Shown: piece by piece, positions 1 to 64,000 of the stretch | Layout of the letters: the number at the start of each line of letters is the position of its first letter | Numbering within the stretch: position 1 is the first letter of the stretch | Source of the DNA: a bacterium | Lineage (GTDB): Bacteria > Patescibacteriota > Minisyncoccia > Phycocordibacterales > UBA9973 | Assembly (NCBI GenBank): GCA_027484965.1 | Contig: JAIXRY010000008.1 | Location: 1,069 to 65,068, forward strand | Reading direction: 5' to 3' | Length of the DNA stretch: 64,000 nucleotides | Made by a program: the position numbers and the translations under genes | Notes under the pieces: generated by a model | The model's input: the letters and a program-made list of their open reading frames with translations, nothing else | Databases searched by the model: none | Told to the model about the DNA's origin: nothing

Positions 1-717
1 TTTACTAAATAAATAAATACCAACACCCAATAAAATAACAAAAAGGCCTACAAGTATAATATGATTTGAAAGTGTATCACTTATCCAAATAACAAATTTT
101 GTTGAAGTTGGAAGTTCTGCGCCTATATCTTTGAAAGTTTTTGTTAGAGTTGGAACAACAAAAATAAACATAAGTATAGCAATAAGAATAATTGCAGAAA
201 TAATAATTGCTGGATACATCAATGCGCCTTTTATTTTTTTATTCAAAAGATATGTTTTTTCAATACTTTGCCCAATTTCAGTAAGAGCACCTACCATTCC
301 TCCAGACTCTTCTCCTGCACGAACCATAGAAATAAATAGGGTTGAAAAAACTTTTGGAAATTTCTCCATTGAAGTAGAGAATGTACTACCCCCAGAAATA
401 TCATTAACTATTTTCGAAAGAATGCCTTTAAATATTTGATTGTTTGTTTGACGTTCAAGAATTGCAAGTGCTCGAGCAAGAGCAATACCAGCAGAAAGCA
501 TTCCTGCAAGGTTTTTTGTAAACATTATTTTTTCAGCAAGACCAACACCACTCCCAAAAGAAAAATAAAATGGTTTTTTAGTTCCAATAGCTTTTAGATT
601 TAAAAGCGTTTTTCCTTCAGCACGCAACTGTTTTGAAAGGCTAAATTTATCAGGAGCTTCAATAGTTCCTTTTTCTTTTGAGCCGTCTGATTTTATTGCT
701 TCATATGAAAATTTCAT
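1..717 (-). CDS. pilC: Type IV pilus / T2SS platform protein PilC/GspF family, partial (3' end runs off the window start)
   Basis: Minus-strand frame missing from the ORF track. Manual translation from ATG at 717 gives MKFSYEAIKSDGSKEKGTIEAPDKFSLSKQLRAEGKTLLNLKAIGTKKPFYF...GISMVRAGEESGGM...ALMYPAIIISAIIIIAILMF, typical of the first GspF domain. It lies directly downstream of pilB. Confidence 0.75.
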   Translation of the reverse strand, partial: MKFSYEAIKSDGSKEKGTIEAPDKFSLSKQLRAEGKTLLNLKAIGTKKPFYFSFGSGVGLAEKIMFTKNLAGMLSAGIALARALAILERQTNNQIFKGILSKIVNDISGGSTFSTSMEKFPKVFSTLFISMVRAGEESGGMVGALTEIGQSIEKTYLLNKKIKGALMYPAIIISAIILIAILMFIFVVPTLTKTFKDIGAELPTSTKFVIWISDTLSNHIILVGLFVILLGVGIYLFSK

Positions 718-723
718 ACAATA

Positions 724-2478
724 TTATTCAGAAACAACGCGGAGAACTTCTTCTGTGGTTGTATATCCTTGCACAGCCAAAAATATTCCATCTTCAAGCA
801 TGGTTGTCATACCTTCTTTTTTTGCTTGAATTTCTATAGCGTCAGCAGAAGCACCTGAAATAATAAGATCTTTTATTGTTGGTGTTACTTTAAGTACTTC
901 ATGGATACCAACACGTCCTCTATACCCATCTTCCGTATCCGCACTTTTCATTGGTTTGTAAAAAGGGACGTCTTTCCATTCTGCGTCTGGCGCAATTACA
1001 TTTTCATCTTTCAAAACCTTCATCATTCTATCTAAATCAACTATCTTCCCTAACGCTTTCAATTCATTCTCATTCATAAAATACTTTTCTTTTGAATCAG
1101 AAAGTCTTCTGACTAGACGCTGTGCAATAACTGTTTTCAAAGTTGAAACCAAAAGAAATGGTTCTGCACCCATATCAATAAAACGTGGTATAGCGCCCGC
1201 CGCTGAATTAGTGTGAATTGTTGATAACACTAAGTGACCAGTAAGTGCTGCATTAATAGCAAGTGAAGCTGTTTCTCCGTCACGGATTTCACCAACCATT
1301 ATAATATTAGGATCTTGACGAAGAAGTGCACGGAGACCATTTGAGAAAGTCATTCCTATATCAGAACGAACTTGTGTTTGATTAATACGAGCCATTTGAT
1401 ATTCAATAGGATCTTCAACTGTTGAAATGTTTACATCTGGAGTATTCAACATATCAAGCATTGTATAGAGGGTTGTTGTTTTACCGGACCCTGTCGGACC
1501 AGACGCAAGAATCATTCCTGTGTGGAGTTTCATTGCTTCATGAATACGCTCAAGTGCATCTCCATGAAATCCTAATTTCTCAAGAGAAAATCCTTTTGCA
1601 TTTTCACGCAAAATACGAATAACTGTTTTTTCTCCAAAATATGTTGGGATTGTAGAAACACGAAAAGAAACTTTTTGATCGTCATTTGAAATTTTGAAAC
1701 GTCCGTCTTGAGGAAGACGTTTTTCATCAAGTTTCAAATTTGAGAGAACTTTAATACGAGCAACAATACCAGAAGCAGAGTCTTTTGGAAGCACCATGGC
1801 GTCACGCAATATTCCATCAATACGATAACGCACAACAAGAGACTCTTCTAAAGGTTCAATATGGATATCTGATGCTTCTTGTAAAATAGCATGTGAAATA
1901 AGAGTATCTACAATTTTTACAATTGGTAAATCTTCAGCAAGTTGCTTGAGTTCTGCTTCAGAAGCAGGTTCTTTATTGTTTTCTAGAGCTGTTGCTTTTA
2001 TTGATATTGTTTCCTTTTGGATAATATCATCAAATTCTGCTCTAAGACTTTTTTTATAAAGAGTGAGTGCATGTTTGATAGAAGGAACATCTGTAAGACG
2101 TGGGAGAATTTTTTGCTCTAATTTCTTTTTTAAGAAATCTATTGTTGATATATCATTAATATCAAGCATCGCAACTTCAATAGTAGTGCTTGTTTTTTTG
2201 TACGCTACAACATTATGATTTCTCGCAATAGGTTCAGGTATAAGAGAAAGAACATCAGCTTCTATTTTTTCATCAATAAGTGATACAAAAGGAACACCGA
2301 GAACATACGCTTGAGCTCGACGTAGATCTGTCTCTGAAATTTTATTTTCTGAAACAAGAATATCGGTAAAAGGAGTTCTCTTTTCTTTAGACATTTCTAC
2401 GGCGCGAGAAATATCTGCCGATGTAACAACACCAGCATCAATAAGAAATGTTTTTAAACTTTCTTCACTAATTACCAT
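724..2478 (-). CDS. pilB: Type IV pilus assembly / T2SS ATPase PilB/GspE family
   Basis: Walker A GPTGSGKTTTLY, an N-terminal GspE-N-like region, and a conserved EDPIEYQ / hexameric secretion ATPase core. Confidence 0.9.
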   Translation of the reverse strand: MVISEESLKTFLIDAGVVTSADISRAVEMSKEKRTPFTDILVSENKISETDLRRAQAYVLGVPFVSLIDEKIEADVLSLIPEPIARNHNVVAYKKTSTTIEVAMLDINDISTIDFLKKKLEQKILPRLTDVPSIKHALTLYKKSLRAEFDDIIQKETISIKATALENNKEPASEAELKQLAEDLPIVKIVDTLISHAILQEASDIHIEPLEESLVVRYRIDGILRDAMVLPKDSASGIVARIKVLSNLKLDEKRLPQDGRFKISNDDQKVSFRVSTIPTYFGEKTVIRILRENAKGFSLEKLGFHGDALERIHEAMKLHTGMILASGPTGSGKTTTLYTMLDMLNTPDVNISTVEDPIEYQMARINQTQVRSDIGMTFSNGLRALLRQDPNIIMVGEIRDGETASLAINAALTGHLVLSTIHTNSAAGAIPRFIDMGAEPFLLVSTLKTVIAQRLVRRLSDSKEKYFMNENELKALGKIVDLDRMMKVLKDENVIAPDAEWKDVPFYKPMKSADTEDGYRGRVGIHEVLKVTPTIKDLIISGASADAIEIQAKKEGMTTMLEDGIFLAVQGYTTTEEVLRVVSE

Positions 2479-2649
2479 TACTTATATTTTCTCATAGTCT
2501 CTCTTTAATAGCACTAGAAAACTTGTGGACAAAAAACCACTCGGATATTTTTTAAAAAGACACGTAAATTTTTTGCTAAAAATTTACTCCTTCCGTCGCC
2601 AGACTCGACTCCAGAGGTCTTTTTAAAAACTATACTCGTTTAATAATAA

Positions 2650-2690
2650 AAACAAGGATGGCGCCCAACGGGCGCCATCCTTGTTTTTTG
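2650..2690 (-). terminator. Intrinsic terminator between the secreted-protein operon and pilB
   Basis: Perfect hairpin caaggatggcgcc-caac-ggcgccatccttg followed by a T-run on the minus strand. Confidence 0.7.
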
Positions 2691-2697
2691 ATCAATT

Positions 2698-4017
2698 TTA
2701 ATAAGTAATTTTTACTCTTCCATTACCACCAGAACCATTAGTTACTCCAGAAACAGTTGTCCCTCTTGTACCTCCTTGTCCTATAGTGTATGTGAATTGC
2801 TCATTTGGTGTTACAGGTAAAGTTATTTTTATATAACCACCAGCACCTCCACCGCGAGCTGTATTAATTTGAGTGCTTCCAGGTAATCCTACACGTATTT
2901 GTGTAGACTCTTCACCTGAACAGTAATCCCTTCCTGGATTTGTCACTAAATAATAAGGACATACTTGTGATGGTCCTTGGAAAGTACCAGAACTACCAGA
3001 CCCATAGAATCCATAATTACCTGTTCCTCCACCAGGTGTACTTCCTCCTCCACCAGGAATAGCGCCGTTTGCACTCTGGAATACTCCGTTTTGAATATTT
3101 GCTGGATTTGAATTTCCATAAAAATTTGGAGCTGCTGGAATAAGACTACAGTATTGTTGTGCATCGCTCAAACTTGCTGCTTTTCTACCAGCTGTTATTG
3201 TTTGAACACCTAAATATGAAGCTCCTCCAATAGCACCATCTCCTCCATCAGAACCATATCTGAAAAAATATGGATTTGATGGACAATTATAATCTCCAAT
3301 AAGTTGATCTAGTTGATTATATGCTGGAACTCCACCATTTCCACCTGTATGTATTTCTGATACTAAAGATGTAGAGCGGCCACCAGAGACACTTGCCGAA
3401 CCTCCAGTACCATTTCCTCCAGAATTTGCATTTGTACCAGCATTTGCAGTAACTGAAATATTTGTTCCTTGGAATACTGTATTTGTTGGAGAAGTTTGAG
3501 AGTTTGAAGAAATATTTGTATATCCTGCACCCCCAGCTCCCCAAACTTCAACAGTAACACTATTAACACCTGTTGGAACAGTCCACGAACCACTAGTATC
3601 AAAAATACGCACATTAGTATTTATTGGACAAATATTTAGTTGGCCAGTACTAGAGACACAGACTTTCTGAGGTGTTGTAGTTGATGATACACCAGAAAGA
3701 CTAACACTTTTTGTACTTAAATTACCTGTAATAGCTGTATTTCCTTCTGAAGTAATACCTTTTGTGTACAAAGAACCAAAGATATCTAGCTTAGCACCAG
3801 CTGTTGGGAACATAAGAGATGAATTACCAAGTAAAACTGATCCTATCCTAGAATCTATAGAATCACCAGTATTCCAAACAGATATTTGACCATTTGGATA
3901 TCCTCCAGATGGTCTGGCAGCAAACAATTCAACATAATTAACAACAATCACAAGTACAAGTATTGCTGAAAATAATTTTATAAAAGGTAAGTATTTTTTC
4001 ATATATATTATGGACAA
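2698..4017 (-). CDS. Secreted Gly/Ser/Thr-rich orphan protein with N-terminal signal anchor; carries the Cys-x9-Cys-Pro module internally
   Basis: N-terminal hydrophobic segment (alternative start at MKKYLPF, 4002). Low-complexity G/S/T/N-rich sequence. Internal motif ...SLSGVSSTTTPQKVCVSSTGQLNICP shared with the next two genes. Confidence 0.5.
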   Translation of the reverse strand: MSIIYMKKYLPFIKLFSAILVLVIVVNYVELFAARPSGGYPNGQISVWNTGDSIDSRIGSVLLGNSSLMFPTAGAKLDIFGSLYTKGITSEGNTAITGNLSTKSVSLSGVSSTTTPQKVCVSSTGQLNICPINTNVRIFDTSGSWTVPTGVNSVTVEVWGAGGAGYTNISSNSQTSPTNTVFQGTNISVTANAGTNANSGGNGTGGSASVSGGRSTSLVSEIHTGGNGGVPAYNQLDQLIGDYNCPSNPYFFRYGSDGGDGAIGGASYLGVQTITAGRKAASLSDAQQYCSLIPAAPNFYGNSNPANIQNGVFQSANGAIPGGGGSTPGGGTGNYGFYGSGSSGTFQGPSQVCPYYLVTNPGRDYCSGEESTQIRVGLPGSTQINTARGGGAGGYIKITLPVTPNEQFTYTIGQGGTRGTTVSGVTNGSGGNGRVKITY

Positions 4018-4382
4018 ACAATAAATTTACCAGAACTATTGACACACAACTCTCTATTTGATGAACCAGATAATTTTGAAACAGTCATATTTGTTGTATC
4101 AAAATTATAGTTATTTTGTGTATTTGCAGGAACAACTAGACCTTTAGTAAAGAGAGTTCCATTAATATCTAGAACGACTCCAGAGGTTGGAGCATTTGTC
4201 ATACCCACTGCAAGAGAAGCGTTTCTAGATAAATCATTTGTTGATTTAGTAATAAAAACATTAAAAGGTTGTGAAGCTTGACTATAAGAGGACGGTCTTG
4301 TTGCTTTCGCACCTATTATATTTGCAAAAAAGATAATAACAAGACAAACAAAAAATAAATTTACTATTGAATATTGTTTCAT
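4008..4382 (-). CDS. Small secreted orphan protein ending in SGSSNRELCVNSSGKFIVCP
   Basis: Signal peptide. C-terminal Cys-x9-Cys-Pro module paralogous to the neighbouring genes. Confidence 0.5.
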   Translation of the reverse strand: MKQYSIVNLFFVCLVIIFFANIIGAKATRPSSYSQASQPFNVFITKSTNDLSRNASLAVGMTNAPTSGVVLDINGTLFTKGLVVPANTQNNYNFDTTNMTVSKLSGSSNRELCVNSSGKFIVCP

Positions 4383-4386
4383 ATAT

Positions 4387-4923
4387 TTATGGGCAAATAG
4401 TTAATGAGTTAATAGTAAAATTAAACATTGTATTATTTTGAACAATACAGACATTTCTATTGCCAGACCCAGCAAAGTCTGTAACAGTAACATCACCATC
4501 CGTACTTGAATTAGTTGTCTTTGATATTGTTGTTGTACCTGAAACAAAAGTTATACCATCTATTAACAACCCATCACTTTTACCATTAGCAGGAAGATTA
4601 AGAGAGCCCGCTTTTGTAATTCCATTTACATGAACTGTTTCTCCAAGTCTTGGAGGTGTCATGAAAGTCTGAACACCATTATAAAAAGGTTCAGAATTTA
4701 CACCTATAGCTATAGCTCTTCTCACAACATCAGCAGATGTTCTATTTGCTGGCGCTTCACCTAATTTACTTTGCGCTACAGTCGAACCTAATCCAGACCT
4801 GATAAGTTCTGGAGGTTGTCCACCTGGAGGTGTTTGTGTTGGAGCAGCGTAAGAAACACCTAACACAGAGAGAATTACAAAACTAACTATAACGACTGAC
4901 TCTTTTAGTGAAAAATATATCAT
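4387..4923 (-). CDS. Secreted orphan protein ending in AGSGNRNVCIVQNNTMFNFTINSLTICP
   Basis: Sec-type signal peptide. Conserved TKG...SG.S.R.LCV..CP-type C-terminal module. Confidence 0.5.
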   Translation of the reverse strand: MIYFSLKESVVIVSFVILSVLGVSYAAPTQTPPGGQPPELIRSGLGSTVAQSKLGEAPANRTSADVVRRAIAIGVNSEPFYNGVQTFMTPPRLGETVHVNGITKAGSLNLPANGKSDGLLIDGITFVSGTTTISKTTNSSTDGDVTVTDFAGSGNRNVCIVQNNTMFNFTINSLTICP

Positions 4924-4924
4924 A

Positions 4925-7024
4925 TTACTCTTCTTTATAAAATGGGGCTGGTAAAATATTTGTTCCGAAACGCCACAACAATCTTCCTCCTCTACCTGTA
5001 AGTGGATTAGTCACAATAAATAATCCAGGCTCAACACCTTTAATTCCAACAATAGTTGACGCTGTTACAGTTTTTCCAGAAGGTGTTTTACATTCAATAG
5101 TAAACATTTCTGATGTTGAACCTATAGAAACTGTTTCTACTCCTGACAATGATTTTCCACCTGTCCAGACTCCAGTAGCCCCAGCAGTACCTCCTGCAGC
5201 AGAACTAAATCCAGTAGAAGCAACACAATTACTTGCATTTTCACCATCCCAACGTAGTAGTGTTGTAGAATTTGGATCTACTACTTGTGGAAACGCTGAA
5301 AGTCTCAAACCTGAAGCATTAACTCCTCCTGTAATATCTCCACCAGTAACACCAACTCCAACAGAACCACCACCTGGACCAATTCCGCCAGCGCCTCCTC
5401 CTCCAGAACCAGTAACAACAGAAACATCTTCACTACTTGTAACTGTTTGACTCGTTGAACTATTTGTACAAGTAATAGTAAATGTTCTAGTTGAAGTTCC
5501 TGATCCTACATTTACATTAGTTGAACCAGAGGTTGCTTTTGAACCAGTCCAACCAGATATTGACGCATTATTACTTGCCGCACAAGTAAACCCTGTAAGA
5601 TTTTGAGATGTCCAAGAAATATTAATATTACTATTTTCTCCAGTAATTGAAGGACTTGCGTTTAGTGAAACACTAGGTATTAATGGAGAACCAGTTCCAC
5701 CAGTACCTCCACCGCCGCCAACAGTACAAGAAATAACATTGTATGAAATTGGAGAATTATAACGTACTGAAACTGATCCTGATCTTGAAACAGAACCACT
5801 ACCACTTCCTTGAAGAACACCATTCAAAGTACAAACACCTGAAGGGACTTGTGCAAGAGGAGTTACATCAAAATATGTCGAGTGTGTTTCAGCTCCGTCA
5901 GTAGTTACAACTTGAACACGATGATTGCCTGAACCAGCAACAAGGTCGCGTGGAATTGTCATTCTAATAACAAAGCTTCCTCCTATGTTAAGACTCAAGA
6001 ATCTAGGATCATAAGGATTAACTGTGTCGTTAGGGTCTGGTTGTGCTTGTGGCACAGCAACACCATTATATAAAAGACTAAATGTTGAACCTGCAAGCGC
6101 TGGATCTGAAGTACCTATAGCTGTATATAGAGTCTTTGTGGTTGGATTTCCATAAATAGTAAGAGGTATATCAAAAGAAACATTAGCTCCACCTTCCACA
6201 AAAGACGCAGGGTAAGGAACACTTATATCGAACCAAGGAATTGGAGTTCCTGAAAGGATTGAGACTGTAGCACTACTTGTAACAGTCTGACTGGTTGAAC
6301 TGTTTGTACAAGTAATAGTGTATATTTTTGTAACTGAACCTGGACCAACATTCACTACAGCTGTACCAGAAGTTGCTTTTGAACCAGTCCAATCAAGAAG
6401 AGATGCATTATTACTTGCTACACAAGTAAATCCTACAAGATTTTGAGATGTCCAAGTAAGATTAAGATTACTATTTGGAAAAATAGATGTTGGAGTTGCT
6501 GTTAAAGAAACACTAGGAACTTGTTGTGTACCTATACCTACACCAGTAAAATCTATCCAACCAATAGTATTATTCCAGGCATATCCATAAAAATTATTAT
6601 TTCCTCCTCCAACAATCTGAACACCGCTTAGATCAATACATCCATTGCTACCTAATGAAATAATTTTAGCTGGACCTAAAAGTCCAGGACTTGCAACAAG
6701 TCTTGGACTTCCATTATTACAACTCGCAATATCTGACGGTTCAAAAGAAATCCACCCAACATTGTCATTCCACGCATAACCAGAAAATATGTATGCGCCA
6801 GCATTATTATCTACATAAGTGACACCATAATTTGTACCCACACAACTAGAAGGTGATGTTGTTGAACAGTTATTAAACGAAATCCATCCAATAGCATCAT
6901 TCCATGCATATCCAAGAATTTTATCTCCCGCACTTGATAAGGCCTGATTTGGAGTATAAAAATTAAAGGCAAATAAGAAAATAAGCGTTCCGAGAGATGA
7001 AAAAATTATGTTTTTTATTTTCAT
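4925..7024 (-). CDS. Large secreted repeat protein (699 aa): three N-terminal GYAWND-IGWISF motifs and two Ig-like Cys-containing ~70-aa repeats
   Basis: Signal peptide. GYAWNDAIGWISF, GYAWNDNVGWISF and GYAWNNTIGWIDF motifs. Near-identical ~70-aa repeats (WTSQNL.GFTC.ASNNAS..WTGSKATSG...FTITCTNSSTSQTVTSS), also repeated at DNA level (5432-5640 and 6272-6480). Confidence 0.55.
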   Translation of the reverse strand: MKIKNIIFSSLGTLIFLFAFNFYTPNQALSSAGDKILGYAWNDAIGWISFNNCSTTSPSSCVGTNYGVTYVDNNAGAYIFSGYAWNDNVGWISFEPSDIASCNNGSPRLVASPGLLGPAKIISLGSNGCIDLSGVQIVGGGNNNFYGYAWNNTIGWIDFTGVGIGTQQVPSVSLTATPTSIFPNSNLNLTWTSQNLVGFTCVASNNASLLDWTGSKATSGTAVVNVGPGSVTKIYTITCTNSSTSQTVTSSATVSILSGTPIPWFDISVPYPASFVEGGANVSFDIPLTIYGNPTTKTLYTAIGTSDPALAGSTFSLLYNGVAVPQAQPDPNDTVNPYDPRFLSLNIGGSFVIRMTIPRDLVAGSGNHRVQVVTTDGAETHSTYFDVTPLAQVPSGVCTLNGVLQGSGSGSVSRSGSVSVRYNSPISYNVISCTVGGGGGTGGTGSPLIPSVSLNASPSITGENSNINISWTSQNLTGFTCAASNNASISGWTGSKATSGSTNVNVGSGTSTRTFTITCTNSSTSQTVTSSEDVSVVTGSGGGGAGGIGPGGGSVGVGVTGGDITGGVNASGLRLSAFPQVVDPNSTTLLRWDGENASNCVASTGFSSAAGGTAGATGVWTGGKSLSGVETVSIGSTSEMFTIECKTPSGKTVTASTIVGIKGVEPGLFIVTNPLTGRGGRLLWRFGTNILPAPFYKEE
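5432..5640. repeat. Intragenic ~210-bp direct repeat (copy 2 at 6272-6480) encoding the Ig-like Cys module
   Basis: Long near-identical stretches such as agttgcttttgaaccagtccaa and attattacttgc...cacaagtaaa...agattttgagatgtccaag. Confidence 0.8.
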
Positions 7025-7026
7025 AA

Positions 7027-7356
7027 TTATTGATTCTTTAAAAATTGATTAACAAGATCTTCGTCTGCTGTTTTAGATTCTTCAGGTGAAACAGTGGCAG
7101 ACTCTTGTTTATTAAGAGTTTCTAGCATTTTTTGTTTTTCTTCATCAGTAGTTGATATTGATGCAGCTTTTTGTGCAACAGCCTCGACACTCTTCTCTAT
7201 TTGAGTTTGTTTTGGTTTTTGATTTTTTTTATAAATCAAAAAAATAGTTACAAGAACCACAAGAACAATAATTCCAGAAATAATAAGTGAGAGTGTTTTT
7301 TTGCTCATATATAGACGGTAAGCAAAAGATGTAGGTTCTTTGTGTATTGGATCCAT
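7027..7356 (-). CDS. Small single-pass membrane protein (first gene of the minus-strand operon)
   Basis: Hydrophobic helix LSLIISGIIVLVVLVTIFLIY. Alternative start at MSKKTL (7308). No prepilin G/FTLIE motif. Confidence 0.4.
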   Translation of the reverse strand: MDPIHKEPTSFAYRLYMSKKTLSLIISGIIVLVVLVTIFLIYKKNQKPKQTQIEKSVEAVAQKAASISTTDEEKQKMLETLNKQESATVSPEESKTADEDLVNQFLKNQ

Positions 7357-7622
7357 AGATGAATATATTTTAACATGATTTAACTTTGTTAGTATATGTA
7401 TATGGCCAATTATGGGGAAAACTTTTAGTATATAGAAGTAATTATACTTTTAGTACTAATAATTTTATTAAATTTAATATTGCAAAAAAATAAGACAGTA
7501 TTAAAAGTTTTAGCAGATAAATATTTGTTTTACTAGAAAATAATCATATGGTATACTATATTTACGATTGTCCTAGGTGTCCCCCAGGGCATTTTTAATA
7601 AAATTTAATAACAATAAAATAT

Positions 7623-8936
7623 ATGTTTGATTTAAAAACAATGCATCTTGCACTCTTACAATTAGAAGAAGAGCGCAAGATCCCAAAAGACAAAATAATA
7701 GAAGCGATTGAGCAAGCACTTGCTGCTGCATACAAAAAAGACTTTGGTAAAAAAGGTCAAATCATCCGTTGTCACTTTAATCTAGAGACAGGGACTACTG
7801 AGTTTTACCAAGTAAAGATTGTTGTTGATGACTCTATTGTTCGTATTATTCCAGAAGAAGAAGAGTATATTCCAGAAGAAGGAGATGAGCGTGTTCGCTT
7901 CAATGAAGAACACCATATCTTCCTAGAAGACGCTAAAAAAATTAAGACAGGAGCTGATATAGAAGATGAAATCATTTTTTCTCTTGAAAACAAAGATGAT
8001 TTCGGACGTATTGCCGCCCAAACAGCAAAACAAGTTATTATCCAAAAAATCCGTGAAGCAGAACGTTCTACTATTATCGATGAATACGGAGACAAAGAAG
8101 GAGAGATTATTAGTGGATATGTACAAAAAATTGAAAGAGGTGCAATTTATGTAGAATTCAATCGCGCTGTTGGACAAATTACTTTTGAAGAACAAATCCC
8201 TGGAGAAAGATGGAATAGAGGTGACCGTATTCGTGCATATCTATTTTCTGTTGAAGAATCAGCTCGCGGTGTAAATCTTCGTCTATCACGTACTCATCCA
8301 AAATTCTTAGAACTTCTATTTGCTCTTGAGGCACCAGAAATTGCTACAAATACAGTAGAAATCGTTTCTATTGCTCGTGAACCAGGAAGTCGTTCTAAAA
8401 TTGCAGTGAAATCAAACGATCAACATATAGACCCTGTAGGATCTTGTGTTGGACAACGTGGAGTACGTGTTAATGCTGTTACTAGTGAACTCTCAGGTGA
8501 AAAAATCGATATTATTCCTTGGGCAGAAGATATAAAAACATTCATTACAAACTCTCTTTCACCAGCAAAAGTTACTGATATTTCAATTGATGACAATGAA
8601 CACAAAGCAAGTATTGAAGTAGCAGAAGACCAGCTATCTCTTGCTATTGGTAAGGGAGGGCAAAATGTTCGTCTTGCTGCAAAACTTACAGGATGGAGAA
8701 TCGATATCAAAGGAAACGGACTTCCTTCAGAGTTAGACCAAACAGGAGGAAATGAGGATAAAGAAATGGCGAGTAGTAACGCTCTTGCAAGCGCTATCAG
8801 TGAAGCAATCGCAGAAAATAAAGAATCTCAAGATGAAATAATCGCAGACTTTATTCTTCCAGAAGATGAGACTGTGGAGGAAAATAATGAGACAGAGGCT
8901 ATTGTTGAAGAAAAAGTCGAAGAAGAGAAAGAATAA
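7623..8936 (+). CDS. nusA: Transcription termination/antitermination factor NusA
   Basis: N-terminal NusA domain, S1 domain and KH domains (IGKGGQNVRLAAKLTGWRIDIK), followed by an acidic C-terminal tail. Confidence 0.9.
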   Translation: MFDLKTMHLALLQLEEERKIPKDKIIEAIEQALAAAYKKDFGKKGQIIRCHFNLETGTTEFYQVKIVVDDSIVRIIPEEEEYIPEEGDERVRFNEEHHIFLEDAKKIKTGADIEDEIIFSLENKDDFGRIAAQTAKQVIIQKIREAERSTIIDEYGDKEGEIISGYVQKIERGAIYVEFNRAVGQITFEEQIPGERWNRGDRIRAYLFSVEESARGVNLRLSRTHPKFLELLFALEAPEIATNTVEIVSIAREPGSRSKIAVKSNDQHIDPVGSCVGQRGVRVNAVTSELSGEKIDIIPWAEDIKTFITNSLSPAKVTDISIDDNEHKASIEVAEDQLSLAIGKGGQNVRLAAKLTGWRIDIKGNGLPSELDQTGGNEDKEMASSNALASAISEAIAENKESQDEIIADFILPEDETVEENNETEAIVEEKVEEEKE

Positions 8937-8957
8937 TATTTAACTTATAAGTATATT

Positions 8958-9542
8958 ATGGCAAACATAGACCAAAAACCATCAAAGTTCATGTACAATC
9001 TTCTACACGTGCTTCCTGCATTTGTAAATAAAGAAGAAGGTATTATCAATACTATTGTTGAAGTTTCAACAGGAAGTATTAATAAATATGAATTAATAAC
9101 AGAATCAGGGCAACTAAAACTTGATCGTGTAGGATATTCATCTCTAGCCTATCCATTCACATACGGAGCACTTCCTATGACATGGGACTTTGATGGAGAT
9201 CCGCTTGATGTTGAAATTGTAAATATTACAGAACCACTTGTTCCAGGCTCTCTTGTAGAAGTAAGAGTGATTGGAATAATGAAATTTATTGACGGCGGAG
9301 AAATTGACGATAAAATAATCGGAGTACTCGCAGGAGATAAACGTTCAGACCATATACAATCTTACAAAGACCTCGGTGAATACTGGGAAAAAGAAACAAA
9401 GTATTACTGGGAAAATTATAAAGCTCTCAAAAAACCAGGAACGGGAGTGGTAGAAACTTTCCACGAGAAAGATGAAGCTATAAAAGTAATTGAAGAATGT
9501 ATGGAAAGATACAACAAAGATTACGCTCCAAAATTAGACTAA
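8958..9542 (+). CDS. ppa: Inorganic pyrophosphatase (family I)
   Basis: YPFTYGALPMTWDFDGDPLDVEI and related family I PPase signature residues. Confidence 0.85.
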   Translation: MANIDQKPSKFMYNLLHVLPAFVNKEEGIINTIVEVSTGSINKYELITESGQLKLDRVGYSSLAYPFTYGALPMTWDFDGDPLDVEIVNITEPLVPGSLVEVRVIGIMKFIDGGEIDDKIIGVLAGDKRSDHIQSYKDLGEYWEKETKYYWENYKALKKPGTGVVETFHEKDEAIKVIEECMERYNKDYAPKLD

Positions 9543-9603
9543 AGACTAAACCATTTTTATAAAGATGGTCGTCAGTCTCCCGAAGGGAGATTAGGATATA
9601 CAC

Positions 9604-9637
9604 AGCAGGGCACCCTTTGGGTGCCCTGCTTTTGTTA
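9604..9637 (+). terminator. Intrinsic terminator after ppa
   Basis: cagcagggcaccctttgggtgccctgc stem followed by TTTTGTT. Confidence 0.7.
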
Positions 9638-9692
9638 TAATTACATAGTACGGAAAATCCGTTTTATATATAAATTTCTACTTATAAAAACT

Positions 9693-11054
9693 ATGAAAAA
9701 AATTGCTCTCTTAATTTTGTGTGCGTTATTTGTTCTCACAACAAATACTATTCACGCTCAAACAATACTTACAGCAGAAGGAGATGGATCAAATACTCCT
9801 GAAGATCAACAATTAAACAAGGGTGAAGGATCAGAAGAAATAACAGTTCAACAAGATGAACAAGGTGATCAAAATAGTAATGATAACAATAATCAAGACT
9901 CTGGTAATAATCAATCCAATAATCAGAGTAATACAAATCAAAACACAACAACAAAATTAACGCCTCAAAAAATGGGTTTGAGTGACAGAATAAGGCAACA
10001 AGCAAAAGCTGTTAGAGAAAAAGTAATGACTCAAATAAACAGAAATGCAGCACTTTCCGCAAGAAGAGGTGTTAAGTTGGCAAATCCAGAAGAAGAAGCA
10101 AGATTACAGAAAGAAAAAGAACAACAGATTATAGATCAAAAAGTAAGTCAAGGTGCAAAAGTGTATAAAGCAATTCCAGGAGTTATTGAACCTGAAATAA
10201 TTTCTACTGATGGAGACAACTATGCAGATCTAGGATTTTATTCTGTCGCTTACGCAAGTGATGGTACACATTCAGCATTAAGCCCTGAAACACGATTTAC
10301 TGCAGGACCATTTGATGGAATGACAGTTACTTACAAGAAATCAATCCATGAAGACCCTACAAAAAGTATTGTTGGGCATGAATACTTTTATTATAACTAC
10401 AGAACAAATACGTGGTATAAAAATGCAGGTCTCAAAACAAGTGGTAACATTGATATGAGATTTGATTCTACTGGTGACTATATATATGGTGCGTTTGTAA
10501 GAGATTCTAGTGGTAGAGCTTTAAGAGATTCTCGTGGTGATTACATACAAAGTGATTTTACAGAAACAAATGAAGCTCCAGTGTATACAGACACATCAAA
10601 AGTAATATCTGAAACAATTGGAGAAAAATTCAGAAATGTACATACAAAAATGACAGATATTCAATCAAAAATAGAGGACGCTATAAATACTATTCCAGAA
10701 TCAGACAAAATCAATAAAGACGAACTGAGAAAAACTCTTCAAAATTCAAAACAAAGCCTTGTCTCAGCTGATACAAAAATAGTAAGACTGGAAAAAATTC
10801 AACTTACAAAAAATATTGATGATAAGACAAGAGAATTGATGTCTGGAGCGAAAAAAGATTTTATAAATTCAAAACAATACCTCAATACCATTCTAGTCGA
10901 ACTCAAGCAAGCAACAAAAGCAAAAGCAATAATTCAAACAGGAGGAGGAACAATAGGGAGTGGTGGGACAAGTGGAAATAACGGTGGAAATGGAGGGCAA
11001 GTAGACGGAAACAATGCTGGAGGCACCGGAACCGGAGATCAACCTAGAAGATAA
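9693..11054 (+). CDS. Secreted orphan protein with Q/N-rich low-complexity N-region and Gly-rich C-terminus
   Basis: The ORF-track start (9621) overlaps the ppa terminator. The in-frame MKKIALLILCALFVLTTNTIHAQ signal peptide begins at 9693. Confidence 0.5.
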   Translation: MKKIALLILCALFVLTTNTIHAQTILTAEGDGSNTPEDQQLNKGEGSEEITVQQDEQGDQNSNDNNNQDSGNNQSNNQSNTNQNTTTKLTPQKMGLSDRIRQQAKAVREKVMTQINRNAALSARRGVKLANPEEEARLQKEKEQQIIDQKVSQGAKVYKAIPGVIEPEIISTDGDNYADLGFYSVAYASDGTHSALSPETRFTAGPFDGMTVTYKKSIHEDPTKSIVGHEYFYYNYRTNTWYKNAGLKTSGNIDMRFDSTGDYIYGAFVRDSSGRALRDSRGDYIQSDFTETNEAPVYTDTSKVISETIGEKFRNVHTKMTDIQSKIEDAINTIPESDKINKDELRKTLQNSKQSLVSADTKIVRLEKIQLTKNIDDKTRELMSGAKKDFINSKQYLNTILVELKQATKAKAIIQTGGGTIGSGGTSGNNGGNGGQVDGNNAGGTGTGDQPRR

Positions 11055-11075
11055 TTATAAATATAAAATAACAAT

Positions 11076-11339
11076 ATGGACGATATAACAAACACAAACA
11101 TAGAGCAAATGACACCAGAAGATAACAAACCTTTTTCTGAAAAACATCATCACTTTATTCTTTCAATACTACTTATAGGAGCAATAGTTGCTGGTGGATG
11201 GTATTTGATGAAATACAAACCTTGGGGAGTATTGGGAGGTCAAAAACAAGAAGAACAAGTAGCACCTAAAAATGATTCAGATATAGTTATTATTAATGAA
11301 AATTTACAAGATATAGATATTGAAACATTACCTCAATAA
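11076..11339 (+). CDS. Small membrane protein (87 aa)
   Basis: One hydrophobic helix, ILSILLIGAIVAGGWYL. Confidence 0.35.
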   Translation: MDDITNTNIEQMTPEDNKPFSEKHHHFILSILLIGAIVAGGWYLMKYKPWGVLGGQKQEEQVAPKNDSDIVIINENLQDIDIETLPQ

Positions 11340-11379
11340 AAACCGTTCAAATATATTTTCACTTGATAGCTGAATACAT

Positions 11380-11410
11380 AAAAGCGGGACCCGAAGGGTC
11401 CCGCTTTTAT
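11380..11410 (+). terminator. Intrinsic terminator
   Basis: aaaagcgggacccgaagggtcccgcttttat: GC stem with UUCG-type loop and a T-run. Confidence 0.75.
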
Positions 11411-11473
11411 AGTTTAATTCCCCTTTGACAACACTCTTGCCCCTATTCACTTTTCACTATAGAATGTAGGTCT

Positions 11474-12529
11474 ATGCAACACGAAATAACAAAAAATAAC
11501 GATAGTACTATTTATATCAAAGTGAGTATTCCTTGGGAAACACTTTTATTAGAAAAACCTCATGCTTTAGCTGAACTTGGACAAAATGTCGAAGTTGATG
11601 GCTTCCGCAAAGGAAATGCACCTGTGGCGATGGTTGAGAAAAATATAAAGCCAGAAATATTACTTGAGGCTATGGCTGAGTATGCTGTAAATAAAGCATA
11701 CATAAATATCTTAGAAAGTGACAAAATCGACGCTATTGGTCGTCCTGAAGTTTTCTTCACTAAGATTGCTGAAGGTAATACTCTCGAATGTACAATCAAA
11801 ACATCAGTTCTTCCAACATTCGAACTTCCAAAATACAAAGCTCTTGCAAAAGAAATCAAAAAAGAAGATGCTGTAAAAACAACAGACGAAGAAATAGAAA
11901 AGACAATGCAAGAACTGCGTGAAATGCGTGCTCACCAAAAGCTTCACACACCTGTAGAGGAAGGAGGTCATGGACATGATCACGATGATCACTCTCATGC
12001 ACCTATTGAAGAAAAAGATCTTCCAGAAGTAAATGAGGAATTCGCAAAATCTTTTGGTTTTGATACTGTAGAAAAACTAAAAGAAAAAATCGGAGAGAAT
12101 ATGGAAAAAGAGAAAGAAAACCGTGCTCACGAAAAATTCCGCATCGAAATAATGGAGAAGTTAGTATCAAATACAGAAATGGCTATTCCTCCTGTTTTGA
12201 TAGAAAGTGAAACAGATATGTTAATCGAAAGAATGAAGCACGATATCTCACAAATGGGACTTTCATTCGATGACTACATGAAACACATTGCAAAGGACGA
12301 ACAAACAATGAGAGAGGAGTTCAAAAAAGACGCAGAAAAGAGAATCAAGTCAAAACTCATTATTGATAGAATCGCAAAAGAAGAGAAAATCACACCAGAA
12401 CAAGAAGAAGTTAATGCTAAGGTGCAAGATATTTTGAAACAATACGCAGATGCAGATAAGTTCCGCGCAGAAGCATATGTTACAGAACTTCTAACAACAG
12501 AAAAAGTTTTTGAGTTTCTCACTAAGTAA
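11474..12529 (+). CDS. tig: Trigger factor (short form lacking the PPIase domain)
   Basis: N-terminal ribosome-binding domain with the GFRKGNAP motif (consensus GFRxGxxP), plus the C-terminal chaperone arm. Length 351 aa. Confidence 0.8.
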   Translation: MQHEITKNNDSTIYIKVSIPWETLLLEKPHALAELGQNVEVDGFRKGNAPVAMVEKNIKPEILLEAMAEYAVNKAYINILESDKIDAIGRPEVFFTKIAEGNTLECTIKTSVLPTFELPKYKALAKEIKKEDAVKTTDEEIEKTMQELREMRAHQKLHTPVEEGGHGHDHDDHSHAPIEEKDLPEVNEEFAKSFGFDTVEKLKEKIGENMEKEKENRAHEKFRIEIMEKLVSNTEMAIPPVLIESETDMLIERMKHDISQMGLSFDDYMKHIAKDEQTMREEFKKDAEKRIKSKLIIDRIAKEEKITPEQEEVNAKVQDILKQYADADKFRAEAYVTELLTTEKVFEFLTK

Positions 12530-12547
12530 AAACATAAATAAAATAAG

Positions 12548-12576
12548 AAAAGCCTCCACTTCGGAGGCTTTTTAGT
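12548..12576. terminator. Bidirectional intrinsic terminator (tig and the convergent gene)
   Basis: aaaagcctccacttcggaggcttttt. Confidence 0.7.
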
Positions 12577-12590
12577 TTATTTTAAAAAAA

Positions 12591-13094
12591 CTATTCTTTA
12601 GAATCATGAATAACAATGACTTTTTTATATGCTGTATAAAGACAAGCATATCTACTTGCCTCTTCACCATGAACCAAACCTTCGTTATACCATCCATTAT
12701 CATGAATCATTTGTATATCATTAAGTCCACGGAGTACTGATTTGTCTCTAAAGATTTCAAAATTTAAATCTTTTAATCTAAAATCATCACTCCAAAAACT
12801 TCTAGACAAAACGGCGGTTTCTCCAGAATCAAACTTAGATATATTGTATGCAACCAATATATCGAGAGTATGATTTTGAATACTATCATATACAACAGTA
12901 ACAATTCTTGAATTTTCATTAAACTTATCTAGTATTTCGTAGTTTTTAACACCAGAATATAAAATAGGCATTAACACTATCATTCCAATTAAAAGATTTG
13001 TTATGCATATCCACTTCTTCAAACGTAAGAAAACTGGAATACAAATGATTGCTGAATAGCAAATTAAAAAAGAAATTACGATTAATTTTTCCAT
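12591..13094 (-). CDS. Orphan membrane-anchored protein (two N-terminal helices plus a soluble domain)
   Basis: ORF with N-terminal hydrophobic segments; no recognisable family. Confidence 0.35.
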   Translation of the reverse strand: MEKLIVISFLICYSAIICIPVFLRLKKWICITNLLIGMIVLMPILYSGVKNYEILDKFNENSRIVTVVYDSIQNHTLDILVAYNISKFDSGETAVLSRSFWSDDFRLKDLNFEIFRDKSVLRGLNDIQMIHDNGWYNEGLVHGEEASRYACLYTAYKKVIVIHDSKE

Positions 13095-13221
13095 TGTTTT
13101 TTATTTAATTGTTTAAGAACTTATTTACACTATCAACTCACAATTTTTATAAGCTGAATAATGAAACTAATTTCTAAAGATTTTAATCAGTAGAAATTAG
13201 TTTTTTATTTTTGATTTACGT

Positions 13222-13728
13222 TTAGGATTTATCGTTGATGTAAGATTTTAAATCTTTTGTTTTTTCAATCCATACAGGCTCATACGAGGTATTACCATTA
13301 ACTTGATCAAAAAATATCTCAAGCGCAGCTTGAGTAAGCTGTTCTCTGGTTGCAATTATTACATTATTATTATGATCTGTTACAACTTCTCCCTCTAACT
13401 GATAAATAATTTTCTTATTGGCTTGGAAAAAAGTTTCAGCCTCATCTTTTGAGTCAAAACTATGTATCACAAAATCAATTGAAATCTGTATGTACCAGAG
13501 AGTTTCTGTAAAATCATGTTCAACAACGTTGTAACCACGTTCGTATGTTTCTTTTCCTATAAGGACTACACGTTCATCACCATTTTTCTCTTGAAAAACA
13601 AGGCGTCCACCTCCTCTTTCTGAATAGGAGACAAACTTCGCCATTAGAATGTCTCGCGACAATCCAAGCAGACTATAAAATGTACCTACCTTGAAATCAT
13701 TGTGTGAGTTAATTTTTACAATTTTCAT
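13222..13728 (-). CDS. Orphan cytoplasmic protein (168 aa)
   Basis: Clean ORF; no recognisable family. Confidence 0.35.
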   Translation of the reverse strand: MKIVKINSHNDFKVGTFYSLLGLSRDILMAKFVSYSERGGGRLVFQEKNGDERVVLIGKETYERGYNVVEHDFTETLWYIQISIDFVIHSFDSKDEAETFFQANKKIIYQLEGEVVTDHNNNVIIATREQLTQAALEIFFDQVNGNTSYEPVWIEKTKDLKSYINDKS

Positions 13729-13871
13729 TTTGTTTTTTATTTAATTGTTAAGTAATTTGTTTCTAGATACATTATGCAATATATTTATATTTATGTCTAT
13801 TTATATAGTTATTTTGATATAAAAGTAAACAAATAGTTTACTTTTAATTGACTTTTGTATATAATTATTGA

Positions 13872-14696
13872 ATGATTTATAATCCAAAAAATATAGAGGA
13901 GTATATTCTATTCTTTCTCCAAAAAGGATCTTTAAAAACCACTGAATTACTAAAAAATATAAAGGTAAAGCGCCCAGGCACAACAAAACAAGCACTATAT
14001 AAAGTAATTACAAAATTAAAAGAAGACGAAGTAATAGTAGTTAGAAGTAAGTACATTTCCCTCTCTCATCTATGGATCAATAAAATGAGTGAATATTTCA
14101 ATACAGCAAAACATCTATATACAACAGAAGGTGCACCCAGCGAAGACTTCCTCCAATTAGAAGATGGTGACAAAATCACTTACACATTTAAAAACCCAAA
14201 CATTACAGATATGTTTTGGAGTCACGCATTCAGTATTTTGTCAGAAATAACCATTCAGCCAATATGTCTCTATAATCCCCACGAATGGTTCATGTTAGGA
14301 AGATACGAAAGCGAGAGAAAACTCTTTGACAATATTAGAAGCAGGAACAAAAAACTCTTCTTGATTACTGCCAATAAAGATGAACTGGATAAAAGTGTTT
14401 CAAAAGAATTTGATAATAAGAATCTTTTTTATTACATGCTCGGAGAAAATTTATTTCCTAAAGATAATTATTATTTAAACATATTCGACGACTTTATTAT
14501 TGAAGTATGGATAGATAAAAAGACCTCTGATCTAATTGATACTTTTTATAAAGAACACAAAGTGTTTAATCAAGAAGCAGAAGAAAAATTAAAAAAGATC
14601 TTAGAAAAAAGAGGAAAAAATAAAATGGTAATTTCTAGAAACAAACACAAAGCAGATAAATTACATAAAATATTTAAAAAGTATTTTGTATTGTAA
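13872..14696 (+). CDS. Orphan protein with a likely N-terminal winged-helix DNA-binding domain
   Basis: N-terminal region (LKTTELLKNIKVKRPGTTKQALYKVITKLKEDEVIVV) resembles wHTH regulators. The C-terminal domain is unassigned. Confidence 0.35.
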   Translation: MIYNPKNIEEYILFFLQKGSLKTTELLKNIKVKRPGTTKQALYKVITKLKEDEVIVVRSKYISLSHLWINKMSEYFNTAKHLYTTEGAPSEDFLQLEDGDKITYTFKNPNITDMFWSHAFSILSEITIQPICLYNPHEWFMLGRYESERKLFDNIRSRNKKLFLITANKDELDKSVSKEFDNKNLFYYMLGENLFPKDNYYLNIFDDFIIEVWIDKKTSDLIDTFYKEHKVFNQEAEEKLKKILEKRGKNKMVISRNKHKADKLHKIFKKYFVL

Positions 14697-14701
14697 GCAA
14701 T

Positions 14702-14752
14702 AAATACAAGAAAAAGTGGAGACCTTCGGTGCTCCACTTTTTCTTGTATTTA
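14702..14752 (+). terminator. Intrinsic terminator with 20-bp arms
   Basis: aaatacaagaaaaagtggag...ctccactttttcttgtattt. Confidence 0.7.
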
Positions 14753-14792
14753 CAAAATAAAACCCCTCACTTAAAAGTAAGAGGTGTTAAAA

Positions 14793-15377
14793 TTAGTCGC
14801 AAAAATACAAAAAATGACTACCACGAACCCATTCCTGAATATAATGATTCAAAAAGTATCGAATCTCACGATTAGTATTGAGAAAATAACCAGCAATGAT
14901 ACGATCACCATTTTCATTAACTGAAAGCATGTCTCTTTGATCGATAGACCGAATACACACATTCTTAGGTAATTGTTCTTTTAGTGTTAGTTCCGCAACA
15001 GAAAGCCCGAACACATTTCCCGATCTGCCATTACTTGATTTAATATGATCAAATACATGTTGAGAACAGTAGAGTGTTTTTGTTTTTACAACAATTACTT
15101 TTTTCCGGTCTCCTGTTTTGAATTGATAGGTAGGTGTTACTTTTGAAAATTCCTCTCCCCATTTTTCCGCTACATGTGCTCGTACTATATCCATATCTGG
15201 AATAATAATGTGGTCTGATTCGAAAACAATTTCAAAAAAAGAATTTTCTTTTTCTTTGTGTAACAATTCTTTGTTTGTAATTTCATAAATACTATCAAGT
15301 AACTGGATTAATTGATACTTTTTAAACTTTTTAAAATCACAATTAACTATTTCTGCAATTTCTTTATAATCCATCAT
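14793..15377 (-). CDS. Orphan protein (194 aa), divergent from clpP
   Basis: Clean ORF; no recognisable family. Confidence 0.35.
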
Positions 15378-15459
15378 ATTGTGTTGTTTTTTTAAACAAT
15401 ATCATACTATACAAAATTGTCAAATTTTAAAAATTCTATATTTTTGCTATATTAAGAGT

Positions 15460-16050
15460 ATGTTAATCCCAACAGTAATCGAAAAAACAATGAACGGTGA
15501 ACGAGCTTATGATATATACTCTCGCCTTTTGAACGAACGCATCATATTCCTCGGCGGTCCTATTGATGACCATGTTGCAAATCTCATCATCGCTCAACTC
15601 CTCTTCCTAGAACACACAGACCCTAAGAAAGATATTTCTCTCTATATCAATTCTCCAGGAGGACAAATCCAATCAGGACTCGCAATTCTCGACACTATGA
15701 ACCATATCAAGTGTGACGTATCTACTATATGTGTCGGAATGGCAGCTTCTATGGGTGCAGTAATTCTCTCAGCAGGAAAAAAGGGTAAGAGATTCGTTCT
15801 TCCAAATTCTGAAGTTATGATTCACCAACCTCTCACAGGTATAGAAGGACAGGCTTCAGATATCGAAATCACAGCCAAGCATATCTTGAAACTCAAAGAA
15901 AATCTCTACAAGATACTCGCCAAAAATACTGGTAAGCCGTATGCGCAAGTAGAAAAAGATGGTGACCGCGACTACTGGATGGATGCAGAAGAGTCAAAGA
16001 AGTATGGAATCGTAGACGAAATACTTTCAAAAACAAAATCAGGAAAATAA
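15460..16050 (+). CDS. clpP: ATP-dependent Clp protease proteolytic subunit
   Basis: [10 protein letters not shown]...[23 protein letters not shown]..., catalytic Ser in GMAASMGA, His in MIHQP. Start moved to the conserved N-terminus (the ORF track begins at 15379). Confidence 0.9.
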
Positions 16051-16053
16051 CAT

Positions 16054-16082
16054 AAAAGCACTCACAATGAGTGCTTTTATGT
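16054..16082 (+). terminator. Intrinsic terminator after clpP
   Basis: aaaagcactcacaatgagtgctttt. Confidence 0.7.
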
Positions 16083-16211
16083 TTAAAATAGACATTTTTT
16101 AATATATATATTATAGTGTGTATGTTACTTAATTAATCTTCCATATTTTGTACTCCCCGATTCTCCACCCACGATCGCTACCTTTGTACAATAAAATGGA
16201 TATTTGAAAAT

Positions 16212-17738
16212 ATGAAAACAGAAATAATCATAGGAGGTCTCGGACTCCTAAGTCTTGGTTGTGTACTTGGATATTACCTAAGACATCTAAAATCCCTAGC
16301 AACACGTGGAAGTCTCGAACTTGAAATCAAACAAATACTGATAGATGCAAAAGAAGAAGCAAACAAAATCACAGACGAAGCAAGAAGAAAATCAGAAGAA
16401 AAAGAAGAGGAGGTGCGCACTCTAGAACGTGAGACATCAAACAAATTAAAACACACAGAAACTCGTCTTATAAAGAAAGAGGAACTTCTTGACGCTCGCC
16501 AAACAGAAATAGACCGTGAAGGTGAACATTTAAAGATGCAAGCCGAAGATATTCGTAGAATAAAAGAGAAAGTTGAAGCTAACAAAGTAGAAAGTGAGGA
16601 CAAGCTCGAAAAGATTGCTCGCCTTACTATCGGTGAAGCTCGTGATGAAATATTGAGAAAAACAGAAAATTCATACAGTGAAGATATTCTTTCTCGTATG
16701 CAAAAACTCGAACGTGACGGAGAAGAAAGACTTACTCGCCGTGCAAAAGAAATAATGGCAACAACAATCGAAAGACTCGCCTCTTCTACAGCAAACGAAT
16801 TCATGACTACAACAGTCACTATTCCATCTGAAGATATAAAAGGTAAGATCATTGGTAAAGAAGGAAGAAATATTCGTACATTCGAACGTGAAGCAGGAGT
16901 TGAGCTCATTGTGGACGACACTCCAGGAGCCATCATTATCTCATCATTCGACCCTATTCGCCGCCACATTGCATCACTCGCCCTCCAAAACTTAATAAAA
17001 GATGGACGTATTCAACCAGCAAAAATAGAAGAAATGATTCTTCGTGCAAAAGAAGAGATCCAAAAAACAATGAAAGAAGAAGGTGAAAAGGCTGTATTTG
17101 AGTGTGGACTTTTCAATCTAGACCCAAGAGTGGTAAGTGTTCTCGGAAGACTTCATTTCCGTACAAGCTACGGTCAAAATGTTTTGAAACACTCTATAGA
17201 AATGACACATATTGCAGGAATGCTCGCATCTGAGCTAGGTGGAGATGTTGCAATAGCAAAAGCGGGCGCACTTGTGCATGATATCGGTAAAGCTCTTGAT
17301 CATGAAGTAGAAGGAACACATATTGATATTGGAATTCGTATTCTTCAAAAATATAATACAGACAAGAGAATTATTGACGCGATGAAGTCTCACCACAATG
17401 ACTGCCCTCACGAATCAATTGAAGCAGTCATCGTCCAAACAGCTGACCATATCTCAGGAGGACGCCCAGGTGCACGTCGTGATACAGCTGAAAACTATCT
17501 CAAACGTCTAGGCGAACTCGAAGCATTAGTGAATTCTTTCCCTGGAATCGAAAAGTCATACGCTCTCCAAGCTGGACGTGAAATTAGAATATTTGTTTCT
17601 CCAGAAAAAGTAACAGATATAGAAGCAAAGAAAATGACAAAAAGTATTGCCGATAAAATCGAAAAAGAATTAAAATATCCAGGTGAAATCAAAGTAACCA
17701 TGATAAGAGAAAGTCGCGTAATAGAGTATGCGAGATAA
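16212..17738 (+). CDS. rny: Ribonuclease Y
   Basis: N-terminal transmembrane helix, coiled coil, KH domain (GKIIGKEGRNIRTFE) and HD domain (LKHSIEMTHIAGMLA...VHDIGKA). Confidence 0.9.
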   Translation: MKTEIIIGGLGLLSLGCVLGYYLRHLKSLATRGSLELEIKQILIDAKEEANKITDEARRKSEEKEEEVRTLERETSNKLKHTETRLIKKEELLDARQTEIDREGEHLKMQAEDIRRIKEKVEANKVESEDKLEKIARLTIGEARDEILRKTENSYSEDILSRMQKLERDGEERLTRRAKEIMATTIERLASSTANEFMTTTVTIPSEDIKGKIIGKEGRNIRTFEREAGVELIVDDTPGAIIISSFDPIRRHIASLALQNLIKDGRIQPAKIEEMILRAKEEIQKTMKEEGEKAVFECGLFNLDPRVVSVLGRLHFRTSYGQNVLKHSIEMTHIAGMLASELGGDVAIAKAGALVHDIGKALDHEVEGTHIDIGIRILQKYNTDKRIIDAMKSHHNDCPHESIEAVIVQTADHISGGRPGARRDTAENYLKRLGELEALVNSFPGIEKSYALQAGREIRIFVSPEKVTDIEAKKMTKSIADKIEKELKYPGEIKVTMIRESRVIEYAR

Positions 17739-17789
17739 TCAATCTTCAATCTAAATCAAAGACTCACTATTCGGGTACGCAAGATAGAT

Positions 17790-17816
17790 AAAAAGCCATC
17801 TCGTGATGGCTTTTTC
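17790..17816. terminator. Bidirectional intrinsic terminator
   Basis: aaaaagccatctcgtgatggcttttt. Confidence 0.7.
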
Positions 17817-17823
17817 AATTTAA

Positions 17824-18177
17824 TTATTTAACTTCAACAACACAAGAAAAGTGAAACCCTTTTTCTATATACGCATTCCACCCTTCTTCTAAATTAAAAC
17901 ACACTTTTTCTACATAAGTATCAATTTCATCACGATACTTAAGATATGTTTTATTAATAGATAAAACAATATTTTTAGATCCGTCAGTATGCACCCCTAC
18001 TATTCCTGAACAAAGAGCGAAATCACCTAAAATATTCCCCACCCAAGCCTTTTCTTTTTCTTGCGCTTGTTCTGGTTTTAAGCTTATTTTTAGCGTTTTT
18101 CCTCGTAAATCCATAAGACTGAATTTTTCTAACCCTGCTTTTTTAAATAAATTTTTTATTTCTTCTGTTGCTGTCAT
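17824..18177 (-). CDS. Orphan small protein (117 aa)
   Basis: Clean ORF; no recognisable family. Confidence 0.3.
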   Translation of the reverse strand: MTATEEIKNLFKKAGLEKFSLMDLRGKTLKISLKPEQAQEKEKAWVGNILGDFALCSGIVGVHTDGSKNIVLSINKTYLKYRDEIDTYVEKVCFNLEEGWNAYIEKGFHFSCVVEVK

Positions 18178-18345
18178 GTATTTTACTTTTAATTTGTAAA
18201 AAGAATACTATTTATATCTATATTTGTCAATGCAGTTTGCCCTTGCATTTGCAAAAAGCCTTTTAGTATAATAGATATAGCTCCTGGAGACAGTAGCTGC
18301 CGTTCGAAATGGTCGACATTTTTAATAACAATAATAGAACTAACT

Positions 18346-18621
18346 ATGAATAAACAAGCTCTTGTAGACATGGTCCACGAAAAATTGGGAGGTACAAAAG
18401 TGCAAGCGGAAGGTATCGTCGACGGTATCATTGAAGCTATCACTACTACTCTCAAAAAAGGTGGTGAAGTTTCTATTGCTGGTCTTGGTATCTTCTCTGT
18501 AAAGGATCGTGCAGCTCGTACTGCTCGTAATCCTAAAACAGGTGAAGCTGTTAAGGTTGCAGCAACTCGCGTTCCTAAATTCCGTGCGGCTAAAGCACTT
18601 AAGGACGCTGTGGCTAAATAG
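18346..18621 (+). CDS. hup: DNA-binding protein HU
   Basis: Classic HU signature [21 protein letters not shown] is matched by GLGIFSVKDRAARTARNPKTGE. Confidence 0.9.
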   Translation: MNKQALVDMVHEKLGGTKVQAEGIVDGIIEAITTTLKKGGEVSIAGLGIFSVKDRAARTARNPKTGEAVKVAATRVPKFRAAKALKDAVAK

Positions 18622-18656
18622 TCACTCTTTCAAAAATAAAAACACTCGGCATACAT

Positions 18657-18683
18657 AAAATCCACCTTTTGGTGGATTTTATG
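18657..18683 (+). terminator. Intrinsic terminator after hup
   Basis: aaaatccaccttttggtggatttt. Confidence 0.7.
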
Positions 18684-18799
18684 CTTTATATGTAATTTTA
18701 TGTGGTCTAAATAATTCAAATCGGAGTCACTTCCTTTTAGGCCACAGATATTTCCCAAATATCTGGTAAATTCTTTATATATTAAATTATTAAGAAGTA

Positions 18800-18877
18800 G
18801 GTCGGGGTGCCGGGATTCGAACCCGGAGTCACTTGTACCCAAAACAAGCATGTTAGCCGTTACACCACACCCCGACT
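18800..18877 (-). tRNA. tRNA-Pro (anticodon UGG)
   Basis: Minus-strand cloverleaf: acceptor GUCGGGG/CCCCGAC, anticodon arm CUUGU-UUUGGGU-ACAAG, T-loop GGGUUCGAAUCCC. No encoded CCA. Confidence 0.8.
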
Positions 18878-18916
18878 CACTTCTCACTAAAAACATTTAA
18901 TATATAAAGAACTTAC

Positions 18917-18954
18917 CCCAAAACAAGTATGTTAGCCGTTACACCACACCCCGA
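18917..18954 (-). repeat. 38-bp direct duplicate (1 mismatch) of the 5' half of tRNA-Pro
   Basis: cccaaaacaagTatgttagccgttacaccacaccccga versus the tRNA copy at 18838-18875 (C instead of T). Confidence 0.8.
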
Positions 18955-19046
18955 ATACTAAACAATCTAGTACAAGAAGTATATTAACATAAACTTCATT
19001 ATAAATCCATATAAAAAACCAGTACCTTTAATTAAAAGTACTGGTT

Positions 19047-19280
19047 CTATTTTCTACACAATAAATAATTTGATTGATAAGACTTATCAGAAAAAGTATT
19101 CATTATTGAAGCTTTTTCTGAAAGTCTTTTTTGACCTTCTTCGGAAGATTCTCTTACAATAAAAGCCTTTGATTTTGAAGTAAGATTAATTTCTATTATG
19201 TCCTTAGAAGTATCTACTTCTAAGGTATCAATAGCTTCTTTTATAGCCTTTTCTGTGTTTTGTGAAAATTTGATTGACAT
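19047..19280 (-). CDS. Orphan small protein (77 aa)
   Basis: Clean ORF between tRNA-Pro and the kinase-like gene. Confidence 0.3.
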   Translation of the reverse strand: MSIKFSQNTEKAIKEAIDTLEVDTSKDIIEINLTSKSKAFIVRESSEEGQKRLSEKASIMNTFSDKSYQSNYLLCRK

Positions 19281-19313
19281 ATTTTTGTTTTTTATAATTA
19301 TAGCTTATAAGTA

Positions 19314-20072
19314 TTAATCTGTCAAACTTTTAACACCTCTCATCATCTTTTCTAAATCTCTAACCCAAGATTCGTCAGATTTAAAAGTAACAATAGTCTT
19401 CTCTCTTCTACCAGTTATTTCATCTTTTATATACATTTCTTCTGGTTTATAAGGATTATCATCAACCAAAACTCTTTCAAAAGACCTTCCAAAATCGATA
19501 ACGGCAGGGTTTCCTGTTTCATTATCAATCATTACATTCCCAGCATGCAAATCTCTATGATAAATACCATTTTTATTGATATTTGAAATAAAATTATTTA
19601 ATAAGGAGAAAAATCTATCATGGTCGTAGTTTTCTGGAAGTTTTTCTCTGTGAGTACAGACATAAGCTATAGTATTACCATAAACCTCATCCATAACTAA
19701 AACCTGTCTAGAACCCCTCTTACCATCACCTTTATCTACTCCTCTAGCCTTAATAGAAGCTATAGGTTCTGGAACAAAGACACTATCATCTATATCTCTA
19801 ACTTTCTCCATAAAACTCATTTCAATTTCAGTGTCGTGATCAAGAAATCCTTGCCTGTCTACAACTTTATAACAAAAGCCTGCATTTTTTTGATCATCTC
19901 TAAAAACATCAGCTGATTTACCTGTACCAAGTTCATTTTGTTTAATAAATAACTCTTCAGCAAGATCACACAATCTATCTTCGAAATCTTCAGTATGAAG
20001 TTCCGGATATCTTTTCTCTACTTTTTCTGGGTGTTTAAGTAGAACATCAAAATTTGGATGTCTTTCAGTCAT
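19314..20072 (-). CDS. Protein-kinase-like fold phosphotransferase (APH / atypical kinase-like)
   Basis: Catalytic-loop-like GIYHRDLHAGNVMID and metal-binding AVIDFG motifs. The ORF-track N-terminus (to 20201) reads through tRNA-Gly and is rejected; start placed at MTERHP (20072; alternative 20090). Confidence 0.55.
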   Translation of the reverse strand: MTERHPNFDVLLKHPEKVEKRYPELHTEDFEDRLCDLAEELFIKQNELGTGKSADVFRDDQKNAGFCYKVVDRQGFLDHDTEIEMSFMEKVRDIDDSVFVPEPIASIKARGVDKGDGKRGSRQVLVMDEVYGNTIAYVCTHREKLPENYDHDRFFSLLNNFISNINKNGIYHRDLHAGNVMIDNETGNPAVIDFGRSFERVLVDDNPYKPEEMYIKDEITGRREKTIVTFKSDESWVRDLEKMMRGVKSLTD

Positions 20073-20129
20073 ATAAAAATAATAGCACATATTTACTATA
20101 TTAATAAAATTTGCTAATATATATCCATT

Positions 20130-20200
20130 GCGGGATTGGTTTAGTGGTAGAATGTCTGCCTTCCAAGCAGAAGACAAGAGTTCGATTCTCTTATCCCGCA
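20130..20200 (+). tRNA. tRNA-Gly (anticodon UCC)
   Basis: 71-nt cloverleaf: GCGGGAU acceptor, anticodon arm UCUGC-CUUCCAA-GCAGA, T-arm AGAGUUCGAUUCUCU. Confidence 0.85.
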
Positions 20201-20232
20201 CAGAAAAAATAGCCCGAAAGGGCTATTTTTGC
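20201..20232 (+). terminator. Intrinsic terminator after tRNA-Gly, embedded in a 10-bp inverted repeat with the tRNA 3' end
   Basis: aaaaatagcccgaaagggctattttt flanked by cttatcccgc...gcgggataag. Confidence 0.65.
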
Positions 20233-20239
20233 GGGATAA

Positions 20240-20620
20240 GCAAGTTTATACTCGACAGTACGATGAGTCATCGACTGCTTTACTTGCGTAGAGATGAGAA
20301 CGCCGGAACAATATTATATCAGCAGATAATTGTGAGGCGGTGCCCAGACAAATTCGGAGCGACGGCGAGAATTTAGTCGCGGGCGATTCTCATATAAGAA
20401 TAAGAGAAAAAGTATATTTTTGTTTAAGCAAAGCGGAAGGCAAAAATACCAAACCGGGCCGTCCACAGGTGTCTATCTATCCCCTTAATAGACCGCAAAG
20501 TCTTAGAATAAAGTGAGAAGTTACCGAGTCGAACTCCCATTAAAAATAAAAACTCCCATTAAATAGGAGTTCACATTACAATAAAAAAATAAGAGACATC
20601 GTAAGTTTTTAACCTGGTCA
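20240..20620. ncRNA. Unassigned GC-rich non-coding region; candidate structured RNA (identity and strand unknown)
   Basis: About 370 nt with markedly higher GC than the flanks. No credible ORF; the only ORFs overlap the tRNA or are AT-rich junk. Adjacent to a tRNA. No RNase P (AGGAAAGUCC) or SRP signature found by eye. Confidence 0.3.
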
Positions 20621-20634
20621 ATATATTGAAAAAA

Positions 20635-21078
20635 TTATTTTTCTATAACAACAGTTTCGTTAATACTTACAAAATCAAAAAGTTCAATCACGCTCTGATT
20701 TGCCATTCGTGTACAACCATGACTTACTTGCTTACCAAGATCATTTTCATGATTAGTTCCATGTATGTAAATAAAACGTTCTTTAGTGTTTTTATTTTGT
20801 TCATCAAGACCGTGAAGCCACATAACTCGTGTCAAAACAAGATCTTCAGCAACAGAAGAAGTATCCCAAATACCGATTGGTTTTCTACCTTTAAATATAG
20901 TATTTATAGGTAAATCTAATCCTATTTTTTGAAAAACTAAAAAATTACCATAAGGCGTTTTTTCACTACCAAATTCAAAACCAGTCCCATATTTTGATGT
21001 CGAAATTGGCCAATCCTTAATAACTGTATTATCTATATAATACAGAAGCCTTTGCTCTGATATTAAAATTTTTATCAT
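20635..21078 (-). CDS. L,D-transpeptidase (YkuD-like catalytic domain)
   Basis: IYIHGTNHENDLGKQVSHGCTRM motif (catalytic His...Ser-His-Gly-Cys). Confidence 0.75.
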   Translation of the reverse strand: MIKILISEQRLLYYIDNTVIKDWPISTSKYGTGFEFGSEKTPYGNFLVFQKIGLDLPINTIFKGRKPIGIWDTSSVAEDLVLTRVMWLHGLDEQNKNTKERFIYIHGTNHENDLGKQVSHGCTRMANQSVIELFDFVSINETVVIEK

Positions 21079-21143
21079 ATTTATTTTTTTATATTTATAA
21101 ATACAATATCATTTTATCAATATAGTGTAAAATTATAGCTTAC

Positions 21144-21545
21144 TTACACAAAACTCTCAAAAACCTCTACTTTCCCCTTCTTTTGGTCTGTATCTATAAA
21201 TACCACCAACAAATCGCATTGCCATAGTTTATTCTCATCTATATGTTTCTCAAGCAAATACAGTTGCGTTGTCTTGAGAAACCTTTTAATCTTCTTCTCA
21301 TGCAAATTTTCTACTGGATTATAAACTGTTTCTCCCCTATTATTTTCAATAAAATTTCGTCTTATAGATTTTACCTCAACAAAATGAATAATGTTGTCTT
21401 TTTCAGCTACAATATCAACTTCTCCAAAGAATGTAGAGAAATTTGATTCTAAGATAGTAAAGCCATGTTTCATGAGAAACATAGAGGCAAGTTTTTCACC
21501 TATTTCCCCTACTTTCTGAGTTTTTGAAGTAAAAACCTTCATCAA
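21144..21545 (-). CDS. yraN: YraN family (UPF0102) PD-(D/E)xK endonuclease-like protein
   Basis: GEIGEKLASMFLMKHGFTIL...GEVDIVAEKDNIIHFVEVKSIRR pattern typical of YraN. Confidence 0.6.
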   Translation of the reverse strand: MMKVFTSKTQKVGEIGEKLASMFLMKHGFTILESNFSTFFGEVDIVAEKDNIIHFVEVKSIRRNFIENNRGETVYNPVENLHEKKIKRFLKTTQLYLLEKHIDENKLWQCDLLVVFIDTDQKKGKVEVFESFV

Positions 21546-21866
21546 GATAAGTATATAATAATCAAATAACAGAATATAGTTTATATATGTTACATGTGTA
21601 ACTAATTACTACAAAACATCTCTTATATTTAGAGATTAAAATATAGATATTTGTTTCAGGTGAAACAAATATGAGCTGTTTTACAATAAAATGTGTATTT
21701 TTTAATTTCTAGCACGTGAAACATATATACATCACCTATTGTCTATTATTTAATATGACTTTTCAAAAATACTTATATTTTGTAATACTATTTTAGTTTT
21801 TCAGACATTAAAAATTATGTTTGACCGATTGTAAAAAGTCGTCTCTTATAAACACTATACACAGAG

Positions 21867-21875
21867 TTATCCACA
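21867..21875 (+). promoter_or_regulatory. Consensus DnaA box TTATCCACA outside oriC (with an adjacent degenerate box TATACACAG)
   Basis: Exact 9-mer. The shared 11-mer cacagagttat also occurs in the dnaA-dnaN spacer. Confidence 0.4.
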
Positions 21876-21997
21876 GTTTTGTTAAAAAATAAGGATAACT
21901 AGACCATAAAGTACTCATGTCTCCAAAAATAAAAAGACTGTCTTATTTTGAAATTAAGTGTGTACTTAAATGATCAACTATGCAATAATAGTTCTAC

Positions 21998-22069
21998 GCA
22001 CTTATGGTGAAATGGATATCACAGCGGTCTTCGGAACCGTTATTCTGGGTTCGAATCCTGGTAAGTGCA
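21998..22069 (+). tRNA. tRNA-Arg (anticodon UCG)
   Basis: 72-nt cloverleaf: acceptor GCACUUA/UAAGUGC, anticodon arm GCGGU-CUUCGGA-ACCGU, T-arm CUGGGUUCGAAUCCUGG. Confidence 0.8.
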
Positions 22070-22131
22070 CAAAGATTATATTTGCATTTTTTTGTACATA
22101 TGGATATAATTATCAATACCAATCTATATAA

Positions 22132-22202
22132 GCGGGATTGGTTTAGTGGTAAAATACGTCCTTGCCAAGGATGAGTCAAGAGTTCGATTCTCTTATCCCG
22201 CA
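22132..22202 (+). tRNA. tRNA-Gly (anticodon GCC)
   Basis: Same acceptor, D and T arms as the UCC isoacceptor; anticodon arm CGUCC-UUGCCAA-GGAUG. Confidence 0.85.
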
Positions 22203-22226
22203 CAGATTAGGGTAACCAAGTTTCAT

Positions 22227-23780
22227 ATGAAACAAGACCCAATAAACAACAATATAATACCTGATTACGTTACACATGTAACACAAACTCTCGAAAAAGC
22301 TGGTTTTGAGGCTTTTCTTGTTGGTGGTTGTGTAAGAGATCTAATAATAGGAAAGGAGATAGAAGATTGGGACATGACAACAAACGCCAAACCAGAAGAT
22401 ATGCTAGGGCTTTTTGAGAAGACTGTATATGAAAATAGTTTTGGGACAGTCGCTGTATGTATACCTAAAGTTACACACGAAACTAATATTTTAACGAATA
22501 GTGAACAAAGTAATGTTTCATATGTAACAAATACTGGTGTTTCACCTGAAACAAAACAGAAATATAATATCGTAGAGGTTACACCTTATAGAAAAGAGGG
22601 TATTTATAAAGATTCTAGACGTCCAGAAAGTGTCTCATTCAGTGAAAATATAGAAGACGATCTAAAAAGACGTGATTTTACAATGAATGCTGTCGCATAT
22701 AGTATTTCTAAAGGACAGTTTATTGACCTTTATAAAGGACAAGAAGACATAAAGGACAAAGTTATTAGAGCAGTAGGAGACCCAAATGAACGCTTCCAAG
22801 AAGATGCGCTTCGAATGATGCGAGCAATTAGGTTTTCCACAGTTTTGAATTTCGCAATTGAAAGTGAGACATTGAGTGCTATTTATACAAACAGGGAATT
22901 AATTAAAAATATCTCCCAAGAACGCATTCGTGATGAATTCTTAAAGATAATAGAAAGCAATAACCCGAGTATGGGAATTGTACTTCTTGAAAAGACTGGA
23001 TTGCTCAAATATATTATTCCAGAACTTCGCGAAGGAATAGGGTGCGAACAGGGTGGGGCACACAAATTCGCAGTGTTCGAACATTTACTCGGAGCACTCG
23101 ACCATGCAGCCCAAAAAGGATTCTCTACAGAAATACGTCTAGCGGCACTATTCCACGATATAGGTAAACCTCGAACTCGTCGCCCAGGCACAAAGAAAGC
23201 TTATACATTCTATGGTCACGAAGTAGTGGGAGCTAAGATGGTAAAGAAAATAATGGAAAGAATGAAATTTCCAAAAGATACAACAGACTTCGTTACCAAT
23301 ATGGTTCGTCGTCATATGTTCTTCTCAGATACAGAACAAATAACTCTATCAGCAGTACGTCGTGTTATTGCAAATGTGGGAGCAGATCATATATGGGAGC
23401 TTATGGAAATCCGTGAATGTGACAGAGTAGGGATGAGTAAAGTTGAAGCACCATATAGACTTAGAAAATATCACGCAATGATCGAAGAATGTCTTCGTGA
23501 TCCAATATCAGTATCACAACTCGCTATCGACGGCTCATATATGATTAATGAGCTTAAAATGACTCCAGGACCACGCATGGGATGGATTCTATTATCTTTA
23601 CTTGAAGAAGTATTAGACGACCCCACAAAGAACACAATCGAAATATTAAAAGAAAGAGTTCTTGATCTAAACGAACTCGATGACCATACACTTCGAACTC
23701 TCGGCGAGAAGGCTAAAAAACAAAAAGAAGAACTCGATGAAAAGGAAGTAGGGGAATTACATAAAAAACATAGGGTTTAA
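22227..23780 (+). CDS. cca: CCA-adding tRNA nucleotidyltransferase with HD domain
   Basis: GGCVRDLIIGKEIEDWDMTT head-domain motif; HD motif FHDIGKP. The ORF-track start (22146) lies inside tRNA-Gly; start moved to MKQDPINN. Confidence 0.85.
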   Translation: MKQDPINNNIIPDYVTHVTQTLEKAGFEAFLVGGCVRDLIIGKEIEDWDMTTNAKPEDMLGLFEKTVYENSFGTVAVCIPKVTHETNILTNSEQSNVSYVTNTGVSPETKQKYNIVEVTPYRKEGIYKDSRRPESVSFSENIEDDLKRRDFTMNAVAYSISKGQFIDLYKGQEDIKDKVIRAVGDPNERFQEDALRMMRAIRFSTVLNFAIESETLSAIYTNRELIKNISQERIRDEFLKIIESNNPSMGIVLLEKTGLLKYIIPELREGIGCEQGGAHKFAVFEHLLGALDHAAQKGFSTEIRLAALFHDIGKPRTRRPGTKKAYTFYGHEVVGAKMVKKIMERMKFPKDTTDFVTNMVRRHMFFSDTEQITLSAVRRVIANVGADHIWELMEIRECDRVGMSKVEAPYRLRKYHAMIEECLRDPISVSQLAIDGSYMINELKMTPGPRMGWILLSLLEEVLDDPTKNTIEILKERVLDLNELDDHTLRTLGEKAKKQKEELDEKEVGELHKKHRV

Positions 23781-23782
23781 AT

Positions 23783-23814
23783 AAAAACACCCACAAATGT
23801 GGGTGTTTTTATTT
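23783..23814 (+). terminator. Intrinsic terminator after cca
   Basis: aaaaacacccacaaatgtgggtgttttt. Confidence 0.7.
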
Positions 23815-23815
23815 A

Positions 23816-24142
23816 TTACCATTGACCATGAGTACTTGGATTATAGTCGTTTGGTTTTTTATGTAATTCATCCCATTCATTCACAGTCTCATTCTTACCT
23901 TTCATATACCACTCATTATCACGAAATTCTATATTTTCTGGATAAAGAACATGGTACTGGTTGGCAATCTTTTTTCTTTCTTCTATATAAGAATCTTCTG
24001 ATTCAAATTTTCCCAAGAATAATTCTACTTCTTTTTTAGAAGTTTCCTCTTGAATTCTTTGAGCCTCTTTTGTAAAATTAAATTGACCTTCTGGTGGGAG
24101 ATCTTTATTACCCTCTAAATCTAAATGGAATTGCATATACAT
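23816..24142 (-). CDS. Orphan small protein (108 aa)
   Basis: Clean ORF; no family recognised. Confidence 0.3.
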   Translation of the reverse strand: MYMQFHLDLEGNKDLPPEGQFNFTKEAQRIQEETSKKEVELFLGKFESEDSYIEERKKIANQYHVLYPENIEFRDNEWYMKGKNETVNEWDELHKKPNDYNPSTHGQW

Positions 24143-24264
24143 AAAGTATACGCCACTTATAAAAAAAGAAAAGGCCGGCCTCCGTTAATACGAAGACCGG
24201 CTTTAGCCTATGAACGGTATGTTTCTACCCCTAGAACATACATCTATAGACAACGATACTATAA

Positions 24265-25050
24265 TTAAAAAATAATGTCAATATATATAGGGCAATGATC
24301 AGAACCTGTATAGTCTGTGAGATGTTCTGATTTTTTGAGATAGGGGAGCAAATCAGGTGAAATAAAGAAATAATCTATACGCCAACCAACATTACGAGAA
24401 CGAGCACCTGTCTTCTGATCCCAATATGTATAAGAATCTTTTGCGTCTGGATGAAGTGTGCGGAAAGTATCTACATATCCAAGAGATACAACCTTATCAA
24501 TCCAAGCACGTTCTTGTGGGAGAAATCCTGTGTTGTCTTTGTTTTCTTTTGGACGAGCAAGGTCTATTTCGTTATGAGCAGTGTTCACATCACCACAAAC
24601 AATCACCCCATAACCTTCTTTTCTATACTTTTCCATTTTTTTCAAAAATGCATCATAAAAACGCATTTTATAATCGAGTCGTATTGGACCACCTCCACCA
24701 TTAGGGAAGTAGCAATTCATAAGAACAAAAGGATGGTCTACGTCATCAAAAACAAGAACATTTGTTCGTCCTTCATCATCGAATTCTTCCACACCAAACC
24801 CATCCATCACTTCGCTTGGATTTATTTTTGTATATACACCAACACCACTATAACCTTTGCGAGTTTTACAGTGAGATAAGAAGAGTTCATAACCTTTTAT
24901 ATTCTTAACTTCATCTCCGAGCTGATCTAATTCGGCTTTTACTTCTTGAAGACAAAGTATGTCAGCCTTATGCTTTGTAAATAAATCCATAAAATCACCA
25001 TTTTTGACAGTTGCACGTAAGCCATTTGTGTTCCATGAGATTATTTTCAT
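24265..25050 (-). CDS. xth: Exodeoxyribonuclease III / AP endonuclease
   Basis: MKIISWNTNGLRA...ADILCLQEVK..., C-terminal SDHCPI motif. Confidence 0.9.
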   Translation of the reverse strand: MKIISWNTNGLRATVKNGDFMDLFTKHKADILCLQEVKAELDQLGDEVKNIKGYELFLSHCKTRKGYSGVGVYTKINPSEVMDGFGVEEFDDEGRTNVLVFDDVDHPFVLMNCYFPNGGGGPIRLDYKMRFYDAFLKKMEKYRKEGYGVIVCGDVNTAHNEIDLARPKENKDNTGFLPQERAWIDKVVSLGYVDTFRTLHPDAKDSYTYWDQKTGARSRNVGWRIDYFFISPDLLPYLKKSEHLTDYTGSDHCPIYIDIIF

Positions 25051-25144
25051 AAAACTTATTTTATCATAGAATCTTTACTTTTTCAGAAAAAAGAGTAAAG
25101 TATTAATTAGATAAAAATTCACAACCAAATAAAACACTACAGCA

Positions 25145-25744
25145 ATGGAAAAACATCACTTTTCAACCACTATTTTTGCGCTAATTATTTTTTTTAGCAC
25201 CATCCTATTTAGTTTTCACCCTGCATGGATGAATAGCTTATTTGAACAAATTTCAATAAGCTATAAAAATCTTACATATTTTGTAATCATTTCACTAATT
25301 ATTGGTCTTGTTCCTTTTGGAATGAGCTTTAAAATTGAAACAAAAGAACCAGAACAAGAAACAGAGCTAGATCCTGATTATGAAGCCGAAAAAACTTTTT
25401 ATTTTTTTCAGTTTAATGCATTTCTTTTATTTAGAGTTATTCTTACATCTCTAGTTTTAACAATTTCAGCCTATTATTTTATAGACGGAAATCTACATTC
25501 TTGGTGCAAAGAAGGAACGAGTACTATTTTTACACTTGTTTTATTGTTTTTTAATGGAGTATCTTCAATAATTCTTGGATATAGAACATTTTTATTGCTT
25601 GAATTTAAAAGCATTAGTAAAGCAAAAGGAATTGAAAGTTTGGCTGGTCAAATTAAATATGACCCTAGCAGAATAAGAGACAAGGGTTATAATTATGGAT
25701 ACACAGGAGGACCTAACACTCGCACACCAAGTAGAAACAGTTAA
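25145..25744 (+). CDS. Orphan polytopic membrane protein (199 aa)
   Basis: About four hydrophobic helices. Confidence 0.35.
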   Translation: MEKHHFSTTIFALIIFFSTILFSFHPAWMNSLFEQISISYKNLTYFVIISLIIGLVPFGMSFKIETKEPEQETELDPDYEAEKTFYFFQFNAFLLFRVILTSLVLTISAYYFIDGNLHSWCKEGTSTIFTLVLLFFNGVSSIILGYRTFLLLEFKSISKAKGIESLAGQIKYDPSRIRDKGYNYGYTGGPNTRTPSRNS

Positions 25745-25771
25745 TTTGGGCGCATCTTTTTAGATGCGCTT

Positions 25772-26701
25772 TTATTTTTTCTTACTATGAAACTTTTTAT
25801 GTACTTCACGAAGTTGAGCATCAGTAACGTGCGTATACACCTGCGTCGTTGCAATATTCGCATGACCGAGCATCATCTGAACAGAACGAATATCAGCACC
25901 ATTTGAAAGAAGATCAGTAGCGAATGAGTGACGAATAACGTGAGGTGTAACCTTACGAGAAATACCAGATGCGATTGCGTACTTTTTTACAATACGTTCG
26001 ATAGAGCGAGGAGTAAGTCTATTTGTTTCTGATTTCCTATTTGAACTCTGTAGAAACATAGGCTCTTCCATATCTTTTCTATTTTCCAAATATTTTTTAA
26101 TAGCACTCTTAGCATCGTCAGAGAGAAATACTACGCGCACCTTTTCACCTTTTCCACGAATTGAGAATTCATCTCGAGTAAGATCAAGATCACGATTAAG
26201 AGAGCAGAGTTCAGAAAGACGAAGTCCTGTAGAGAAAAATAACTCAAGAATAGCTTTATCGCGAAGACCTTGGAGACGTGTCATATCTGGCGCTTTTAGA
26301 AGTCTGTCGAGCTCATTTGTTGTCATTAGATCAAGTTCGCGACCCTTTATCTTTGCAAGTTCAACTCTATCTGGAGTCAGAGCAGTAATGCTTCTTTTCA
26401 TTAAATACTTCAAGAAAACACGAAGAGCAATCATGTGATAGTTCTGAGTATTCTTTTTCAAATTTGCAGATGCTTGTCCGCGAACTTTTACACCTGGTTG
26501 GCGATTGAGAAAAAGTCTAAATTCACGAACGTTGTCGTCATTAATATCAGAAGGGGACTTTATCTTTGCTTGTTCAAAAAAACGAGTGAGATATCTGTCA
26601 TAATTCTCAACAGTTTTTAGACTTGAACCTTTTTCAATTTCCAAATATTCGAGAAATTGTCTTTTAATTACATAAATGTCCATATATCTAGTGTCGCACA
26701 A
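25772..26701 (-). CDS. xerC: Tyrosine site-specific recombinase XerC/XerD family
   Basis: Catalytic residues R...HxxR...Y: RHSFATDLLSNGADIRSVQMMLGHANIATTQVYTHV. Probable start at MDIYVIKRQFLEYL (26683). Confidence 0.85.
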   Translation of the reverse strand: MCDTRYMDIYVIKRQFLEYLEIEKGSSLKTVENYDRYLTRFFEQAKIKSPSDINDDNVREFRLFLNRQPGVKVRGQASANLKKNTQNYHMIALRVFLKYLMKRSITALTPDRVELAKIKGRELDLMTTNELDRLLKAPDMTRLQGLRDKAILELFFSTGLRLSELCSLNRDLDLTRDEFSIRGKGEKVRVVFLSDDAKSAIKKYLENRKDMEEPMFLQSSNRKSETNRLTPRSIERIVKKYAIASGISRKVTPHVIRHSFATDLLSNGADIRSVQMMLGHANIATTQVYTHVTDAQLREVHKKFHSKKK

Positions 26702-26787
26702 TATTTTTACTTTAAAAAGGGGAAAGATGTGTTAAAAGAATATTAGGGTATTGCGTTTTTATACGATTATGCTATTATATACAGGCA

Positions 26788-27051
26788 ATGTTAACTACAA
26801 AGAAAAAACAAACAGTAATCAAAAAGAACCAAAAACACGAGAAAGATACTGGTTCTTCAGGTGTTCAAGTAGCAATTCTATCAACTCGTATTGATGAACT
26901 TGCAAAACACCTCAAAAAACACGCTAAAGACGTGCATTCTCGTCGCGGTCTTATCAAAATGGTTTCAGAACGTCGTTCACATTTGAAATATCTAGAAAGA
27001 ACAGACAAGACTCTTTTCAATAAAATGCAAAAAGAAATAAAAGGTAACTAA
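26788..27051 (+). CDS. rpsO: 30S ribosomal protein S15
   Basis: Near-identity to the S15 core: [29 protein letters not shown] is matched by LSTRIDELAKHLKKHAKDVHSRRGLIKMV. Confidence 0.9.
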   Translation: MLTTKKKQTVIKKNQKHEKDTGSSGVQVAILSTRIDELAKHLKKHAKDVHSRRGLIKMVSERRSHLKYLERTDKTLFNKMQKEIKGN

Positions 27052-27063
27052 TACTATACTTTT

Positions 27064-27099
27064 AATCAAAATGTCTCCCGCTCGGGAGACATTTTGATT
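27064..27099 (+). terminator. Intrinsic terminator after rpsO
   Basis: aaaatgtctcccgctcgggagacatttt. Confidence 0.7.
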
Positions 27100-27141
27100 A
27101 GTACTTTTTATATAATCTAAAAAAGTATAGAATATACATAT

Positions 27142-27681
27142 ATGTCAACAATAAAACATGACGAACAAAGAATTGGTATCTTCATAGATACACAAAATCT
27201 CTATCATAGTGCAAAAAATCTCTATCAAAGAAAAGTAAACTTCGGAGCAATAATGAAGGAAGTGGCAAGTGGAAGAAAACTTGTGCGTGCAATCGCATAC
27301 GTGATAACTTCTGAAGGAGGAGAAGAAAAAGCATTCTTCGAAGCACTAAACAAATTTGGAATTGAAACAAAGACAAAAGATCTGCAAATATTCGCCGGTG
27401 GTGCCAAGAAGGGTGACTGGGACGTAGGACTTGCTGTAGATGTAATGAAAATGTCTCCACGTCTTGACGCTGTAGTACTTGTAACAGGAGACGGTGACTT
27501 TATACCTCTTATAGAATATTTACAATCACAACTTGTACAAGTAGAAGTAGCTTCTTTTGGAAAGTCTACTTCAATGAAACTGAAAGAAGTGGTGGATAAT
27601 TTTATTGATTTATCAATCACTCCACAAAAATACTTGATAGGATACCGGGGAAGAAAGGTAAAAGTTAAAGTTCAAAAATAA
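27142..27681 (+). CDS. NYN-domain (LabA-like) nuclease
   Basis: IGIFIDTQNLYHSA...LVTGDGDFIPLIEYLQ pattern of NYN/LabA PIN-like domains. Confidence 0.7.
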   Translation: MSTIKHDEQRIGIFIDTQNLYHSAKNLYQRKVNFGAIMKEVASGRKLVRAIAYVITSEGGEEKAFFEALNKFGIETKTKDLQIFAGGAKKGDWDVGLAVDVMKMSPRLDAVVLVTGDGDFIPLIEYLQSQLVQVEVASFGKSTSMKLKEVVDNFIDLSITPQKYLIGYRGRKVKVKVQK

Positions 27682-27717
27682 GAAGTCAAAATTGTAAGTT
27701 AGAATTAAAAAGTTAAG

Positions 27718-27762
27718 ACAACAGCGGCGCCTAAAAGGCACCGCTGTTGTTCTTTTTTTTAC
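27718..27762 (+). terminator. Intrinsic terminator
   Basis: acagcggcgcctaaaaggcaccgctgt followed by a T8 run. Confidence 0.7.
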
Positions 27763-27876
27763 TTATCTATTTTGAATTATACTTCTGACTTTTTATTTTT
27801 GAATTTTTAATTCATTTTTGCCTTTTAACTTACAAATTTTGAATTTGAAATTTAATTATCGTGTTATACTTTTTGT

Positions 27877-28782
27877 ATGGAAGACAATTCTTCAAAAAAA
27901 GATATCGGACAAGATCCAACCTTGCACAATATATTAGTTGAGCAAGGAGGTATTCGCACATACCAAAAAGATCAAAGTGTTGCACTTTCTGGAGAGCAAG
28001 GCGCTCTTGTAAAAGAAACAATACAAAAAGAAAGAGACAAGGAAAAGTTAATAACGACCCAGACACTAAATGCTATAAAAAACAAAGTGTTCTTGATTTT
28101 GTCTCTTGTATTTTTTGTTGGAACAGTTGGTGTGTTTATATATACATACACAATATATAAAAAAGATAATGTAGTTGTTATTCAAACAATACAAAAACTA
28201 CCCCTTATTTCTTTTGAAAATGAATTACCTAGTGTTGCACTACCTACAACAAAAGAACTTTTAGCTTCTTATATAGGAGAAAATATTTCAAAATTAAAAA
28301 ATGAAGAAAACAGTACTCTTCGTTTTACTTTTGGAGAAAATAATACCATCAATACACAGACAGCAGAATTACTTTCACTATTTAATGAAAAACAAAAAAA
28401 CACTTGGGGAACACTCAATTTAGGGGATTTTGAAATTGGACTTATTTATAAAAATAACATGACTTCAAAATTTATACTCATAAAAACAGATGGGAGTGAT
28501 GATGTGTACAAAAAATTTAGCTCATGGGAAGAAACAATTTCGACAGACATAGCTCCTATTTTTTCTATAAGCGAAACAACATTAAACAATAAAAAATCAG
28601 TATGGAAAGACTCTTTATACGAAAATATTGATTTCAAAACTTATACCGATGAAAATGGAGAAGTTCTTCTTATTAAAGGGTTTTTAACCTCAAAAGTATT
28701 TGTGATTACAGATAATCCTGATTCAATTTTATATCTTTTGTCACTTATTAGACTTGAACACAGGCGAGACCTTGTACAATAA
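27877..28782 (+). CDS. Orphan single-pass membrane protein with a large extracytoplasmic domain
   Basis: One hydrophobic helix, VFLILSLVFFVGTVGVFIYTY. Confidence 0.35.
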   Translation: MEDNSSKKDIGQDPTLHNILVEQGGIRTYQKDQSVALSGEQGALVKETIQKERDKEKLITTQTLNAIKNKVFLILSLVFFVGTVGVFIYTYTIYKKDNVVVIQTIQKLPLISFENELPSVALPTTKELLASYIGENISKLKNEENSTLRFTFGENNTINTQTAELLSLFNEKQKNTWGTLNLGDFEIGLIYKNNMTSKFILIKTDGSDDVYKKFSSWEETISTDIAPIFSISETTLNNKKSVWKDSLYENIDFKTYTDENGEVLLIKGFLTSKVFVITDNPDSILYLLSLIRLEHRRDLVQ

Positions 28783-28800
28783 TTTAGAGTATGATATGGT

Positions 28801-29169
28801 TTGTTCATTATGAAATTAGACTTAAAACATTTCAAAGAAAAGTTAGAGGAAGAGAAGTATCAGTTAGAACAACGTTTAAATGATATTGCTATTTTTAACA
28901 AAGCAACAGATACATGGGAATCAATTCCAGAATCTCAAGAAGGTCCAGAATCAGACCCAAATGACCTAGCTGACCGTCTTGAAGACTTTGAAGAGAGAAG
29001 TGTAATGGTAAGAACATTTTCTTCAAAATTAAAGGATGTTTTAGATGCTCTGGAGAAAATTGAAAGTGGTAAGTACGGTATTTGTGAAATCTCAGGAGAA
29101 GAAATAGAAGTAGCGCGCCTTGAAGCGAATCCTGCAGCAAGAACAAATAAAGAAAATAGAAATAACTAA
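28801..29169 (+). CDS. DksA/TraR-family-like protein with a degenerate (cysteine-poor) zinc finger
   Basis: Coiled-coil N-region plus C-terminal YGICEISGEEIEVARLEANPAART, matching the DksA C4 finger region (CExCGxxIxxxRLxAxPxA) with Cys replaced. Possible start at 28810. Confidence 0.45.
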   Translation: MFIMKLDLKHFKEKLEEEKYQLEQRLNDIAIFNKATDTWESIPESQEGPESDPNDLADRLEDFEERSVMVRTFSSKLKDVLDALEKIESGKYGICEISGEEIEVARLEANPAARTNKENRNN

Positions 29170-29172
29170 TAT

Positions 29173-29205
29173 AAAAAACTCACACGTTGTTGTGAGTTTT
29201 TTATT
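29173..29205 (+). terminator. Intrinsic terminator
   Basis: aaaaaactcacacgttgttgtgagtttttt. Confidence 0.7.
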
Positions 29206-29218
29206 ATACAATTTAAAT

Positions 29219-30751
29219 ATGTCTTTTATTAAAATAAAAAGCGCTCAAAATAATTTCTTACATGCTTCACTTATAGATGTAGAGATTGATACGACAAGAG
29301 GATTAAATAGCTTTTCTATTGTTGGTCTACCTGATAAAGCGATTGAAGAATCCAAGGATAGAGTCTCTGGCGCAATAAAAAATTCTGGTTTTTCTTCTCC
29401 AAAAAATTCAAACATCAAAACAATTGTTTCACTTGTTCCTTCAGAAATTAAAAAGGAGGGAAATTATTTTGATGTTGCCATTGCCCTTGGATATTTACTT
29501 TCAACAGAACAAATAGAAATTATTACAGATAACAAGTTGTTTGTAGGAGCTTTATCTCTCAATGGAGATATAGAACCTGTGAGAGGAATTTTATCGATAG
29601 CACTTCTTGCAAAACGTCATGGATTAGAGCTTTTTATTTCAGAGAAGAACACAAAAGAAGCTTGTCTTGTGGAGGGGGTGAGTATATACGGAGTAAAAAA
29701 TCTAAAAGAACTTATGCAAGCGCTAGATGTAAAAAATGAAAGTAAAGTTATTTTAGAAAAATGCCCGCCCACAGAAATACTTTCAGACAATACAAACACC
29801 CAGACAGTGGATATGTCTGAAATCAGAGAACAACAAACAGCAAAACGAGCTCTCGAAATTGCAGCTGCAGGTGGACACAATATTGCACTTTTTGGACCAC
29901 CAGGAACAGGCAAAACAATGCTTGCGCGCGCATTTCAAGGAATACTTCCAGAACTAACAAAAGATATGATTCTTGAAGTAACTAGTATTTATTCAATGAG
30001 TGGAGCAATTGAACATGGTGAAATTATAAAAAATCCTCCATTTCGGTCACCACATCACACATCGAGTTATGTCTCTATTATTGGAGGAGGAGCGAGTCCA
30101 AAACCAGGAGAAGTAACCCTTGCACATCGTGGAGTGCTCTTCTTGGATGAATTTCCTGAATTTGAAAAGAAGGTTTTAGAATCACTCAGACAACCCATTG
30201 AAGACAGGATTGTAACAGTGTCGCGCGCGAAAGGTACAGTCTCGTTTCCTTCAAATTTTATACTCGTTGGAGCAATGAATCCTTGTCCTTGTGGATACAA
30301 AGGTTCGAAACAAAGAAAATGCACTTGCACTCAAAATGATATTGTAAGATATGAAAGAAAGCTTTCAGGACCGATTCTCGACCGTATTGATATGTGGATT
30401 TATGTAGGGGAAGTATCTTATGACACACTTGGGAAAATAGGATTTGAGGGAGAAAATAGCACAGCAATAAAAGAAAGAATTAATAATTCTAGAAAAGTAC
30501 AAAAAAATCGATTTAAGGATAGTAGAACAAATAGTGACATAAAAACAAAAGAATTGTATCGCGTCGCGCCATTATCTAAAGACGTAGTAGAAATATTAAA
30601 CAAAAGTGCCGAGCAATTGAAACTTTCTGCTCGCGCATATCATAGAGTCATCAAAATAGCTCGAACAATTGCCGATTTAGACGAAAAAGACGCCATTGAA
30701 ATTAATCACATCTTGGAAGCGTTACAGTATAGACCTAAAATAAGTTCTTAA
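29219..30751 (+). CDS. comM: Mg-chelatase-like AAA+ ATPase ComM/YifB family
   Basis: N-terminal Lon-like domain (MSFIKIKSAQNNFLHASLIDVEID), Walker A LFGPPGTGKTML, Walker B VLFLDEFPEF, C-terminal Mg-chelatase domain. Start moved from 29120 (which overlaps the preceding terminator). Confidence 0.85.
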   Translation: MSFIKIKSAQNNFLHASLIDVEIDTTRGLNSFSIVGLPDKAIEESKDRVSGAIKNSGFSSPKNSNIKTIVSLVPSEIKKEGNYFDVAIALGYLLSTEQIEIITDNKLFVGALSLNGDIEPVRGILSIALLAKRHGLELFISEKNTKEACLVEGVSIYGVKNLKELMQALDVKNESKVILEKCPPTEILSDNTNTQTVDMSEIREQQTAKRALEIAAAGGHNIALFGPPGTGKTMLARAFQGILPELTKDMILEVTSIYSMSGAIEHGEIIKNPPFRSPHHTSSYVSIIGGGASPKPGEVTLAHRGVLFLDEFPEFEKKVLESLRQPIEDRIVTVSRAKGTVSFPSNFILVGAMNPCPCGYKGSKQRKCTCTQNDIVRYERKLSGPILDRIDMWIYVGEVSYDTLGKIGFEGENSTAIKERINNSRKVQKNRFKDSRTNSDIKTKELYRVAPLSKDVVEILNKSAEQLKLSARAYHRVIKIARTIADLDEKDAIEINHILEALQYRPKISS

Positions 30752-30776
30752 GATAATCTATTTACAGATAAAAAAA

Positions 30777-30820
30777 TAAATACAAAAGGTGGAGCCCTTC
30801 GGGCTCCACCTTTTGTATTT
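30777..30820. terminator. Bidirectional intrinsic terminator
   Basis: caaaaggtggagcccttcgggctccaccttttg. Confidence 0.75.
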
Positions 30821-30829
30821 AAAATATTT

Positions 30830-31888
30830 TTAGAATGGATTCTTCGCTCCTCTAATTTCAAAGTGTATATGATTACCTGTAGATCTTCCAGTAGAACCAA
30901 CAGTTCCTATAACTTGACCTTGTTCTACATTCTCACCAACACTTACAAAGTTTTTTGTATTGTGCGCATAAAGAGTTTGTGTTCCGTTGTCGTGAGATAT
31001 AACGATATAGTTACCATAACCACCACCATAAGTCCCACTTGAACTAATAATAACCCTTCCAGAAGCCGAGGCACGAATAGATGTTCCTGCTGGAGCTGCG
31101 ATATCTATTCCATTAAATCCATGCAAACCTTGAGATTTTCTTCCTCCTACAATTGGACGAATGTAGTAACCAGAAGCTTCTTTTGCATTTGTTCCCCAAG
31201 TTTTCTCTTTTTTATTACGTTTTCCACTATTTGAAGGATTGTTTTTCTTAACAGGAACTTGGGCTACAATTTCTCCATCTGGGAGAATAAGAGTATCTCC
31301 AACAGCAAGTCTACTTTCTTCTGTAATACCATTGAAAAGACCAACGTCTCCAATATCAGCCTTGAATTTCTTGGTAATAGAAGCTAGAGTGTCACCCTTT
31401 TTGACAGTATAACGTATACCAGAGACTGGAAGTATCACCAAAGTATCGCCTTCTTTTAGACTTGTACCTGATTTTATATCATTTGCCCAAATAATAGTAT
31501 TAACTGAAACATCAAACAAATCAGCAACAGTCTTGAGAGTGTCACCCTTTTTAATAACGTACAGACTAATAGTATCTGATTCTGGGTAGTAGAAATCAAC
31601 ATCAGCCGTTGTTCCAAGCGGTCCTACTTCTGTTTTTAATGCATTACTCTCAACAGAAATATCAGATTCTGATCCGCCTGTTGACTGGAGTGCATTTGCT
31701 TGCAAAAGTGAGATATTTTGGGAATTTTCATCAGAAACTTCTTCTTTTTGAGCTCCAAACATATTAGAGAAAAAAGAACCAATACCAGCTTCTGCTTTTA
31801 TTGGGGTTCCAAAATAAAAAACCAAAATAAGCACAGAAATGCCTAAAAAGAGGTTTTTGTATGACAGATTCTTTGATTCAGAGGGCAA
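30830..31888 (-). CDS. LysM-domain M23 family metallopeptidase (secreted cell-wall hydrolase)
   Basis: Signal anchor; two LysM repeats (YVIKKGDTLKTVADLF..., YTVKKGDTLASITKKF...); M23 catalytic core HxxxD...HIHFE (GIDIAAPAGTSI...GNHIHFEI). Confidence 0.85.
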   Translation of the reverse strand: MPSESKNLSYKNLFLGISVLILVFYFGTPIKAEAGIGSFFSNMFGAQKEEVSDENSQNISLLQANALQSTGGSESDISVESNALKTEVGPLGTTADVDFYYPESDTISLYVIKKGDTLKTVADLFDVSVNTIIWANDIKSGTSLKEGDTLVILPVSGIRYTVKKGDTLASITKKFKADIGDVGLFNGITEESRLAVGDTLILPDGEIVAQVPVKKNNPSNSGKRNKKEKTWGTNAKEASGYYIRPIVGGRKSQGLHGFNGIDIAAPAGTSIRASASGRVIISSSGTYGGGYGNYIVISHDNGTQTLYAHNTKNFVSVGENVEQGQVIGTVGSTGRSTGNHIHFEIRGAKNPF

Positions 31889-32190
31889 TCTAGAAGAATC
31901 TTTTGTGTTTTGAGTATAAATAAAAACAAGTTTAATAGATACATATCACGACCTTATGCTTGATATATATCAGTTACAATCGTCTCGGAAAATTCAGAAT
32001 CCTTATAAAACAAGGTTATTTTCATATCAGAAGAAGCAGAAATGAGCTTTAGAAGCTCTTATATATAAGCATAGCAAGTAGAGAATTATGGTCAAGGGTA
32101 CAAAAAATCAAAACACATAGTTATTAATTAGACAAATACTGTGTAAATAGTATAATTTAAGCATTACTTTACATAACATAAATTTATATC

Positions 32191-35100
32191 ATGAGTGAAC
32201 CAAAACCAGGAAGTACTGAGTGGTACAATCTTCAAGCTAAAAAAATTAATGAGAGCGTCGGAGACTTTCCTCCACTTGAAAAAACCCCAGAATCTGAGGA
32301 CAAAGATCATGTAGCGGAAAAGAATGAAGAAAATTCTGAGGCCGTTATATCTGAAGTCGAAACATCAAAAACAGAAGAGAAAAAGAAAAAATGGTTGAAA
32401 GAGAAGCTCAGGGAGATATTCGACGCCAAGAAAGACAATCCAAAAAACAAATCAGAAACCATAGAAGAAGAGGGCGTGCGCAAAGCAAAAGAATATAGAG
32501 AAAAAATTGAGGAGAGAGTACAAAATAAGTACGGCAAATTCATGCACGTAAATGAAGATGGTACTCTACCCGAAGGCAATATTAGTCCCGAAATGTTCAA
32601 GGAATTATCTGATGGTCAAATTCTTCTTCTTGAACAGCGCCTAGATGGACAACGCGCATCATATGCAAAACAGATCGCCCGAGAGAAATATATTGATGAT
32701 GCTGAAGCGGCAAAGACCGCCGGATTGTGGAAAAAGATTAAAACTCAGGTCGGCAAGCATGGCATAATTGCTAAATATGAAGAGGAAGCACTTAAGGATA
32801 CTGAAAATGCAGTAGACGTCTCACTTACATTCGACACAATTAAAAATAAGGAGGTATTAGTGCGTGATGGTAAGCCAGAAATCAACTATAATGCAATCCT
32901 TGGCGTATCTTCTGATTATCCAGACTTCTTAAATACAGCGAACAAACTTGCAAATATGTCTTATGACGCAACTGTCGACACCTCTTCAAAAAGAGAGCAC
33001 GAAACTTTTAAGAGGTTAGAAAAAAAATTTGAGATGGAAAAACATGAGATGTTAGAAACTCTCAAAGAATACTACAGTGAAAACGAAGCGATGGAACGCA
33101 TGCGCCAAGTAGAAAATGAAATAGAAATGGATCGTGTTCTCGATGGTAATCAATTACTTGCACGCAAAATAAATAGCACTATACATTCATCAACATGGAT
33201 AAAAAGTATTGGTGGATGGGCTAGGGATAACAAAATGGGATATGCTGCTATGGGTGCCGGAGTCCGTGCGGGTCTTAAAGCTACTGCTGTGATGGGAGGA
33301 TTGACTGCAACAGGAGCGTCACTCCTCGCCGCTCCACTTATTGGTCTAGGTGTTGGTTATTTACGCGGTAAAGCAAAGGCTCAAGATACTCTTAGTGATG
33401 ACCTCAAATTGGTCCGCAATTCTGACAAAAAACAAAAAGGATTAGTTAATGATGGAGCTACCGATGGTCGTCGAGACCTATTTACCAGTGTAGACCAACA
33501 AAAAAGCCGCATGGAAAGTTTGATTGGAAAGATAAATAAAACTGGTAACTTTACCGAAAATCTCTCCTTGCGCAATCAACTCAAGAACCGCCTCGACTTC
33601 GCCCGAGAGAAATTAGAAAGCGGTCATATGTCTTTCGGTAAAGGTAAGGAGGCCTTCGCCAACAAATACGAATTTTATAAAATACTTGATGAAGCAGCAG
33701 TAACACTCGCGCTTAATGACGAGGAAGCACAGGAAAAGTTCAATGAGAATATTGAACGAATCTTCGGCTACGACACAGACAAGAATCCAGAAGAAAACAG
33801 CGCTGATGCGCGTTATCAAGTACGCGTAAATAATTTACAAAATACTACCAGTGAACACGAAAAAGTTATTTCATTAAGGGAAAAAGATTACGTTATCCGA
33901 CAAGCGAAACGTTCCGCAAAGACTGCAGCACTCTTTGGTCTTGGTGGTGCGGCAGTAACTTCAGCGGCAATTCATATTGCAGAAAATATTCCTGCTTTCG
34001 GCCACATGAAAGATTGGATAGCTGGTTTAGGAGGTAAAGCAGAAACAACAGAGACTACAAAAATTATTGATAAAGAATCAGTCGCAGGAGGTAGTACGGT
34101 TCCAAAAGGTTGGTCACAAGAAAAACCAGATTGGGCAAAAGAACCAGTTCGACCAGATTACAATCCAAAACTACGAAGTGATGAAGATGTTAGAAATGAA
34201 TTATTAGGATCTCTTGCTCTTGTACAAAAAGGTGATGGAGTAACAAACCCTCTCGCGCGCCAAATAGAAGAGATGTTGAAAAATCCAGAACAAGCAAAAA
34301 GTCTTGGATTTGATGGAAAAAATCCTCACAAATTTGCACTCAAGAAAGCAGCCGAACTTGCAAAAGAATATGGATACATCAAACCAGATGGAAGCGAGGT
34401 AAGACTTGGGGCAAATTCCATAGATCACGCTTCTTACGAAGTAAAGATGTTCGATGGAAAACTTGCAGTTAACGAAACTTTTGATGGTAAAGATATGACA
34501 GAAGGTAATATTGATAAAGAATATGAATATTCATACAAAAAAGAACCAAAAGTCTCCACACCTTCTGAAGAAGAAATAGTAAAAGTTCCTACAAACAAAT
34601 CTAATATAAAACCTGACTTCAAATTCCTCCAAGATAAAAATAATCCTGAATGGATTGAGGCAAACAAACCAACGATAGACGGGGAAACAAAACTCGCTCA
34701 AGACATAATTAAAGACAAGAATAATCATTTGGGGCAAGAATTACAGAAGTATCATGACTATGTGAAAGCCGAGACTGGTAAAGATATAGCAGTGAAGTCA
34801 GACGACACTCCAGAAACATACAAAAAGTCTCTTGATGAAGCACTCAAATCTTCTGGAAAAAAGATTCCCACAGAAACTATTGAGAATATAAAAACAAAAA
34901 ATCCAGACAAAATTACAAATATTGAAAAACCAATTATAAAATCAACTGAATTAATTAAACAAGAAGATATTGATTTGTACAAAGAACAATATGAAAATGG
35001 TTTTGGAGAAAAAATACATAAAGAACTATCATATTTTATTAGAGAAGGTGCAATTGATAACTTACGTACATTGAAAAATGTTAAACAAGAAAATATAGAC

Positions 35101-35508
35101 GATACGTACAATAATATAGTAGACAATATGTTTTCAGTTTATAAACCAATAGGAAGTGCCGTTAACAAAGAAGACATTCTTGAAGTAAGAAGTATGCAAA
35201 GTACTAGAATTGGTTTTGTTAAATATCTTAAACTTAAAAAAGAAATTAATCCTTTATATAAAATATTTAATGAAGAAAAAGCTATAAATATTCTTTCTAA
35301 TAAAAAATACAGTTATTTAGTACAAAATATTACCGATATTAGAAAGTATATCAGCTTAAGTGAAGGTGTCGACGATATCCCACCAAACAACAATGAAACT
35401 TGTTCACAATATGTAAAAAGACTAGTAGATCAACTCGCAACAAAAAGTGGAAAAGAGTTAGATGATTTAGAATTTATTAGAAAAAAGTTTGAAGAAGAAT
35501 TTAAATAA
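32191..35508 (+). CDS. Very large orphan membrane protein (1105 aa) with acidic coiled-coil regions and two hydrophobic hairpins
   Basis: No signal peptide. Hydrophobic segments GYAAMGAGVRAGLKATAVMGGLTATGASLLAAPLIGLGVGYL and TAALFGLGGAAVTSAAIHIA. Otherwise E/K-rich. Confidence 0.4.
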   Translation: MSEPKPGSTEWYNLQAKKINESVGDFPPLEKTPESEDKDHVAEKNEENSEAVISEVETSKTEEKKKKWLKEKLREIFDAKKDNPKNKSETIEEEGVRKAKEYREKIEERVQNKYGKFMHVNEDGTLPEGNISPEMFKELSDGQILLLEQRLDGQRASYAKQIAREKYIDDAEAAKTAGLWKKIKTQVGKHGIIAKYEEEALKDTENAVDVSLTFDTIKNKEVLVRDGKPEINYNAILGVSSDYPDFLNTANKLANMSYDATVDTSSKREHETFKRLEKKFEMEKHEMLETLKEYYSENEAMERMRQVENEIEMDRVLDGNQLLARKINSTIHSSTWIKSIGGWARDNKMGYAAMGAGVRAGLKATAVMGGLTATGASLLAAPLIGLGVGYLRGKAKAQDTLSDDLKLVRNSDKKQKGLVNDGATDGRRDLFTSVDQQKSRMESLIGKINKTGNFTENLSLRNQLKNRLDFAREKLESGHMSFGKGKEAFANKYEFYKILDEAAVTLALNDEEAQEKFNENIERIFGYDTDKNPEENSADARYQVRVNNLQNTTSEHEKVISLREKDYVIRQAKRSAKTAALFGLGGAAVTSAAIHIAENIPAFGHMKDWIAGLGGKAETTETTKIIDKESVAGGSTVPKGWSQEKPDWAKEPVRPDYNPKLRSDEDVRNELLGSLALVQKGDGVTNPLARQIEEMLKNPEQAKSLGFDGKNPHKFALKKAAELAKEYGYIKPDGSEVRLGANSIDHASYEVKMFDGKLAVNETFDGKDMTEGNIDKEYEYSYKKEPKVSTPSEEEIVKVPTNKSNIKPDFKFLQDKNNPEWIEANKPTIDGETKLAQDIIKDKNNHLGQELQKYHDYVKAETGKDIAVKSDDTPETYKKSLDEALKSSGKKIPTETIENIKTKNPDKITNIEKPIIKSTELIKQEDIDLYKEQYENGFGEKIHKELSYFIREGAIDNLRTLKNVKQENIDDTYNNIVDNMFSVYKPIGSAVNKEDILEVRSMQSTRIGFVKYLKLKKEINPLYKIFNEEKAINILSNKKYSYLVQNITDIRKYISLSEGVDDIPPNNNETCSQYVKRLVDQLATKSGKELDDLEFIRKKFEEEFK

Positions 35509-35510
35509 AA

Positions 35511-35550
35511 TTAGCCCCGAAACGCATTTGCGTTTCGGGGCTTGTTTTTG
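35511..35550. terminator. Bidirectional intrinsic terminator
   Basis: agccccgaaacgcatttgcgtttcggggct followed by a T-run. Confidence 0.75.
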
Positions 35551-35560
35551 AAAACATTTT

Positions 35561-36064
35561 TTAGAACGTCTTTCCTTGAGAATAGGGAGTAACAGAAGAG
35601 TTTTCTACAGGTAAGTAATTAAGAATCCTCTCAACGTACCCGTTAGGGTACTCTCCATCTAAAGGTGGGAGTTTTGATCCCATAATTGCTTCAGCTCTTC
35701 GCTGAAGATCATTTAAAGCATTCACCATTTTTGATTCTGGTGGATACGGCATATCCGAATTACCTTGTAGCCAAGTGCCATTTCTGGCAAAATGACTATC
35801 GTTCCACTCCCATGTAACAAGAGATATGGATACGACTCCATTTTTAGAAGAGACTTTACCAAACCAGGCATTTACCCAAAGCTTATATGCGTTGGTTGGC
35901 AAATCCTCATCTGAAACACCCATTTGAGATTTGTAAGCTTCAATAAATTTTTGTTGAGGAACTCTTTGAACTTCAGCGGGTAAATAATTCTGATTTTGTG
36001 CGGAAACCCAGTTTCCACACAAGGCTACCAATAAAATGGCCACCAAAACGATTGTTTTTTTCAT
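35561..36064 (-). CDS. Secreted orphan protein (167 aa)
   Basis: Sec signal peptide, MKKTIVLVAILLVALCGNWVSA. Confidence 0.35.
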   Translation of the reverse strand: MKKTIVLVAILLVALCGNWVSAQNQNYLPAEVQRVPQQKFIEAYKSQMGVSDEDLPTNAYKLWVNAWFGKVSSKNGVVSISLVTWEWNDSHFARNGTWLQGNSDMPYPPESKMVNALNDLQRRAEAIMGSKLPPLDGEYPNGYVERILNYLPVENSSVTPYSQGKTF

Positions 36065-36164
36065 TGTACTGTATTTTTTATATTATATACTATATATATA
36101 AAAAAGTCAATAGTATTTTCTTTTCAACTTTGAAAAACAAGCCTTTATTGGTAATATTAGTTTC

Positions 36165-38084
36165 ATGTCTAATTACCTAGAAAGCCTCAATGAACGTCAA
36201 AAAACTGCTGTTTTACACACAGAAGGACCACTTCTCATACTTGCCGGAGCTGGAGCAGGTAAAACAAAGACTCTTACAGCCAGAATTGCTCATTTGATGG
36301 AAAAGGGTGTTCCAGGATACTCAATTCTTGCTATTACATTCACCAACAAAGCCGCAAAAGAAATGCGTAACCGAGCAACAAATCTTATTGAAAAAATTGG
36401 TGGAATGAACTCGATGCCAACAATCGCAACATTCCACTCACTAGGGGTTCGTATACTTCGCGAACAAACAGAAGCTGCTGGACTTAAAAAGGGTTTTGTT
36501 ATTGCTGACGAAAGTGATGCACTATCAATAATCAAACAAGCACTCGCAGATCTATCTATCGACCCAAAACAATACGAACCAAAGAAAATAAAAAATATTA
36601 TTTCTCGTGAAAAAGGCAAAGGTGTGTCTTGGCAAGAATACGAAAGAAAAGCTGAAATATTTTTTCATAAAACTATTGCGCGTATCTGGCAAAAATATGA
36701 AGAAGGATTAAAAAGAGAGAACACTGTAGACTTCGATGATCTTCTTTTGAAAGTGGTAAATCTTTTTGATAATAGAAAAGATATTTTGGAACACTATCAA
36801 GAAAAATTTAAATACATTCACATTGATGAGTACCAAGATACAAATGATATTCAATACAGAATTGCTACGGCTATAGCGGTGAAATATAAAAACATTTGTG
36901 CAGTAGGTGATACAGACCAGACTATTTATAGTTGGCGAGGTGCAAATATTTCAAATATTCTTTCTTTTGAAAAAGATTATAAAGATGCGACAGTTGTACT
37001 TCTCGAGCAAAATTATCGTTCAACAAAAACAATCCTCGCCGCAGCAAACGATATAATAAAAAAGAACACAGAACGCCATGACAAAACTCTCTTCACAGAA
37101 AAACCAGACGGAGAGCAAATAAGTATATTTGAAGGATATGATGAAAATACAGAAGCTGAATTCGTCTCTGATAAAGTCGTAGAGCTTCTAGATAATGGTG
37201 TTCATCCATCAAAAATAGCTATATTATATAGAGCCAATTTCCAATCTCGTGTTATTGAAGATGCGCTTATTCGCAAATCTCTTCCATATCAAGTCCTCGG
37301 TGTAAAGTTCTTTGATCGTAAAGAAGTAAAGGATGTGCTTTCATACCTTCGCGCAGCACACAACCCAGATTCACTTGCAGACATAAAGAGAACTATCAAT
37401 TTCCCAACACGCGGAATAGGTAAGACTACAATCTTAAAAATATTTGCAGGTGAGAGAGGAAGTCTGCCGGCAGGTACAGGAAAAAAAGTTGATGACTATT
37501 ACAAAATGCTCGAAGATATAAAAATATTTAGTGACGAACATCTTCCAAGTGAAACAATTTCTTATATTCTAAAAATTACAGGTATTGAGAAATTCTTAAA
37601 AGATGGGGGAAGTGAAGAATTAGAGAGACTTGGAAACGTTCTCGAGCTTGTGACTCTTGCAATGAAATACGATACTTACAACAAAGAAACAGCTATTGAA
37701 CAACTTCTCGAAGACGCAGCACTTATGAGTGATCAAGACACATTATCGACTGACGACCGCGGTGGTGTGAGACTTATGACAGTTCACGCTTCAAAAGGCT
37801 TGGAATTTCCTTATGTATTTGTTGTGGGACTTGAACATGGACTTTTTCCACTCGAACGCGATGGAGCAACAAGCGCCACTGAAAAGGAGGAGGAGAGGAG
37901 GCTAATGTATGTAGCAGTAACTCGTGCGGAAGAGAAACTTTTTCTTTCTTATACAACGATCCGTACAATATTTGGTTCTCGCCAAATAAATGTACCGTCA
38001 ACATTCCTTTTTGATATAAGAGAAGAACTCACCATGAGAGAGGAGTGGCACACAAACCTTGGGAGGACGATTTATCTTGATTAG
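36165..38084 (+). CDS. pcrA: ATP-dependent DNA helicase UvrD/PcrA family
   Basis: Walker A AGAGAGKTKTLT, motif II DEYQDTN, motif VI VHASKGLEFPYVFVVGLEHGLFP. Confidence 0.9.
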   Translation: MSNYLESLNERQKTAVLHTEGPLLILAGAGAGKTKTLTARIAHLMEKGVPGYSILAITFTNKAAKEMRNRATNLIEKIGGMNSMPTIATFHSLGVRILREQTEAAGLKKGFVIADESDALSIIKQALADLSIDPKQYEPKKIKNIISREKGKGVSWQEYERKAEIFFHKTIARIWQKYEEGLKRENTVDFDDLLLKVVNLFDNRKDILEHYQEKFKYIHIDEYQDTNDIQYRIATAIAVKYKNICAVGDTDQTIYSWRGANISNILSFEKDYKDATVVLLEQNYRSTKTILAAANDIIKKNTERHDKTLFTEKPDGEQISIFEGYDENTEAEFVSDKVVELLDNGVHPSKIAILYRANFQSRVIEDALIRKSLPYQVLGVKFFDRKEVKDVLSYLRAAHNPDSLADIKRTINFPTRGIGKTTILKIFAGERGSLPAGTGKKVDDYYKMLEDIKIFSDEHLPSETISYILKITGIEKFLKDGGSEELERLGNVLELVTLAMKYDTYNKETAIEQLLEDAALMSDQDTLSTDDRGGVRLMTVHASKGLEFPYVFVVGLEHGLFPLERDGATSATEKEEERRLMYVAVTRAEEKLFLSYTTIRTIFGSRQINVPSTFLFDIREELTMREEWHTNLGRTIYLD

Positions 38085-38102
38085 TGTATAGTTAGATTAT
38101 AC

Positions 38103-38906
38103 ATGGACAACAAACCATACAAAGCAAAGAAATCTCTGGGTCAAAACTTTTTGAAATCTGAAAAGGCTCTTAATTTGATGGTTTCTGCTGGAAACATAGA
38201 GAATAAAGATACTGTCATAGAAATTGGCCCAGGAAAAGGAGTTCTTACTGAAAAACTTCTTGAAAAAGCAAGAAAGGTGATAGCAATTGAAAAAGACAGA
38301 GATCTTATAGAAATATTGGAGGAAAAATTCGAAGAAGACATAAAAAATGGAAAATTAGAAATAATTAACGACGACTGTCTTGAATTTGACCCAAGTAAAA
38401 CAAAGTCTTTTACTGGAAAATATAAGATTGTCGCGAATATTCCTTACTATATTACAGGTGCAATTATTAGAAAATTCTTAGAAAGTAAAAATCAACCCGA
38501 AATAATGGTTCTTTTGATACAAAAAGAGGTTGCCGAGAGAATTGTGACACGCGATGCCAAAGAAAGCTTACTTTCTCTATCAGTTAAAGCTTATGGTGTA
38601 CCAAAATATATAGACAAAGTATCAAAGAGATATTTTAACCCGAGCCCGAAGGTAGACTCAGCTATAATTGCAATAAATAATATAAGTAGAGATAATTTTA
38701 AAAGTAATGCACTAGAGTCAAAATTCTTTAAGCTTATTCATGCTGGATTTGGTCACAAAAGAAAGGTTTTGATAAAAAACCTCACAGATAAAGGGTATAA
38801 TAGAGAAAAGATTGTAGAACAATTTAAAGAATTAAGTATAAATGAAAAAGCTCGTTCTGAAGATATTTCTATAGAAAAATGGCTTATATTGTCAAGAAAT
38901 CTTTAA
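38103..38906 (+). CDS. rsmA: 16S rRNA (adenine1518/1519-N6)-dimethyltransferase RsmA/KsgA
   Basis: KSLGQNFL motif; SAM-binding EIGPGKGVLT; NIPYYIT. Confidence 0.9.
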   Translation: MDNKPYKAKKSLGQNFLKSEKALNLMVSAGNIENKDTVIEIGPGKGVLTEKLLEKARKVIAIEKDRDLIEILEEKFEEDIKNGKLEIINDDCLEFDPSKTKSFTGKYKIVANIPYYITGAIIRKFLESKNQPEIMVLLIQKEVAERIVTRDAKESLLSLSVKAYGVPKYIDKVSKRYFNPSPKVDSAIIAINNISRDNFKSNALESKFFKLIHAGFGHKRKVLIKNLTDKGYNREKIVEQFKELSINEKARSEDISIEKWLILSRNL

Positions 38907-38912
38907 AACACA

Positions 38913-38962
38913 ATTAAAATAGCGCGCCCCGACGGGGCGCGCTATTTTAATTGTGTTTTAAA
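38913..38962. terminator. Bidirectional terminator formed by a 26-bp perfect inverted repeat
   Basis: aaaacacaattaaaatagcgcgcccc-gac-ggggcgcgctattttaattgtgtttt. Confidence 0.75.
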
Positions 38963-39347
38963 ACCCAGAAGCTAGACCAGTATAATCAATAGTCCCTTCT
39001 GTAATAGGTAATTCTGTACAGTTTGGCTGAACACCAATCAAACAAACACCACCTTGTGTAGCCTTACCAAGCAGACGACTCATCATACTAATCTCTCCAT
39101 TTCCATAAATCCTTGTCATGCTATTTTCCAAATATGTTCCACTACTTCCAAAAGGTCCGCTTATAGTTAATTGAGACCCTCCATCAACATTACAAGTACA
39201 TTCTATTTTAGAAATAACTTGTCCTCCAAAATAGCTTCCTCCAAAAGAACCAAAACCCGCATAAACTTTTGATGTTATAAGCAACACAGCAATAAAAACT
39301 ACAGATAAAATACTAGCAGTTAAAATACTATTTTTATATTTCTTCAT
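38958..39347 (-). CDS. Small secreted Cys-containing orphan protein (129 aa)
   Basis: Signal peptide; Gly-rich; Cys pairs (ECTCN, GGVCLIGVQPNC). Confidence 0.35.
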   Translation of the reverse strand: MKKYKNSILTASILSVVFIAVLLITSKVYAGFGSFGGSYFGGQVISKIECTCNVDGGSQLTISGPFGSSGTYLENSMTRIYGNGEISMMSRLLGKATQGGVCLIGVQPNCTELPITEGTIDYTGLASGF

Positions 39348-39409
39348 ATATACAAGTATACATCATGTATGCACATAGTGTAAATTATAAATGTGGTATT
39401 ATTTAATTA

Positions 39410-40318
39410 ATGAATATAGAAAAATACAGACAATATCTTCCTAGTAAAAAATTCCAAAAAATACTTGGAAGTATAGTAATTGTTATTGTGGTAATAATAC
39501 TAATAAGCCTTGTAGGGTCTGGTAAAATACATATTACACAAAAACAAAAAGAACAAGCTGTTATTCAAAAAATGACTTTGAGTGAACTTGTTCAAAAAGA
39601 CACAGACAATGATGGCTCACCTGATTGGGAAGAAGGTCTTTTTGGTACAGATCCAAAACAACCAATTTCTAACAAACAAGGAATTCCTGATGGTGAATAT
39701 ATAAACAATCAAAAAAAGGCACAAGGAGGAGGTGATACTTCTAACTTAACAGAAACAGATAAAGCTGCTCAAGATTTCTTTATTGCCATCGAAGCATTAA
39801 AACAATCAGACAATCTTACTCCAACAGCTTTATATAACATAACTTCAAGCATATCTCAGACAATTCTTTCTGAAAAACTTCCAGAAACATATGCTTTTAG
39901 TGATGTAAAAACCACTGAAAATAATAAACAAAATCAGAAAAAATACATGACTGATTTTAAGAAAATACACAGTGATGCAATCAAAAAAGGACTTGGAAAA
40001 GAATTGGGCGTATTTATGCAAGCACTAGGTGAAGGGAATAGAGACCAGCTAGCGAGTCTTTCGAAATATGCAGATATTTACAAAAACATGTCTGTACAAT
40101 TAAAAAACATCCAGACCCCAGAAGACTTATCAACAAATCATTATTTGCTCATAAACCATTACGAGAGAATTGGAATTTCTCTGAATAATATTTCAGAATC
40201 TTTTGAAAATCCAACAAAAGGAATGATTGGTGTCGCTGGATATAAAAAATGGACTGAAGAATCAAATACAGTATTAAAAGATATTCAAGATTTATTTAAA
40301 CAATATGGTATACTATAA
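39410..40318 (+). CDS. Membrane-anchored secreted protein with a TSP3-like Ca-binding aspartate motif
   Basis: N-terminal helix; DTDNDGSPDWEEGLFGTDP...IPDGEY motif. Confidence 0.4.
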   Translation: MNIEKYRQYLPSKKFQKILGSIVIVIVVIILISLVGSGKIHITQKQKEQAVIQKMTLSELVQKDTDNDGSPDWEEGLFGTDPKQPISNKQGIPDGEYINNQKKAQGGGDTSNLTETDKAAQDFFIAIEALKQSDNLTPTALYNITSSISQTILSEKLPETYAFSDVKTTENNKQNQKKYMTDFKKIHSDAIKKGLGKELGVFMQALGEGNRDQLASLSKYADIYKNMSVQLKNIQTPEDLSTNHYLLINHYERIGISLNNISESFENPTKGMIGVAGYKKWTEESNTVLKDIQDLFKQYGIL

Positions 40319-42557
40319 AAACATTATGAGAGTATTCAAACTCCATTCAATCATAGGCTCAATTCTTATCTTTGCTTTTATAATAAGTCCTTTTGGATTA
40401 ATTGCTCAAGCTTTTAATTTAGAAAATTTAAATACAACAGATCTTACAAAAAGTGATTTGTTTGCAAACGATTTCGCTGGAGGAGGATATGCAATGCTTG
40501 ACTGTTTTGGAACCTCATCAAACATTCTTGATTCTATTCAAGGTTTTTTTGGTTCTGACGGTGGTCAAGATAAAGTAGCAGTTGATGACAAAACACAAAA
40601 TCTAAAAGAACAATGTCTTGATGCTGCAGCCCAAGTTAATGCCCAAAAAACAGTCGCTTCAATGTCTAAAAGTATTTTCAATTGGACTCAAACAGGTAAT
40701 GGAGGAAACCCTCTTTATGTAAAAGATTTTGGAAAATATCTAAGCAGTATTGAAACACAAGAAGTGGGTGTTCTAAAGAATAAATTCACTACTGAAATAT
40801 TAAATAACCCTGAGAAACTTCCTTTTGCAAAAGATGTAGTGAAGACAATGCAACAAGCAGACAAATCAAAAGATGATATTGTTGGAAACTTAACATATAC
40901 AGGACCAGACAAAAAGGCATTTTCAAACAGTTTTAAAGGTGGAGGTGGGTGGAGTTCTTGGCTTAAAGCAACACAAAATCCAGCAAACAACCCTATTGGA
41001 TTCAATCTAAAAGTTGGAGATGAACTCAAAAAGAAACAAGAAGAAGCTAAAGATAATATAAAAGAAGAGCTTAAACAAACAAGCTTCTTGCCTGTTCGTG
41101 AATGTGTAGATTCAAACTATAAATCAGACGGAACACCATTAACGGATGAGGATAGAAAAGCTGGAAAAACAGACATCTGTTCAAAATGGGATATAAAAAC
41201 ACCAGGCAGCCTCGTAAAAGACCAAGCGTCAGAAGCATCAAATTCTGCTTTAAATCTTGCACTAAATGCAGATCAGAAAGGTAAGCAGCTTAATGTTATG
41301 TTTGCATCTCTTCTTACTCAGCTCTTCAATCAAGGTTTTGCAACTCTCGGAAATAGGGCAAATCAAGTAATGAGCAATGTTCAGATATCTAGCAAAGTAC
41401 CTACATATGGAGATAATAGTGGATATAGCACAGAAGATGATGGGACAGGTGATTGGTTTGATTCTGTATGGGTTGGAGGAATAAGACCTCAAGATATTTC
41501 TATAATAATAAAAAATCAAAAAGATATTGCTAACAAGCTTCCAGAAAGAGTTTTAATTCTTCAATCAATAATAAACAAAACAAAAGAACTTGATTATTGT
41601 GTTCCAGGCCCAAATCCAATGTGGACTAAAGACCTTGGTGATTTTATAGGTATAAAAATGGAAGAAAATGGTAAAAAGGTAGAACCAGGTTTTGGAGAAA
41701 AATTCCTAAATATGGTCGCAAGTAACGGGAGTATAACAGGCGGGTTTGGTAGTACTGGGCTTATAGGGCTAATAGTAGGACTTCTTATGGAGGTTCGTGC
41801 ATTTAATTATTATTCCAGAGAAGAATTAAATGCTATATATCTAAAAAATACAATAACAGACACTAATAAATATTATGAATTTATTCAAAAGACTTACAAT
41901 AACCCTGCTTCATACCAAAAAATAAATTCAACGACTTACAACAACGATGAAGCAGTGCTAGATAATTTAGAGAAACTGTTTGAAATAAAAACAGACAGCG
42001 ACAGACAATATCTAAATATAAACTCATATCAAACACAAATAGAAAAGAATACAAGATATCTTTCTCTTACAAAAAAACAAATGGCGAGAATGCAGGATAT
42101 TTGTGTTCAAACACACAAGCTTTATGTACAAGCATACAACAGACAAATGCGCGAAAGAAATTCTTGGGAATCTTGGAATAAAAAAGGTCCAACAAAAGAA
42201 ATAATTGGTTACAGAAAAAAGAAATTAGTGAATGGTAAATATGAAGTAGATCCAAACAGTAAGCTATACTCTCCAGAAGAAGCGAGACTTAGTGTGACCG
42301 TGTTTAAAGCAGAACTTCCAAAAAAAGAAACTGAGCTGCTATTTGCATCAAATATTACTGAGCAATTCGACCAAAATGCATTTAATACTCTATATATTCC
42401 AGTAGAAGAGACAATCCCTGAACCAAAAAAAGTTCCTCCTCTGCCTCCATTTTCAGAATATGCACTTAACTGTTCTGGAAATATAGGTAACTTTAGTGAC
42501 CCTTCAACTATAACTGTACAGACATCTAACAATAACAATATTAAAAATACTGAATAA
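40305..42557 (+). CDS. Large membrane-anchored secreted orphan protein (750 aa)
   Basis: N-terminal helix (alternative start MRVFKLHSII at 40326); start overlaps the upstream gene by 14 nt, consistent with an operon. Confidence 0.4.
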   Translation: MVYYKNIMRVFKLHSIIGSILIFAFIISPFGLIAQAFNLENLNTTDLTKSDLFANDFAGGGYAMLDCFGTSSNILDSIQGFFGSDGGQDKVAVDDKTQNLKEQCLDAAAQVNAQKTVASMSKSIFNWTQTGNGGNPLYVKDFGKYLSSIETQEVGVLKNKFTTEILNNPEKLPFAKDVVKTMQQADKSKDDIVGNLTYTGPDKKAFSNSFKGGGGWSSWLKATQNPANNPIGFNLKVGDELKKKQEEAKDNIKEELKQTSFLPVRECVDSNYKSDGTPLTDEDRKAGKTDICSKWDIKTPGSLVKDQASEASNSALNLALNADQKGKQLNVMFASLLTQLFNQGFATLGNRANQVMSNVQISSKVPTYGDNSGYSTEDDGTGDWFDSVWVGGIRPQDISIIIKNQKDIANKLPERVLILQSIINKTKELDYCVPGPNPMWTKDLGDFIGIKMEENGKKVEPGFGEKFLNMVASNGSITGGFGSTGLIGLIVGLLMEVRAFNYYSREELNAIYLKNTITDTNKYYEFIQKTYNNPASYQKINSTTYNNDEAVLDNLEKLFEIKTDSDRQYLNINSYQTQIEKNTRYLSLTKKQMARMQDICVQTHKLYVQAYNRQMRERNSWESWNKKGPTKEIIGYRKKKLVNGKYEVDPNSKLYSPEEARLSVTVFKAELPKKETELLFASNITEQFDQNAFNTLYIPVEETIPEPKKVPPLPPFSEYALNCSGNIGNFSDPSTITVQTSNNNNIKNTE

Positions 42558-42561
42558 ATAT

Positions 42562-44664
42562 ATGTATAACGATCGTCGTAAAAAAATAATAAGAATTTCA
42601 TTAATTGTTCTAGGTATAATTATAATTGTTCTTATTTATTTATTTATAAAAAGCAAACAACAAACAGAAACAACGGGAAATAAAGGAAACTTTTTTCTAG
42701 ATCTTGGAAGTCTTATTACAGGTAAAAGACAAAACCCTAACGGTGTCTCTCTAACTCCAAATGGGAATGGCCTAGGTGGTAGCAATGGAAGTGGTAATGG
42801 GAACGGTAGCAATAATGGAAGTGGTAATGGGAACGGTAGCGGATCACCACTTGTTTTGGGGGGTCTACCAGAACCGACACCTATAGCTCAAAATATTGGT
42901 GGAGGTTTCGGAACAAACAACAGAGACTTATTCCCTGATAATCAAAATCCTAATAACTGTATTGGATGTAGTGGTTCTTTTGGTATAGGAAACGGCGACT
43001 TAGGAAGTGGAGGAGGTTCAGGAAACAGTGGTTTAGGTGGTGATGGATTGGGCGATGATGGTTTAGGTGGTGATGGATTGGGCGATGATGGTTTAGGTGG
43101 TGATGGATTGGGCGATGTGTCTAGTTATGTATATATAAATGCTGTCCCAAGTGCTATACACAAAGACGATGAAGTTACTGTTACTTGGGAATCTTCTAAT
43201 GTGAATACTTGTTTTGCAAGTTCATTCCCTGTAGTACCAGGATGGAATGGCTCAACAGGTAAATCAGGGACTAAATATTTTTCTCTAAATAAACCTACGA
43301 CTTTTATCATTAAATGTTCAACAACAAGTGGTACAGTTCAGGCTTCTGACTCTGTTTCAGTACTCGCAGATGATGTACCTTTGTGTAAAGAGGACAATAC
43401 TTGTTTTCTAGGAGATAGTGAAACAGGCAAGTATGTATCTGCCGTTATGGAAGCAAGTCCATACATTGTCGAGTCTGGTGATACGAGTTTGCTTGCATGG
43501 GACACAGAGAACGCTACCATGTGTAATGCAAACAGTGTTCCTCTGCGAGATGACTGGAGAGGATTAATACCTCAGAGTTCAGGAGAAACAGATATTACAC
43601 TTCCAAGTACACCTGTTACATATATACTTACATGTACAGACGGGAAGACTACAGGTCAAACAGATGTAACAATTTCAATAGACACATCAAAAATAGATGA
43701 CGGACGAGACTTTGGTGACGATCCTATAGATCTGTGTAGCAGGTCAGAACAAGAAAGAAATCCTCTTTGTTTAGTAAGAGATATTTCTATAGATGAAGAA
43801 GAGAAGATCCTCATTCTAACAAACGAAGAACAAGCCATTCTTGACTCTCTCATGAAAGAAGTTGCTATTATGTCTCCAACACTTCCTTCAAACCAAACGT
43901 CTTCTAGTCTTGATATTTCAACACAGACGTACAGAGCAATATTGAGCGACATAGAAAAAAATGTTAGTACTTGTTATGACCTCACACAAAATACATCAAA
44001 AAATCAAGATTTTATCGATGCTCTTTGGGAAAGGCAGATAGTAGGGAGAAGACCTTTACCATTTCTAGGGAACAGAAATCCAATATTTGAAATACCAATA
44101 AATCCTGGAGCAACAACATACATATATAAAAGCAAGGATGGTAGCACCACAGAAATAAAAATACCTAAAAACTTACAAATAGCAAGTGGAGGTAGTAAAG
44201 GTAGTTTTAAAATACCCATAATACCAGAAACAAGTACATATACATATACAGACCCAGTAAGAGGAGATAAGACAATAATACAAATACCAAAAGAACTACA
44301 AAATCCTATTCTTCAAAACATATCAATATATTTACAAAATCTATATCCAGTTAAGCCACCTTCTGCAAAATTACTCAAAAAATATTATGATTTTGCACGT
44401 TCACCTGGAAATACTTGGAGAGCTACAGAACTAGGAGAAGGAGAGAGAGATTGTCCAGGGCGCCGCATTACAACAACATACAAAAACGACATCCAAGGCA
44501 CTTTCATTTTCCCTTGGCTTGGAGATGGTTGTTGGTATATGAACTCATATAAGACAAATGAAGATGATGCACAAAAAGGTATATATGATCTTGTTCCAGG
44601 ATACGGACGTATGCAAGAGCAAGTAGAGTATGGATCAGACACAAAAGGAATAAAAATATTCTAA
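42562..44664 (+). CDS. Large secreted protein with low-complexity GN/GS and GDGLGD tandem-repeat linker and two Ig-like Cys-containing domains
   Basis: N-terminal helix. Tandem 27/30-bp DNA repeats (42781-42840, 43031-43117). Domains VTVTWESSNVNTCFASS...FIIKCSTTSG and LLAWDTENATMCNANS...YILTCTDGKT match the repeat family in the 4925-7024 protein. Confidence 0.5.
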   Translation: MYNDRRKKIIRISLIVLGIIIIVLIYLFIKSKQQTETTGNKGNFFLDLGSLITGKRQNPNGVSLTPNGNGLGGSNGSGNGNGSNNGSGNGNGSGSPLVLGGLPEPTPIAQNIGGGFGTNNRDLFPDNQNPNNCIGCSGSFGIGNGDLGSGGGSGNSGLGGDGLGDDGLGGDGLGDDGLGGDGLGDVSSYVYINAVPSAIHKDDEVTVTWESSNVNTCFASSFPVVPGWNGSTGKSGTKYFSLNKPTTFIIKCSTTSGTVQASDSVSVLADDVPLCKEDNTCFLGDSETGKYVSAVMEASPYIVESGDTSLLAWDTENATMCNANSVPLRDDWRGLIPQSSGETDITLPSTPVTYILTCTDGKTTGQTDVTISIDTSKIDDGRDFGDDPIDLCSRSEQERNPLCLVRDISIDEEEKILILTNEEQAILDSLMKEVAIMSPTLPSNQTSSSLDISTQTYRAILSDIEKNVSTCYDLTQNTSKNQDFIDALWERQIVGRRPLPFLGNRNPIFEIPINPGATTYIYKSKDGSTTEIKIPKNLQIASGGSKGSFKIPIIPETSTYTYTDPVRGDKTIIQIPKELQNPILQNISIYLQNLYPVKPPSAKLLKKYYDFARSPGNTWRATELGEGERDCPGRRITTTYKNDIQGTFIFPWLGDGCWYMNSYKTNEDDAQKGIYDLVPGYGRMQEQVEYGSDTKGIKIF
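43031..43117. repeat. Tandem 30-bp repeat (ggtttaggtggtgatggattgggcgatgat, ~2.9 copies) encoding GDGLGDDGLG
   Basis: Direct inspection. A second 27-bp tandem pair at 42781-42840 encodes NGSGNGNGS. Confidence 0.85.
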
Positions 44665-44700
44665 AACTAAAAGAAGTCCCGAAGGACTTCTTTTAGTTTT
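44665..44700 (+). terminator. Intrinsic terminator
   Basis: aaaagaagtcccgaaggacttcttttag. Confidence 0.7.
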
Positions 44701-44782
44701 AGAAACTATTATTTATACACAGATATATTATCTTACTATATATATTTATTTTTAAAAGAGGGTGGTATACTTATAGTATTAC

Positions 44783-47716
44783 ATGAAGCGAATTTTCTCT
44801 ACGCTCATTATAGGAGTTATTCTTATAGCAAATCTATTTGCGCCTTTTGAATATTCTCTAAAAGAAAAGTCTTTCAAAAAATCTCAGGCTCAAGCAGCTT
44901 TTGATGGGAGTGTGAGTGGTTACAAAAATGCATTTAAAAATAGTATATTAGAAGTTAACAACACCACACTAACAGCAAATGGCACCGTTGCATTGGTAGA
45001 CTTTAAAATAAAACTAGATACAGGGCTTCCTACAGGTAGCACACGACAACAAGTAAATGAAATTTTTGCTCACGTTTCTTCAAAAGGTTCTTACTGGATA
45101 ATTGGTGATACTGGAACAAACATTTTTAATGACAATTCATTTGTTTTGGTTATAAAAGACAAGGCGACGGGGATTGGCGGTTATAAAGATATAACATATA
45201 ATTTGTTGCTGGTTAATGAAAACAATGTAACAACAAATTATATTGACAAAAAGGATAACATGCCAATATCATTAATTAATGATGTCTCTATTCCAAGCAC
45301 ATTAACTGGAGATTTATCATATTTAAAACCATCAACAACTTACATAGCCACTCTTTATTATAGAGCAGATAGTCATATAGGTTCTGGCGATGGTGCAGGG
45401 AACGGCGAATCTATTTTAGATATATTAAAAAACAAAGATTTTTATCCAGTAGGAAATCCTATTGAATTTACAACTACAGACCGAATTGGTGGTGGAGGAG
45501 ATCTTGGTTCAGGACAAGGATACACAGATCAAGCAGTAAACGATGATTTACCTGCTTGTAGTTTAGGATTTTTACCTGGAGTTGAAGGTGATATTCTTGG
45601 TTGTGGTGTACAAATACTATTTTACCTAGTATATACTCCTGTCTCTTGGGGAATGGCTGCGGCGGGAATGTTCATGGACTTCTCTCTAGATTATTCTCTA
45701 GACTCTGCTTCTTATAGTGGGGAGAGTACTGGATTTGTTAGTAAAGCTTGGGGATTCATACGCGATCTTTGCAATATTTTCTTCATTGTATCAATGCTTT
45801 ATATTGCACTTGGTGTAATATTCGAATTCAAAGGAGCTGGAGACTGGAAGAAATCTGTCGCAAATCTTGTTATTGCAGCACTTGCCATAAACTTCTCACT
45901 TTTCATAACAAAAATACCTATAGACCTTGGAAATATTGCAGCTAGAGTATTTTACAATTCTGATTTAATTAAAATTACGAAAGTAGGAGATGACGGAGAA
46001 ACAACAGGCTCACTTTCTGAAGCTGTTGTTGAAGGATTTCAACCTCAAAGGATATATTATGATGGTTTAAAAAATGTAAACAATGTTAAAGGAGAAAATG
46101 CGTCTGAGGGGACAGGCGTAGGGACTTATACTATTATTATTATTTTTGCAACAATAATAAACTGGATAGCGCTTTGGATATTTTTCAAGATAGGCCTATT
46201 ATTCCTCGGACGTGTTGTTTCGCTTTGGTATCATATGATTCTTTCACCTCTTGCATTTGTCTCTGATTATCTCCCAGACGCTATTAAAAGTAGTGTAGGT
46301 GGTTTTAATTTTAGTAGTTGGATGAAAGAAATAGTGAGACTTTCTGTAATGCCTGTAATATTCATGGCTCTCATGTATCTATTACTATTATTCATAAGCG
46401 TCGGAACATCAACAATCAGTAAAGGGGGTAATGCATTCGCTTGGATTATCGGGACAGTAGCACCTTTCGTATTTGTTATTATAATGCTCAAAAAAGCACA
46501 AACAACAACAGAAGGATTTGCTGATGATATAGCTAGAAAAACAACTGATTATGCAGGGAAAGCTATAGGTACAGTGGCAGGACTTGCGGCAGGAGGGGTA
46601 GGATTTGCTGGAAGAAGAGTACTTGGAAGCAAATTAGCTAATCTTGCGAATAGTTCATCTCTAAAAGATACAGCTGCTAAGGGTGGTATTGGAGGTGCGA
46701 TGGCTCGTATGACACTCAAAGGTGCTGACTACGGCTCTAAAGCGTCTTTTGATCTTAGAGGTACAGACGCATTCAAAAAAGCAGGGTTTGATGATTCATA
46801 TTCAAAAGGTGCTACAGCCAAGATGTTTGGAATGGACTTGAAAGATGGTGGATATGTAGGTGCAGAGAAGCGCCGCAAAGAAATGCATGAAAAACGTATG
46901 AAGCAATTCGCTGCAAATGACGATGAATACAAAGCACTGAAAGCAAGAGAAGAAAAGCGTTTTGGTGAAAAATTCGATAAAGAAAAATTTGAAAATAAAT
47001 ATGGCAAGAACGCCAACGAACTAAACATAAACAGACAAACAGCTTATGCTGAAAGTCTTAAAAACAAAGGAAAATCAATAGGAGAAGCCGTAGGAAAAGT
47101 AATGGGAGAATCAATAGGAGAAGCCGTAGGAAAAGCTGTAGGAAAAGCAAGCAATGCAGCTGGAGCTATTGCGGGAAACAATACTATAGATGAGAAATTT
47201 GCTGATAAAGTATTAAAAGATGGTAAAGAGAAAAAGAAAAAATTTGAAAAAATAAAAGACGAACAGAAAAGTATTGAGAATCAAATTGCCATTGTTGAAG
47301 ATGAAATCAGCGAAATAAACACATTCTTCGAAAAAATGACAAGCGATGAAGATTTTAAAGCTATAAGAAAAGATATTAAAGATAAGCCAGAAAATAAAGG
47401 GCTTTCAGATGCAAGTATTGATAAAAAAGCTTCTCAAGAATATGAGGCGAAAATTAAAAAAGAACTTAGAGAATTGGAAGCAAAAAGGGAGGCTTGGCGT
47501 ACAGGTGACAGTGATGGAGATTTTGAAGAAGAAGCTAAACTTGAGTTATTACGAAAAGAAAGTAGTAAGTTTGAGTCATATTCAAAAAAGAACCTAGAAA
47601 CTTTGGAAGCAAAAAGGGATAAATTAGAAAAAAGATCAACAACTCTTTCAGGAAATTCCGATAAAATTAGTGGAAAAGACAAGAAAGATGAAGAAAAGAA
47701 AGACGATAAAAAATAA
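44783..47716 (+). CDS. VirB6/TrbL-like polytopic membrane protein with a long K/E-rich coiled-coil C-terminal tail (putative T4SS channel component)
   Basis: Signal/anchor helix, ~270-aa extracytoplasmic domain, then at least five hydrophobic helices (e.g. IFFIVSMLYIALGVIF, IIIFATIINWIALWIFFKIGLLFLG, VMPVIFMALMYLLLLFISVG, FAWIIGTVAPFVFVIIML). C-terminal repeats GEAVGKVMGESIGEAVGKAVGKA, then a charged coiled coil. Confidence 0.45.
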   Translation: MKRIFSTLIIGVILIANLFAPFEYSLKEKSFKKSQAQAAFDGSVSGYKNAFKNSILEVNNTTLTANGTVALVDFKIKLDTGLPTGSTRQQVNEIFAHVSSKGSYWIIGDTGTNIFNDNSFVLVIKDKATGIGGYKDITYNLLLVNENNVTTNYIDKKDNMPISLINDVSIPSTLTGDLSYLKPSTTYIATLYYRADSHIGSGDGAGNGESILDILKNKDFYPVGNPIEFTTTDRIGGGGDLGSGQGYTDQAVNDDLPACSLGFLPGVEGDILGCGVQILFYLVYTPVSWGMAAAGMFMDFSLDYSLDSASYSGESTGFVSKAWGFIRDLCNIFFIVSMLYIALGVIFEFKGAGDWKKSVANLVIAALAINFSLFITKIPIDLGNIAARVFYNSDLIKITKVGDDGETTGSLSEAVVEGFQPQRIYYDGLKNVNNVKGENASEGTGVGTYTIIIIFATIINWIALWIFFKIGLLFLGRVVSLWYHMILSPLAFVSDYLPDAIKSSVGGFNFSSWMKEIVRLSVMPVIFMALMYLLLLFISVGTSTISKGGNAFAWIIGTVAPFVFVIIMLKKAQTTTEGFADDIARKTTDYAGKAIGTVAGLAAGGVGFAGRRVLGSKLANLANSSSLKDTAAKGGIGGAMARMTLKGADYGSKASFDLRGTDAFKKAGFDDSYSKGATAKMFGMDLKDGGYVGAEKRRKEMHEKRMKQFAANDDEYKALKAREEKRFGEKFDKEKFENKYGKNANELNINRQTAYAESLKNKGKSIGEAVGKVMGESIGEAVGKAVGKASNAAGAIAGNNTIDEKFADKVLKDGKEKKKKFEKIKDEQKSIENQIAIVEDEISEINTFFEKMTSDEDFKAIRKDIKDKPENKGLSDASIDKKASQEYEAKIKKELRELEAKREAWRTGDSDGDFEEEAKLELLRKESSKFESYSKKNLETLEAKRDKLEKRSTTLSGNSDKISGKDKKDEEKKDDKK

Positions 47717-47718
47717 TT

Positions 47719-48402
47719 ATGGATAATATTCAAGAAAAAGAAATCCCATACGAACTTTTTAAAGCAGTTGAAAAAATTGACTATAATTTAGTATTAAAAA
47801 ACATTGCAGATAACCACGATTTACACATCAATCAGAGTGCTTTACTTGATCGATCTTTAAAAGAGTATATATTCGGAGATATTGATGCAGATACTTTTGA
47901 AGCCAGTCTTGCAAGTATTACAAATAACAACAAAGAAGATTTTAAAAAACTTTTAGATGATGTAAACTCTAAGATAATCGAACCTGTAAGGGATATGTTT
48001 TTGGAATTAACAGTTAGAAAAGAAATTTTATTTTCAGATGATGATTTTGAAGACACAAACAGTACCGCTTCTATCGAAGAAATTGATCATCAAGCCTTAT
48101 ACGACGCAGGAATAGAAATAGAAGGATTTGTACCAAAGGCTCCTGAGAGGAAATATGGTGAGGAAATATTTCCAAATGAAGATCTTAGTGTTCATGAAAA
48201 AATGCTTAGTGAAGAATTGACAAAGATAAAACCTAAGGAGGTTTTGGAAATACCAAAGAAGCCAGAAATAATTCCTCAAAACTTTATGGAACAAAAATTG
48301 GGTGGGGTAGTAAGAAACACTTCAAGCAATAGCGACCAATCACTTCCATCAATAGCAAAAAAAGAAGTAGAAAAATTCGATCCTTACAGAGAAAAAGTGT
48401 AA
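47719..48402 (+). CDS. Orphan acidic cytoplasmic protein (227 aa), translationally coupled to the VirB6-like gene
   Basis: Start 3 nt after the upstream stop. Confidence 0.35.
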   Translation: MDNIQEKEIPYELFKAVEKIDYNLVLKNIADNHDLHINQSALLDRSLKEYIFGDIDADTFEASLASITNNNKEDFKKLLDDVNSKIIEPVRDMFLELTVRKEILFSDDDFEDTNSTASIEEIDHQALYDAGIEIEGFVPKAPERKYGEEIFPNEDLSVHEKMLSEELTKIKPKEVLEIPKKPEIIPQNFMEQKLGGVVRNTSSNSDQSLPSIAKKEVEKFDPYREKV

Positions 48403-48436
48403 ATAGTAAAAAGAGATTAGTTACTAAAAACATAGA

Positions 48437-48487
48437 AAATACAAGAGCGGGACCCGAAGGGTCCCGCTCTTGTATTTATTTTTTAGT
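48437..48487. terminator. Bidirectional intrinsic terminator
   Basis: aaaatacaagagcgggacccgaagggtcccgctcttgtattt. The core gcgggacccgaagggtcccgc is identical to the terminator at 11384. Confidence 0.75.
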
Positions 48488-48510
48488 TGCTTGGTAGTAG
48501 TTACTGTGCA

Positions 48511-48927
48511 TTATTTTCCTTGGTTGTTCATATCAAGCACATCAAGACTCCATGCCAAATCTTTTAATTTACTACCTGACAGCTTTGGTTGAGAAGAAAC
48601 AATATTTGTATTTTTGACTTCAACAGTCTTAACCTCTTTTACTTCTTTCTTGGTTTTTTGCCAGATATAAAGCTTACTTTGAAATAAATAACTTATATAA
48701 GCTCTGAGTATATATTCAAAAGGTTTTTCATTTACTTTATAAAATACAAGAAGGAGTGAGAGTATAACTATAAAAATAGCAAAAGGAACCCCAATAATAA
48801 TAGGGAGCAGTCTTAGAGAGACGTAAGTCATCCCAGCGCCACCCACAAGATAGACAAATTCTTTAAACGTAAAAGGACCAAATATTTTGTCTTCTATATC
48901 AATAAATTGAGGTACTTTGAATTGCAT
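48511..48927 (-). CDS. PrgI/VirB3-like small two-helix membrane protein
   Basis: N-terminus MQFKVPQFIDIEDKIFGPFTFKEFVYLVGGAGMTYV resembles the PrgI-family pattern (VP.d...edKi.G.lt.rQ..yl..g), followed by two hydrophobic helices. Confidence 0.45.
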   Translation of the reverse strand: MQFKVPQFIDIEDKIFGPFTFKEFVYLVGGAGMTYVSLRLLPIIIGVPFAIFIVILSLLLVFYKVNEKPFEYILRAYISYLFQSKLYIWQKTKKEVKEVKTVEVKNTNIVSSQPKLSGSKLKDLAWSLDVLDMNNQGK

Positions 48928-49092
48928 ATAATATAGTATATAGCGAATAACCGACAGTGGAAAGGGAATATTATATTTAGTCGCACTTGCTCACATTTTA
49001 AAAGACACAATACAATATAATTCTGATAAATTAAACATTAAGGCGCGACAAGATTTCGAAAAACCGTATATTCACTAGTTAGTAACAACTAG

Positions 49093-49740
49093 TTGCTATA
49101 TAATGTATTTATGGCACCAAGTGCAAAACCTACACAATCGTTTGTTCCTGTCGAAGAAGTTCGTGATGGAATCATGATACTTCGCTCTGGAGAAATAAGA
49201 GCGATTGTTATGGCTTCTTCAATAAACCTTTCTCTAAAATCAGCAGATGAGCAACAGGCAACAATAATGGAATTCCAATCATTCTTAAACTCTCTCGATT
49301 TTACAACTCAAATCGTAGTTCAGTCACGCAGGCTTGATATTAGGCCTTATCTTTTACAATTAGAAAAAAGATACGAAGCACAGACAGAGCAACTCTTAAA
49401 AATTCAAACGAAAGAATACATAGAATTTATAAGAAAATTTACAGAAGATAGATCTATAATGACAAAGACATTCTTCGTTGTTGTTCCTTATAGTCCAGCA
49501 CCAATAGATGGTGTTTCTGGTGGAATGTTTTCTTTTTTTGGAGGAAGCAAAAAAACAAAAGAAAGCGATCTTCTAGCTTTTGAAGAAAAGAGAACGCAAC
49601 TTGAGCAAAGAATTTCTACAATTACTCAAGGGCTTTCTCGTTTTGGTGTACGTACAGTTGTTCTTGGAACAGAAGAGGTGATCGAGGTTCTTTATAAAGT
49701 CTTTAATCCTGGTGAAACACACCAATCAATAGAAGTATAA
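49093..49740 (+). CDS. VirB4/TrbE-like ATPase, N-terminal segment (separate reading frame from the following ORF)
   Basis: IMILRSGEIRAIVMASSINLSLKSADEQQATIMEFQSFLNSL resembles Gram-positive VirB4 N-terminal domains. Ends at TAA 49738-49740, one nucleotide before the next ATG. Confidence 0.5.
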   Translation: MLYNVFMAPSAKPTQSFVPVEEVRDGIMILRSGEIRAIVMASSINLSLKSADEQQATIMEFQSFLNSLDFTTQIVVQSRRLDIRPYLLQLEKRYEAQTEQLLKIQTKEYIEFIRKFTEDRSIMTKTFFVVVPYSPAPIDGVSGGMFSFFGGSKKTKESDLLAFEEKRTQLEQRISTITQGLSRFGVRTVVLGTEEVIEVLYKVFNPGETHQSIEV

Positions 49741-49741
49741 T

Positions 49742-51751
49742 ATGGGATTATTCGATTTTTTAACAAAAAGCAATAATGGAAACCAAAAAGCAACAGTATT
49801 GCCTGTTTTACCTACGGACATATACGAGCAAGCTTCTCTTGAATTCCAAGATATAGTTGCACCTTCAGCTCTTGAAGTTACACCAAAATCAATCCACTTA
49901 GGTGATAAGATAGCGCGAACATTCTTTGTTATTTCATATCCAAGATATTTAAACGATAATTGGTTTTCTCCAATCATAAACTTGGACAAAATTTTTGATA
50001 TTTCAATTTTTATACACCCAATTGATACTTCAGAAATATTAAAAAAATTCCAAAAGAAAGTAGCTGAGGTTCAAAGTCAGATATCTACACGCGAAGAAAA
50101 AGGACTTGTTCGTGATCCGATGCTCGATACTGCATATAGAGACCTAGAAGGACTTCGTGACGACCTAATGCAAGCACAGCAAAAGATGTTTGAAGTTGGT
50201 ATTTATATCACAATCTACGCAGACAACGAAAACGAGCTCTTCAAAGTAGAGAATGAAATAAAATCAATATTGGAAGCAAGAATGGTATACATGAAACCAG
50301 CTTTGTTCCAACAAGAAGATGCTTTCAAAAGTGTTTCTCCAATAGGGACAGATATCATAGAAGTTCACCAAAAACTAAATTCAGAACCACTGTCTTCAAT
50401 TTTTCCTTTCGTTTCTTTTGACCTAACGTCAGAAAAGGGGATACTGTACGGAGTAAATCGCCACAACGCATCACTTGTTATCTTTGACCGCTTCTCTCTA
50501 GAAAACTACAATTCAGTAACAATTGCTACATCTGGAGCAGGTAAGTCATTCACCACAAAACTTGAAATTCTTCGAACATTAATGTTCGACACAGAAGTGA
50601 TTGTTATTGACCCTGAGCGTGAGTATGAATACCTTGCAGAAGCTGTAGGTGGAAGATATTTCAATATTTCACTATCATCTGATCACCACATCAATCCATT
50701 TGATTTGCCTATACCAAGAGAAGATGAAACAACAGCAGATGTGCTTCGTTCAAATGTTATCTCACTTGTTGGTCTATTTCGTCTAATGCTTGGGGGACTT
50801 ACCCCAGAAGAAGATTCTATTGTTGACCGTGCAATCACTGAAACGTATGCATTGAAAGATATTACAATTGATAGTGATCTTTCGAAAGTAGAACCACCAC
50901 TATTGTCTGACTTTGAAATGGTTCTATCGGGAATGGAAGGTTCAGAATCAGTGCTTCAAAGAATTAAAAAATATACTCGTGGATCATGGAGCACCTTTAT
51001 CAATCAGCCATCAAACGTTGATATTAACAAGAAGCTGGTTGTGTTCTCTATTCGCGACATGGAAGATGAGCTCAAGCCTGTAGCAATGTATATTGTTACT
51101 CACTTTATATGGAATGCTATTCGTCGTGAACTTAGAAAAAGACTGCTCGTAGTAGATGAGGCGTGGATTATGATGAAATCAGAAGACACAGCTTCGTTCT
51201 TATACAGTATTGCAAAACGCGGAAGAAAATATTATCTAGGACTATCTACTATTACACAAAACGTTGATGACTTTATGAAGAGTCAATATGGAGTCGCTAT
51301 TATTACCAATGCATCAATCCAACTTCTTCTAAAACAATCTTCAAGTTCTATAGAACTTGTTCAAAAAACTTTTCACCTCACAGAAGAAGAGAAGTACCTA
51401 CTTCTAGAATCTGGAGTAGGGGAAGGAATATTCTTCGCAGGTCTAAAGCATGTAGCAATTAAAGTTCTTGCGTCATATACAGAAGAACAGATTATTACTT
51501 CAGACCCTTCTCAATTACTTAGAATTGCTCAATCAAAAAGAGAATTGCTTGCAGAAAAACAAGAAGATACAGAAAAAAAACAAAAAGAGATTGAACAAGC
51601 TATTATAGAAGAAAAAGTATCAGTCCCTGAAATAAAAGAAGAAATTATTATAGAGGAAACACATGAACCAATAAGTGTTATAGAATCAGAAAAATCTGTA
51701 ACAGACGAAGTAAGCGCTCTTGAAAAAGAGTTTGAAGACCTTATAAAATAA
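49742..51751 (+). CDS. VirB4/TrbE/CagE-like T4SS ATPase, C-terminal segment
   Basis: DKIARTFFVISYPRYL conserved block; Walker A IATSGAGKSFTT; Walker B LLVVDEAW; acidic C-terminal tail. Confidence 0.8.
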   Translation: MGLFDFLTKSNNGNQKATVLPVLPTDIYEQASLEFQDIVAPSALEVTPKSIHLGDKIARTFFVISYPRYLNDNWFSPIINLDKIFDISIFIHPIDTSEILKKFQKKVAEVQSQISTREEKGLVRDPMLDTAYRDLEGLRDDLMQAQQKMFEVGIYITIYADNENELFKVENEIKSILEARMVYMKPALFQQEDAFKSVSPIGTDIIEVHQKLNSEPLSSIFPFVSFDLTSEKGILYGVNRHNASLVIFDRFSLENYNSVTIATSGAGKSFTTKLEILRTLMFDTEVIVIDPEREYEYLAEAVGGRYFNISLSSDHHINPFDLPIPREDETTADVLRSNVISLVGLFRLMLGGLTPEEDSIVDRAITETYALKDITIDSDLSKVEPPLLSDFEMVLSGMEGSESVLQRIKKYTRGSWSTFINQPSNVDINKKLVVFSIRDMEDELKPVAMYIVTHFIWNAIRRELRKRLLVVDEAWIMMKSEDTASFLYSIAKRGRKYYLGLSTITQNVDDFMKSQYGVAIITNASIQLLLKQSSSSIELVQKTFHLTEEEKYLLLESGVGEGIFFAGLKHVAIKVLASYTEEQIITSDPSQLLRIAQSKRELLAEKQEDTEKKQKEIEQAIIEEKVSVPEIKEEIIIEETHEPISVIESEKSVTDEVSALEKEFEDLIK

Positions 51752-51766
51752 GATATACTAAAAAAT

Positions 51767-52174
51767 ATGGCAGACACACCAACACCTCAAAATGACAGCG
51801 ATGTTAATGTATCAGCTCTAGAAGAAGAACTCAATAAAACAATTAGTTCAGATTCTGAAGCTTTTTCAACACCTCAAAAATCTCAAGAAGAACCTAAAAC
51901 CTTAAAAGATAAGGTTGTAAAACTTCAAAATATGGAGAATGTTATAGAAACAAGATCTCACCAACTTGAATCTGAAATAAAAACAAAACTAACAACTTTA
52001 AAAAGTTTAAAACAATCAATAGAACTTGGACTTCAAAAGATTAAAAATTTCGGAAGTGAAAAAACAAAAATACAACAAGAAATACAAAAAATACAAAAAT
52101 TAGAAAGCGATCAACTCGAAATAGAAACAGAAATAAAGAGTATTGAGGATCACACAAAAGAAATGGGAATATAA
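51767..52174 (+). CDS. Coiled-coil orphan protein (135 aa)
   Basis: Heptad-rich Q/E/K sequence. Confidence 0.35.
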   Translation: MADTPTPQNDSDVNVSALEEELNKTISSDSEAFSTPQKSQEEPKTLKDKVVKLQNMENVIETRSHQLESEIKTKLTTLKSLKQSIELGLQKIKNFGSEKTKIQQEIQKIQKLESDQLEIETEIKSIEDHTKEMGI

Positions 52175-52176
52175 AT

Positions 52177-52238
52177 AAAGCACAGATTAAAAGCAGAACT
52201 CTTCGGGTTCTGCTTTTAATCTGTGCTTTATGCTTTTT
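52177..52238 (+). terminator. Long palindromic intrinsic terminator
   Basis: aaagcacagattaaaagcagaactcttcgggttctgcttttaatctgtgcttt. Confidence 0.7.
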
Positions 52239-52275
52239 ACTTGTTGCTTAATGTTATTCACTATATAATATATAT

Positions 52276-53265
52276 ATGAAACATATTTCTCAATGTTTTT
52301 TCTCTATTTGTTGCTTATTTTTTATAATCGCTTTTTCATTTTTAATCCCAACAAAAACTTTTGCACAATCAGAAGAAGCTATTAGTGTCAAAGTAAGTCC
52401 AGAGAATCCGAGAGAAAATCAAACAGTTACAATATCAACATCAAGCGTTAGTGCCGATCTTGATAGTTCTGATTTTGTATGGAAAATAAATAACGTAACT
52501 CAAAAAAGTGGTAAAGGAATAAAAAGTTTTTCTTTTAAGACTGGAAACATAGGAAGTACAACAGTTATTGGTCTAAGCATAACGTCTTTAGGGTCTCAGA
52601 ATACATTTCAAAGATACATTACCATCAAAGTAAGTAGTGTTGATTTATTGTTTGAGGCAGTAGACAATTACGTGCCTCCTTTTTATAGAGGAAAGAAAAT
52701 GCCAGCACCAGAATCTCTTGTAAGAGTAACCGCAATTCCAAACGCTCAAGGTCTTGGAAAAACTATCAATGGAAAAGATTTTATATATACATGGAAAAGA
52801 AATGGTCAGGTAATACCAGCCGTCTCTGGTTTTGGAAAACAAACATATTCTTTTAATATGGATTACTTGAATAATGAAGAGGTTATTGAAGTAAACGCAA
52901 GAAGTTCTAATGGAACATATAGTAGTACAGGATCCACAACAATAAAAAATGTAAAACCTGTATTGAATTTTTATCAAAAAATTCAAGGTCAAATTGATAT
53001 CAATAAGATTATAAAAAGCGGAGACACTATAAAAAACCCATCAACAATATCTGCTGTACCTTATTTCATTACAACAAAGACAAAAACAGACAAAAACTTA
53101 AGCTACACATGGAAAATAAACGGTGATGAAATTGCAAGTGATAACAACAAAAATGAAGTAACTATCGGAGCAAAAAAAGGAGGTGGGTCTTCGATTGAAT
53201 TATCTATTGAACACGCAACAAAGTTTTTTCAAGACATTACTAAGAGTTTAAAAATTACTATTTAG
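52276..53265 (+). CDS. Secreted protein with three Ig-like beta repeats (YTWKING-type)
   Basis: Signal peptide; repeats FVWKINNVTQKSGKG..., FIYTWKRNGQVIP..., LSYTWKINGDEIA... Confidence 0.4.
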   Translation: MKHISQCFFSICCLFFIIAFSFLIPTKTFAQSEEAISVKVSPENPRENQTVTISTSSVSADLDSSDFVWKINNVTQKSGKGIKSFSFKTGNIGSTTVIGLSITSLGSQNTFQRYITIKVSSVDLLFEAVDNYVPPFYRGKKMPAPESLVRVTAIPNAQGLGKTINGKDFIYTWKRNGQVIPAVSGFGKQTYSFNMDYLNNEEVIEVNARSSNGTYSSTGSTTIKNVKPVLNFYQKIQGQIDINKIIKSGDTIKNPSTISAVPYFITTKTKTDKNLSYTWKINGDEIASDNNKNEVTIGAKKGGGSSIELSIEHATKFFQDITKSLKITI

Positions 53266-53281
53266 TGATATACTATTAGTA

Positions 53282-55606
53282 ATGAAAAAATCATATATCT
53301 ATATTATTTTTTGTCTTATTCTTGTTTTTTTGCCTTTTTATAACCCACAAAAAGCATTCGCAAGAGAAGTACCTACAATAAGAATCTCGACAGACAAAAC
53401 ATACCCTGTGCGAGTTATGGACGGAACAAAGCCAACAAACGACTTTAGTGTGTATGGTTTTATAACAAAAACAGAACCAGCAGATCAAGTAGCTGTGTGG
53501 CTTACCCAAACAGGTAAAGGAACTGATTTTAAAATATGGCCACAAGTAGCAAAAATAAACAAAGACACTTCTGGTAAAGCATATTCTTTCAATGTAACAT
53601 TTAAAGATCTTGAGACTGGTAGGTATGCAGTGCACAGTACTATCGATTATGTAGAACCGGAATACAAAAACCAGAGCGGGGCAACTGTGGCAGCAAAAAA
53701 TAAAAAAACTCTTGAAGTTCTTAATACTAAAAATCCTACAAATTACACGACAAAAGTTTTTGACGTTACCGCTGTTCCAATAATTAGAGGCGGGGAAATA
53801 AAAGTAAAACACCTAGGCAATGACAATTTTAGAGTTACTACAACCATAGACACTTATGATTCAACTAAAAACTATAGTATTTATCTAAAAGAAAAAGAAA
53901 AGGGTACTGAAATAAAAAATACTTCTATTGCACGTGAAAACAGCGATAAAACTACAAGTCAAAATTTATTTGCTGAATTTTATAATATTTCAGGGAGTTT
54001 TACTGCTCATGTTGTTTACAAAGAAGGTTTAGAAACTATTGGTATGGCTCAATTCAGCTTCTCAACAGGGGAGGTGATAGACAAAGGAGAGATTGTGGGG
54101 AATAAAAAAACAATAGACAATGGAAACGTTATAGACCCAAAAATAAATGATGTTACCGTTGATGTTTCAGAAAATGGTAATACTTTTGTATTAGGTATAA
54201 CAGGTGCTGATATTCCAGAAAATTCACTGTATGAAGTAGTTATTCTTGATAAGTCAGCAAAAAATACAAGCAATCCTACATACATCGCTCCAAGTACTGG
54301 AGGTATAAAAGCAACAAACGTCGGAGGTTTTTTGGATATGAAAGTTACTTATACTTTTAATCAAATACCAAAATCTGGCTCTTACTATGTTATTACAAAG
54401 ATAAAGAAACCGGACACAGCAAAAACAGAACTAGCCAGAAGAGATTCAGAGATTATTTTAAATAAAGAAGATAAAACAGCCAATGTTCAAAGCGCTAATA
54501 TATATGAAGTACCAAACACAACCATCCCAAGTACAGGAGAATACAAACTTCTAGTCCCTCTTCCTGGAATAGGAGATACATTCGATTATTCAGCCCCAGG
54601 AGCATTCCAAAACTTAATAAACACTATAATTAAACTAATTTTTGGAGCTATTACTGTATGGGCTGTTCTCACCACCATTCGCTGGGGTATCGTATATATG
54701 GTATCGGACAAAGAATTTACAAAAAGTGAATCTAAAACAAAAATACTCAACGCTATTATTGCTATAGTATTAGCACTTTCTTCTTATTTAATTTTAAATA
54801 CCGTTAATCCAGATTTGGTTAATATATCTATAAATGGACAACAAGCAAATATAAGCGTAAGAGAAATAGAATTTATTAGTCAAAAAAAATTTGAAGAGAG
54901 TACCGGTGAAAAACGATTATCAAAAGAACGATATCAAGCTGAAGCTAAAAAAGTTACGGCTCAGATGGGTATACCTTATTGTGCTCTTCAAGTAATATTA
55001 GAGAGAGAATCTAAAGGTGATCCAGGAGCTATAGGGTTTGACGAAAACACAACCAGAAATGGTTCGAGTATTCCTTCACGTGTGTCTTTTATTAATTCTG
55101 GTAAAAGATACAATGGGTCGTCATTTACACCAAGTAACACTCTAATAACAGATAAAAGTATAACAAATCAAAAAATTAGTGAAGTAAAAACCAATGTTCC
55201 AGGACTTGGTCTTGATTGGAGATTCAGTAAAGGTATAGGTCTTACTCAAATAACACTTTTTCCTGAAGGTTACTTTAGTGGGACAGTTAGTTTTAGTAAA
55301 AACCCATTAAGTTTTGACAAAAGAGATACATATCCTACAAGAACTATTCAGTACACAAAAGACGGCAAAACCATAAAAGAAACACTTACCCCTAAAGACT
55401 TATTAAAAACAGAGAAAAATCTTCTTGCAGGAGCAAGTGTCTGGAAAGATTCTTGGCTTAAATGTAACAAAGATCCTTATGGTGCATGGGTTGGGTATGG
55501 ATCCGGACCTGGAAACTGTATCCCAAAAAATAATTTTATAAGAGAAGAAGCAAAGATAAGAATGGAGTACTATAACGGCTGTATAAAACAATTTGGCTCA
55601 CAATAA
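53282..55606 (+). CDS. Secreted multidomain protein with a central membrane hairpin and a C-terminal lysozyme-like/SLT-type lytic transglycosylase domain (VirB1-like role inferred)
   Basis: Signal peptide. Hairpin KLIFGAITVWAVLTTIRWGIVYM...ILNAIIAIVLALSSYLIL. C-terminal YCALQVILERESKGDPGAIGF...GIGLTQITLFPEGYF resembles the SLT E-S and GLMQI motifs. Confidence 0.45.
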   Translation: MKKSYIYIIFCLILVFLPFYNPQKAFAREVPTIRISTDKTYPVRVMDGTKPTNDFSVYGFITKTEPADQVAVWLTQTGKGTDFKIWPQVAKINKDTSGKAYSFNVTFKDLETGRYAVHSTIDYVEPEYKNQSGATVAAKNKKTLEVLNTKNPTNYTTKVFDVTAVPIIRGGEIKVKHLGNDNFRVTTTIDTYDSTKNYSIYLKEKEKGTEIKNTSIARENSDKTTSQNLFAEFYNISGSFTAHVVYKEGLETIGMAQFSFSTGEVIDKGEIVGNKKTIDNGNVIDPKINDVTVDVSENGNTFVLGITGADIPENSLYEVVILDKSAKNTSNPTYIAPSTGGIKATNVGGFLDMKVTYTFNQIPKSGSYYVITKIKKPDTAKTELARRDSEIILNKEDKTANVQSANIYEVPNTTIPSTGEYKLLVPLPGIGDTFDYSAPGAFQNLINTIIKLIFGAITVWAVLTTIRWGIVYMVSDKEFTKSESKTKILNAIIAIVLALSSYLILNTVNPDLVNISINGQQANISVREIEFISQKKFEESTGEKRLSKERYQAEAKKVTAQMGIPYCALQVILERESKGDPGAIGFDENTTRNGSSIPSRVSFINSGKRYNGSSFTPSNTLITDKSITNQKISEVKTNVPGLGLDWRFSKGIGLTQITLFPEGYFSGTVSFSKNPLSFDKRDTYPTRTIQYTKDGKTIKETLTPKDLLKTEKNLLAGASVWKDSWLKCNKDPYGAWVGYGSGPGNCIPKNNFIREEAKIRMEYYNGCIKQFGSQ

Positions 55607-55630
55607 TATAAACATGTTATAATTTATACA

Positions 55631-56902
55631 ATGTCTAACAGAAAATTCATTATTATTTTTTCTCTTGTTGGTATATTCCTTATTGGAAGTCTTGTGTATG
55701 TTGGAATAGATCTTTTTGGCAACAAAACACAAAAAACAACAAAACAAACAACAACAGCAAAGAAAAACACTTTTAGCTTTCTTGATTTCGGCAAAAAAAC
55801 AAACACAACAGTGATTGAACAGCCAGAAGCAACTGACACCATAGAAGTAACTCAACCAGAAACAACAACAAAAAAGCTTATTCGCTTAAGTTCAAGAAGA
55901 GTTTCTTCTTACGGTTTTTTTGAAAAAGAAAGTGGTGTACCTGGAACACAGACAACAATAAGTGGTCAAAATAGTATTTTTATAAAATCAACAGGTGTAA
56001 ACTTTACAGACAAAGAAACAGGACTGATATATCAACTTATAGATGAAGCCACGGAAAATTCAAGACTATCAAACAATACAACACCGCTTTTGGGTAAGTC
56101 ATTGATAGGAAACAATGGTGATAGTGTTGTTTATCAATACACAGAAAAAGATAGTGAGACTATAGATACATATGTAGGCAAACTCGACGGAGGGATAGCG
56201 CCTTTTAATGTTAGAGGATTTTTCCTTCCTAAAAATATTATAGATGTAACCCTATCACCAAAGAAAGACCAGTTTTTCTCAATTATTCCGACACCAAATG
56301 GTGTTATAGGACTAACTCAAAACTTTGTAACAAACAGAAAGACTCAACCTTGGAGTAGTGTTTTCTCTGAGTGGGTCGCAGATTGGTCAAACGACAGAGT
56401 AATAACAATAACCACAAAAGCTTCAGGTGATAGTGATGGATATAGTTATTTTCTAAATCTTAGCGATAGTAGATTTACAAAAGTAATAGGACCAGAAAAA
56501 GGCCTCATTACAAAAACATCTCCTGATACAAAAAATATTCTTTATTCGAAAACAGAAAACGGTCAACCTAAACTATATTTATTCAACACTAGTTCAAAAA
56601 CATCAAAGTCTTTAGATTTCTCAACTCTTGCTGATAAATGTACATGGGCCGATAATTCAATAATATACTGTGCTGTACCAAATATTATAGAGAGTGGTGT
56701 ATATCCTGACACATGGTACAGAGGGGAAGTATCATTTCAAGACTCTTTCTGGAAGATAGATATAAATCAAGACTCTATCTCAAACGTGGCTACATTATCA
56801 GACATAGACAACATAGACGCTGAACAGTTATCTTACAATAATGGAGAGTTATACTTCATAAATAAAAACACAGAAAATCTTTGGAAATATATATTACAGT
56901 AA
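55631..56902 (+). CDS. Membrane-anchored secreted orphan protein (423 aa), possibly beta-propeller-like
   Basis: N-terminal helix; T/Q-rich linker; beta-rich C-region. Confidence 0.35.
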   Translation: MSNRKFIIIFSLVGIFLIGSLVYVGIDLFGNKTQKTTKQTTTAKKNTFSFLDFGKKTNTTVIEQPEATDTIEVTQPETTTKKLIRLSSRRVSSYGFFEKESGVPGTQTTISGQNSIFIKSTGVNFTDKETGLIYQLIDEATENSRLSNNTTPLLGKSLIGNNGDSVVYQYTEKDSETIDTYVGKLDGGIAPFNVRGFFLPKNIIDVTLSPKKDQFFSIIPTPNGVIGLTQNFVTNRKTQPWSSVFSEWVADWSNDRVITITTKASGDSDGYSYFLNLSDSRFTKVIGPEKGLITKTSPDTKNILYSKTENGQPKLYLFNTSSKTSKSLDFSTLADKCTWADNSIIYCAVPNIIESGVYPDTWYRGEVSFQDSFWKIDINQDSISNVATLSDIDNIDAEQLSYNNGELYFINKNTENLWKYILQ

Positions 56903-56907
56903 CAACA

Positions 56908-56950
56908 AAGTAAAAGAGCGAACACTTGAAAGTGTTCGCTCTTTTACTAC
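56908..56950. terminator. Bidirectional intrinsic terminator
   Basis: aaagagcgaacacttgaaagtgttcgctcttt. Confidence 0.75.
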
Positions 56951-57679
56951 TTAAATCTTTAAATTCTTTCTAATAACCCATTCTTGAAGCAGTGTAAGGA
57001 GGTTTGTAGTTATAAAATAAAGTCCTACAATAGATGTTCCAATGTAAGAGAAAAACATCATCATTACAGGGAGAACATACTTCATTTGTGTTTGCATTGC
57101 TTGATTTAAATCACTTTGAAAATCTCCCTTTTTAACAACAGTGCTTTGTGTAGCAGTATTAGACATAGTAAAAGATACTTGAATGTACTGAGTAATACCG
57201 ACAAGAATAGCCAAAATAATACTATTACTATTAATATCCAGTATTCCCAAAAAAATAGGATTTATTTTCTCTGGTAAACTAACGAATGAATAAAGTGTAT
57301 CTGGATTAAAACTAACACCGTCACGGAAAAGAGAGAAGAGCGCAAGAATAAGAGGTAATTGAATAAGAGCTAACAAACAACCAGAAAATGGATTAACTCC
57401 TTCTTTTTTATATAATTCAAATGTTTTTTGTGATTGAATTGTTTTATCAGAAGTACTGTCTTTTATTTCTTGTATTTTTGGTTCTAATTGTTTAAGTCTT
57501 ATTTGACTTATAATAGATTTTTTTGAAAGAGGAAGAAGAATTATCTTTACTAGGATGGTTAAAGCAATGACAGCTAATCCAAGATCTCCTCCTGGAATAA
57601 TATTAATAATAAAAGCTAAAAGATTGTGAAGTGGTGTTACAAGGGTTGTTGTCCAAATAGTATTTAACATAGAGTTCAT
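56951..57679 (-). CDS. yidC: Membrane protein insertase YidC (short form)
   Basis: LAVIALTILVKIILLPLSKKSIISQIRLKQLEPKIQEIK...GCLLALIQLPLILALF pattern. Confidence 0.85.
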   Translation of the reverse strand: MNSMLNTIWTTTLVTPLHNLLAFIINIIPGGDLGLAVIALTILVKIILLPLSKKSIISQIRLKQLEPKIQEIKDSTSDKTIQSQKTFELYKKEGVNPFSGCLLALIQLPLILALFSLFRDGVSFNPDTLYSFVSLPEKINPIFLGILDINSNSIILAILVGITQYIQVSFTMSNTATQSTVVKKGDFQSDLNQAMQTQMKYVLPVMMMFFSYIGTSIVGLYFITTNLLTLLQEWVIRKNLKI

Positions 57680-57924
57680 TTTACCTTACAAAGACAAGGA
57701 CTACAACCTTTTTGGGGAGGTAAATCTACTTGGTGGTGTGTAAAAGGATTACATCTTATAATTCTTCTTGCTGTAAGTAAAAAAGCACAAAAAAAAGAAT
57801 GTTTTATAAATAAATCTTTTCCGTATTCTGAACAAGTAGGGTGGAAGCGGCAATTTGTACTTGATCTAAAAGGTAGTTTTTGATAAATATTTATTATAAA
57901 AATAAAAACTTTATTTAGGAGCAT
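57676..57924 (-). CDS. yidD: Membrane protein insertion efficiency factor YidD
   Basis: CRFHPTCSEYGKDLFIKH...IIRCNPF signature. Confidence 0.85.
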   Translation of the reverse strand: MLLNKVFIFIINIYQKLPFRSSTNCRFHPTCSEYGKDLFIKHSFFCAFLLTARRIIRCNPFTHHQVDLPPQKGCSPCLCKVK

Positions 57925-58237
57925 ATTTTTGTAGTATTTCTTGTGTATCTTTAATTATATCTTCAAAAGAAACATTTTTAGCTTCTTTTTTAAGAGTTAT
58001 AATACCTATATAATTACTTACTGGATTTATTTTAATAGAACCATAAATACTTCTTTTTAAATAATTTCTATTTACAGCAAGAGGAATAACAGATTTTGGT
58101 ACAACAACAGAAAAACGGCTTATTTGATAATCGCCGTAATTAATTCTAAGACTTATATAAGTTCCATGAAATATCTTTGATTTTTTGAAGACTTCCAGGA
58201 AAAGCGCTTTATCTAAGCGATTTTTCTTTGGAATCAT
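57911..58237 (-). CDS. rnpA: Ribonuclease P protein component
   Basis: Basic N-terminus, RnpA fold motifs (RLDKALFLEVFK...SRFSVVVPKSV...AVNRNYLKR). Confidence 0.85.
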   Translation of the reverse strand: MIPKKNRLDKALFLEVFKKSKIFHGTYISLRINYGDYQISRFSVVVPKSVIPLAVNRNYLKRSIYGSIKINPVSNYIGIITLKKEAKNVSFEDIIKDTQEILQKYAPK

Positions 58238-58240
58238 AGA

Positions 58241-58375
58241 CTAAACAGTGAGCTTTGCACGTCCTTTTTGGCGACGACGTTTAAGAACATTTCTTCCATT
58301 TGGAGTTGCAGAACGCACCAAAAACCCATGAGTTACTGCGCGCTTTCGTTTTTTTGGTTGGTAGGTCTGTGACAT
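58241..58375 (-). CDS. rpmH: 50S ribosomal protein L34
   Basis: Missing from the ORF track (below its length cutoff). Manual translation: [44 protein letters not shown]. Confidence 0.9.
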
Positions 58376-58583
58376 ATTTGCTATTTATACACCATTTAGC
58401 AAAAAAATTCAAGTGTTTTTTAATTTCACCAATAAAAAACAAAATAAGTGGTGGTCAAATTTTAAATACAACTTATATTATAAGGCTTTAATAACTTATA
58501 CACATAATTCACAAGTTATTAACACATATTTTATAACTTTTGAAGTTTTACACATTCTCACAGGGAGTATAATAAGTAACATT

Positions 58584-59918
58584 ATGGAAGACCACAAACA
58601 ACTCTGGGATAGCTGTCTGATAGAAATAGAGTCTAACACTAATAAAGCCAATTTTAATACTTGGTTTAAAAACACTTCTCTTATTAAACAAGAAGATGGA
58701 GTTGTTTATATAGGAGTTCCTAATGATTTTGTTAAGGAATGGCTTGCAACAAAATTTCACAAACTTATCTTAAAAACACTAATGAACTACACAGAAAATA
58801 TACGTTCTGTAGAGTATTCAATTATAAAAATTCAAGAGAAAGAAAAAAATGAACAAAAAGAGTTTTTTGGTTCTCTTCCTTTAAATGATTTATATATAAA
58901 CAAAGAAGATAATCTTAATCCAAGATATATATTCGATAATTTTATTGTTGGTTCTTTTAATGAGCTTGCACATGCAGCAGGTATAGCTATAAGTCAAAAC
59001 CCTGGAAAAACGTATAACCCCTTCTTTGTTTATGGAAATACAGGTCTTGGGAAAACTCACTTAATTCAAGCAATAGGAAATACAGTAAAGCTAAAAGATT
59101 CTAGTAAAAAAGTACATTATATTACTCTAGAAAAATTCTATATAGAGTGTGTTGGTGCTATCCAGTCAAATAAAATAAACATGTTTAAGGAGAAGTATAG
59201 AAAATATGATCTTCTTATAATAGACGATATCCAATTCATTACGAACAAAACAAAAACTCAAGAAGAGTTGTTCCATGTATTCAATACATTATATGAATCT
59301 GGTAAACAAATTGTATTCTCTTCAGATAAGCACCCTAACTTTATTACAGGACTTGAAGATCGTCTCAAATCTCGCTTTACACAGGGGATGATTGTAGAAG
59401 TGATGGAACCAGAATACGAGTCACGTCTTGCAATCCTGAAGGCAAAATTAGCCCAAAATGGGACTATTATACCTGATGACGTAATTGAGTATATCGCAAA
59501 CGCAATAGAAGGTAACATTCGTGAACTAGAAGGCAATTTAAACACTATTATTTGCCAAGTACAACTAAAAAATAAGCCTATCGAAATAAATGATGTTAAA
59601 CATCTTCTAAAAAATACAATTAAACCAAAAAAACAAGTAGCTATTGAAGATATTGTTAAAACAATTGCTAATTTCTATGGAGTAGAAGAGACTGCTATAT
59701 ACGAAAAAACAAGAAGAAAAGAGATTGTTCATGCAAGACAAATTATTATGTATATATTACGTGAAGAATTTAATGTTTCATTTCCTTTAATCGGTCAAAG
59801 ACTTGGAGGTAAAGACCATACAACAGTTATTCATTCATGTACAAAAATTAAAAATGATTTAAACAAAGAACCTGATCTGTGTCATGAAATAGATAAAATA
59901 AAAATACTTTTTAAATAA
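58584..59918 (+). CDS. dnaA: Chromosomal replication initiator DnaA
   Basis: Domain I WDSCLIEIE, AAA+ Walker A GNTGLGKTHL, Walker B LLIIDDIQF, C-terminal DNA-binding domain (GGKDHTTVIHSCTKI). Start set at MEDHKQLW. Confidence 0.9.
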   Translation: MEDHKQLWDSCLIEIESNTNKANFNTWFKNTSLIKQEDGVVYIGVPNDFVKEWLATKFHKLILKTLMNYTENIRSVEYSIIKIQEKEKNEQKEFFGSLPLNDLYINKEDNLNPRYIFDNFIVGSFNELAHAAGIAISQNPGKTYNPFFVYGNTGLGKTHLIQAIGNTVKLKDSSKKVHYITLEKFYIECVGAIQSNKINMFKEKYRKYDLLIIDDIQFITNKTKTQEELFHVFNTLYESGKQIVFSSDKHPNFITGLEDRLKSRFTQGMIVEVMEPEYESRLAILKAKLAQNGTIIPDDVIEYIANAIEGNIRELEGNLNTIICQVQLKNKPIEINDVKHLLKNTIKPKKQVAIEDIVKTIANFYGVEETAIYEKTRRKEIVHARQIIMYILREEFNVSFPLIGQRLGGKDHTTVIHSCTKIKNDLNKEPDLCHEIDKIKILFK

Positions 59919-60129
59919 TACATATGTGTATAACTTGTTGAAAAATATGGATTAATAGTTAATAACATTTAATATAGATTAGTTACAAACATCTATTCAA
60001 TTTATTCACTTACTTAATTCACAATGTAAAAAATCTATAAACGTATTAAATAAAAGATATTATTAAGTAATCCACATATCCACAGAGTTATTATTAGGAT
60101 GTTTTTAAAAAATAAGGAAAAATAAATAT
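59919..60129. promoter_or_regulatory. Probable oriC (dnaA-dnaN spacer with tandem DnaA boxes and an AT-rich unwinding region)
   Basis: TAATCCACA (60068-60076) and ATATCCACA (60076-60084) head-to-tail; flanking AT-rich tracts; canonical rpmH-rnpA-yidC/dnaA-dnaN synteny. Confidence 0.6.
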
Positions 60130-61233
60130 ATGAAAGCAGAATGTTCAGTGGAAAAAATTAAAGAAGCACTTACTCAAGTAGAGAGAATTACAGGTAAAAA
60201 TCTAACACTCCCTATCTTAAGTGCTGTACTTATTATTGTTTCTAAAAATCAATGTAAGTTACGTTCTACAAATCTTAGTATAGGAATTGAAATAGATATA
60301 CCAGCAAAAGTAACAGAAGAAGGTGTTGTTGCTGTAAAAGGTGATATTATTGCTCAATTTTTTAATACAATAAAAACACAAGGAACAATAACTCTAGAAA
60401 GCGTTAATGATAACCTTGTAATTACAACAAAAGAAAGTAGTTCAACAATAAAATGTCTTCCTTCTGAAGATTTTCCTACTATTCCGGTTGTTGAGTCTGT
60501 AGAGTATTTAATTCAAAATAAGAAATTTATTGATGGAATTCGTTCTGTATATTACAGTGCTTCTATTTCAGATATAAAACCAGAGATAGCGAGTATTTAT
60601 ATTTATAAAAATCAAGAAGATTTGGTTTTTGTTGCTACAGACTCATTTCGTCTTGCTGAAAAGAAAATAAAAATAAATTCACAAGTAGAATTTCCAGAAA
60701 TACTTATACCTTTTAAGAATGTTGTAGAAATAATTCGTGTTCTTCAAGATGGAACGGGGGATTTGATTGTAAGAGCAACTAAAACTCAAATATCATTTAC
60801 AGATAAAGAAAGGGGTATATACTTAACATCTCGTATTATTGATGGTATTTTCCCGGACTATAAACAAATTTTACCAAAAGAGCATATAACAGAAGTTACT
60901 GTATTAAAACAAGATTTACTTCAAGCTTTAAAATTATCGAATATTTTTAGTGATAAGTTTAATCAAATTATCTTGAAAGTTGATACTGAAAGTAAATTTT
61001 TGGAAATAGATTCAAAAAATAATGATGTTGGAGAAAATACTATAAAAGTTAATATAAAATGTTCTGGAGAAAATATTTCAATGAGTTTTAATCAAAAATA
61101 TTTTTTAGACTGTTTTCAATCAATTAGTGAAGACACTGTAGTGCTTCACTTTACTCAAACAAATAGACCTATGACGATTACGGGCGGCGTAAATAATTCT
61201 TTCCTCTATCTTGTAATGCCTCTAAATAGATAG
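60130..61233 (+). CDS. dnaN: DNA polymerase III beta sliding clamp
   Basis: Three-domain clamp of ~367 aa; typical N-terminus (C.VEKIKEALTQVERITGKNLTLPILSAVLI). Confidence 0.85.
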   Translation: MKAECSVEKIKEALTQVERITGKNLTLPILSAVLIIVSKNQCKLRSTNLSIGIEIDIPAKVTEEGVVAVKGDIIAQFFNTIKTQGTITLESVNDNLVITTKESSSTIKCLPSEDFPTIPVVESVEYLIQNKKFIDGIRSVYYSASISDIKPEIASIYIYKNQEDLVFVATDSFRLAEKKIKINSQVEFPEILIPFKNVVEIIRVLQDGTGDLIVRATKTQISFTDKERGIYLTSRIIDGIFPDYKQILPKEHITEVTVLKQDLLQALKLSNIFSDKFNQIILKVDTESKFLEIDSKNNDVGENTIKVNIKCSGENISMSFNQKYFLDCFQSISEDTVVLHFTQTNRPMTITGGVNNSFLYLVMPLNR

Positions 61234-61234
61234 T

Positions 61235-61519
61235 ATGGACCATATAGACGGGTTTTTAGGGGGAGTGCTTGGTAGAATTAAAAAGAATTTTGTTTTTAAA
61301 ACAAAAATGTTTATTCTTATAAAAGAAATATACGGAGATATTTTAGAAGAAAAAGATTTTGAATATGAAGATGGAAAATTATCTTTTTTTTTAAGACCTA
61401 TATTAAAACAAGAAATAAAGTATAAAGAAGAAGAATTGCGCACAAAAATAAATAGTGAATTACATATAACCCTGTCTTCTATACAATATTATTCTCCAAA
61501 AAATAAAACACCTCAATAA
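61235..61519 (+). CDS. Small DUF721/DciA-like protein downstream of dnaN
   Basis: Pattern ...ILEEKDFEYEDGKLSFFLRPILKQEIKYKEEELRTKIN resembles DUF721 (NG.L.V.V.SS.W..EL.F.K.ELL.KIN). Confidence 0.35.
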   Translation: MDHIDGFLGGVLGRIKKNFVFKTKMFILIKEIYGDILEEKDFEYEDGKLSFFLRPILKQEIKYKEEELRTKINSELHITLSSIQYYSPKNKTPQ

Positions 61520-61538
61520 TTGAGGTGTTTTATTTTTT
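61506..61538. terminator. Bidirectional intrinsic terminator
   Basis: aaaacacctcaataattgaggtgtttt. Confidence 0.7.
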
Positions 61539-64000
61539 TAATTATTATATGAGAGAGGTATTACTTTTTCATTTTTATTATATTCTGTATCTACTATAAC
61601 TATTTTTAGATTATTATCTTCATTTAATATATTTTCATCCGGAGTAAAGTCATACATTAAATTAGTGCTCGAACCAATAAATATATTATTTAAAAATACG
61701 TCCATTTTTTTTAATTGTTTATTAGTTAGAGATATTTGAATACTTATTGGAGTATCTTTTTCTATTATAGTGTCTCCTTGGGGTAATAATACTTTAAAAT
61801 CAGGTTTACTGTATTGTGTGTGTATGTTGTCAAAGTATGAGGGTTTTATTGGTGTAAAAATATTATATTGGCCTTTATTTTTAGACCACCAATTTTGAAC
61901 AGCAGTTTCCCAATTATTATATTGTGAATCACTGTTTGGGTTGCTTGGACTAGGGCCTTTAGGGTCGTTTTTATTAACCCAATACAGTATTGAATGTATA
62001 TTAGGTACAACCCTTTCTTCTTTTGTCTCATCAGGTGTGTATTCTGTTGCGAGTCCTCCAGATATTTTATCAATAAAAAATGTTTCTCCACCTTGCCATA
62101 CACCTCGGAGAATTGGTTTTGTATCTAGTGGTATTTCTTGAGGTGGAATAAATTCTTCTCTATCCTTTTTTGTAAGTGCAAATCTCATAAATTCATTCCA
62201 TGTTGGACCAGCAAGAGCTGCACCACCTTTTTTCATTGGAGTGTTATCATTGTTTCCGGCCCACACTCCTGTGACTATGTTAGGAGTATAACCAATCAAC
62301 CATGCATCTTTGTTGTTGTTTGTAGTACCTGTCTTAGCTGCCACATTATATCCTGGTATATAAAGTGCAGAATTTGCTCCGAATGTCGGTATGCGTGCAT
62401 TATTATCACTAAGAACGCTATTAATCAATCTTACTGCTTGGGTGTTAAGTAGTGGGGTGCCGCTTTCTTTATATTCTTCAAGAACTTGCGCGTCTTTATC
62501 TTTAATTTGAAGAATTCCTGTTATTGAGTTTTTTACGCCATCATTTGCAAATATTCCGTATGCATTTGTTATATCAAGTAATGAAACTTCACCACCTCCA
62601 AGTACTAAAGATAGACCATATTGATTTTTATCTCCTGTCATGTTTACACCCATACTACGAGCTTTCCTGAGTGCATCATCAACACCAACAAGATAGAGCA
62701 TCTTAACAGCTGGAACGTTTATTGATTGTTGGAGTGCGTCACGTAGAGTGATAGGGCCTCTGTTTTTGTTGTCATAATTATCTGGCATATAACACTCTTC
62801 TTTTTTGTGACCTGGTTCTGGTTTTCCGTATGGATTACATACAGTAGAAAATTCTGTTGGAACATCAAATACTGTTGTATTTGGTGTATATCCTTTTTCG
62901 AAAGCAGTTTCATAAATAAAAGGTTTGAAGGATGATCCAGGTTGGCGTCTTGCTGTCGCAATATTAAATGCTCCGTCTATTGTTGTATCAAAATAATCTC
63001 TTGAACCTACCATTGCAAGTATCTGACCTGTTTTTGGGTCTATTGAAACAAGACTTTGATTTGTTGCGTTGTATGCCTTTTCGCTTTCTTTTGCATTTCT
63101 ATAAACAATATCTTCAGCTTGTTTTTGTAGTGTATAATCCAATGTTGTGATTACATTTAATCCGCCTGTTTGAATTACATCTGGTCCGTACTTTTCTTCA
63201 AGTTGTTGTTGTATGTAAAATACAAAATGAGGAGCTTTTATTCCTGTTGATTGTTCTGGTTTAAATACAACAACTTCATTTTTTGCATCGTCTCTTTCTT
63301 TTTCTGTAATTATTTTAAGTTCGGCCATTCTATTGAGAACAATATTTTTTCTCTCATCTAACTTTGCTTTATTTTTTTTGTAAGGTGAATAGAGAGTAGG
63401 TGCATTAGGAATAGCTGCCATATACGCAGCTTCTGCGAGTGTTAAATCTTTTGGGTCTTTTCCAAAAAACATACGAGCACCTTCTTTTGCTCCATATACG
63501 GTTCCTCCATATGGATTGTTATTTATATAAAGTTCTAGAATTTGTTCTTTAGAAAAAACAGTCTCAATTTTGTAAGCAAGAACAACCTCTTTTATTTTAC
63601 GAGTTATACTTTTATCTTGTGTAAGAAGTGAATTTTTAATTACTTGTTGAGTAATTGTTGAACCTCCTTGTTTTGCCTTACCACTTGTTAGATTTACTTT
63701 TATTGCTCTAAGTATTGATATTGGTCGGACTCCATTATGTGTATAAAAATTATTATCTTCAATAGCTACCGTTGCTTGAGGTAGCCATTTTCCCATATCT
63801 GCAAAAGGAATTTCTGTTCTTTTTGTATTTATATGAAAGTCATACAAAACAACTCCTCCTGTACGATCGTAGATTTTTGTAGAATTTTCTATACGACGAG
63901 CTTCAAAACTCTTAAAATCAGGTATTTGAGCTGTTGCTACATATATCATAATTCCCGCAATTCCTATAAAGAATATACCTAAAAATAGGAAAAGAGTATT
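61538..64000 (-). CDS. Class A penicillin-binding protein (bifunctional glycosyltransferase/transpeptidase), 5' end beyond the window
   Basis: GT51 motifs (EDNNFYTHNG, GGSTITQQ); transpeptidase SSFKPF, SIN, KTGTT. The in-frame hydrophobic N-terminus continues past position 64000. Confidence 0.85.
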   Translation of the reverse strand, partial: NTLFLFLGIFFIGIAGIMIYVATAQIPDFKSFEARRIENSTKIYDRTGGVVLYDFHINTKRTEIPFADMGKWLPQATVAIEDNNFYTHNGVRPISILRAIKVNLTSGKAKQGGSTITQQVIKNSLLTQDKSITRKIKEVVLAYKIETVFSKEQILELYINNNPYGGTVYGAKEGARMFFGKDPKDLTLAEAAYMAAIPNAPTLYSPYKKNKAKLDERKNIVLNRMAELKIITEKERDDAKNEVVVFKPEQSTGIKAPHFVFYIQQQLEEKYGPDVIQTGGLNVITTLDYTLQKQAEDIVYRNAKESEKAYNATNQSLVSIDPKTGQILAMVGSRDYFDTTIDGAFNIATARRQPGSSFKPFIYETAFEKGYTPNTTVFDVPTEFSTVCNPYGKPEPGHKKEECYMPDNYDNKNRGPITLRDALQQSINVPAVKMLYLVGVDDALRKARSMGVNMTGDKNQYGLSLVLGGGEVSLLDITNAYGIFANDGVKNSITGILQIKDKDAQVLEEYKESGTPLLNTQAVRLINSVLSDNNARIPTFGANSALYIPGYNVAAKTGTTNNNKDAWLIGYTPNIVTGVWAGNNDNTPMKKGGAALAGPTWNEFMRFALTKKDREEFIPPQEIPLDTKPILRGVWQGGETFFIDKISGGLATEYTPDETKEERVVPNIHSILYWVNKNDPKGPSPSNPNSDSQYNNWETAVQNWWSKNKGQYNIFTPIKPSYFDNIHTQYSKPDFKVLLPQGDTIIEKDTPISIQISLTNKQLKKMDVFLNNIFIGSSTNLMYDFTPDENILNEDNNLKIVIVDTEYNKNEKVIPLSYNN

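Follow-up and report, generated by a model that had tools for sequence, protein, structure and literature searches.

The window, by which we mean the whole stretch of 64,000 nucleotides analysed here, contains a conserved five-gene cassette beside nusA which encodes a membrane protein, an Ig-repeat protein and three further proteins, termed A, B and C. In the best reading of their sequences, A, B and C arose by ancient duplication and belong to a small family of Paceibacterota which is lineage-restricted and had not been described before. They share a predicted signal peptide and a domain of ~100 residues which is rich in serine, threonine, asparagine and glycine (S/T/N/G) and ends in two invariant cysteines. 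All three most likely belong to an attachment structure at the cell surface. More specifically, we consider it an evenly balanced proposition that they form a Sec-exported, disulfide-stapled surface adhesin or fibre complex which represents a new small family.

Organization of the cassette

The cassette is encoded on the minus strand. The first gene (7027..7356) specifies a 109-residue single-pass membrane protein whose charged tail is rich in Lys and Glu, and for which the Pfam scan returned no significant family; an orthologue occupies the same position in the related loci L001, L005, L006, L008 and L009. The second gene (4925..7024) encodes an exported protein of 699 residues in which three GYAWNDxIGWISF-type repeats precede Ig-like repeats that contain cysteines. 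Pfam and PDB searches found no match for this protein, which is kept in position in L001 (587 residues), L005, L006, L008, L009 and L010.

Paralogue A (4387..4923, 178 residues) consists of a signal peptide and the module, which here carries an insertion of ~50 residues, and terminates in ...AGSGNRNVC-x17-CP (Cys159...Cys177 loop at 4393..4449). Paralogue B (4008..4382, 124 residues) is reduced to signal peptide and module and terminates in ...SGSSNRELC-x9-CP (Cys113...Cys123 loop at 4014..4046). In paralogue C (2698..4002, 434 residues), signal peptide and module (residues 1-126; 3625..4002, with the Cys115...Cys125 loop at 3628-3660) precede a C-terminal glycine-rich domain of viral tail-fibre type (2701..3615). 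The initial annotation had described these three minus-strand reading frames (4387-4923, 4008-4382 and 2698-4017, the last beginning at 4002 in our reading), and the C-terminal strings it quoted are exact.

It had also placed the start of C at 4017 and reported a 10-nt overlap with B. There is no such overlap: position 4017 is a TTG, and the ATG at 4002 (MKKY...) is the start of C in all gene calls and in the orthologues. The stop codon of B and this ATG are separated by a 5-nt spacer, TATAT; 4 nt lie between A and B and a single nucleotide between the Ig-repeat gene and A. The short spacers (1-5 nt) before B and C contain no Shine-Dalgarno motifs, and the same intergenic spacing is found in L001, L005, L006, L008 and L009. 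Translational coupling, which had been argued from the mis-read start codon, loses that argument but is compatible with the tight packing of the genes.

Downstream of C, an intrinsic terminator (2648..2688, minus strand) made of a 19-bp GC-rich stem followed by UUUUUAUUAUU closes the cassette. The promoter/terminator scanner did not report it; it was recognized on inspection of the sequence, which was then folded (-34 kcal/mol, z = -8.4). At seven related loci, a hairpin and U tract of differing sequence occupy the matching position. Together with nusA, which is divergent and flanks the opposite end, this terminator delimits a five-gene unit, best read as one tightly packed, co-transcribed operon. 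Beyond it lies a neighbour outside the cassette, a PilB-type type IV pilus (T4P) assembly ATPase with an MshEN domain (724..2478, minus strand; Pfam T2SSE, 4e-120; NCBIfam PilB/GspE).

The shared module and its family

The initial annotation considered A, B and C to be paralogues, and named a collapse of the alignment under statistical assessment as the outcome that would speak against it. No collapse occurred, as BLASTP and hhalign are both significant. B aligns over its full length with the first ~130 residues of C (34% identity, BLASTP E 2e-15), and the orthologue profiles of B and C match with an hhalign E of 1.5e-24 and a probability of 99.6%. Pairwise, A is weak (BLASTP 3e-4 against B and 0.06 against C; hhalign 1.8e-3). 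When A is combined with the distant A-type orthologues of L009 and L010, hhalign reaches a probability of 98.3% and an E of 1.4e-14 over 103 columns that begin at the cleavage site of the signal peptide and end at the terminal Cys-Pro. The module HMM matches every A orthologue. The three tandem genes are thus true paralogues.

The similarity covers the signal peptide and all of mature B, and corresponds to the N-terminal domain of C. Three motifs characterize the module: P..P.G(N/Q)...Q.(K/R).G.L..G, P..G..LD(I/V).G and (L)SG...(R)..C(V/I)...G....C. Residues S/T/N/G account for 41-50% and charged residues for 8-13%; the corresponding figures for the window's housekeeping proteins are 23% and 28%. 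At the N-terminus, all three proteins display a hydrophobic signal-like segment with a cleavable-looking pattern, ...A-x-A followed by (A/T)RP or AP, which points to a Sec-type signal peptide and to its cleavage.

A C-terminal Cys-x(8-9)-Cys-Pro module had been proposed, of which the cysteine pair stands and the remainder requires revision. Both cysteines are invariant in 26 of 26 family members and are the only two in mature A and in mature B. In contrast, loop length differs, with x9 in B and C, x17 in A and x8 to x21 among A-type orthologues, and roughly half of the members lack the proline behind the second cysteine; of these, some stop at the cysteine and others have Q, A, V, S or G as the next residue. 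The homology moreover spans the whole domain. An additional reading frame at 38958-39347, put forward as a related copy, is rejected as a fourth member (module HMM E = 28).

The module is probably β-rich, and its third motif is a predicted β-hairpin at the end of the domain in which the two cysteines most likely form an intramolecular disulfide. The AlphaFold prediction envisaged for the module was run (AF2 on B and C, 13-sequence alignments) and produced no confident fold, with a module pLDDT below 50 in both runs; the strands flanking the Cys loop of B are weakly paired as a β-hairpin. No disulfide oxidoreductase (Dsb, MdbA, VKOR) was detected among about 40 window ORFs scanned. In CPR genomes, enrichment has been reported for families that generate disulfides outside the cytoplasm, namely VKOR and the MdbA-like oxidoreductases (PMC6744442).

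When 1.84 billion representatives were searched exhaustively, only ~10 real relatives (clusters) emerged, and those with genomic context show the same gene arrangement. The family comprises A, B and C of the window and their counterparts in L001, L004-L006 and L008-L011, which display the signal peptide, the three motifs, the terminal cysteine pair and the tandem position after the Ig-repeat gene next to nusA. Scanning A, B, C and the genes around them against Pfam and NCBIfam gave nothing for the module, and PDB searches found no match to it, either by sequence or with a module profile (0 matches at E<=10). PHROGs contained no match for A or B and a weak one for C, to an unannotated family (residues 95-166, that is the last ~30 residues of the module and the start of the glycine-rich domain). 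The view that the module belongs to no named family is therefore upheld, as Pfam, NCBIfam, PHROG and PDB hold no match over the module as a whole. A word-indexed homologue search recovered near-identical B proteins only, even with an 11-sequence profile, and two scans of metagenome contigs with C-type profiles found no relatives.

Orthologous A-, B- and C-type clades are recognizable, in a fixed gene order, across lineages which share 25-58% identity. This conservation over deep divergence argues for non-redundant, co-operating roles. The paralogues evolve fast, though under purifying selection: dN/dS is 0.12 for A and 0.15 for B and C, similar values apply to the membrane protein (0.18) and the Ig-repeat protein (0.14), and PilB, NusA and PPase lie at 0.024-0.03. 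Such a difference is typical of exposed surface proteins.

Nevertheless, A, B and C could act independently as secreted proteins (soluble effectors, lectins or S-layer-associated proteins), being paralogues by descent with no complex in common. We consider this unlikely. Each protein possesses its own signal peptide, the AF2 models suggest no defined assembly interface, and the set itself varies. B is missing in L010, where only A and C occur, and is replaced in L009 by a full module-plus-glycine-rich protein, giving two glycine-rich forms in that locus; a fixed 1:1:1 stoichiometry is thus not universal. Such independence is opposed by the maintenance of the three clades and their order, by the 1-5 nt spacing, which suggests stoichiometric co-expression, and by the constant company of one and the same pair of genes, those for the membrane protein and the Ig-repeat protein (L001, L005, L006, L008 and L009).

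The glycine-rich domain of C

In predicted structure, the C-terminus of C resembles viral glycine-rich domains. Pfam Gly_rich_2 (PF21722) matches C with 23.4-23.6 bits (E 6e-5), slightly below the gathering threshold of 24.3 bits, and such weak matches occur in 4 of 13 family members. A Foldseek search of BFVD with the AF2 model of C (overall pLDDT 49.7; 80-90 in the core of the glycine-rich domain) returned 30 matches at E<=1e-3, the best at 4.9e-8, with TM-scores of at most 0.32 on the query. Most of them are annotated as ‘Glycine-rich domain-containing’, tail-fibre or virion structural proteins. Glycine-rich composition may account for part of these matches. Against the PDB nothing was significant, the top match being the ALK glycine-rich domain (E 0.16).

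The likeness to viral and phage Gly_rich_2 proteins concerns the last 300 residues of C, in the predicted fold and nearly at the Pfam cut-off. Phage tail-fibre proteins also combine an N-terminal attachment or shaft region with a distal glycine-rich head, as in C. However, C is a cellular protein with a predicted Sec signal peptide, and phage records hold no counterpart of its N-terminal module: PHROGs offered only the weak match over residues 95-166, and in tblastn C and its junction of Cys loop and glycine-rich domain gave no match to phage genomes at E<=0.01 (best 0.04). An adhesin tip domain, suggested earlier for the module, is loosely possible, with the amendment that the receptor-binding-like part is this separate domain of C and not the Cys loop.

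Surface assembly and competing explanations

In the surface complex that we favour, A, B, C, the membrane protein and the Ig-repeat protein would co-assemble outside the cell into one structure. The module common to A, B and C would serve as stalk or assembly domain, and the phage-tail-fibre-like glycine-rich domain of C could represent the distal head which binds a ligand or a host. A more elaborate version, to which we attach little probability, holds that the cassette builds a hetero-oligomeric disulfide-stapled fibre, with the modules of A, B and C intertwined in the shaft and one tail-fibre-type glycine-rich head at the end, used by an ultrasmall episymbiont as a cellular ‘tail fibre’ to recognise and hold its host without type IV pili.

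The proximity of T4P genes raises the question of whether A, B and C might instead be non-pilin accessory or tip parts of the adjacent pilus, comparable to PilY1 or minor-pilin tips, delivered by Sec and with a Cys loop analogous to the pilin D-region. In the clade of the window and in the L006/L008 clade, pilB-pilC and pilin genes follow immediately downstream of the cassette. In addition, A and B share with type IV pilins a small size, an N-terminal hydrophobic segment and a Cys...Cys loop a few residues from the C-terminus. The pilin D-region is a disulfide-bonded loop, and the module has its two invariant cysteines, with a putative disulfide, at its C-terminal end.

However, co-occurrence with pilB/pilC, which the initial annotation had proposed to test, turned out to be weak. 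These genes adjoin the cassette in the window, L001, L002, L006 and L008, hence in only 2 of 5 lineages, and a strong, position-conserved terminator separates C from pilB. In L005, L009 and L010, which represent the other three lineages, Por_Secre_tail, EF-Tu or ribosomal genes come after the cassette and no T4P genes are near; the constant neighbour is nusA, not pilB. The N-termini point in the same direction. A class III signal peptide comprises a short basic leader, a glycine at position -1 and a hydrophobic N-terminus with Glu5 (N_methyl, PF07963). Neither Gly-1 nor Glu5 is present in A, B and C, N_methyl does not match at E<=1, and the probable cleavage lies C-terminal of the hydrophobic segment, as for SPase I. 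We consider a role at the pilus tip quite unlikely. As pilins proper, the three proteins are rejected: their N-termini (MKQYSIVNLFF..., MKKYLPFIKLF... and MIYFSLKESVV...) lack the G-(F/L)...E motif and no pilin HMM matches, whereas true pilins in related loci carry the class III motif (GFTFMET, GFSLIEV).

The cysteines could also link different chains, yielding a covalent fibre as in the Ena endospore appendages of Bacillus. Ena subunits are small exported paralogues encoded side by side, and their conserved cysteines, which sit in an N-terminal connector, govern assembly or stability. Likewise, A, B and C are tandem paralogues of small size which are secreted and whose mature forms contain exactly two conserved cysteines, and AF2 fails on the monomer. 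In contrast to Ena, the cysteines are found at the end of the domain. There is no detectable sequence relationship, and the Pfam result for A, B and C, with nothing significant besides the near-threshold Gly_rich_2 on C, offers no link to Ena/DUF3992. In B- and C-type proteins, the fixed x9 spacing with a conserved mid-loop glycine fits a hairpin within one chain, as does the weak strand pairing by AF2. Intermolecular disulfides are therefore very unlikely in our view.

Finally, a secretion or anchoring tag recognised by a dedicated processing enzyme is scarcely credible: the motif does close A and B, as short conserved motifs do in LPXTG, PEP-CTERM, GlyGly-CTERM and T9SS CTD proteins, and some orthologues end at the cysteine, but nothing follows this Cys or Cys-Pro terminus in A and B (neither TM helix nor basic tail), the motif is internal in C-type proteins with at least 300 residues after it, the proline is not conserved, homology extends ~90 residues upstream within a whole ~100-residue domain that has its own signal peptide, no Pfam or NCBIfam sorting-signal model matches, and the cassette contains no sortase, exosortase or rhombosortase-like gene.

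Attachment to host cells is the presumed way of life of Paceibacterota and other CPR bacteria. To our knowledge, almost nothing is known of the mediators of CPR attachment outside Saccharibacteria. The module represents a new domain family suitable for inclusion in protein-family databases. Because the family numbers about 10 clusters in 1.84 billion representatives, it would matter to a few lineages rather than generally. In these lineages, a conserved, fast-evolving and apparently exported set of proteins which combines a phage-fibre-like head with an unannotated assembly domain is a candidate for a host-attachment structure that operates without type IV pili.

Gene row and neighbouring genes

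Five genes are packed tightly in one row on the minus strand of the window, whose GC content is low (about 33%). They encode a single-pass membrane protein (7027-7356, 109 aa), an exported Ig-repeat protein (4925-7024, 699 aa) and the three proteins A (4387-4923, 178 aa), B (4008-4382, 124 aa) and C (2698-4002, 434 aa). A search of GTDB species genomes turned up one relative, a MAG of Candidatus Paceibacterota (L008). The spacer is 1 nt between the Ig-repeat gene and A and 4 nt (ATAT) between A and B. The initial annotation described a 10-nt overlap of B and C with an ATG at 4017; this position reads TTG and the genes do not overlap. The start of C is the ATG at 4002 (MKKYLPF...), in agreement with all orthologues and all public gene calls, and the B/C spacer is therefore 5 nt (TATAT). 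Inspection of the spacers revealed no obvious Shine-Dalgarno sequence before B or C, and coupled translation would still be compatible with this arrangement.

Directly after the stop codon of C lies a very strong intrinsic terminator (2648-2688, minus strand; -34 kcal/mol, z = -8.4), which a consensus scanner missed. Its GC-rich hairpin has a 19-bp stem and runs into a U tract. The same position in seven related loci also harbors a hairpin and U tract, of unrelated sequence. The five genes thus constitute one transcription unit ending before pilB, whose PilB-type ATPase product (724-2478, minus strand; Pfam T2SSE, 4e-120) is encoded 219 nt beyond C. All related loci that extend far enough show one gene order: divergent nusA, then the genes for the small membrane protein and the Ig-repeat protein, then A, B and C. 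This order holds in L001, L002, L005, L006, L008 and L009, and partly in L010.

The Ig-repeat protein comprises three GYAWNDxIGWISF-type repeats and then near-identical Cys-containing Ig-like repeats of ~90 aa, with no match in Pfam or PDB. At 587 aa, the orthologue in L001 falls 112 aa short of it, suggesting that repeat copy number varies. At its N-terminus the PilB ATPase has an MshEN domain (Pfam 4.4e-10); it also shows a sub-threshold match to the MshE-type motif that binds c-di-GMP (25 bits, cut-off 38), a hint that pilus assembly is under c-di-GMP control. Elsewhere, a tyrosine recombinase (25772-26701, minus strand; Phage_integrase 4e-43, N-terminal SAM-like domains) may be either XerC/D or the integrase of a mobile element. 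A Patescibacteria-type T4SS cluster, monoderm conjugation-like, spans ~38958-55606 and includes a PrgI family protein (48511-48927), a VirB4/TraG P-loop ATPase (49742-51751) and a T4SS_pilin domain within a 774-aa protein (53282-55606). Several ORFs of 700-1100 aa without a Pfam match also occur (32191-35508, 40305-42557, 42562-44664 and 44783-47716). The small Cys-containing ORF at the edge of the cluster (38958-39347), which the initial annotation linked to A, B and C by a related C-x7-C spacing, is unrelated (module HMM E = 28).

Paralogy and the shared module

B aligns over its whole length, signal peptide included, with residues 1 to ~130 of C (34% identity, BLASTP E 2e-15), and the orthologue profiles of both match at E 1.5e-24 (hhalign, probability 99.6%). 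Pairwise matches of A are much weaker (E 3e-4 to B, 0.06 to C), and hhalign with its close orthologues alone reaches only 1.8e-3. The A-position proteins of the distant cassettes L009 and L010 look intermediate; that of L010 ends in ...ANRPICVNSSKQVIVCP. Adding them brings the A profile to a match with the B/C profile of E 1.4e-14 (probability 98.3%); the 103 columns covered run from the cleavage region of the signal peptide through the terminal Cys-Pro. Furthermore, a module HMM from which the window's A clade was left out retrieved every A orthologue as its best non-member matches; over the window it found nothing else. A, B and C are therefore genuine paralogues, as initially proposed. Their dN/dS values relative to the L001 orthologues (0.12-0.15) mark them as real, constrained genes; those of PilB, NusA and PPase are 0.024-0.030, and at the protein level A, B and C evolve about five times faster than these three.

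The quoted C-terminal strings of A, B and C match the ORF sequences exactly. The shared unit is a signal peptide plus a domain of ~100 aa with three motifs: (A/T)RP..P.G(N/Q)...Q.(K/R).G.L..G, P..G..LD(I/V).G and (L)SG...R..C(V/I)..G....C. The Cys-x(8-9)-Cys spacing of the initial annotation stands for B and C (x9, as in 17 of 18 B/C-type relatives) and fails for A, which has x17; other A-type proteins range from x8 to x21. Only about half of the members carry the Pro after the second Cys, and several orthologues terminate at this Cys. In three distant members (L009:8920-9999, L010:1500-1976 and the search hit P0015) a second Cys pair (PTCAPPSCN, PASCAAPGCN, PTCTAPSCN) replaces the post-signal motif RPS..P.G(N/Q), a possible extra mini-disulfide at the module N-terminus.

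As a domain family the module is unannotated: it has no sequence match in Pfam, NCBIfam or PDB, and none in PHROG for A or B, which bears out the first impression of a module without a named family. In an exhaustive search with HMMER, 15 of 1.84 billion 50%-identity representatives matched at E<=1e-3. About ten of these are real relatives, including the window's own three clusters; the rest are repeat proteins. Five relatives are C-type, with module and glycine-rich domain (P0006, P0009, P0010, P0012 and P0015), and one is B/A-like (P0014, 180 aa). Two metagenome-contig scans yielded no additional members. The family is very small and restricted to its lineage.

A candidate surface assembly

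The C-terminal 300 residues of C were modelled partly with confidence (core pLDDT 80-90). In BFVD this domain has 30 matches at E<=1e-3 (best 4.9e-8), mostly to viral proteins named for a glycine-rich domain, a tail fibre or a virion structural role. Pfam Gly_rich_2 falls just under threshold, and the top PDB matches, the ALK glycine-rich domain and a cyanophage fibre, are not significant. The mature proteins contain 41-50% S/T/N/G and only 8-13% charged residues, compared with 23% and 28% in the window's housekeeping proteins. Extracellular proteins that are fibrous or beta-rich typically show such a composition.

The best-supported reading, to which we give about even chances, is that A, B and C form a Sec-exported surface assembly; export, disulfide formation, co-assembly and adhesion are all inferred. 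A disulfide hairpin at its end would pin the module, which would serve for assembly or as a stalk. A and B, consisting of the module only, would act as subunits or adaptors, whereas the phage-fibre-like glycine-rich head of C would probably bind a ligand or the surface of a host; anchor and spacer would come from the membrane protein and the Ig-repeat protein. Disulfides could plausibly form outside the cytoplasm in CPR bacteria, which are reported to be enriched in MdbA-like oxidoreductases and VKOR (PMC6744442); no gene for either was found in the scanned part of the window.

That the three are instead independent secreted proteins is unlikely. In its favour, L010 has a cassette without B, and in L009 the B position is taken by a full module-plus-Gly-rich protein. 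Against it, the modules form separate A-, B- and C-type clades in a neighbor-joining tree, each clade holding orthologues of several lineages; the duplications are thus old, with every copy retained.

A role as accessory components of the type IV pilus is less probable again. Only the window clade and the L006/L008 clade have pilB-pilC and the pilin genes after the cassette; the genes downstream of it in L005, L009 and L010 encode a Por_Secre_tail protein, EF-Tu and ribosomal proteins, and the suggested co-occurrence with pilB/pilC is therefore weak. The N-termini show a basic start, a hydrophobic core of 15-20 residues and small residues at -1 and -3, directly followed by a conserved (A/T)RP or AP, which reads as an SPase I pattern and does not match a prepilin signal. 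The Por_Secre_tail (T9SS C-terminal domain) matches adjoining these cassettes (L005:9222-10409, L009:11391-13013, L010:3402-4745), with no pilB downstream, are unexpected in CPR bacteria, for which no T9SS is known.

We consider it improbable that the cysteines cross-link subunits by Ena-like intermolecular disulfides. In favour of such cross-links, mature A and mature B each have exactly two Cys, and AF2 gave no usable module model (pLDDT <50 in two runs, each with a 13-row alignment); against them, the run on B gives a hint of a hairpin with the two Cys on its strands. A C-terminal sorting tag, as first envisaged, is very hard to reconcile with a shared unit that comprises a whole domain.

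Most simply, the surface assembly would be a variant of a familiar theme, in which disulfide-stabilised, fast-evolving surface or adhesin proteins are combined with a phage-like receptor-binding domain; nothing in the data indicates a categorically new mechanism. As a host-attachment structure of Paceibacterota that is independent of T4P, the cassette is a reasonable candidate.

Follow-up and report, generated by a model that had tools for sequence, protein, structure and literature searches.

A putatively exported modular protein with a four-hairpin N-terminal domain, encoded in a Patescibacterial type IV pilus operon

We analyzed a gene for a 699-aa surface protein on a 64,000-nt contig stretch (the window, meaning the whole of that stretch) of an ultra-small bacterium of the Patescibacteria (candidate phyla radiation). 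The gene belongs to an operon of conserved order: a small membrane protein, the 699-aa protein, three exported proteins, PilB, PilC, and prepilins. The part of this operon that lies in the window is as follows.

7027..7356, minus strand: single-pass membrane protein, 109 aa; its stop lies 2 nt ahead of the start of the 699-aa gene
4925..7024, minus strand: 699-aa surface-protein gene, taken from the ORF list with an ATG start
4387-4923, minus strand: exported protein, 178 aa; signal peptide, C-x(n)-C-P motif
4008-4382, minus strand: exported protein, 124 aa; signal peptide, C-x(n)-C-P motif
2698-4002/4017, minus strand: exported protein, 434-439 aa; signal peptide, C-x(n)-C-P motif, borderline Gly_rich_2
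724..2478, minus strand: PilB/GspE-type assembly ATPase, 89% identical to the gene of locus L001 that has MshEN and T2SSE
1..717, minus strand: PilC (T2SSF platform protein), N-terminal 225 aa, running off the window start

The gaps between the minus-strand genes from 7356 down to 1 are 1 to 4 nt, except for 219 nt ahead of pilB, and the window PilC is 84% identical to that of L001 over aa 1-225 (tblastn). L001 and L084 have the same gene order and the same set of three exported proteins, followed by prepilin-like genes (leaders G/FTFMET, G/FSLIEV, and G/STIIEV; N_methyl matches weak or faint) and a PilX-like protein. Other loci carry analogous exported proteins at this place, with the mature N terminus AAWTGPT.APP.GN, and a counterpart of the small membrane protein (105-123 aa) occupies the same place in L001, L007, L009, L010, L011, L016, L018, L081, L084, and L086. 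Scans of the window for promoters and terminators, tRNAs, and Rfam families gave nothing bearing on the 699-aa gene.

The protein is identical to an NCBI protein (P0001) and has four orthologues (P0002-P0005; 52-79% identity, 570-595 aa). Its domain layout, backed by a full-length AF2 model, runs from a signal peptide through a four-hairpin module, a first Ig-like unit, a middle domain, and two further Ig-like units, each preceded by a Gly linker, to a conserved C-terminal tail.

6935..7024, minus strand: putative Sec-type signal peptide, aa 1-30, read by eye from the sequence
6530..6931, minus strand: GYAW...GWISF module, aa 32-165, four beta-hairpin repeats, three canonical and one degenerate (alignment A1)
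6875-6913, minus strand: motif 1, aa 38-50, GYAWNDAIGWISF
6743-6781, minus strand: motif 2, aa 82-94, GYAWNDNVGWISF
6548-6586, minus strand: motif at the fourth-hairpin position, aa 147-159, GYAWNNTIGWIDF
6239..6517, minus strand: Ig-like Cys copy 1, aa 170-262, C201...C239, orthologous to the copy in all relatives
5681..6238, minus strand: beta-rich middle domain, aa 263-448, ending in a small Cys398...Cys433 unit
5342..5680, minus strand: lineage-specific 113-aa insertion, aa ~449-561, with Gly linker, Ig-like copy 2, and Gly linker
5021..5326, minus strand: Ig-like Cys copy 3, aa 567-668, C600...C645, sharing 35-38% identity with copies 1 and 2
4928..5020, minus strand: basic conserved tail, aa 669-699, nearly invariant in five orthologues, ending in ...GRLLWRFGTNILPAPFYKEE

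The original prediction called this a secreted protein of 699 aa. The ORF and its size hold, and secretion is a reading of the N terminus (MKIK, 19 hydrophobic residues, then ALS/SAG) plus a helix that AF2 places at aa 2-23; from that N-terminal sequence, we infer that the protein is exported and its signal peptide cleaved. The signal peptide has neither the prepilin G-F-T-L-x-E motif nor a lipobox Cys, and P0001 was negative in the tests for a type IV pilin, with no N_methyl match in Pfam and no match to the class III leader regex (control proteins P0033, P0046, and P0049 were positive with this regex). The sortase pattern [LIVS]P.[TASG]G occurs nowhere in the protein, and its C terminus lacks a hydrophobic segment. 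In Pfam and NCBIfam scans that also covered its five operon neighbors, the 699-aa protein stayed below every threshold, with zero Pfam matches at an E value of <0.1 for the whole chain. In Foldseek, the full AF2 model matched strings of Ig, FN3, and MG domains (E values of 1e-10 to 1e-7), with PTP-delta Ig-Fn, complement C3 MG domains, titin, GhpA, and SbsB matching at E values of 3.5e-10 to 3e-7.

The middle domain is confined to the five close orthologues P0001-P0005 (tblastn, L001-L003 only) and is modeled with a pLDDT of 50-78. It is strongly constrained (dN = 0.035, dS = 0.527, dN/dS about 0.07); across the protein, the head and the middle domain have dN/dS values of about 0.06-0.07 and the Ig-like units values of 0.22-0.42. 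This difference fits functional ends joined via spacers. As set out below, the N-terminal domain family, the membership of the gene in a PilB/PilC operon, and the conserved C-terminal motif are the more informative features, and the original prediction missed them.

The N-terminal four-hairpin module

A triplicate GYAWND-IGWISF motif had been predicted in the N-terminal ~170 aa. All three motifs were located in the protein, and as GYAWN..GW[IV].F they also surface in the DNA as a three-copy family of 43-nt direct repeats. The count of canonical motifs therefore stands, and the total number of repeats has to be raised to four, the third being degenerate (GPAKIISLGSNGCIDLS in this protein; family consensus, GWARAL..GWDGWI.LS). 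Hairpins 1, 2, and 4 follow the pattern G-[YWF]-A-W-x(3-4)-G-W-[IV]-x-F, with Y-G-V strands between hairpins.

The alignment of 43 such modules (A1) defines a previously unnamed family, which we refer to as the GYAW...GWISF four-hairpin family. The segment from aa 32 to 165 fits it end to end, with every invariant G, W, or A kept (jackhmmer, E value = 8.5e-55). The module is about 135 aa long and predicted to be all-beta (AF2 pLDDT = 88, pTM = 0.84); it is acidic (pI 4.05) and rich in aromatic residues (W, Y, or F at 18 of 134 positions), and just 3 of the 134 residues are K or R. Across the 43 modules, the invariant positions are exclusively G, W, or A, and none is polar. Because of this composition and a pI of about 4, we judged it unlikely that the head is an enzyme, there being zero polar invariant residues, or a DNA-binding competence receptor.

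The family is very large, with at least 9,217 protein clusters at an E value of ≤1e-3, and the named source records that carry the module are all Patescibacteria, save three probable mis-bins. No Pfam or NCBIfam model matched any of the 43 copies scanned, and a sequence-profile search gave no PDB match. In Foldseek searches with the module fold, nothing was found in PDB at an E value of <0.9 or in BFVD at an E value of <0.37; the nearest shapes, designed 8-stranded beta-barrels and one domain of 1jmx (TM = 0.47-0.49, E value > 1), show a weak likeness to the modeled fold and nothing more. A full-text literature search on GWISF found no relevant paper. Pfam and NCBIfam thus lack this very large domain family, of which the module is the hallmark. 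Outside the module, the architecture varies across the family (PKD, FN3, Ig_Rha78A_N, DUF11, and CarboxypepD_reg). Strong conservation of the head is less typical of host-specific adhesins, which usually diversify, and would fit anchoring too.

With short hairpin repeats in which Gly and Trp are invariant, carried on exported proteins, the modules are like ChW, CW_binding_1, and GW repeats, but their hairpins, fixed at four, are predicted to form a closed, compact domain and not an open solenoid. None of the 43 modules matched ChW, SLH, LysM, or CW_binding profiles (including PF07538 and PF01473). One family member, P0053, has a single weak ChW match (E value = 0.005; 17 bits, where the cut-off is 22). 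Taken as a family, the GYAW...GWISF domains probably help Patescibacteria attach to something.

C-terminal ending and pilus neighborhood

The last 8 residues of the protein (4928-4951) fit the extreme C-terminal P-x-[WFY]-x-E motif of the family. The protein ends in ...LPAPFYKEE, which matches both regexes used; its F-Y-K-E-E ending is a loose variant, the commoner endings being PPW.EI and LPEWKEI.PF. A terminal [WFY]-x-E was present in 127 of 237 family proteins (about 54%) and 45 of 72 module ORFs, compared with 39 of 875 control ORFs (4.5%); when an upstream Pro was also required, the counts were 112/237, 39/72, and 3/875, respectively. The W-x-E ending was likewise found in the complete PilX-like last genes of module-bearing pilus operons (7/7), and it was missing in all six pilin-fused family members. 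A full-text literature search for a Patescibacterial C-terminal sorting motif found no relevant paper.

Next, we looked into the genes around the module, using loci picked by the module alone. PilB lies within 10 kb of the module in 20 of 80 loci and PilC in 18 of 80; some T4P marker was found in 26 of 75, and PilB lies downstream on the same strand in 14 of the 41 loci having at least 8 kb of downstream sequence, all of these being counts over phylogenetically related loci and so not independent. About two thirds of the module loci have no pilus gene within reach. A distant member, P0019, sits within a complete pilMO-pilB-pilT-pilC-pilins-pilD cluster and is directly followed by three prepilins and a PilX-like gene, a position that is PilY1-like; P0045, too, is upstream of PilB and PilC. 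Furthermore, 6 of the 237 family proteins have a prepilin leader with the module internal or C-terminal, which indicates pilin-borne display of the module in these proteins.

Taken together, our best reading is that the 699-aa protein is a type IV pilus-associated, adhesin-like protein. Specifically, we propose with moderate confidence that it is modular, leaves the cytoplasm by the Sec route, and acts at the surface together with the type IV pilus of the same operon.

Two other explanations of the operon were weighed. In the first, which we consider possible but doubtful, the protein is a generic surface or envelope protein independent of the pilus: the module would anchor it to the cell's own envelope in the manner of SLH, ChW, GW, or choline-binding repeats, the string of Ig, PKD, and FN3 domains would project outward, and the synteny with pilB would be inherited. 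The module is the most conserved part of these proteins phylum-wide while the rest of the architecture varies, as is usual for anchor domains, and its aromatic G-W hairpins recall cell-wall-binding repeats, the sub-cut-off ChW match (E value = 0.005) included. The neighborhoods point the same way in part: nusA adjoins the module gene in 27 of 80 loci, about as commonly as PilB does, so the pilus synteny may partly reflect inherited gene order and not function. L086 keeps the cassette of nusA, small membrane protein, module protein, and three exported proteins and then has EF-Tu in place of PilB, and L088, too, has no pilus gene nearby. Against this explanation, the module lies distal to the prepilin leader in six members, which would be odd for an anchor to the cell's own wall, and wall-binding profiles (ChW, SLH, LysM, CW_binding) matched 0 of 43 modules; moreover, PilX-like pilus proteins carry the C-terminal motif as well, and P0019 is directly within a minor-pilin operon.

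In the second, which we regard as improbable, PilB, PilC, and the pseudopilins form a type II secretion- or competence-like machine, which would have the 699-aa protein and the three small exported ones as released substrates or accessories and not as adhesins on a pilus. The operon does have an ATPase, a platform protein, and short minor-pilin-like genes with no major pilin in its readable part, and the signals are of Sec type, like those of type II secretion substrates. On the other hand, the loci read contain no secretin or outer-membrane component, the P0019 locus has PilD and a second T2SSE ATPase the size of PilT, a set typical of retractile pili, pilin-module fusions exist, and the conserved C-terminal tail suggests retention over release. 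Patescibacteria are generally regarded as monoderm-like, as in the title of a T4SS paper (PMC12102498). A monoderm-like cell would have no need of a type II secretion system.

Ig-like units, duplication, and the T4SS-like locus

Where two Cys domain copies had been described in the 699-aa protein, we found three (aa 170-262, 450-542, and 567-668). Copy 1 is modeled with seven strands (AF2 pLDDT about 85-94) and copy 3 with a pLDDT of about 85-93 outside the loop at aa 607-617; on these two models, the copies are predicted to be seven-strand sandwiches of an Ig/FN3/MG-type fold. Copy 2 (C481...C519) lies within the 113-aa insertion, a segment absent from all four orthologues (P0002-P0005), and the insertion site is a Gly-rich linker. 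This bears out the predicted intragenic duplication: copy 1 was duplicated into the Gly-rich linker, giving the lineage one extra Ig-like unit. An assembly artifact was rejected, as copy 2 keeps the reading frame, differs from copy 1 by 24-27%, and has Gly linkers, not duplicated copy-1 flanks, on either side.

The duplication had also been called recent, on the strength of near-identical repeats of ~210 bp. A direct DNA repeat does exist (5431-5692 against 6271-6532, 76% identity over 262 nt), but copies 1 and 2 are just 66% identical in protein and 73% identical in DNA over the 279-nt domain. Their dS of 0.58 (dN = 0.24, dN/dS = 0.42) is as large as that of the gene against its 79%-identical orthologue (dS = 0.44-0.53), so the duplication is not recent. 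Copy 2 is nearer to copy 1 of the same protein than to the copy 1 found in the closest orthologue (dS = 0.93). Since there is no near-identity tract between the copies, repeat recombination and copy-number variation among strains are not expected.

The Ig-like unit, marked by a conserved Cys pair and a W, reached no Pfam threshold in any of the 43 copies scanned, including those of the named Ig-like families (Big_1..13, PKD, Invasin_D3, and He_PIG); a PDB profile search with the alignment gave no match. For the 699-aa protein, the best sub-threshold Pfam matches were Mannosidase_ig (E value = 0.12 for the full length, 0.038 for copy 1 alone) and Ig_C17orf99 (0.45 and 0.083, respectively), and among the 43 copies, K319L-like_PKD appeared below threshold in 3, Big_9 in 2, Big_3_5 in 1, and Invasin_D3 in 1. 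A search of a 5.8-billion-protein set with the Ig-like alignment returned 30 short proteins, a number that probably reflects a word and length pre-filter and says nothing on breadth. In the set of 246 family-related proteins, the unit occurs 202 times in 77 proteins, up to 9 in tandem; it is a promiscuous Patescibacterial spacer and a common building block.

The same Cys module had been predicted to occur twice in a protein of a T4SS-like locus elsewhere in the window, a locus that also encodes a VirB4-like ATPase (49742-51751) and, farther on, a T4SS_pilin domain (53282-55606).

43126..43695, plus strand: two Ig-like Cys domains, aa 189-272 and 293-378, of a 700-aa membrane-anchored protein (42562-44664)

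We searched the window with an HMM trained on third-party copies only. It found three copies in the 699-aa protein (E values = 4e-20, 5e-16, and 1.6e-14) and two in the 42562-44664 protein (E values = 1.7e-16 and 7.4e-13), so that by profile the domains of both proteins belong to one family; no further ORF in the window matched. The inference that the Cys module links the pilus and T4SS-like loci is not supported, given how promiscuous the Ig-like family is. Copies of the two proteins are merely 24-35% identical, and both copies of the 42562-44664 protein are old, being conserved in 6 of 6 orthologues, which indicates no recent exchange between the loci. The shared domain is a common structural spacer and no evidence for a functional tie.

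Thus, although the duplication is real and lineage-specific, the family is restricted within the window to these two proteins, and both have a narrow clade distribution and are found together in at least one further genome (P0005 and P0283 taken as one record), it is improbable that recent duplication or recombination drives repeat-number variation and that the Ig-like module functionally ties the two loci: the nucleotide identity of 73-76% with no long identical tract, the low cross-protein identity, the abundance of the domain in the family set, and the conservation of the T4SS-locus copies have largely refuted its "recent" and "link" parts already. Duplication and a shared Ig-like domain are ordinary traits of modular surface proteins.

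Proposed role and known systems

The reading we prefer, a pilus-associated adhesin-like protein, has precedents. PilY1 of Pseudomonas and Myxococcus and PilX1/PilX2 of TM7x are large, are not pilins, come from genes in type IV pilus or minor-pilin operons, and are presented at the pilus tip (PMC7541494; PMC11623550), and the pilus adhesins proposed for Nanosynbacter lyticus TM7x are large pilus-locus proteins with no PilD signal and with lectin-like folds (PMC11623550). Like these, the 699-aa protein is large, apparently exported, without a prepilin leader, and encoded in a pilus operon, with a relative (P0019) directly upstream of minor pilins and a probable binding head. It differs from them in that its head consists of four G-W hairpins without a PDB match, followed by an Ig-like stalk and a P-x-W-x-E ending, and its attachment to the pilus is putative. 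PilY1 and PilC tip adhesins have a C-terminal PilY1-type beta-propeller (Pfam Neisseria_PilC). The 699-aa protein has neither this propeller nor a vWA domain (Pfam negative), and its AF2 model shows sandwiches and no propeller.

In Streptococcus sanguinis, PilB and PilC are modular type IV pilins with grafted adhesive modules (PMC8179133); the 6 of 237 family members that combine a prepilin leader, an FN3 or other stalk, and the GYAW module are of just this kind, whereas the 699-aa protein, which has a signal of Sec type and lacks the N-terminal helix of pilins, is not a pilin. With Gram-positive MSCRAMM-like, Big, and PKD adhesins, it shares a signal peptide, an N-terminal head, a tandem Ig-like stalk, Gly-rich linkers, and a varying repeat number, but it has no LPXTG or other known sorting signal, and its Cys-pair and W Ig-like unit falls below Pfam thresholds.

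In the proposed mechanism, the acidic, aromatic-rich head would bind a ligand, most likely a carbohydrate or one of cell-wall type, the Ig-like units would act as spacers that set its reach, and the C-terminal tail might dock the protein to the cell or to a minor-pilin/PilX-like complex of the pilus. The 699-aa protein would then be a large non-pilin adhesin shown by the pilus, a counterpart of PilY1 in proteobacteria or of PilX1/PilX2 in the role proposed for them in Saccharibacteria.

Much of bacterial diversity belongs to the Patescibacteria, and the cultivated ones live attached to host cells, type IV pili being the best-supported attachment device. Candidate pilus adhesins have so far been proposed for one Saccharibacterium only (PMC11623550). 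A large domain family with neither a Pfam or NCBIfam model nor a PDB fold match, its recurrence at pilus operons and on pilins, and the C-terminal signature common to module proteins and the PilX-like protein together give testable candidates for pilus-presented adhesins in Paceibacteria-type lineages. A definition of the domain would also better annotate thousands of proteins now called hypothetical (>9,000 clusters). A bolder and rather unlikely extension is that the four-hairpin module and the P-x-W-x-E ending represent a Patescibacteria-wide arming of type IV pili, in which cargo tails dock on a PilX-like/minor-pilin tip and a glycan- or wall-binding head of new fold catches hosts; if so, the conserved head would be the primary host-catching device of these episymbionts.

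The N-terminal module and its family

The 699-aa protein is encoded at 4925-7024 on the minus strand, from an ATG start (ORF listing of the window, G+C about 35%). The three N-terminal motifs quoted in the original prediction were found at aa 38-50, 82-94, and 147-159, and in the DNA they form the three copies of a 43-nt repeat family (D2). A search of 5.8 billion proteins with the 699-aa protein returned 100 matches, 93 of which had the N-terminal region (the module, or head, aa 32-165) in common with it. An alignment of 43 N-terminal regions (A1) showed that the hairpin repeats number four, not three: the three canonical motifs are real, but a fourth, degenerate hairpin accompanies them. The order is canonical hairpin 1, Y-G-V, canonical hairpin 2, degenerate hairpin 3, Y-G-V, and hairpin 4. 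The canonical consensus is G-[YW]-A-W-S-x-N-[IV]-G-W-I-S-F; hairpin 3 has the family consensus GWARAL...GWDGWI.LS and reads GPAKIISLGSNGCIDLS in the 699-aa protein. Every invariant position of the module is Gly, Trp, or Ala.

An AlphaFold2 model of the module built on A1 was all-beta and confident (pLDDT 88, pTM 0.84). Foldseek searches with this model found nothing at an E value below 0.9 in the PDB or below 0.37 in BFVD, and the top TM scores (0.47 to 0.49) were to designed eight-stranded barrels. Profile searches against PDB sequences, Pfam, and NCBIfam gave no match, and no mention of the GYAW...GWISF motif was found in the literature searched. Exhaustive HMMER searching of 1.84 billion cluster representatives recovered 9,217 module proteins at E ≤ 1e-3, 6,907 at ≤ 1e-10, and 1,376 at ≤ 1e-30. 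A one-genome-per-species scan confirmed at least 542 module sites; nearly all of the best 80 belonged to Paceibacterota/Parcubacteria-type lineages or to bins labelled Saccharibacteria. The named relatives were Patescibacteria, apart from three records among these 80 labelled Spirochaetia, Bacteroidetes, and Gammaproteobacteria, which are probable mis-bins. The N-terminal motifs define a large domain family that has no Pfam or NCBIfam model.

Pilus operons and the C-terminal ending

The 699-aa gene is the second gene of a tightly packed minus-strand string and is adjoined by nusA, pyrophosphatase, and trigger factor genes.

Other genes of the string
7027-7356, minus strand: 109-aa single-pass membrane protein, first of the string; its stop lies 2 nt upstream of the 699-aa gene's start
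2698-4923, minus strand: three exported proteins (178, 124, and ~434 aa) with C-x(n)-C-P motifs, after the 699-aa gene
724-2478, minus strand: PilB, beyond a 219-nt gap
717 to the window edge, minus strand: start of PilC, after PilB

The 109-aa protein could serve as a dedicated partner or anchor. Counterparts of 105 to 123 aa precede the module gene in at least 10 related loci, and in L080 the counterpart follows it. The C-x(5-12)-C-P motif is C-terminal in the 178- and 124-aa exported proteins and lies at about aa 120-131 in the ~434-aa one, which has a borderline match to Gly_rich_2 (PF21722; E 6.7e-5, 23.4 bits against a cutoff of 24.3); in other lineages, exported proteins with the mature N-terminus AAWTGPT.APP.GN occupy the same operon position. 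The listed TTG start (MSIIYMKKYLPF...) of the gene at 2698-4017 (minus strand) creates a 10-nt overlap with the upstream gene; since the orthologues begin at an MKKY... methionine (434 aa in L084), translation probably starts at the ATG at 4002 instead. Antisense to pilC runs a long ORF that is conserved, with a similar translation, between the window (131-439, plus strand) and L001 (16102-16665, minus strand); rather than a gene, it is most likely a side effect of the low-GC coding strand. Four tRNA genes (Pro-TGG, Gly-TCC, Arg-TCG, and Gly-GCC) lie within 18800-22203, and no other Rfam family reached threshold in the window.

The gene order of the string is repeated in the orthologous loci L001 and L084, which then carry three prepilin-like genes and a ~590-aa PilX-like protein. 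Among 80 loci picked by the module alone, 20 had PilB, 18 had PilC, and 27 had nusA close by, in most cases divergent and immediately upstream. Some pilus marker was found in 26 of 75 loci; in the 41 loci that extend 8 kb or more downstream, PilB followed on the same strand in 14. Two layouts recurred: nusA, a small membrane protein, the module protein, one to three exported AAWTGPT.APP.GN proteins, PilB, PilC, and prepilins; and one where RNase Y and a two-component pair separate the module gene from PilB. Of four distant members, the first sits within a complete pilus cluster, with three prepilins and a PilX-like gene immediately downstream of it, the second is upstream of PilB/PilC, the third keeps the cassette without PilB, and the fourth had no pilus gene nearby. 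Pilus-operon context is frequent but not universal.

A [WFY]-x-E motif in the last eight residues was found in 127 of 237 family proteins and 45 of 72 module ORFs of the loci, compared with 39 of 875 control ORFs; when a preceding Pro was also required, the figures were 112/237, 39/72, and 3/875, and one of those three controls is the L001 PilX-like protein. Family members typically end in RPPWxEI, LPLPEWKEIxPF, or PIFEEF; the 699-aa protein ends in LPAPFYKEE, and its orthologues hardly vary over the final ~45 residues. All seven complete PilX-like last genes of these pilus operons end in SW.E[ITV] or GW.E[TV].

PilX/GspK-like last genes
L001, 18789-20558
L007, 9440-11305
L010, 15557-16876
L011, 17278-18555
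L018, 18054-19826
L080, 8974-10767
L081, 8663-10945

These proteins (425 to 760 aa) have a pilin-like hydrophobic N-terminus and an ...SGPSG... stretch before a W-x-E ending of the same kind as in module proteins; the window's own such gene falls past the left edge. In six family members the protein starts with a prepilin leader and the module occupies an internal or C-terminal position; all six lack a W-x-E-type ending. Taking tail-bearing and pilin-fused members together, the module thus always lies distal to the presumed attachment end (pilin helix or W-x-E tail).

Ig-like domains and their duplication

The Ig-like Cys domain of the 699-aa protein is repeated as predicted, but in three copies rather than two (aa 170-262, 450-542, and 567-668); the T4SS-locus protein (42562-44664) has two (aa 189-272 and 293-378). 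A profile built from 38 copies, all from other proteins, and run on 129 ORF segments of the window matched exactly these five (E 4e-20 to 7e-13) and nothing beyond the two proteins; shared family membership therefore holds. Copies 1 and 3 were modelled with high confidence as seven-strand sandwiches (AlphaFold2, full length), and the full-length model resembled strings of Ig, FN3, and MG domains (Foldseek, E 3.5e-10 to 3e-7). In Pfam, no family reached threshold, with scattered weak Ig-like matches alone. The domain occurs in 202 copies in 77 of 246 collected proteins, with up to nine in tandem; copies of the two window proteins are 24 to 35% identical, and both T4SS-locus copies are kept in six of six orthologues. 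The domain is therefore a common building block and presumed spacer, and its sharing gives no specific link of the kind once proposed between the pilus and T4SS-like loci.

T4SS-like cluster, typical of Patescibacteria (39410-56902, plus strand)
49742-51751, plus strand: VirB4-like ATPase (TraG P-loop/AAA_10)
53282-55606, plus strand: 774-aa protein with a T4SS_pilin domain
40305-42557, 44783-47716, and 55631-56902, plus strand: several large proteins that match nothing in Pfam

Relative to its six orthologues (568 to 739 aa), the T4SS-locus protein has additional low-complexity GDGLG/GNGSG repeats (aa ~70-185) and an insertion at aa ~505-570 with two ~30-aa repeats (PINPGATTYIYKSKDGSTTEIKIPKNLQ / PIIPETSTYTYTDPVRGDKTIIQIPKELQ). 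A published survey of patescibacterial T4SSs detected no adhesins in them (PMC12102498), so this Ig-bearing membrane protein may deserve a look itself, as a separate question.

The DNA repeat noted within the 699-aa gene exists as a 262-nt direct repeat (D1, 5431-5692 and 6271-6532, spacing 840 nt), but its identity is just 76%. A 113-aa segment (aa ~449-561), namely copy 2 between Gly-rich linker stretches, is missing from all four orthologues (79, 57, 55, and 52% identity; 570 to 595 aa) and is inserted where they have a single Gly linker; this surface protein and the T4SS-locus one have therefore both acquired insertions specific to their lineage. Copy 2 matches copy 1 at 66% of protein positions and 73% of DNA positions over the domain (dS 0.58, dN/dS 0.42) and is nearer to it than to the closest orthologue's copy 1 (dS 0.93); the two orthologous genes differ by a dS of 0.44 to 0.53. 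The predicted duplication is therefore real and lineage-specific, but by these divergences its age is similar to that of the split from the nearest relative sampled, so it is not recent. An assembly artefact or ongoing recombination is unlikely, because there is no long identical tract between copies 1 and 2. The head and the middle domain (aa 263-448) are far more constrained (dN/dS ~0.06 to 0.07) than the Ig-like units (0.22 to 0.42).

A candidate attachment protein

The 699-aa protein is a modular exported protein whose head lacks both a Pfam/NCBIfam model and a PDB or BFVD fold match. The acidic, aromatic composition of the head (pI 4.05), together with the lectin-like proteins described from TM7x pilus loci (PMC11623550), suggests that it would bind a ligand, probably a glycan or a component of the cell wall; the Ig-like units would act as spacers, and the tail may mediate docking to the pilus tip complex or the envelope. 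The main rival holds that the conserved head anchors the protein to the cell's own envelope and that the pilus synteny is inherited; it is weakened by the pilin fusions of the module and by the ending common to module and PilX-like proteins. The original observation is thus partly confirmed and its interpretation partly supported, the duplication being real but old and the shared Ig-like domain real but generic. The definition of the domain family and its pilus association are the more valuable result, and they make candidate attachment proteins testable across a large part of the Patescibacteria.

Follow-up and report, generated by a model that had tools for sequence, protein, structure and literature searches.

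A chromosomal, non-conjugative type IV secretion cluster beside the replication origin of a Nomurabacteria-like Paceibacterium

The gene cluster at positions 39410-56902 of the window, the 64-kb stretch of DNA that was analyzed, is a chromosomal, non-conjugative type IV secretion (T4SS) cluster of ultrasmall Patescibacteria. It lies beside the replication origin, and it belongs to a Nomurabacteria-like Paceibacterium. The system is already known and was published in 2023-2025. With high probability, it is a vertically inherited T4SS of the Patescibacteria clade, which stems from monoderm (MPF-FATA) conjugation machinery, occupies the usual slot between ksgA and yidC-rnpA-rpmH-dnaA, and serves epibiotic host interaction rather than conjugation. 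The core is very strongly conserved and consists of a VirB6-like protein, PrgI/VirB3, TrsD, VirB4, a VirB2-hairpin protein with a wall hydrolase, and four envelope proteins of unknown fold. An initial annotation of this DNA had proposed a chromosomal Gram-positive-type PrgI-VirB4-VirB6 machine of the kind inferred for episymbiotic CPR bacteria. The proposal was supported, and all of the checks that it had named as possible refutations turned out in its favor: PrgI and VirB4 scored above curated profile thresholds, no relaxase, coupling protein, or att repeat was seen in the window, and the locus lies among conserved housekeeping genes in about 80 species. It also fits the published Patescibacteria T4SS (PMC12102498).

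The cluster comprises twelve ORFs, all of them where the initial annotation had placed them, eleven on the plus strand and prgI alone on the minus strand. The genes yidC, yidD, rnpA, rpmH, dnaA, and dnaN follow directly at the 3' side, and thus the proposed oriC context was confirmed. The order (uvrD-ksgA)-cluster-yidC-yidD-rnpA-rpmH-dnaA-dnaN was repeated in the genomes of about 80 species, among them a complete genome of 808 kb. The detailed order, i.e., (uvrD ksgA) 302-750-VirB6-x-PrgI-TrsD-VirB4-329-hairpin-423-yidC-rnpA-dnaA-dnaN (numbers are protein lengths), was seen in the complete genome CP064958.1 and in 80 GTDB species loci. For comparative counts 84 related loci were examined. The distance between virB4 and dnaA was 5-8 kb in 58 of the 63 loci with enough flanking sequence. 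Across the same loci the identity was higher for VirB4 (78%) than for DnaA (63%), DnaN (54%), and YidC (46%). The GC content was equal inside and outside of the cluster, and the composition was uniform. Three perfect inverted repeats lie between genes: one of 21 nt between the 700-aa gene and the VirB6-like gene (44659-44704, repeat I4), a probable terminator or operon boundary; one of 19 nt between the convergent 227-aa gene and prgI (48437-48477, repeat I9), a probable bidirectional terminator; and one of 19 nt between the convergent 423-aa gene and yidC (56909-56948, repeat I10), at the end of the cluster.

The VirB4 ATPase (49742-51751, plus strand) is of the CD1110/MPF-FATA type. It reached 384 bits with the NCBIfam model conju_CD1110 (cutoff 325), and profile searches also gave matches to P-loop_TraG (E 1.7e-25), AAA_10, and DUF87. 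Both Walker motifs are intact (A: GAGKS, aa 265; B: VVDEAW, aa 470), and the C-terminus is extended by about 60 Glu-rich residues, a feature confined to its own lineage. VirB4 shares about 78-80% identity with proteins of about 610 aa from Nomurabacteria/Paceibacteria MAGs, and the closest plasmid-encoded VirB4s, from Firmicutes and Actinobacteria, are 29-34% identical. Its identity of 75-100% to MAG proteins and the best-scoring family model suggest that it belongs to the Patescibacteria clade. The initial annotation had regarded VirB4 as split; instead, a TrsD-like gene precedes virB4 (49111-49740, plus strand). A frameshifted VirB4 was rejected, because TrsD and VirB4 are encoded by two genes in all 84 related loci; here they are joined by the stop/start junction TAA-T-ATG. 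TrsD is homologous to the N-terminal domain of VirB4 but stands alone (NF041427 TrsD, E 3.3e-10); its median identity is 60%. It also matched positions 2-118 of conju_CD1110 and 102-233 of VirB4_plasma, and its homologues carry PF26593 (TraC-like). The mechanically called ORF starts with a TTG at 49093, but the in-frame ATG at 49111 is the likelier start. The membrane partner of VirB4 is a PrgI/VirB3-like protein with two hydrophobic segments, predicted as two transmembrane helices (48511-48927, minus strand; PF12666, 37.1 bits, gathering score 27), so that its annotation as a two-helix protein on the opposite strand was correct. The prgI gene is present in 81 of the 84 loci, mostly on the plus strand directly upstream of trsD; it is on the minus strand only here and in four further loci (L001, L002, L010, and L012).

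The next component is a polytopic protein of 977 aa (44783-47716, plus strand), which had been annotated as VirB6/TrbL-like. It contains a signal or anchor segment, an extracellular domain of about 240 aa, and, at aa ~270-620, at least five transmembrane helices; about 350 further residues form a charged, coiled tail in the cytoplasm. Profile searches gave no direct match to the VirB6/TrbL family. However, its AlphaFold model best matched TrwI/VirB6 and DotA, with modest scores (TM 0.40-0.43, E 5e-3), and therefore the protein is probably an extended VirB6-like channel protein, by fold and by transitivity. TrwI/VirB6 of R388 and DotA of Legionella are solved T4SS channel subunits that have only 10-17% sequence identity to the 977-aa protein and do not match it at the profile level. 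In comparison to them it is extended by the large extracellular N-domain and the cytoplasmic tail. A gene for an acidic cytoplasmic protein of 227 aa without transmembrane segments starts 3 nt downstream (47719-48402, plus strand). BLAST detected it in only 10 of the 84 loci; the slot is occupied by an ORF (median 269 aa, 18% acidic residues) in 71 of 74 loci, indicating a conserved position and fast evolution.

A further departure from the initial annotation concerns a tripartite protein of 774 aa (53282-55606, plus strand), which had been described as an SLT-like hydrolase with a membrane hairpin. The hydrolase motifs are indeed conserved, but it had been missed that the hairpin is a VirB2-like pilin domain (PF18895). 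The hairpin (aa 442-507, nt 54605-54802) comes after a signal peptide and a variable, beta-rich (Ig-like) N-domain of about 400 aa, and the C-terminal part of the protein (aa ~560-774, nt 54959-55603) is a lytic transglycosylase. The hairpin has two transmembrane segments with a K-rich loop between them. It scored 26.6 bits with T4SS_pilin, exactly the gathering score, and that model matched 62 of 67 family members, while TrbC/VirB2 matched 15 of 67. The 774-aa protein also matched NF045849 (E 4e-4) and SLT (E 0.014), and close homologues carry PF01464. Three lytic transglycosylase motifs are present, i.e., the ES in ILERES (aa 572), GLTQ (aa 653), and GYGSG (aa 738). In the family the ES, GLxQ, and AYxxG-like motifs are conserved, and E576, S577, G653, L654, and Q656 show little or no variation. 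The top fold matches of a model of moderate quality (pLDDT 66) were MltC, LtgA, and SltB3, at E values of about 1. No further hairpin-containing ORF and no small pilin was found in the 64-kb window. Among relatives, at least 16 unrelated classes of cell-wall hydrolase replace one another at the C-terminus, including VanY, NlpC/P60, Amidase_5, SLT, YkuD, and M15_4. The class is independent of VirB4 relatedness, and it differs even between pairs with about 95% VirB4 identity. The fusion of a pilin hairpin to swappable hydrolases was not found in PMC12102498 or in Wang et al. 2023.

The remaining genes, all on the plus strand, encode further envelope proteins and two additions. The first gene of the cluster (39410-40318) encodes a protein of 302 aa whose only hydrophobic segment (aa 18-36) is an N-terminal membrane anchor. 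Residues 64-82 (DTDNDGSPDWEEGLFGTDP) form a TSP3-like Ca-binding motif, which is conserved in a family of 31 members with D64 and W73 invariant. BLAST detected the protein in 38 of the 84 loci, always just after ksgA; relatives were not found in Pfam, NCBIfam, or the PDB. It is followed by an envelope protein of 750 aa and unknown fold (40305-42557) with an N-terminal hydrophobic segment, a second one at aa 477-495, and a conserved core at aa ~100-450 with invariant Cys267 and Cys292. Its gene is present in 49 of the 84 loci at a constant position, and its family of 39 members had no relatives in Pfam or the PDB. The secreted protein of 329 aa (52276-53265; signal-like segment at aa 7-25), encoded directly after virB4 in 80 of the 84 loci, has three internal repeats of about 105 aa with W..NG motifs at the invariant W69, W173, and W279. 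The repeats may be Ig/PKD-like; the profile search gave only sub-threshold PKD matches, and no sequence relative was found in the PDB. The last gene (55631-56902; 73 of the 84 loci) encodes a membrane-anchored extracytoplasmic protein of 423 aa (anchor at aa 6-24) with invariant Cys, Trp, and Pro positions and 2,926 family representatives at 50% identity (E<=1e-3). A TolB-propeller match (E 0.007, far below the cutoff) is a weak hint at a beta-propeller, and again no sequence relative was found in the PDB. Recognizable relatives were thus not found for five of the twelve proteins (302, 750, 227, 329, and 423 aa), and the roles suggested for them are based on position and topology only. No VirB8-like component was identified in the cluster. 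Two ORFs are present in only 3 of the 84 loci each and are therefore lineage-specific additions: an anchored protein of 700 aa (42562-44664), thus outside of the conserved machine, with a Gly/Asn-rich region, GGDGLGDD tandem repeats encoded by 15-nt DNA repeats (43029-43118), and two Cys-containing Ig-like repeats; and a coiled-coil cytoplasmic protein of 135 aa (51767-52174) with weak SMC coiled-coil similarity only.

Quinonero-Coronel et al. (2025, Microb Genom, PMC12102498) described a monophyletic Patescibacteria VirB4 clade nested in MPF-FATA, with associated TrsD, PrgI, VirB6, and VirB2-like genes and a near absence of relaxases. In Paceibacteria the T4SS is close to dnaA, dnaN, rnpA, ksgA, and rpmH and, specifically for this class, has a VirB1-like hydrolase associated with virB4. 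The locus studied here shares all of these features (a VirB4 of MPF-FATA affinity, adjacent TrsD, PrgI/VirB3, VirB6-like protein, VirB2-like pilin domain, VirB1-like hydrolase, no relaxase nearby, and the same neighboring genes) and shows no essential difference. Its local peculiarities are the inverted prgI, the two additional proteins, and the VirB4 extension. Similarly, the T4SS of Southlakia epibionticum ML1 (SEML1_0006-0019; Wang et al. 2023, Cell, PMC10633639) is chromosomal and Gram-positive-like, with pilin-like components and without recognizable relaxase or coupling protein in the cluster (PMC10633639; PMC12857230). Epibiotic growth of this cultured Saccharibacterium requires its T4SS genes, as shown by Tn-seq, and its pilins (PMC10633639; PMC12857230). 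In contrast, Southlakia belongs to the class Saccharimonadia; its VirB2-like pilins form an array of six small, divergent proteins that stand alone, and its peptidase and lysozyme are encoded by separate genes, whereas the locus studied here combines hairpin and hydrolase in one large fusion and has no small pilin. With Gram-positive MPF-FATA systems (CTn2/CD1110, pGO1 TrsD-TrsE, pCF10 PrgH-I-J-K, and pIP501) the locus has in common a VirB4 above the CD1110 cutoff, a separate TrsD, which pGO1 also has, PrgI, a VirB6-like polytopic protein, and a multidomain wall hydrolase anchored in the membrane. It differs from them in its VirB2-like hairpin, in its fixed chromosomal position at oriC, and in lacking a relaxase, a coupling protein (T4CP), oriT, an adhesin such as PrgB, and a recognizable VirB8-like protein.

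The same machine could also be an importer, like ComB or archaeal Ced, through which a cell unable to make nucleotides would feed on the nucleic acid (DNA or RNA) of its host; this is a plausible, though not the favored, possibility. The absence of relaxase and T4CP genes from the window is shared with uptake systems, a ComM gene lies 9 kb upstream of the cluster, and the hypothesis is favored in PMC12102498. In addition, a 2026 preprint reported that a cultured relative feeds on host RNA and that the interface shows tubular structures, which may be T4SS pili. However, the sequence is equally compatible with import and export, and Southlakia can do without comEC but not without the T4SS (PMC10633639; PMC12857230), so classical transformation is not the essential role.

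Somewhat less probable is a machine mainly for attachment, wall breaching, or effector export, with the polymorphic hydrolase on the VirB2-like hairpin acting on the host wall. The hydrolase domain switches irrespective of VirB4 relatedness, as is typical of proteins facing a variable partner. Both termini of the hairpin protein are predicted to be extracytoplasmic, and protein export was offered as an option by Wang et al. (PMC10633639). On the other hand, a VirB1-like hydrolase is normally required in Gram-positive T4SSs for the wall of the cell itself, hydrolases are known to be combined there in a modular way (PrgK, TraG; PMC12102498), and effector genes were not recognized. The need at the own wall accounts for the presence of the hydrolase, but not for its swapping.

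That the locus is an ordinary ICE, or a remnant of one, near oriC, with relaxase, coupling protein, and integrase just outside of the cluster or window, is very improbable and already largely refuted. Gram-positive conjugation genes include homologues of the VirB4, PrgI, TrsD, and hydrolase genes, the inspected stretch is only 64 kb long, and it contains a tyrosine recombinase gene (25772-26701). However, the recombinase is of the XerC/D type, and its gene lies 13 kb from the cluster behind housekeeping genes, set apart by NYN, ComM, an M23 peptidase, an ORF of 1105 aa, UvrD, and KsgA. No relaxase, T4CP, cluster-linked integrase, or att-like repeat was found in the 64-kb window, in which all ORFs of at least 430 aa were scanned for T4CP and relaxase and none qualified. 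The claimed absence of VirD4-type coupling ATPase, relaxase, and integrase therefore stands for cluster-linked genes, but has to be amended for the recombinase. It holds for the window, and a T4CP or relaxase could be encoded elsewhere in the genome; VirD4-like genes occur in most Patescibacteria genomes, usually far from virB4, whereas relaxases were near virB4 in only 15 cases (PMC12102498). A compositional break and flanking direct repeats are absent, and VirB4 is more conserved than DnaA in the same genomes. The locus is not an ICE, because the same gene order, with the cluster in the same housekeeping slot (ksgA / cluster / yidC-rnpA-dnaA), is found in about 80 species genomes including a complete one, and thus the earlier view that a conjugative element is unlikely was verified by synteny. 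A decaying, non-functional remnant, which VirB4 homology across two ORFs in different frames might suggest, has a negligible probability and is refuted by the comparative data, as the universal TrsD-VirB4 pair is well conserved, the Walker motifs are intact, every ORF of the cluster is long and tightly packed, and a separate TrsD gene is known from pGO1-type systems and Patescibacteria (PMC12102498).

Taken together, a vertically inherited machine for epibiotic host interaction is the preferred reading, and it may work as follows. PrgI would anchor a VirB4 hexamer at the membrane, TrsD would provide the detached VirB4 N-domain, and the extended VirB6-like protein would form the membrane channel or the base of a stalk. 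VirB4 would power assembly, in which the VirB2-like hairpin protein is pulled from the membrane into the channel or a pilus-like structure, and the lytic transglycosylase at its C-terminus would open the peptidoglycan. The anchored or secreted proteins of 302, 750, 329, and 423 aa may build the wall-spanning and contact part, and macromolecules would be moved between the symbiont and its host cell.

The T4SS cluster (39410-56902) is made up of twelve closely spaced ORFs, all on the forward strand except for one, and it is the Patescibacteria-clade T4SS that has already been published by Quinonero-Coronel et al. 2025 (PMC12102498). In that study the VirB4 proteins of Patescibacteria formed a monophyletic clade nested in MPF-FATA, the Gram-positive (monoderm) conjugation type. 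The respective virB4 genes were accompanied by genes for TrsD, PrgI/VirB3, VirB6, and VirB2-like proteins, VirB1-like hydrolases were linked to them mainly in Paceibacteria, relaxases were almost absent from their vicinity, and coupling-protein homologues were usually encoded far away (PMC12102498). In Paceibacteria and Microgenomatia, the T4SS was found near dnaA, dnaN, rnpA, ksgA, and rpmH (PMC12102498). The window likewise has adjacent genes for TrsD and PrgI/VirB3, a VirB2-like domain, proximity to dnaA, and no nearby relaxase. This match shows that the initial annotation, which had interpreted the cluster as a chromosomal T4SS-like machine of episymbiotic CPR bacteria, was right, and also that the finding was already known. 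Passages of Wang et al. [quoted passage not shown] Possible T4SS pili at the parasite-host interface, together with feeding on host RNA, were described in a 2026 preprint.

The ATPase of the system, VirB4 (49742-51751), matched the NCBIfam model conju_CD1110 of the CD1110 family of Gram-positive VirB4 ATPases with 384 bits versus a cutoff of 325, and its Walker A and Walker B motifs are both intact. In a database search, the best 120 matches were Nomurabacteria/Paceibacteria proteins with identities of 72-100%, and the closest plasmid-borne VirB4s, from Firmicutes and Actinobacteria, were 29-34% identical to the window protein. The family model and the identities thus argue for an MPF-FATA affinity and for a grouping with the VirB4s of Patescibacteria. 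As a local peculiarity, the C-terminus of the window VirB4 is extended by about 60 aa. The reverse-strand gene at 48511-48927 encodes PrgI/VirB3 (PF12666, 37.1 bits versus a gathering score of 27), so that the earlier calls of both PrgI/VirB3 and VirB4 exceeded curated thresholds.

VirB4 had also been described as split, and this has to be corrected. The ORF directly upstream of virB4 matched NF041427 (TrsD/TraD) with an E-value of 3.3e-10, at a score that falls short of the curated cutoff of the model, and it also aligned to the N-terminal 120-130 positions of VirB4 models. The junction of the two genes is TAA-T-ATG, and separate trsD and virB4 genes were present in all 84 related loci that were compared with the window, with median identities of 60% and 78%, respectively. 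Therefore, the upstream ORF is the known free-standing TrsD gene, and a frameshift or a VirB4 pseudogene was ruled out by the same three observations. Some CPR lineages have recoded UGA; for the window an alternative genetic code was excluded, because the ORFs read with table 11 are long and uninterrupted everywhere. The gene prgI is inverted relative to the cluster in the window and in the four related loci L001, L002, L010, and L012; in roughly 77 other loci it runs with the cluster and immediately precedes trsD. A small inversion specific to this lineage seems to have occurred, with a perfect hairpin (48437-48477) at its border. Two further perfect hairpins were found by the repeat search at 44659-44704 and 56909-56948, and the three together suggest four transcription units.

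The next question was whether the cluster could be an integrative and conjugative element or another conjugative element. The initial annotation had argued against this, and the gene content agreed with it. In the scan for relaxases and coupling proteins, every window ORF with 430 aa or more was covered, as were those with 100 aa or more except for a few that were short or overlapping, and neither a relaxase nor a VirD4/TcpA-type coupling ATPase was present among them; an oriT was also absent from the 64-kb window. The only other secretion ATPase in the window is a 584-aa PilB-type T2SSE protein with an MshEN domain, 47 kb from the cluster. An integrase had been stated to be missing; this holds for the cluster itself, but a XerC/D-type tyrosine recombinase, the sole recombinase of the window, is encoded at 25772-26701 on the reverse strand, 13 kb upstream, behind housekeeping genes and unlinked to the T4SS. 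The GC content inside the cluster is 31-37% and equals that outside, and the repeat search revealed no att-like repeats flanking the cluster. A locus scan with one genome per GTDB species yielded 80 loci, all from Nomurabacteria/Paceibacteria-type MAGs, and the complete 808-kb genome CP064958.1 was also among the compared loci. The cluster occupied the same housekeeping slot throughout, with the recurrent order (uvrD ksgA) 302-aa protein, 750-aa protein, VirB6-like protein, [acidic ORF], PrgI, TrsD, VirB4, 329-aa protein, hairpin protein, 423-aa protein, followed by yidC rnpA dnaA dnaN. The even GC content, the absence of att-like repeats, the unlinked XerC/D gene, and the synteny across about 80 species speak against a mobile element, and the reading as an integrative and conjugative element was rejected.

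Three other regions of the window were noted. Behind the PilB-type ATPase gene, five ORFs (439, 124, 178, 699, and 109 aa) run in the same direction; they had no convincing family match apart from one weak Gly-rich domain, and the region (724-7356, reverse strand) is a possible divergent type IV pilus module. Another gene, 9 kb upstream of the T4SS and unlinked to it, is ComM/YifB Mg-chelatase-like and associated with competence (29120-30751, forward strand). An ORF of 1105 aa without a TM segment (32191-35508, forward strand), flanked by uvrD and the gene of an M23/LysM peptidase, matched nothing in Pfam or NCBIfam and showed only partial similarity in eight of the 84 related loci. An NCBIfam search was also empty for ten further window ORFs without an assigned function.

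The cluster is preceded by ksgA and a UvrD/PcrA helicase gene and followed by yidC (56951-57679, reverse strand), yidD, rnpA, rpmH (58241-58375, reverse strand), dnaA, dnaN, and a gene for a class A PBP. The dnaA ORF (GTG at 58413) begins 6.7 kb past the virB4 stop, and the distance between the two genes was 5-8 kb in 58 of the 63 loci with enough flanking sequence. The earlier placement next to oriC was thus confirmed by gene context. The dnaA-dnaN spacer holds three near-consensus DnaA boxes; over the whole window the boxes were not enriched (23 observed versus 20.4 expected), and this trio, alone among the window boxes, is suggestive. As listed, the dnaA ORF (58413-59918) encodes 501 aa and exceeds its relatives (444-449 aa) by about 55 aa. 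Translation probably begins at an ATG, residue 58 of this ORF (MEDHKQLW...), and the spacer between rpmH and dnaA would then widen to about 200 bp. At the other edge of the cluster, a perfect 30-nt palindrome with arms 1 nt apart (38902-38962) lies between ksgA and an opposite-strand ORF for a 129-aa anchored protein, homologues of which were absent from the related loci. The palindrome is probably a bidirectional terminator and would mark this upstream border.

The conservation of VirB4 was compared with that of the neighboring housekeeping proteins. The median identity to the window proteins across the related loci was 78% for VirB4, 63% for DnaA, 54% for DnaN, 52% for KsgA, and 46% for YidC. 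VirB4 is more conserved than any of these four proteins, and for a secretion ATPase such a constraint is unusually strong.

The 977-aa protein had been annotated as VirB6/TrbL-like. It had no direct match in Pfam, NCBIfam, or PDB sequences, also not with a 56-sequence profile, but its closest fold matches were TrwI/VirB6 and DotA, and one homologue (P0162) reached a TrbL score of 25.0, just under the gathering score of 25.9. Profiles of 31-56 relatives were built for the 302-, 329-, 423-, and 750-aa proteins and for the VirB6-like core, and they retrieved nothing significant from the PDB sequences; the 750-aa and VirB6-like family profiles were additionally scanned against Pfam, again with no significant match. 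The 302-, 750-, 329-, and 423-aa proteins carry N-terminal anchors or signals, and relatives of them were not detected in Pfam, NCBIfam, or PDB sequences. The same three collections gave no match to VirB8-like proteins (PrgL/TraM type) for any cluster protein, and VirB8 was seldom detected in Patescibacteria outside of the class ABY1 (PMC12102498). Two proteins, of 227 and 135 aa, are cytoplasmic. The 700-aa repeat protein and the 135-aa coiled-coil protein were present in only three of the 84 loci. The lineage-specific 700-aa protein contains GGDGLGDD units encoded by five in-register 15-nt tandem repeats (43029-43118), a tract that may be a length-variable surface region. The last gene (55631-56902), for the 423-aa protein, belongs to a large uncharacterized family, for which 2,926 representatives of clusters at 50% identity matched at E<=1e-3; the 150 matches listed were 294-556 aa long, mostly about 400-550 aa, and the family has a number of invariant Cys, Trp, and Pro residues.

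The 774-aa protein (53282-55606, forward strand) had been noted as an SLT-like hydrolase with a membrane hairpin. This description was retained and could be extended, as SLT motifs were found and the hairpin is a VirB2-like pilin domain. T4SS_pilin (PF18895) matched at residues 442-507, exactly at the gathering score, and the VirB2-like domain near virB4 sits inside a large protein instead of a small pilin. When the 64 kb were searched with a hairpin HMM, this single ORF was matched and no small pilin was found. The protein's own Pfam SLT match was weak (E 0.014), and an AF2 model of the hairpin-hydrolase region was of moderate quality (pLDDT 66), with MltC, LtgA, and SltB3 as top matches that were not significant (E about 1). 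The ES, GLxQ, and AYxxG-like motifs of family 1 lytic transglycosylases are present and (nearly) invariant in a 16-sequence family, and homologues with 32-35% identity carry PF01464. The motifs and the homologues thus point to a family 1 lytic transglycosylase (SLT, VirB1-like) as the predicted C-terminal domain.

The relatives at the same position always have a variable Ig-like N-domain, a conserved VirB2-like hairpin, and a C-terminal domain. T4SS_pilin was matched by 62 and TrbC/VirB2 by 15 of the 67 members of the hairpin family, the C-terminal domains of which included VanY (12), NlpC/P60 (9), SLT types (8), Amidase_5 (6), YkuD (4), M15_4 (2), and 3D (1). In 76 of 80 hairpin proteins the C-terminal domain was 100 aa or longer, and these 76 domains formed at least 16 clusters unrelated by BLAST. 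The median VirB4 identity was 80.7% for pairs with the same C-terminal class and 80.8% for pairs with different classes, and even loci with about 95% identical VirB4 can differ in class. In these comparisons the hydrolase class is independent of VirB4 relatedness, and the hydrolase has repeatedly been replaced by one of another class, with no fewer than 16 unrelated classes in all. The fused hairpin is the sole VirB2-like one in the 84 loci, and the T4SS of Nomurabacteria-type loci lacks a free pilin; five of the 84 loci have two hairpin-protein paralogues. The hairpin loop of the 774-aa protein is Lys-rich, and thus both large terminal domains are predicted to be outside of the cell. This hairpin-hydrolase family was not found in the text of PMC12102498, nor in the searched passages of PMC10633639 and PMC12857230.

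The cluster has a conserved parts list and no DNA-processing genes nearby, and established T4SS biology suggests how the parts could work together. VirB4 would be anchored by PrgI and would receive its detached N-domain from TrsD, and the extended VirB6-like protein would form the membrane channel. VirB4 would energize the assembly, and possibly also the extraction of the hairpin protein, and the hydrolase would open the peptidoglycan. The four conserved envelope proteins could form the wall-spanning and contact structure and replace the undetected VirB8-type components. Most likely, the machine serves host interaction. An import of host nucleic acids by this machine is possible but less likely than not, and protein export, or a breaching of the host wall as its main role, is slightly less likely still. 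It is improbable that the hairpin protein polymerizes or caps the conduit, which would then display a host-matched 'drill bit' that cuts the wall of the host, not that of the symbiont, and determines the host range.

Taken together, the window contains a clean and complete Paceibacteria-type locus, which adds no new kind of system. Patescibacteria, which are attached to host cells, account for much of the diversity of bacteria, and the T4SS is the leading candidate conduit for what they cannot make themselves. The comparative data provide a list of conserved parts, among them five proteins without known relatives, and a conservation of VirB4 that exceeds that of DnaA across the same genomes. 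The one lead of the cluster worth pursuing is the hairpin-hydrolase fusion, a variable and possibly host-facing module.
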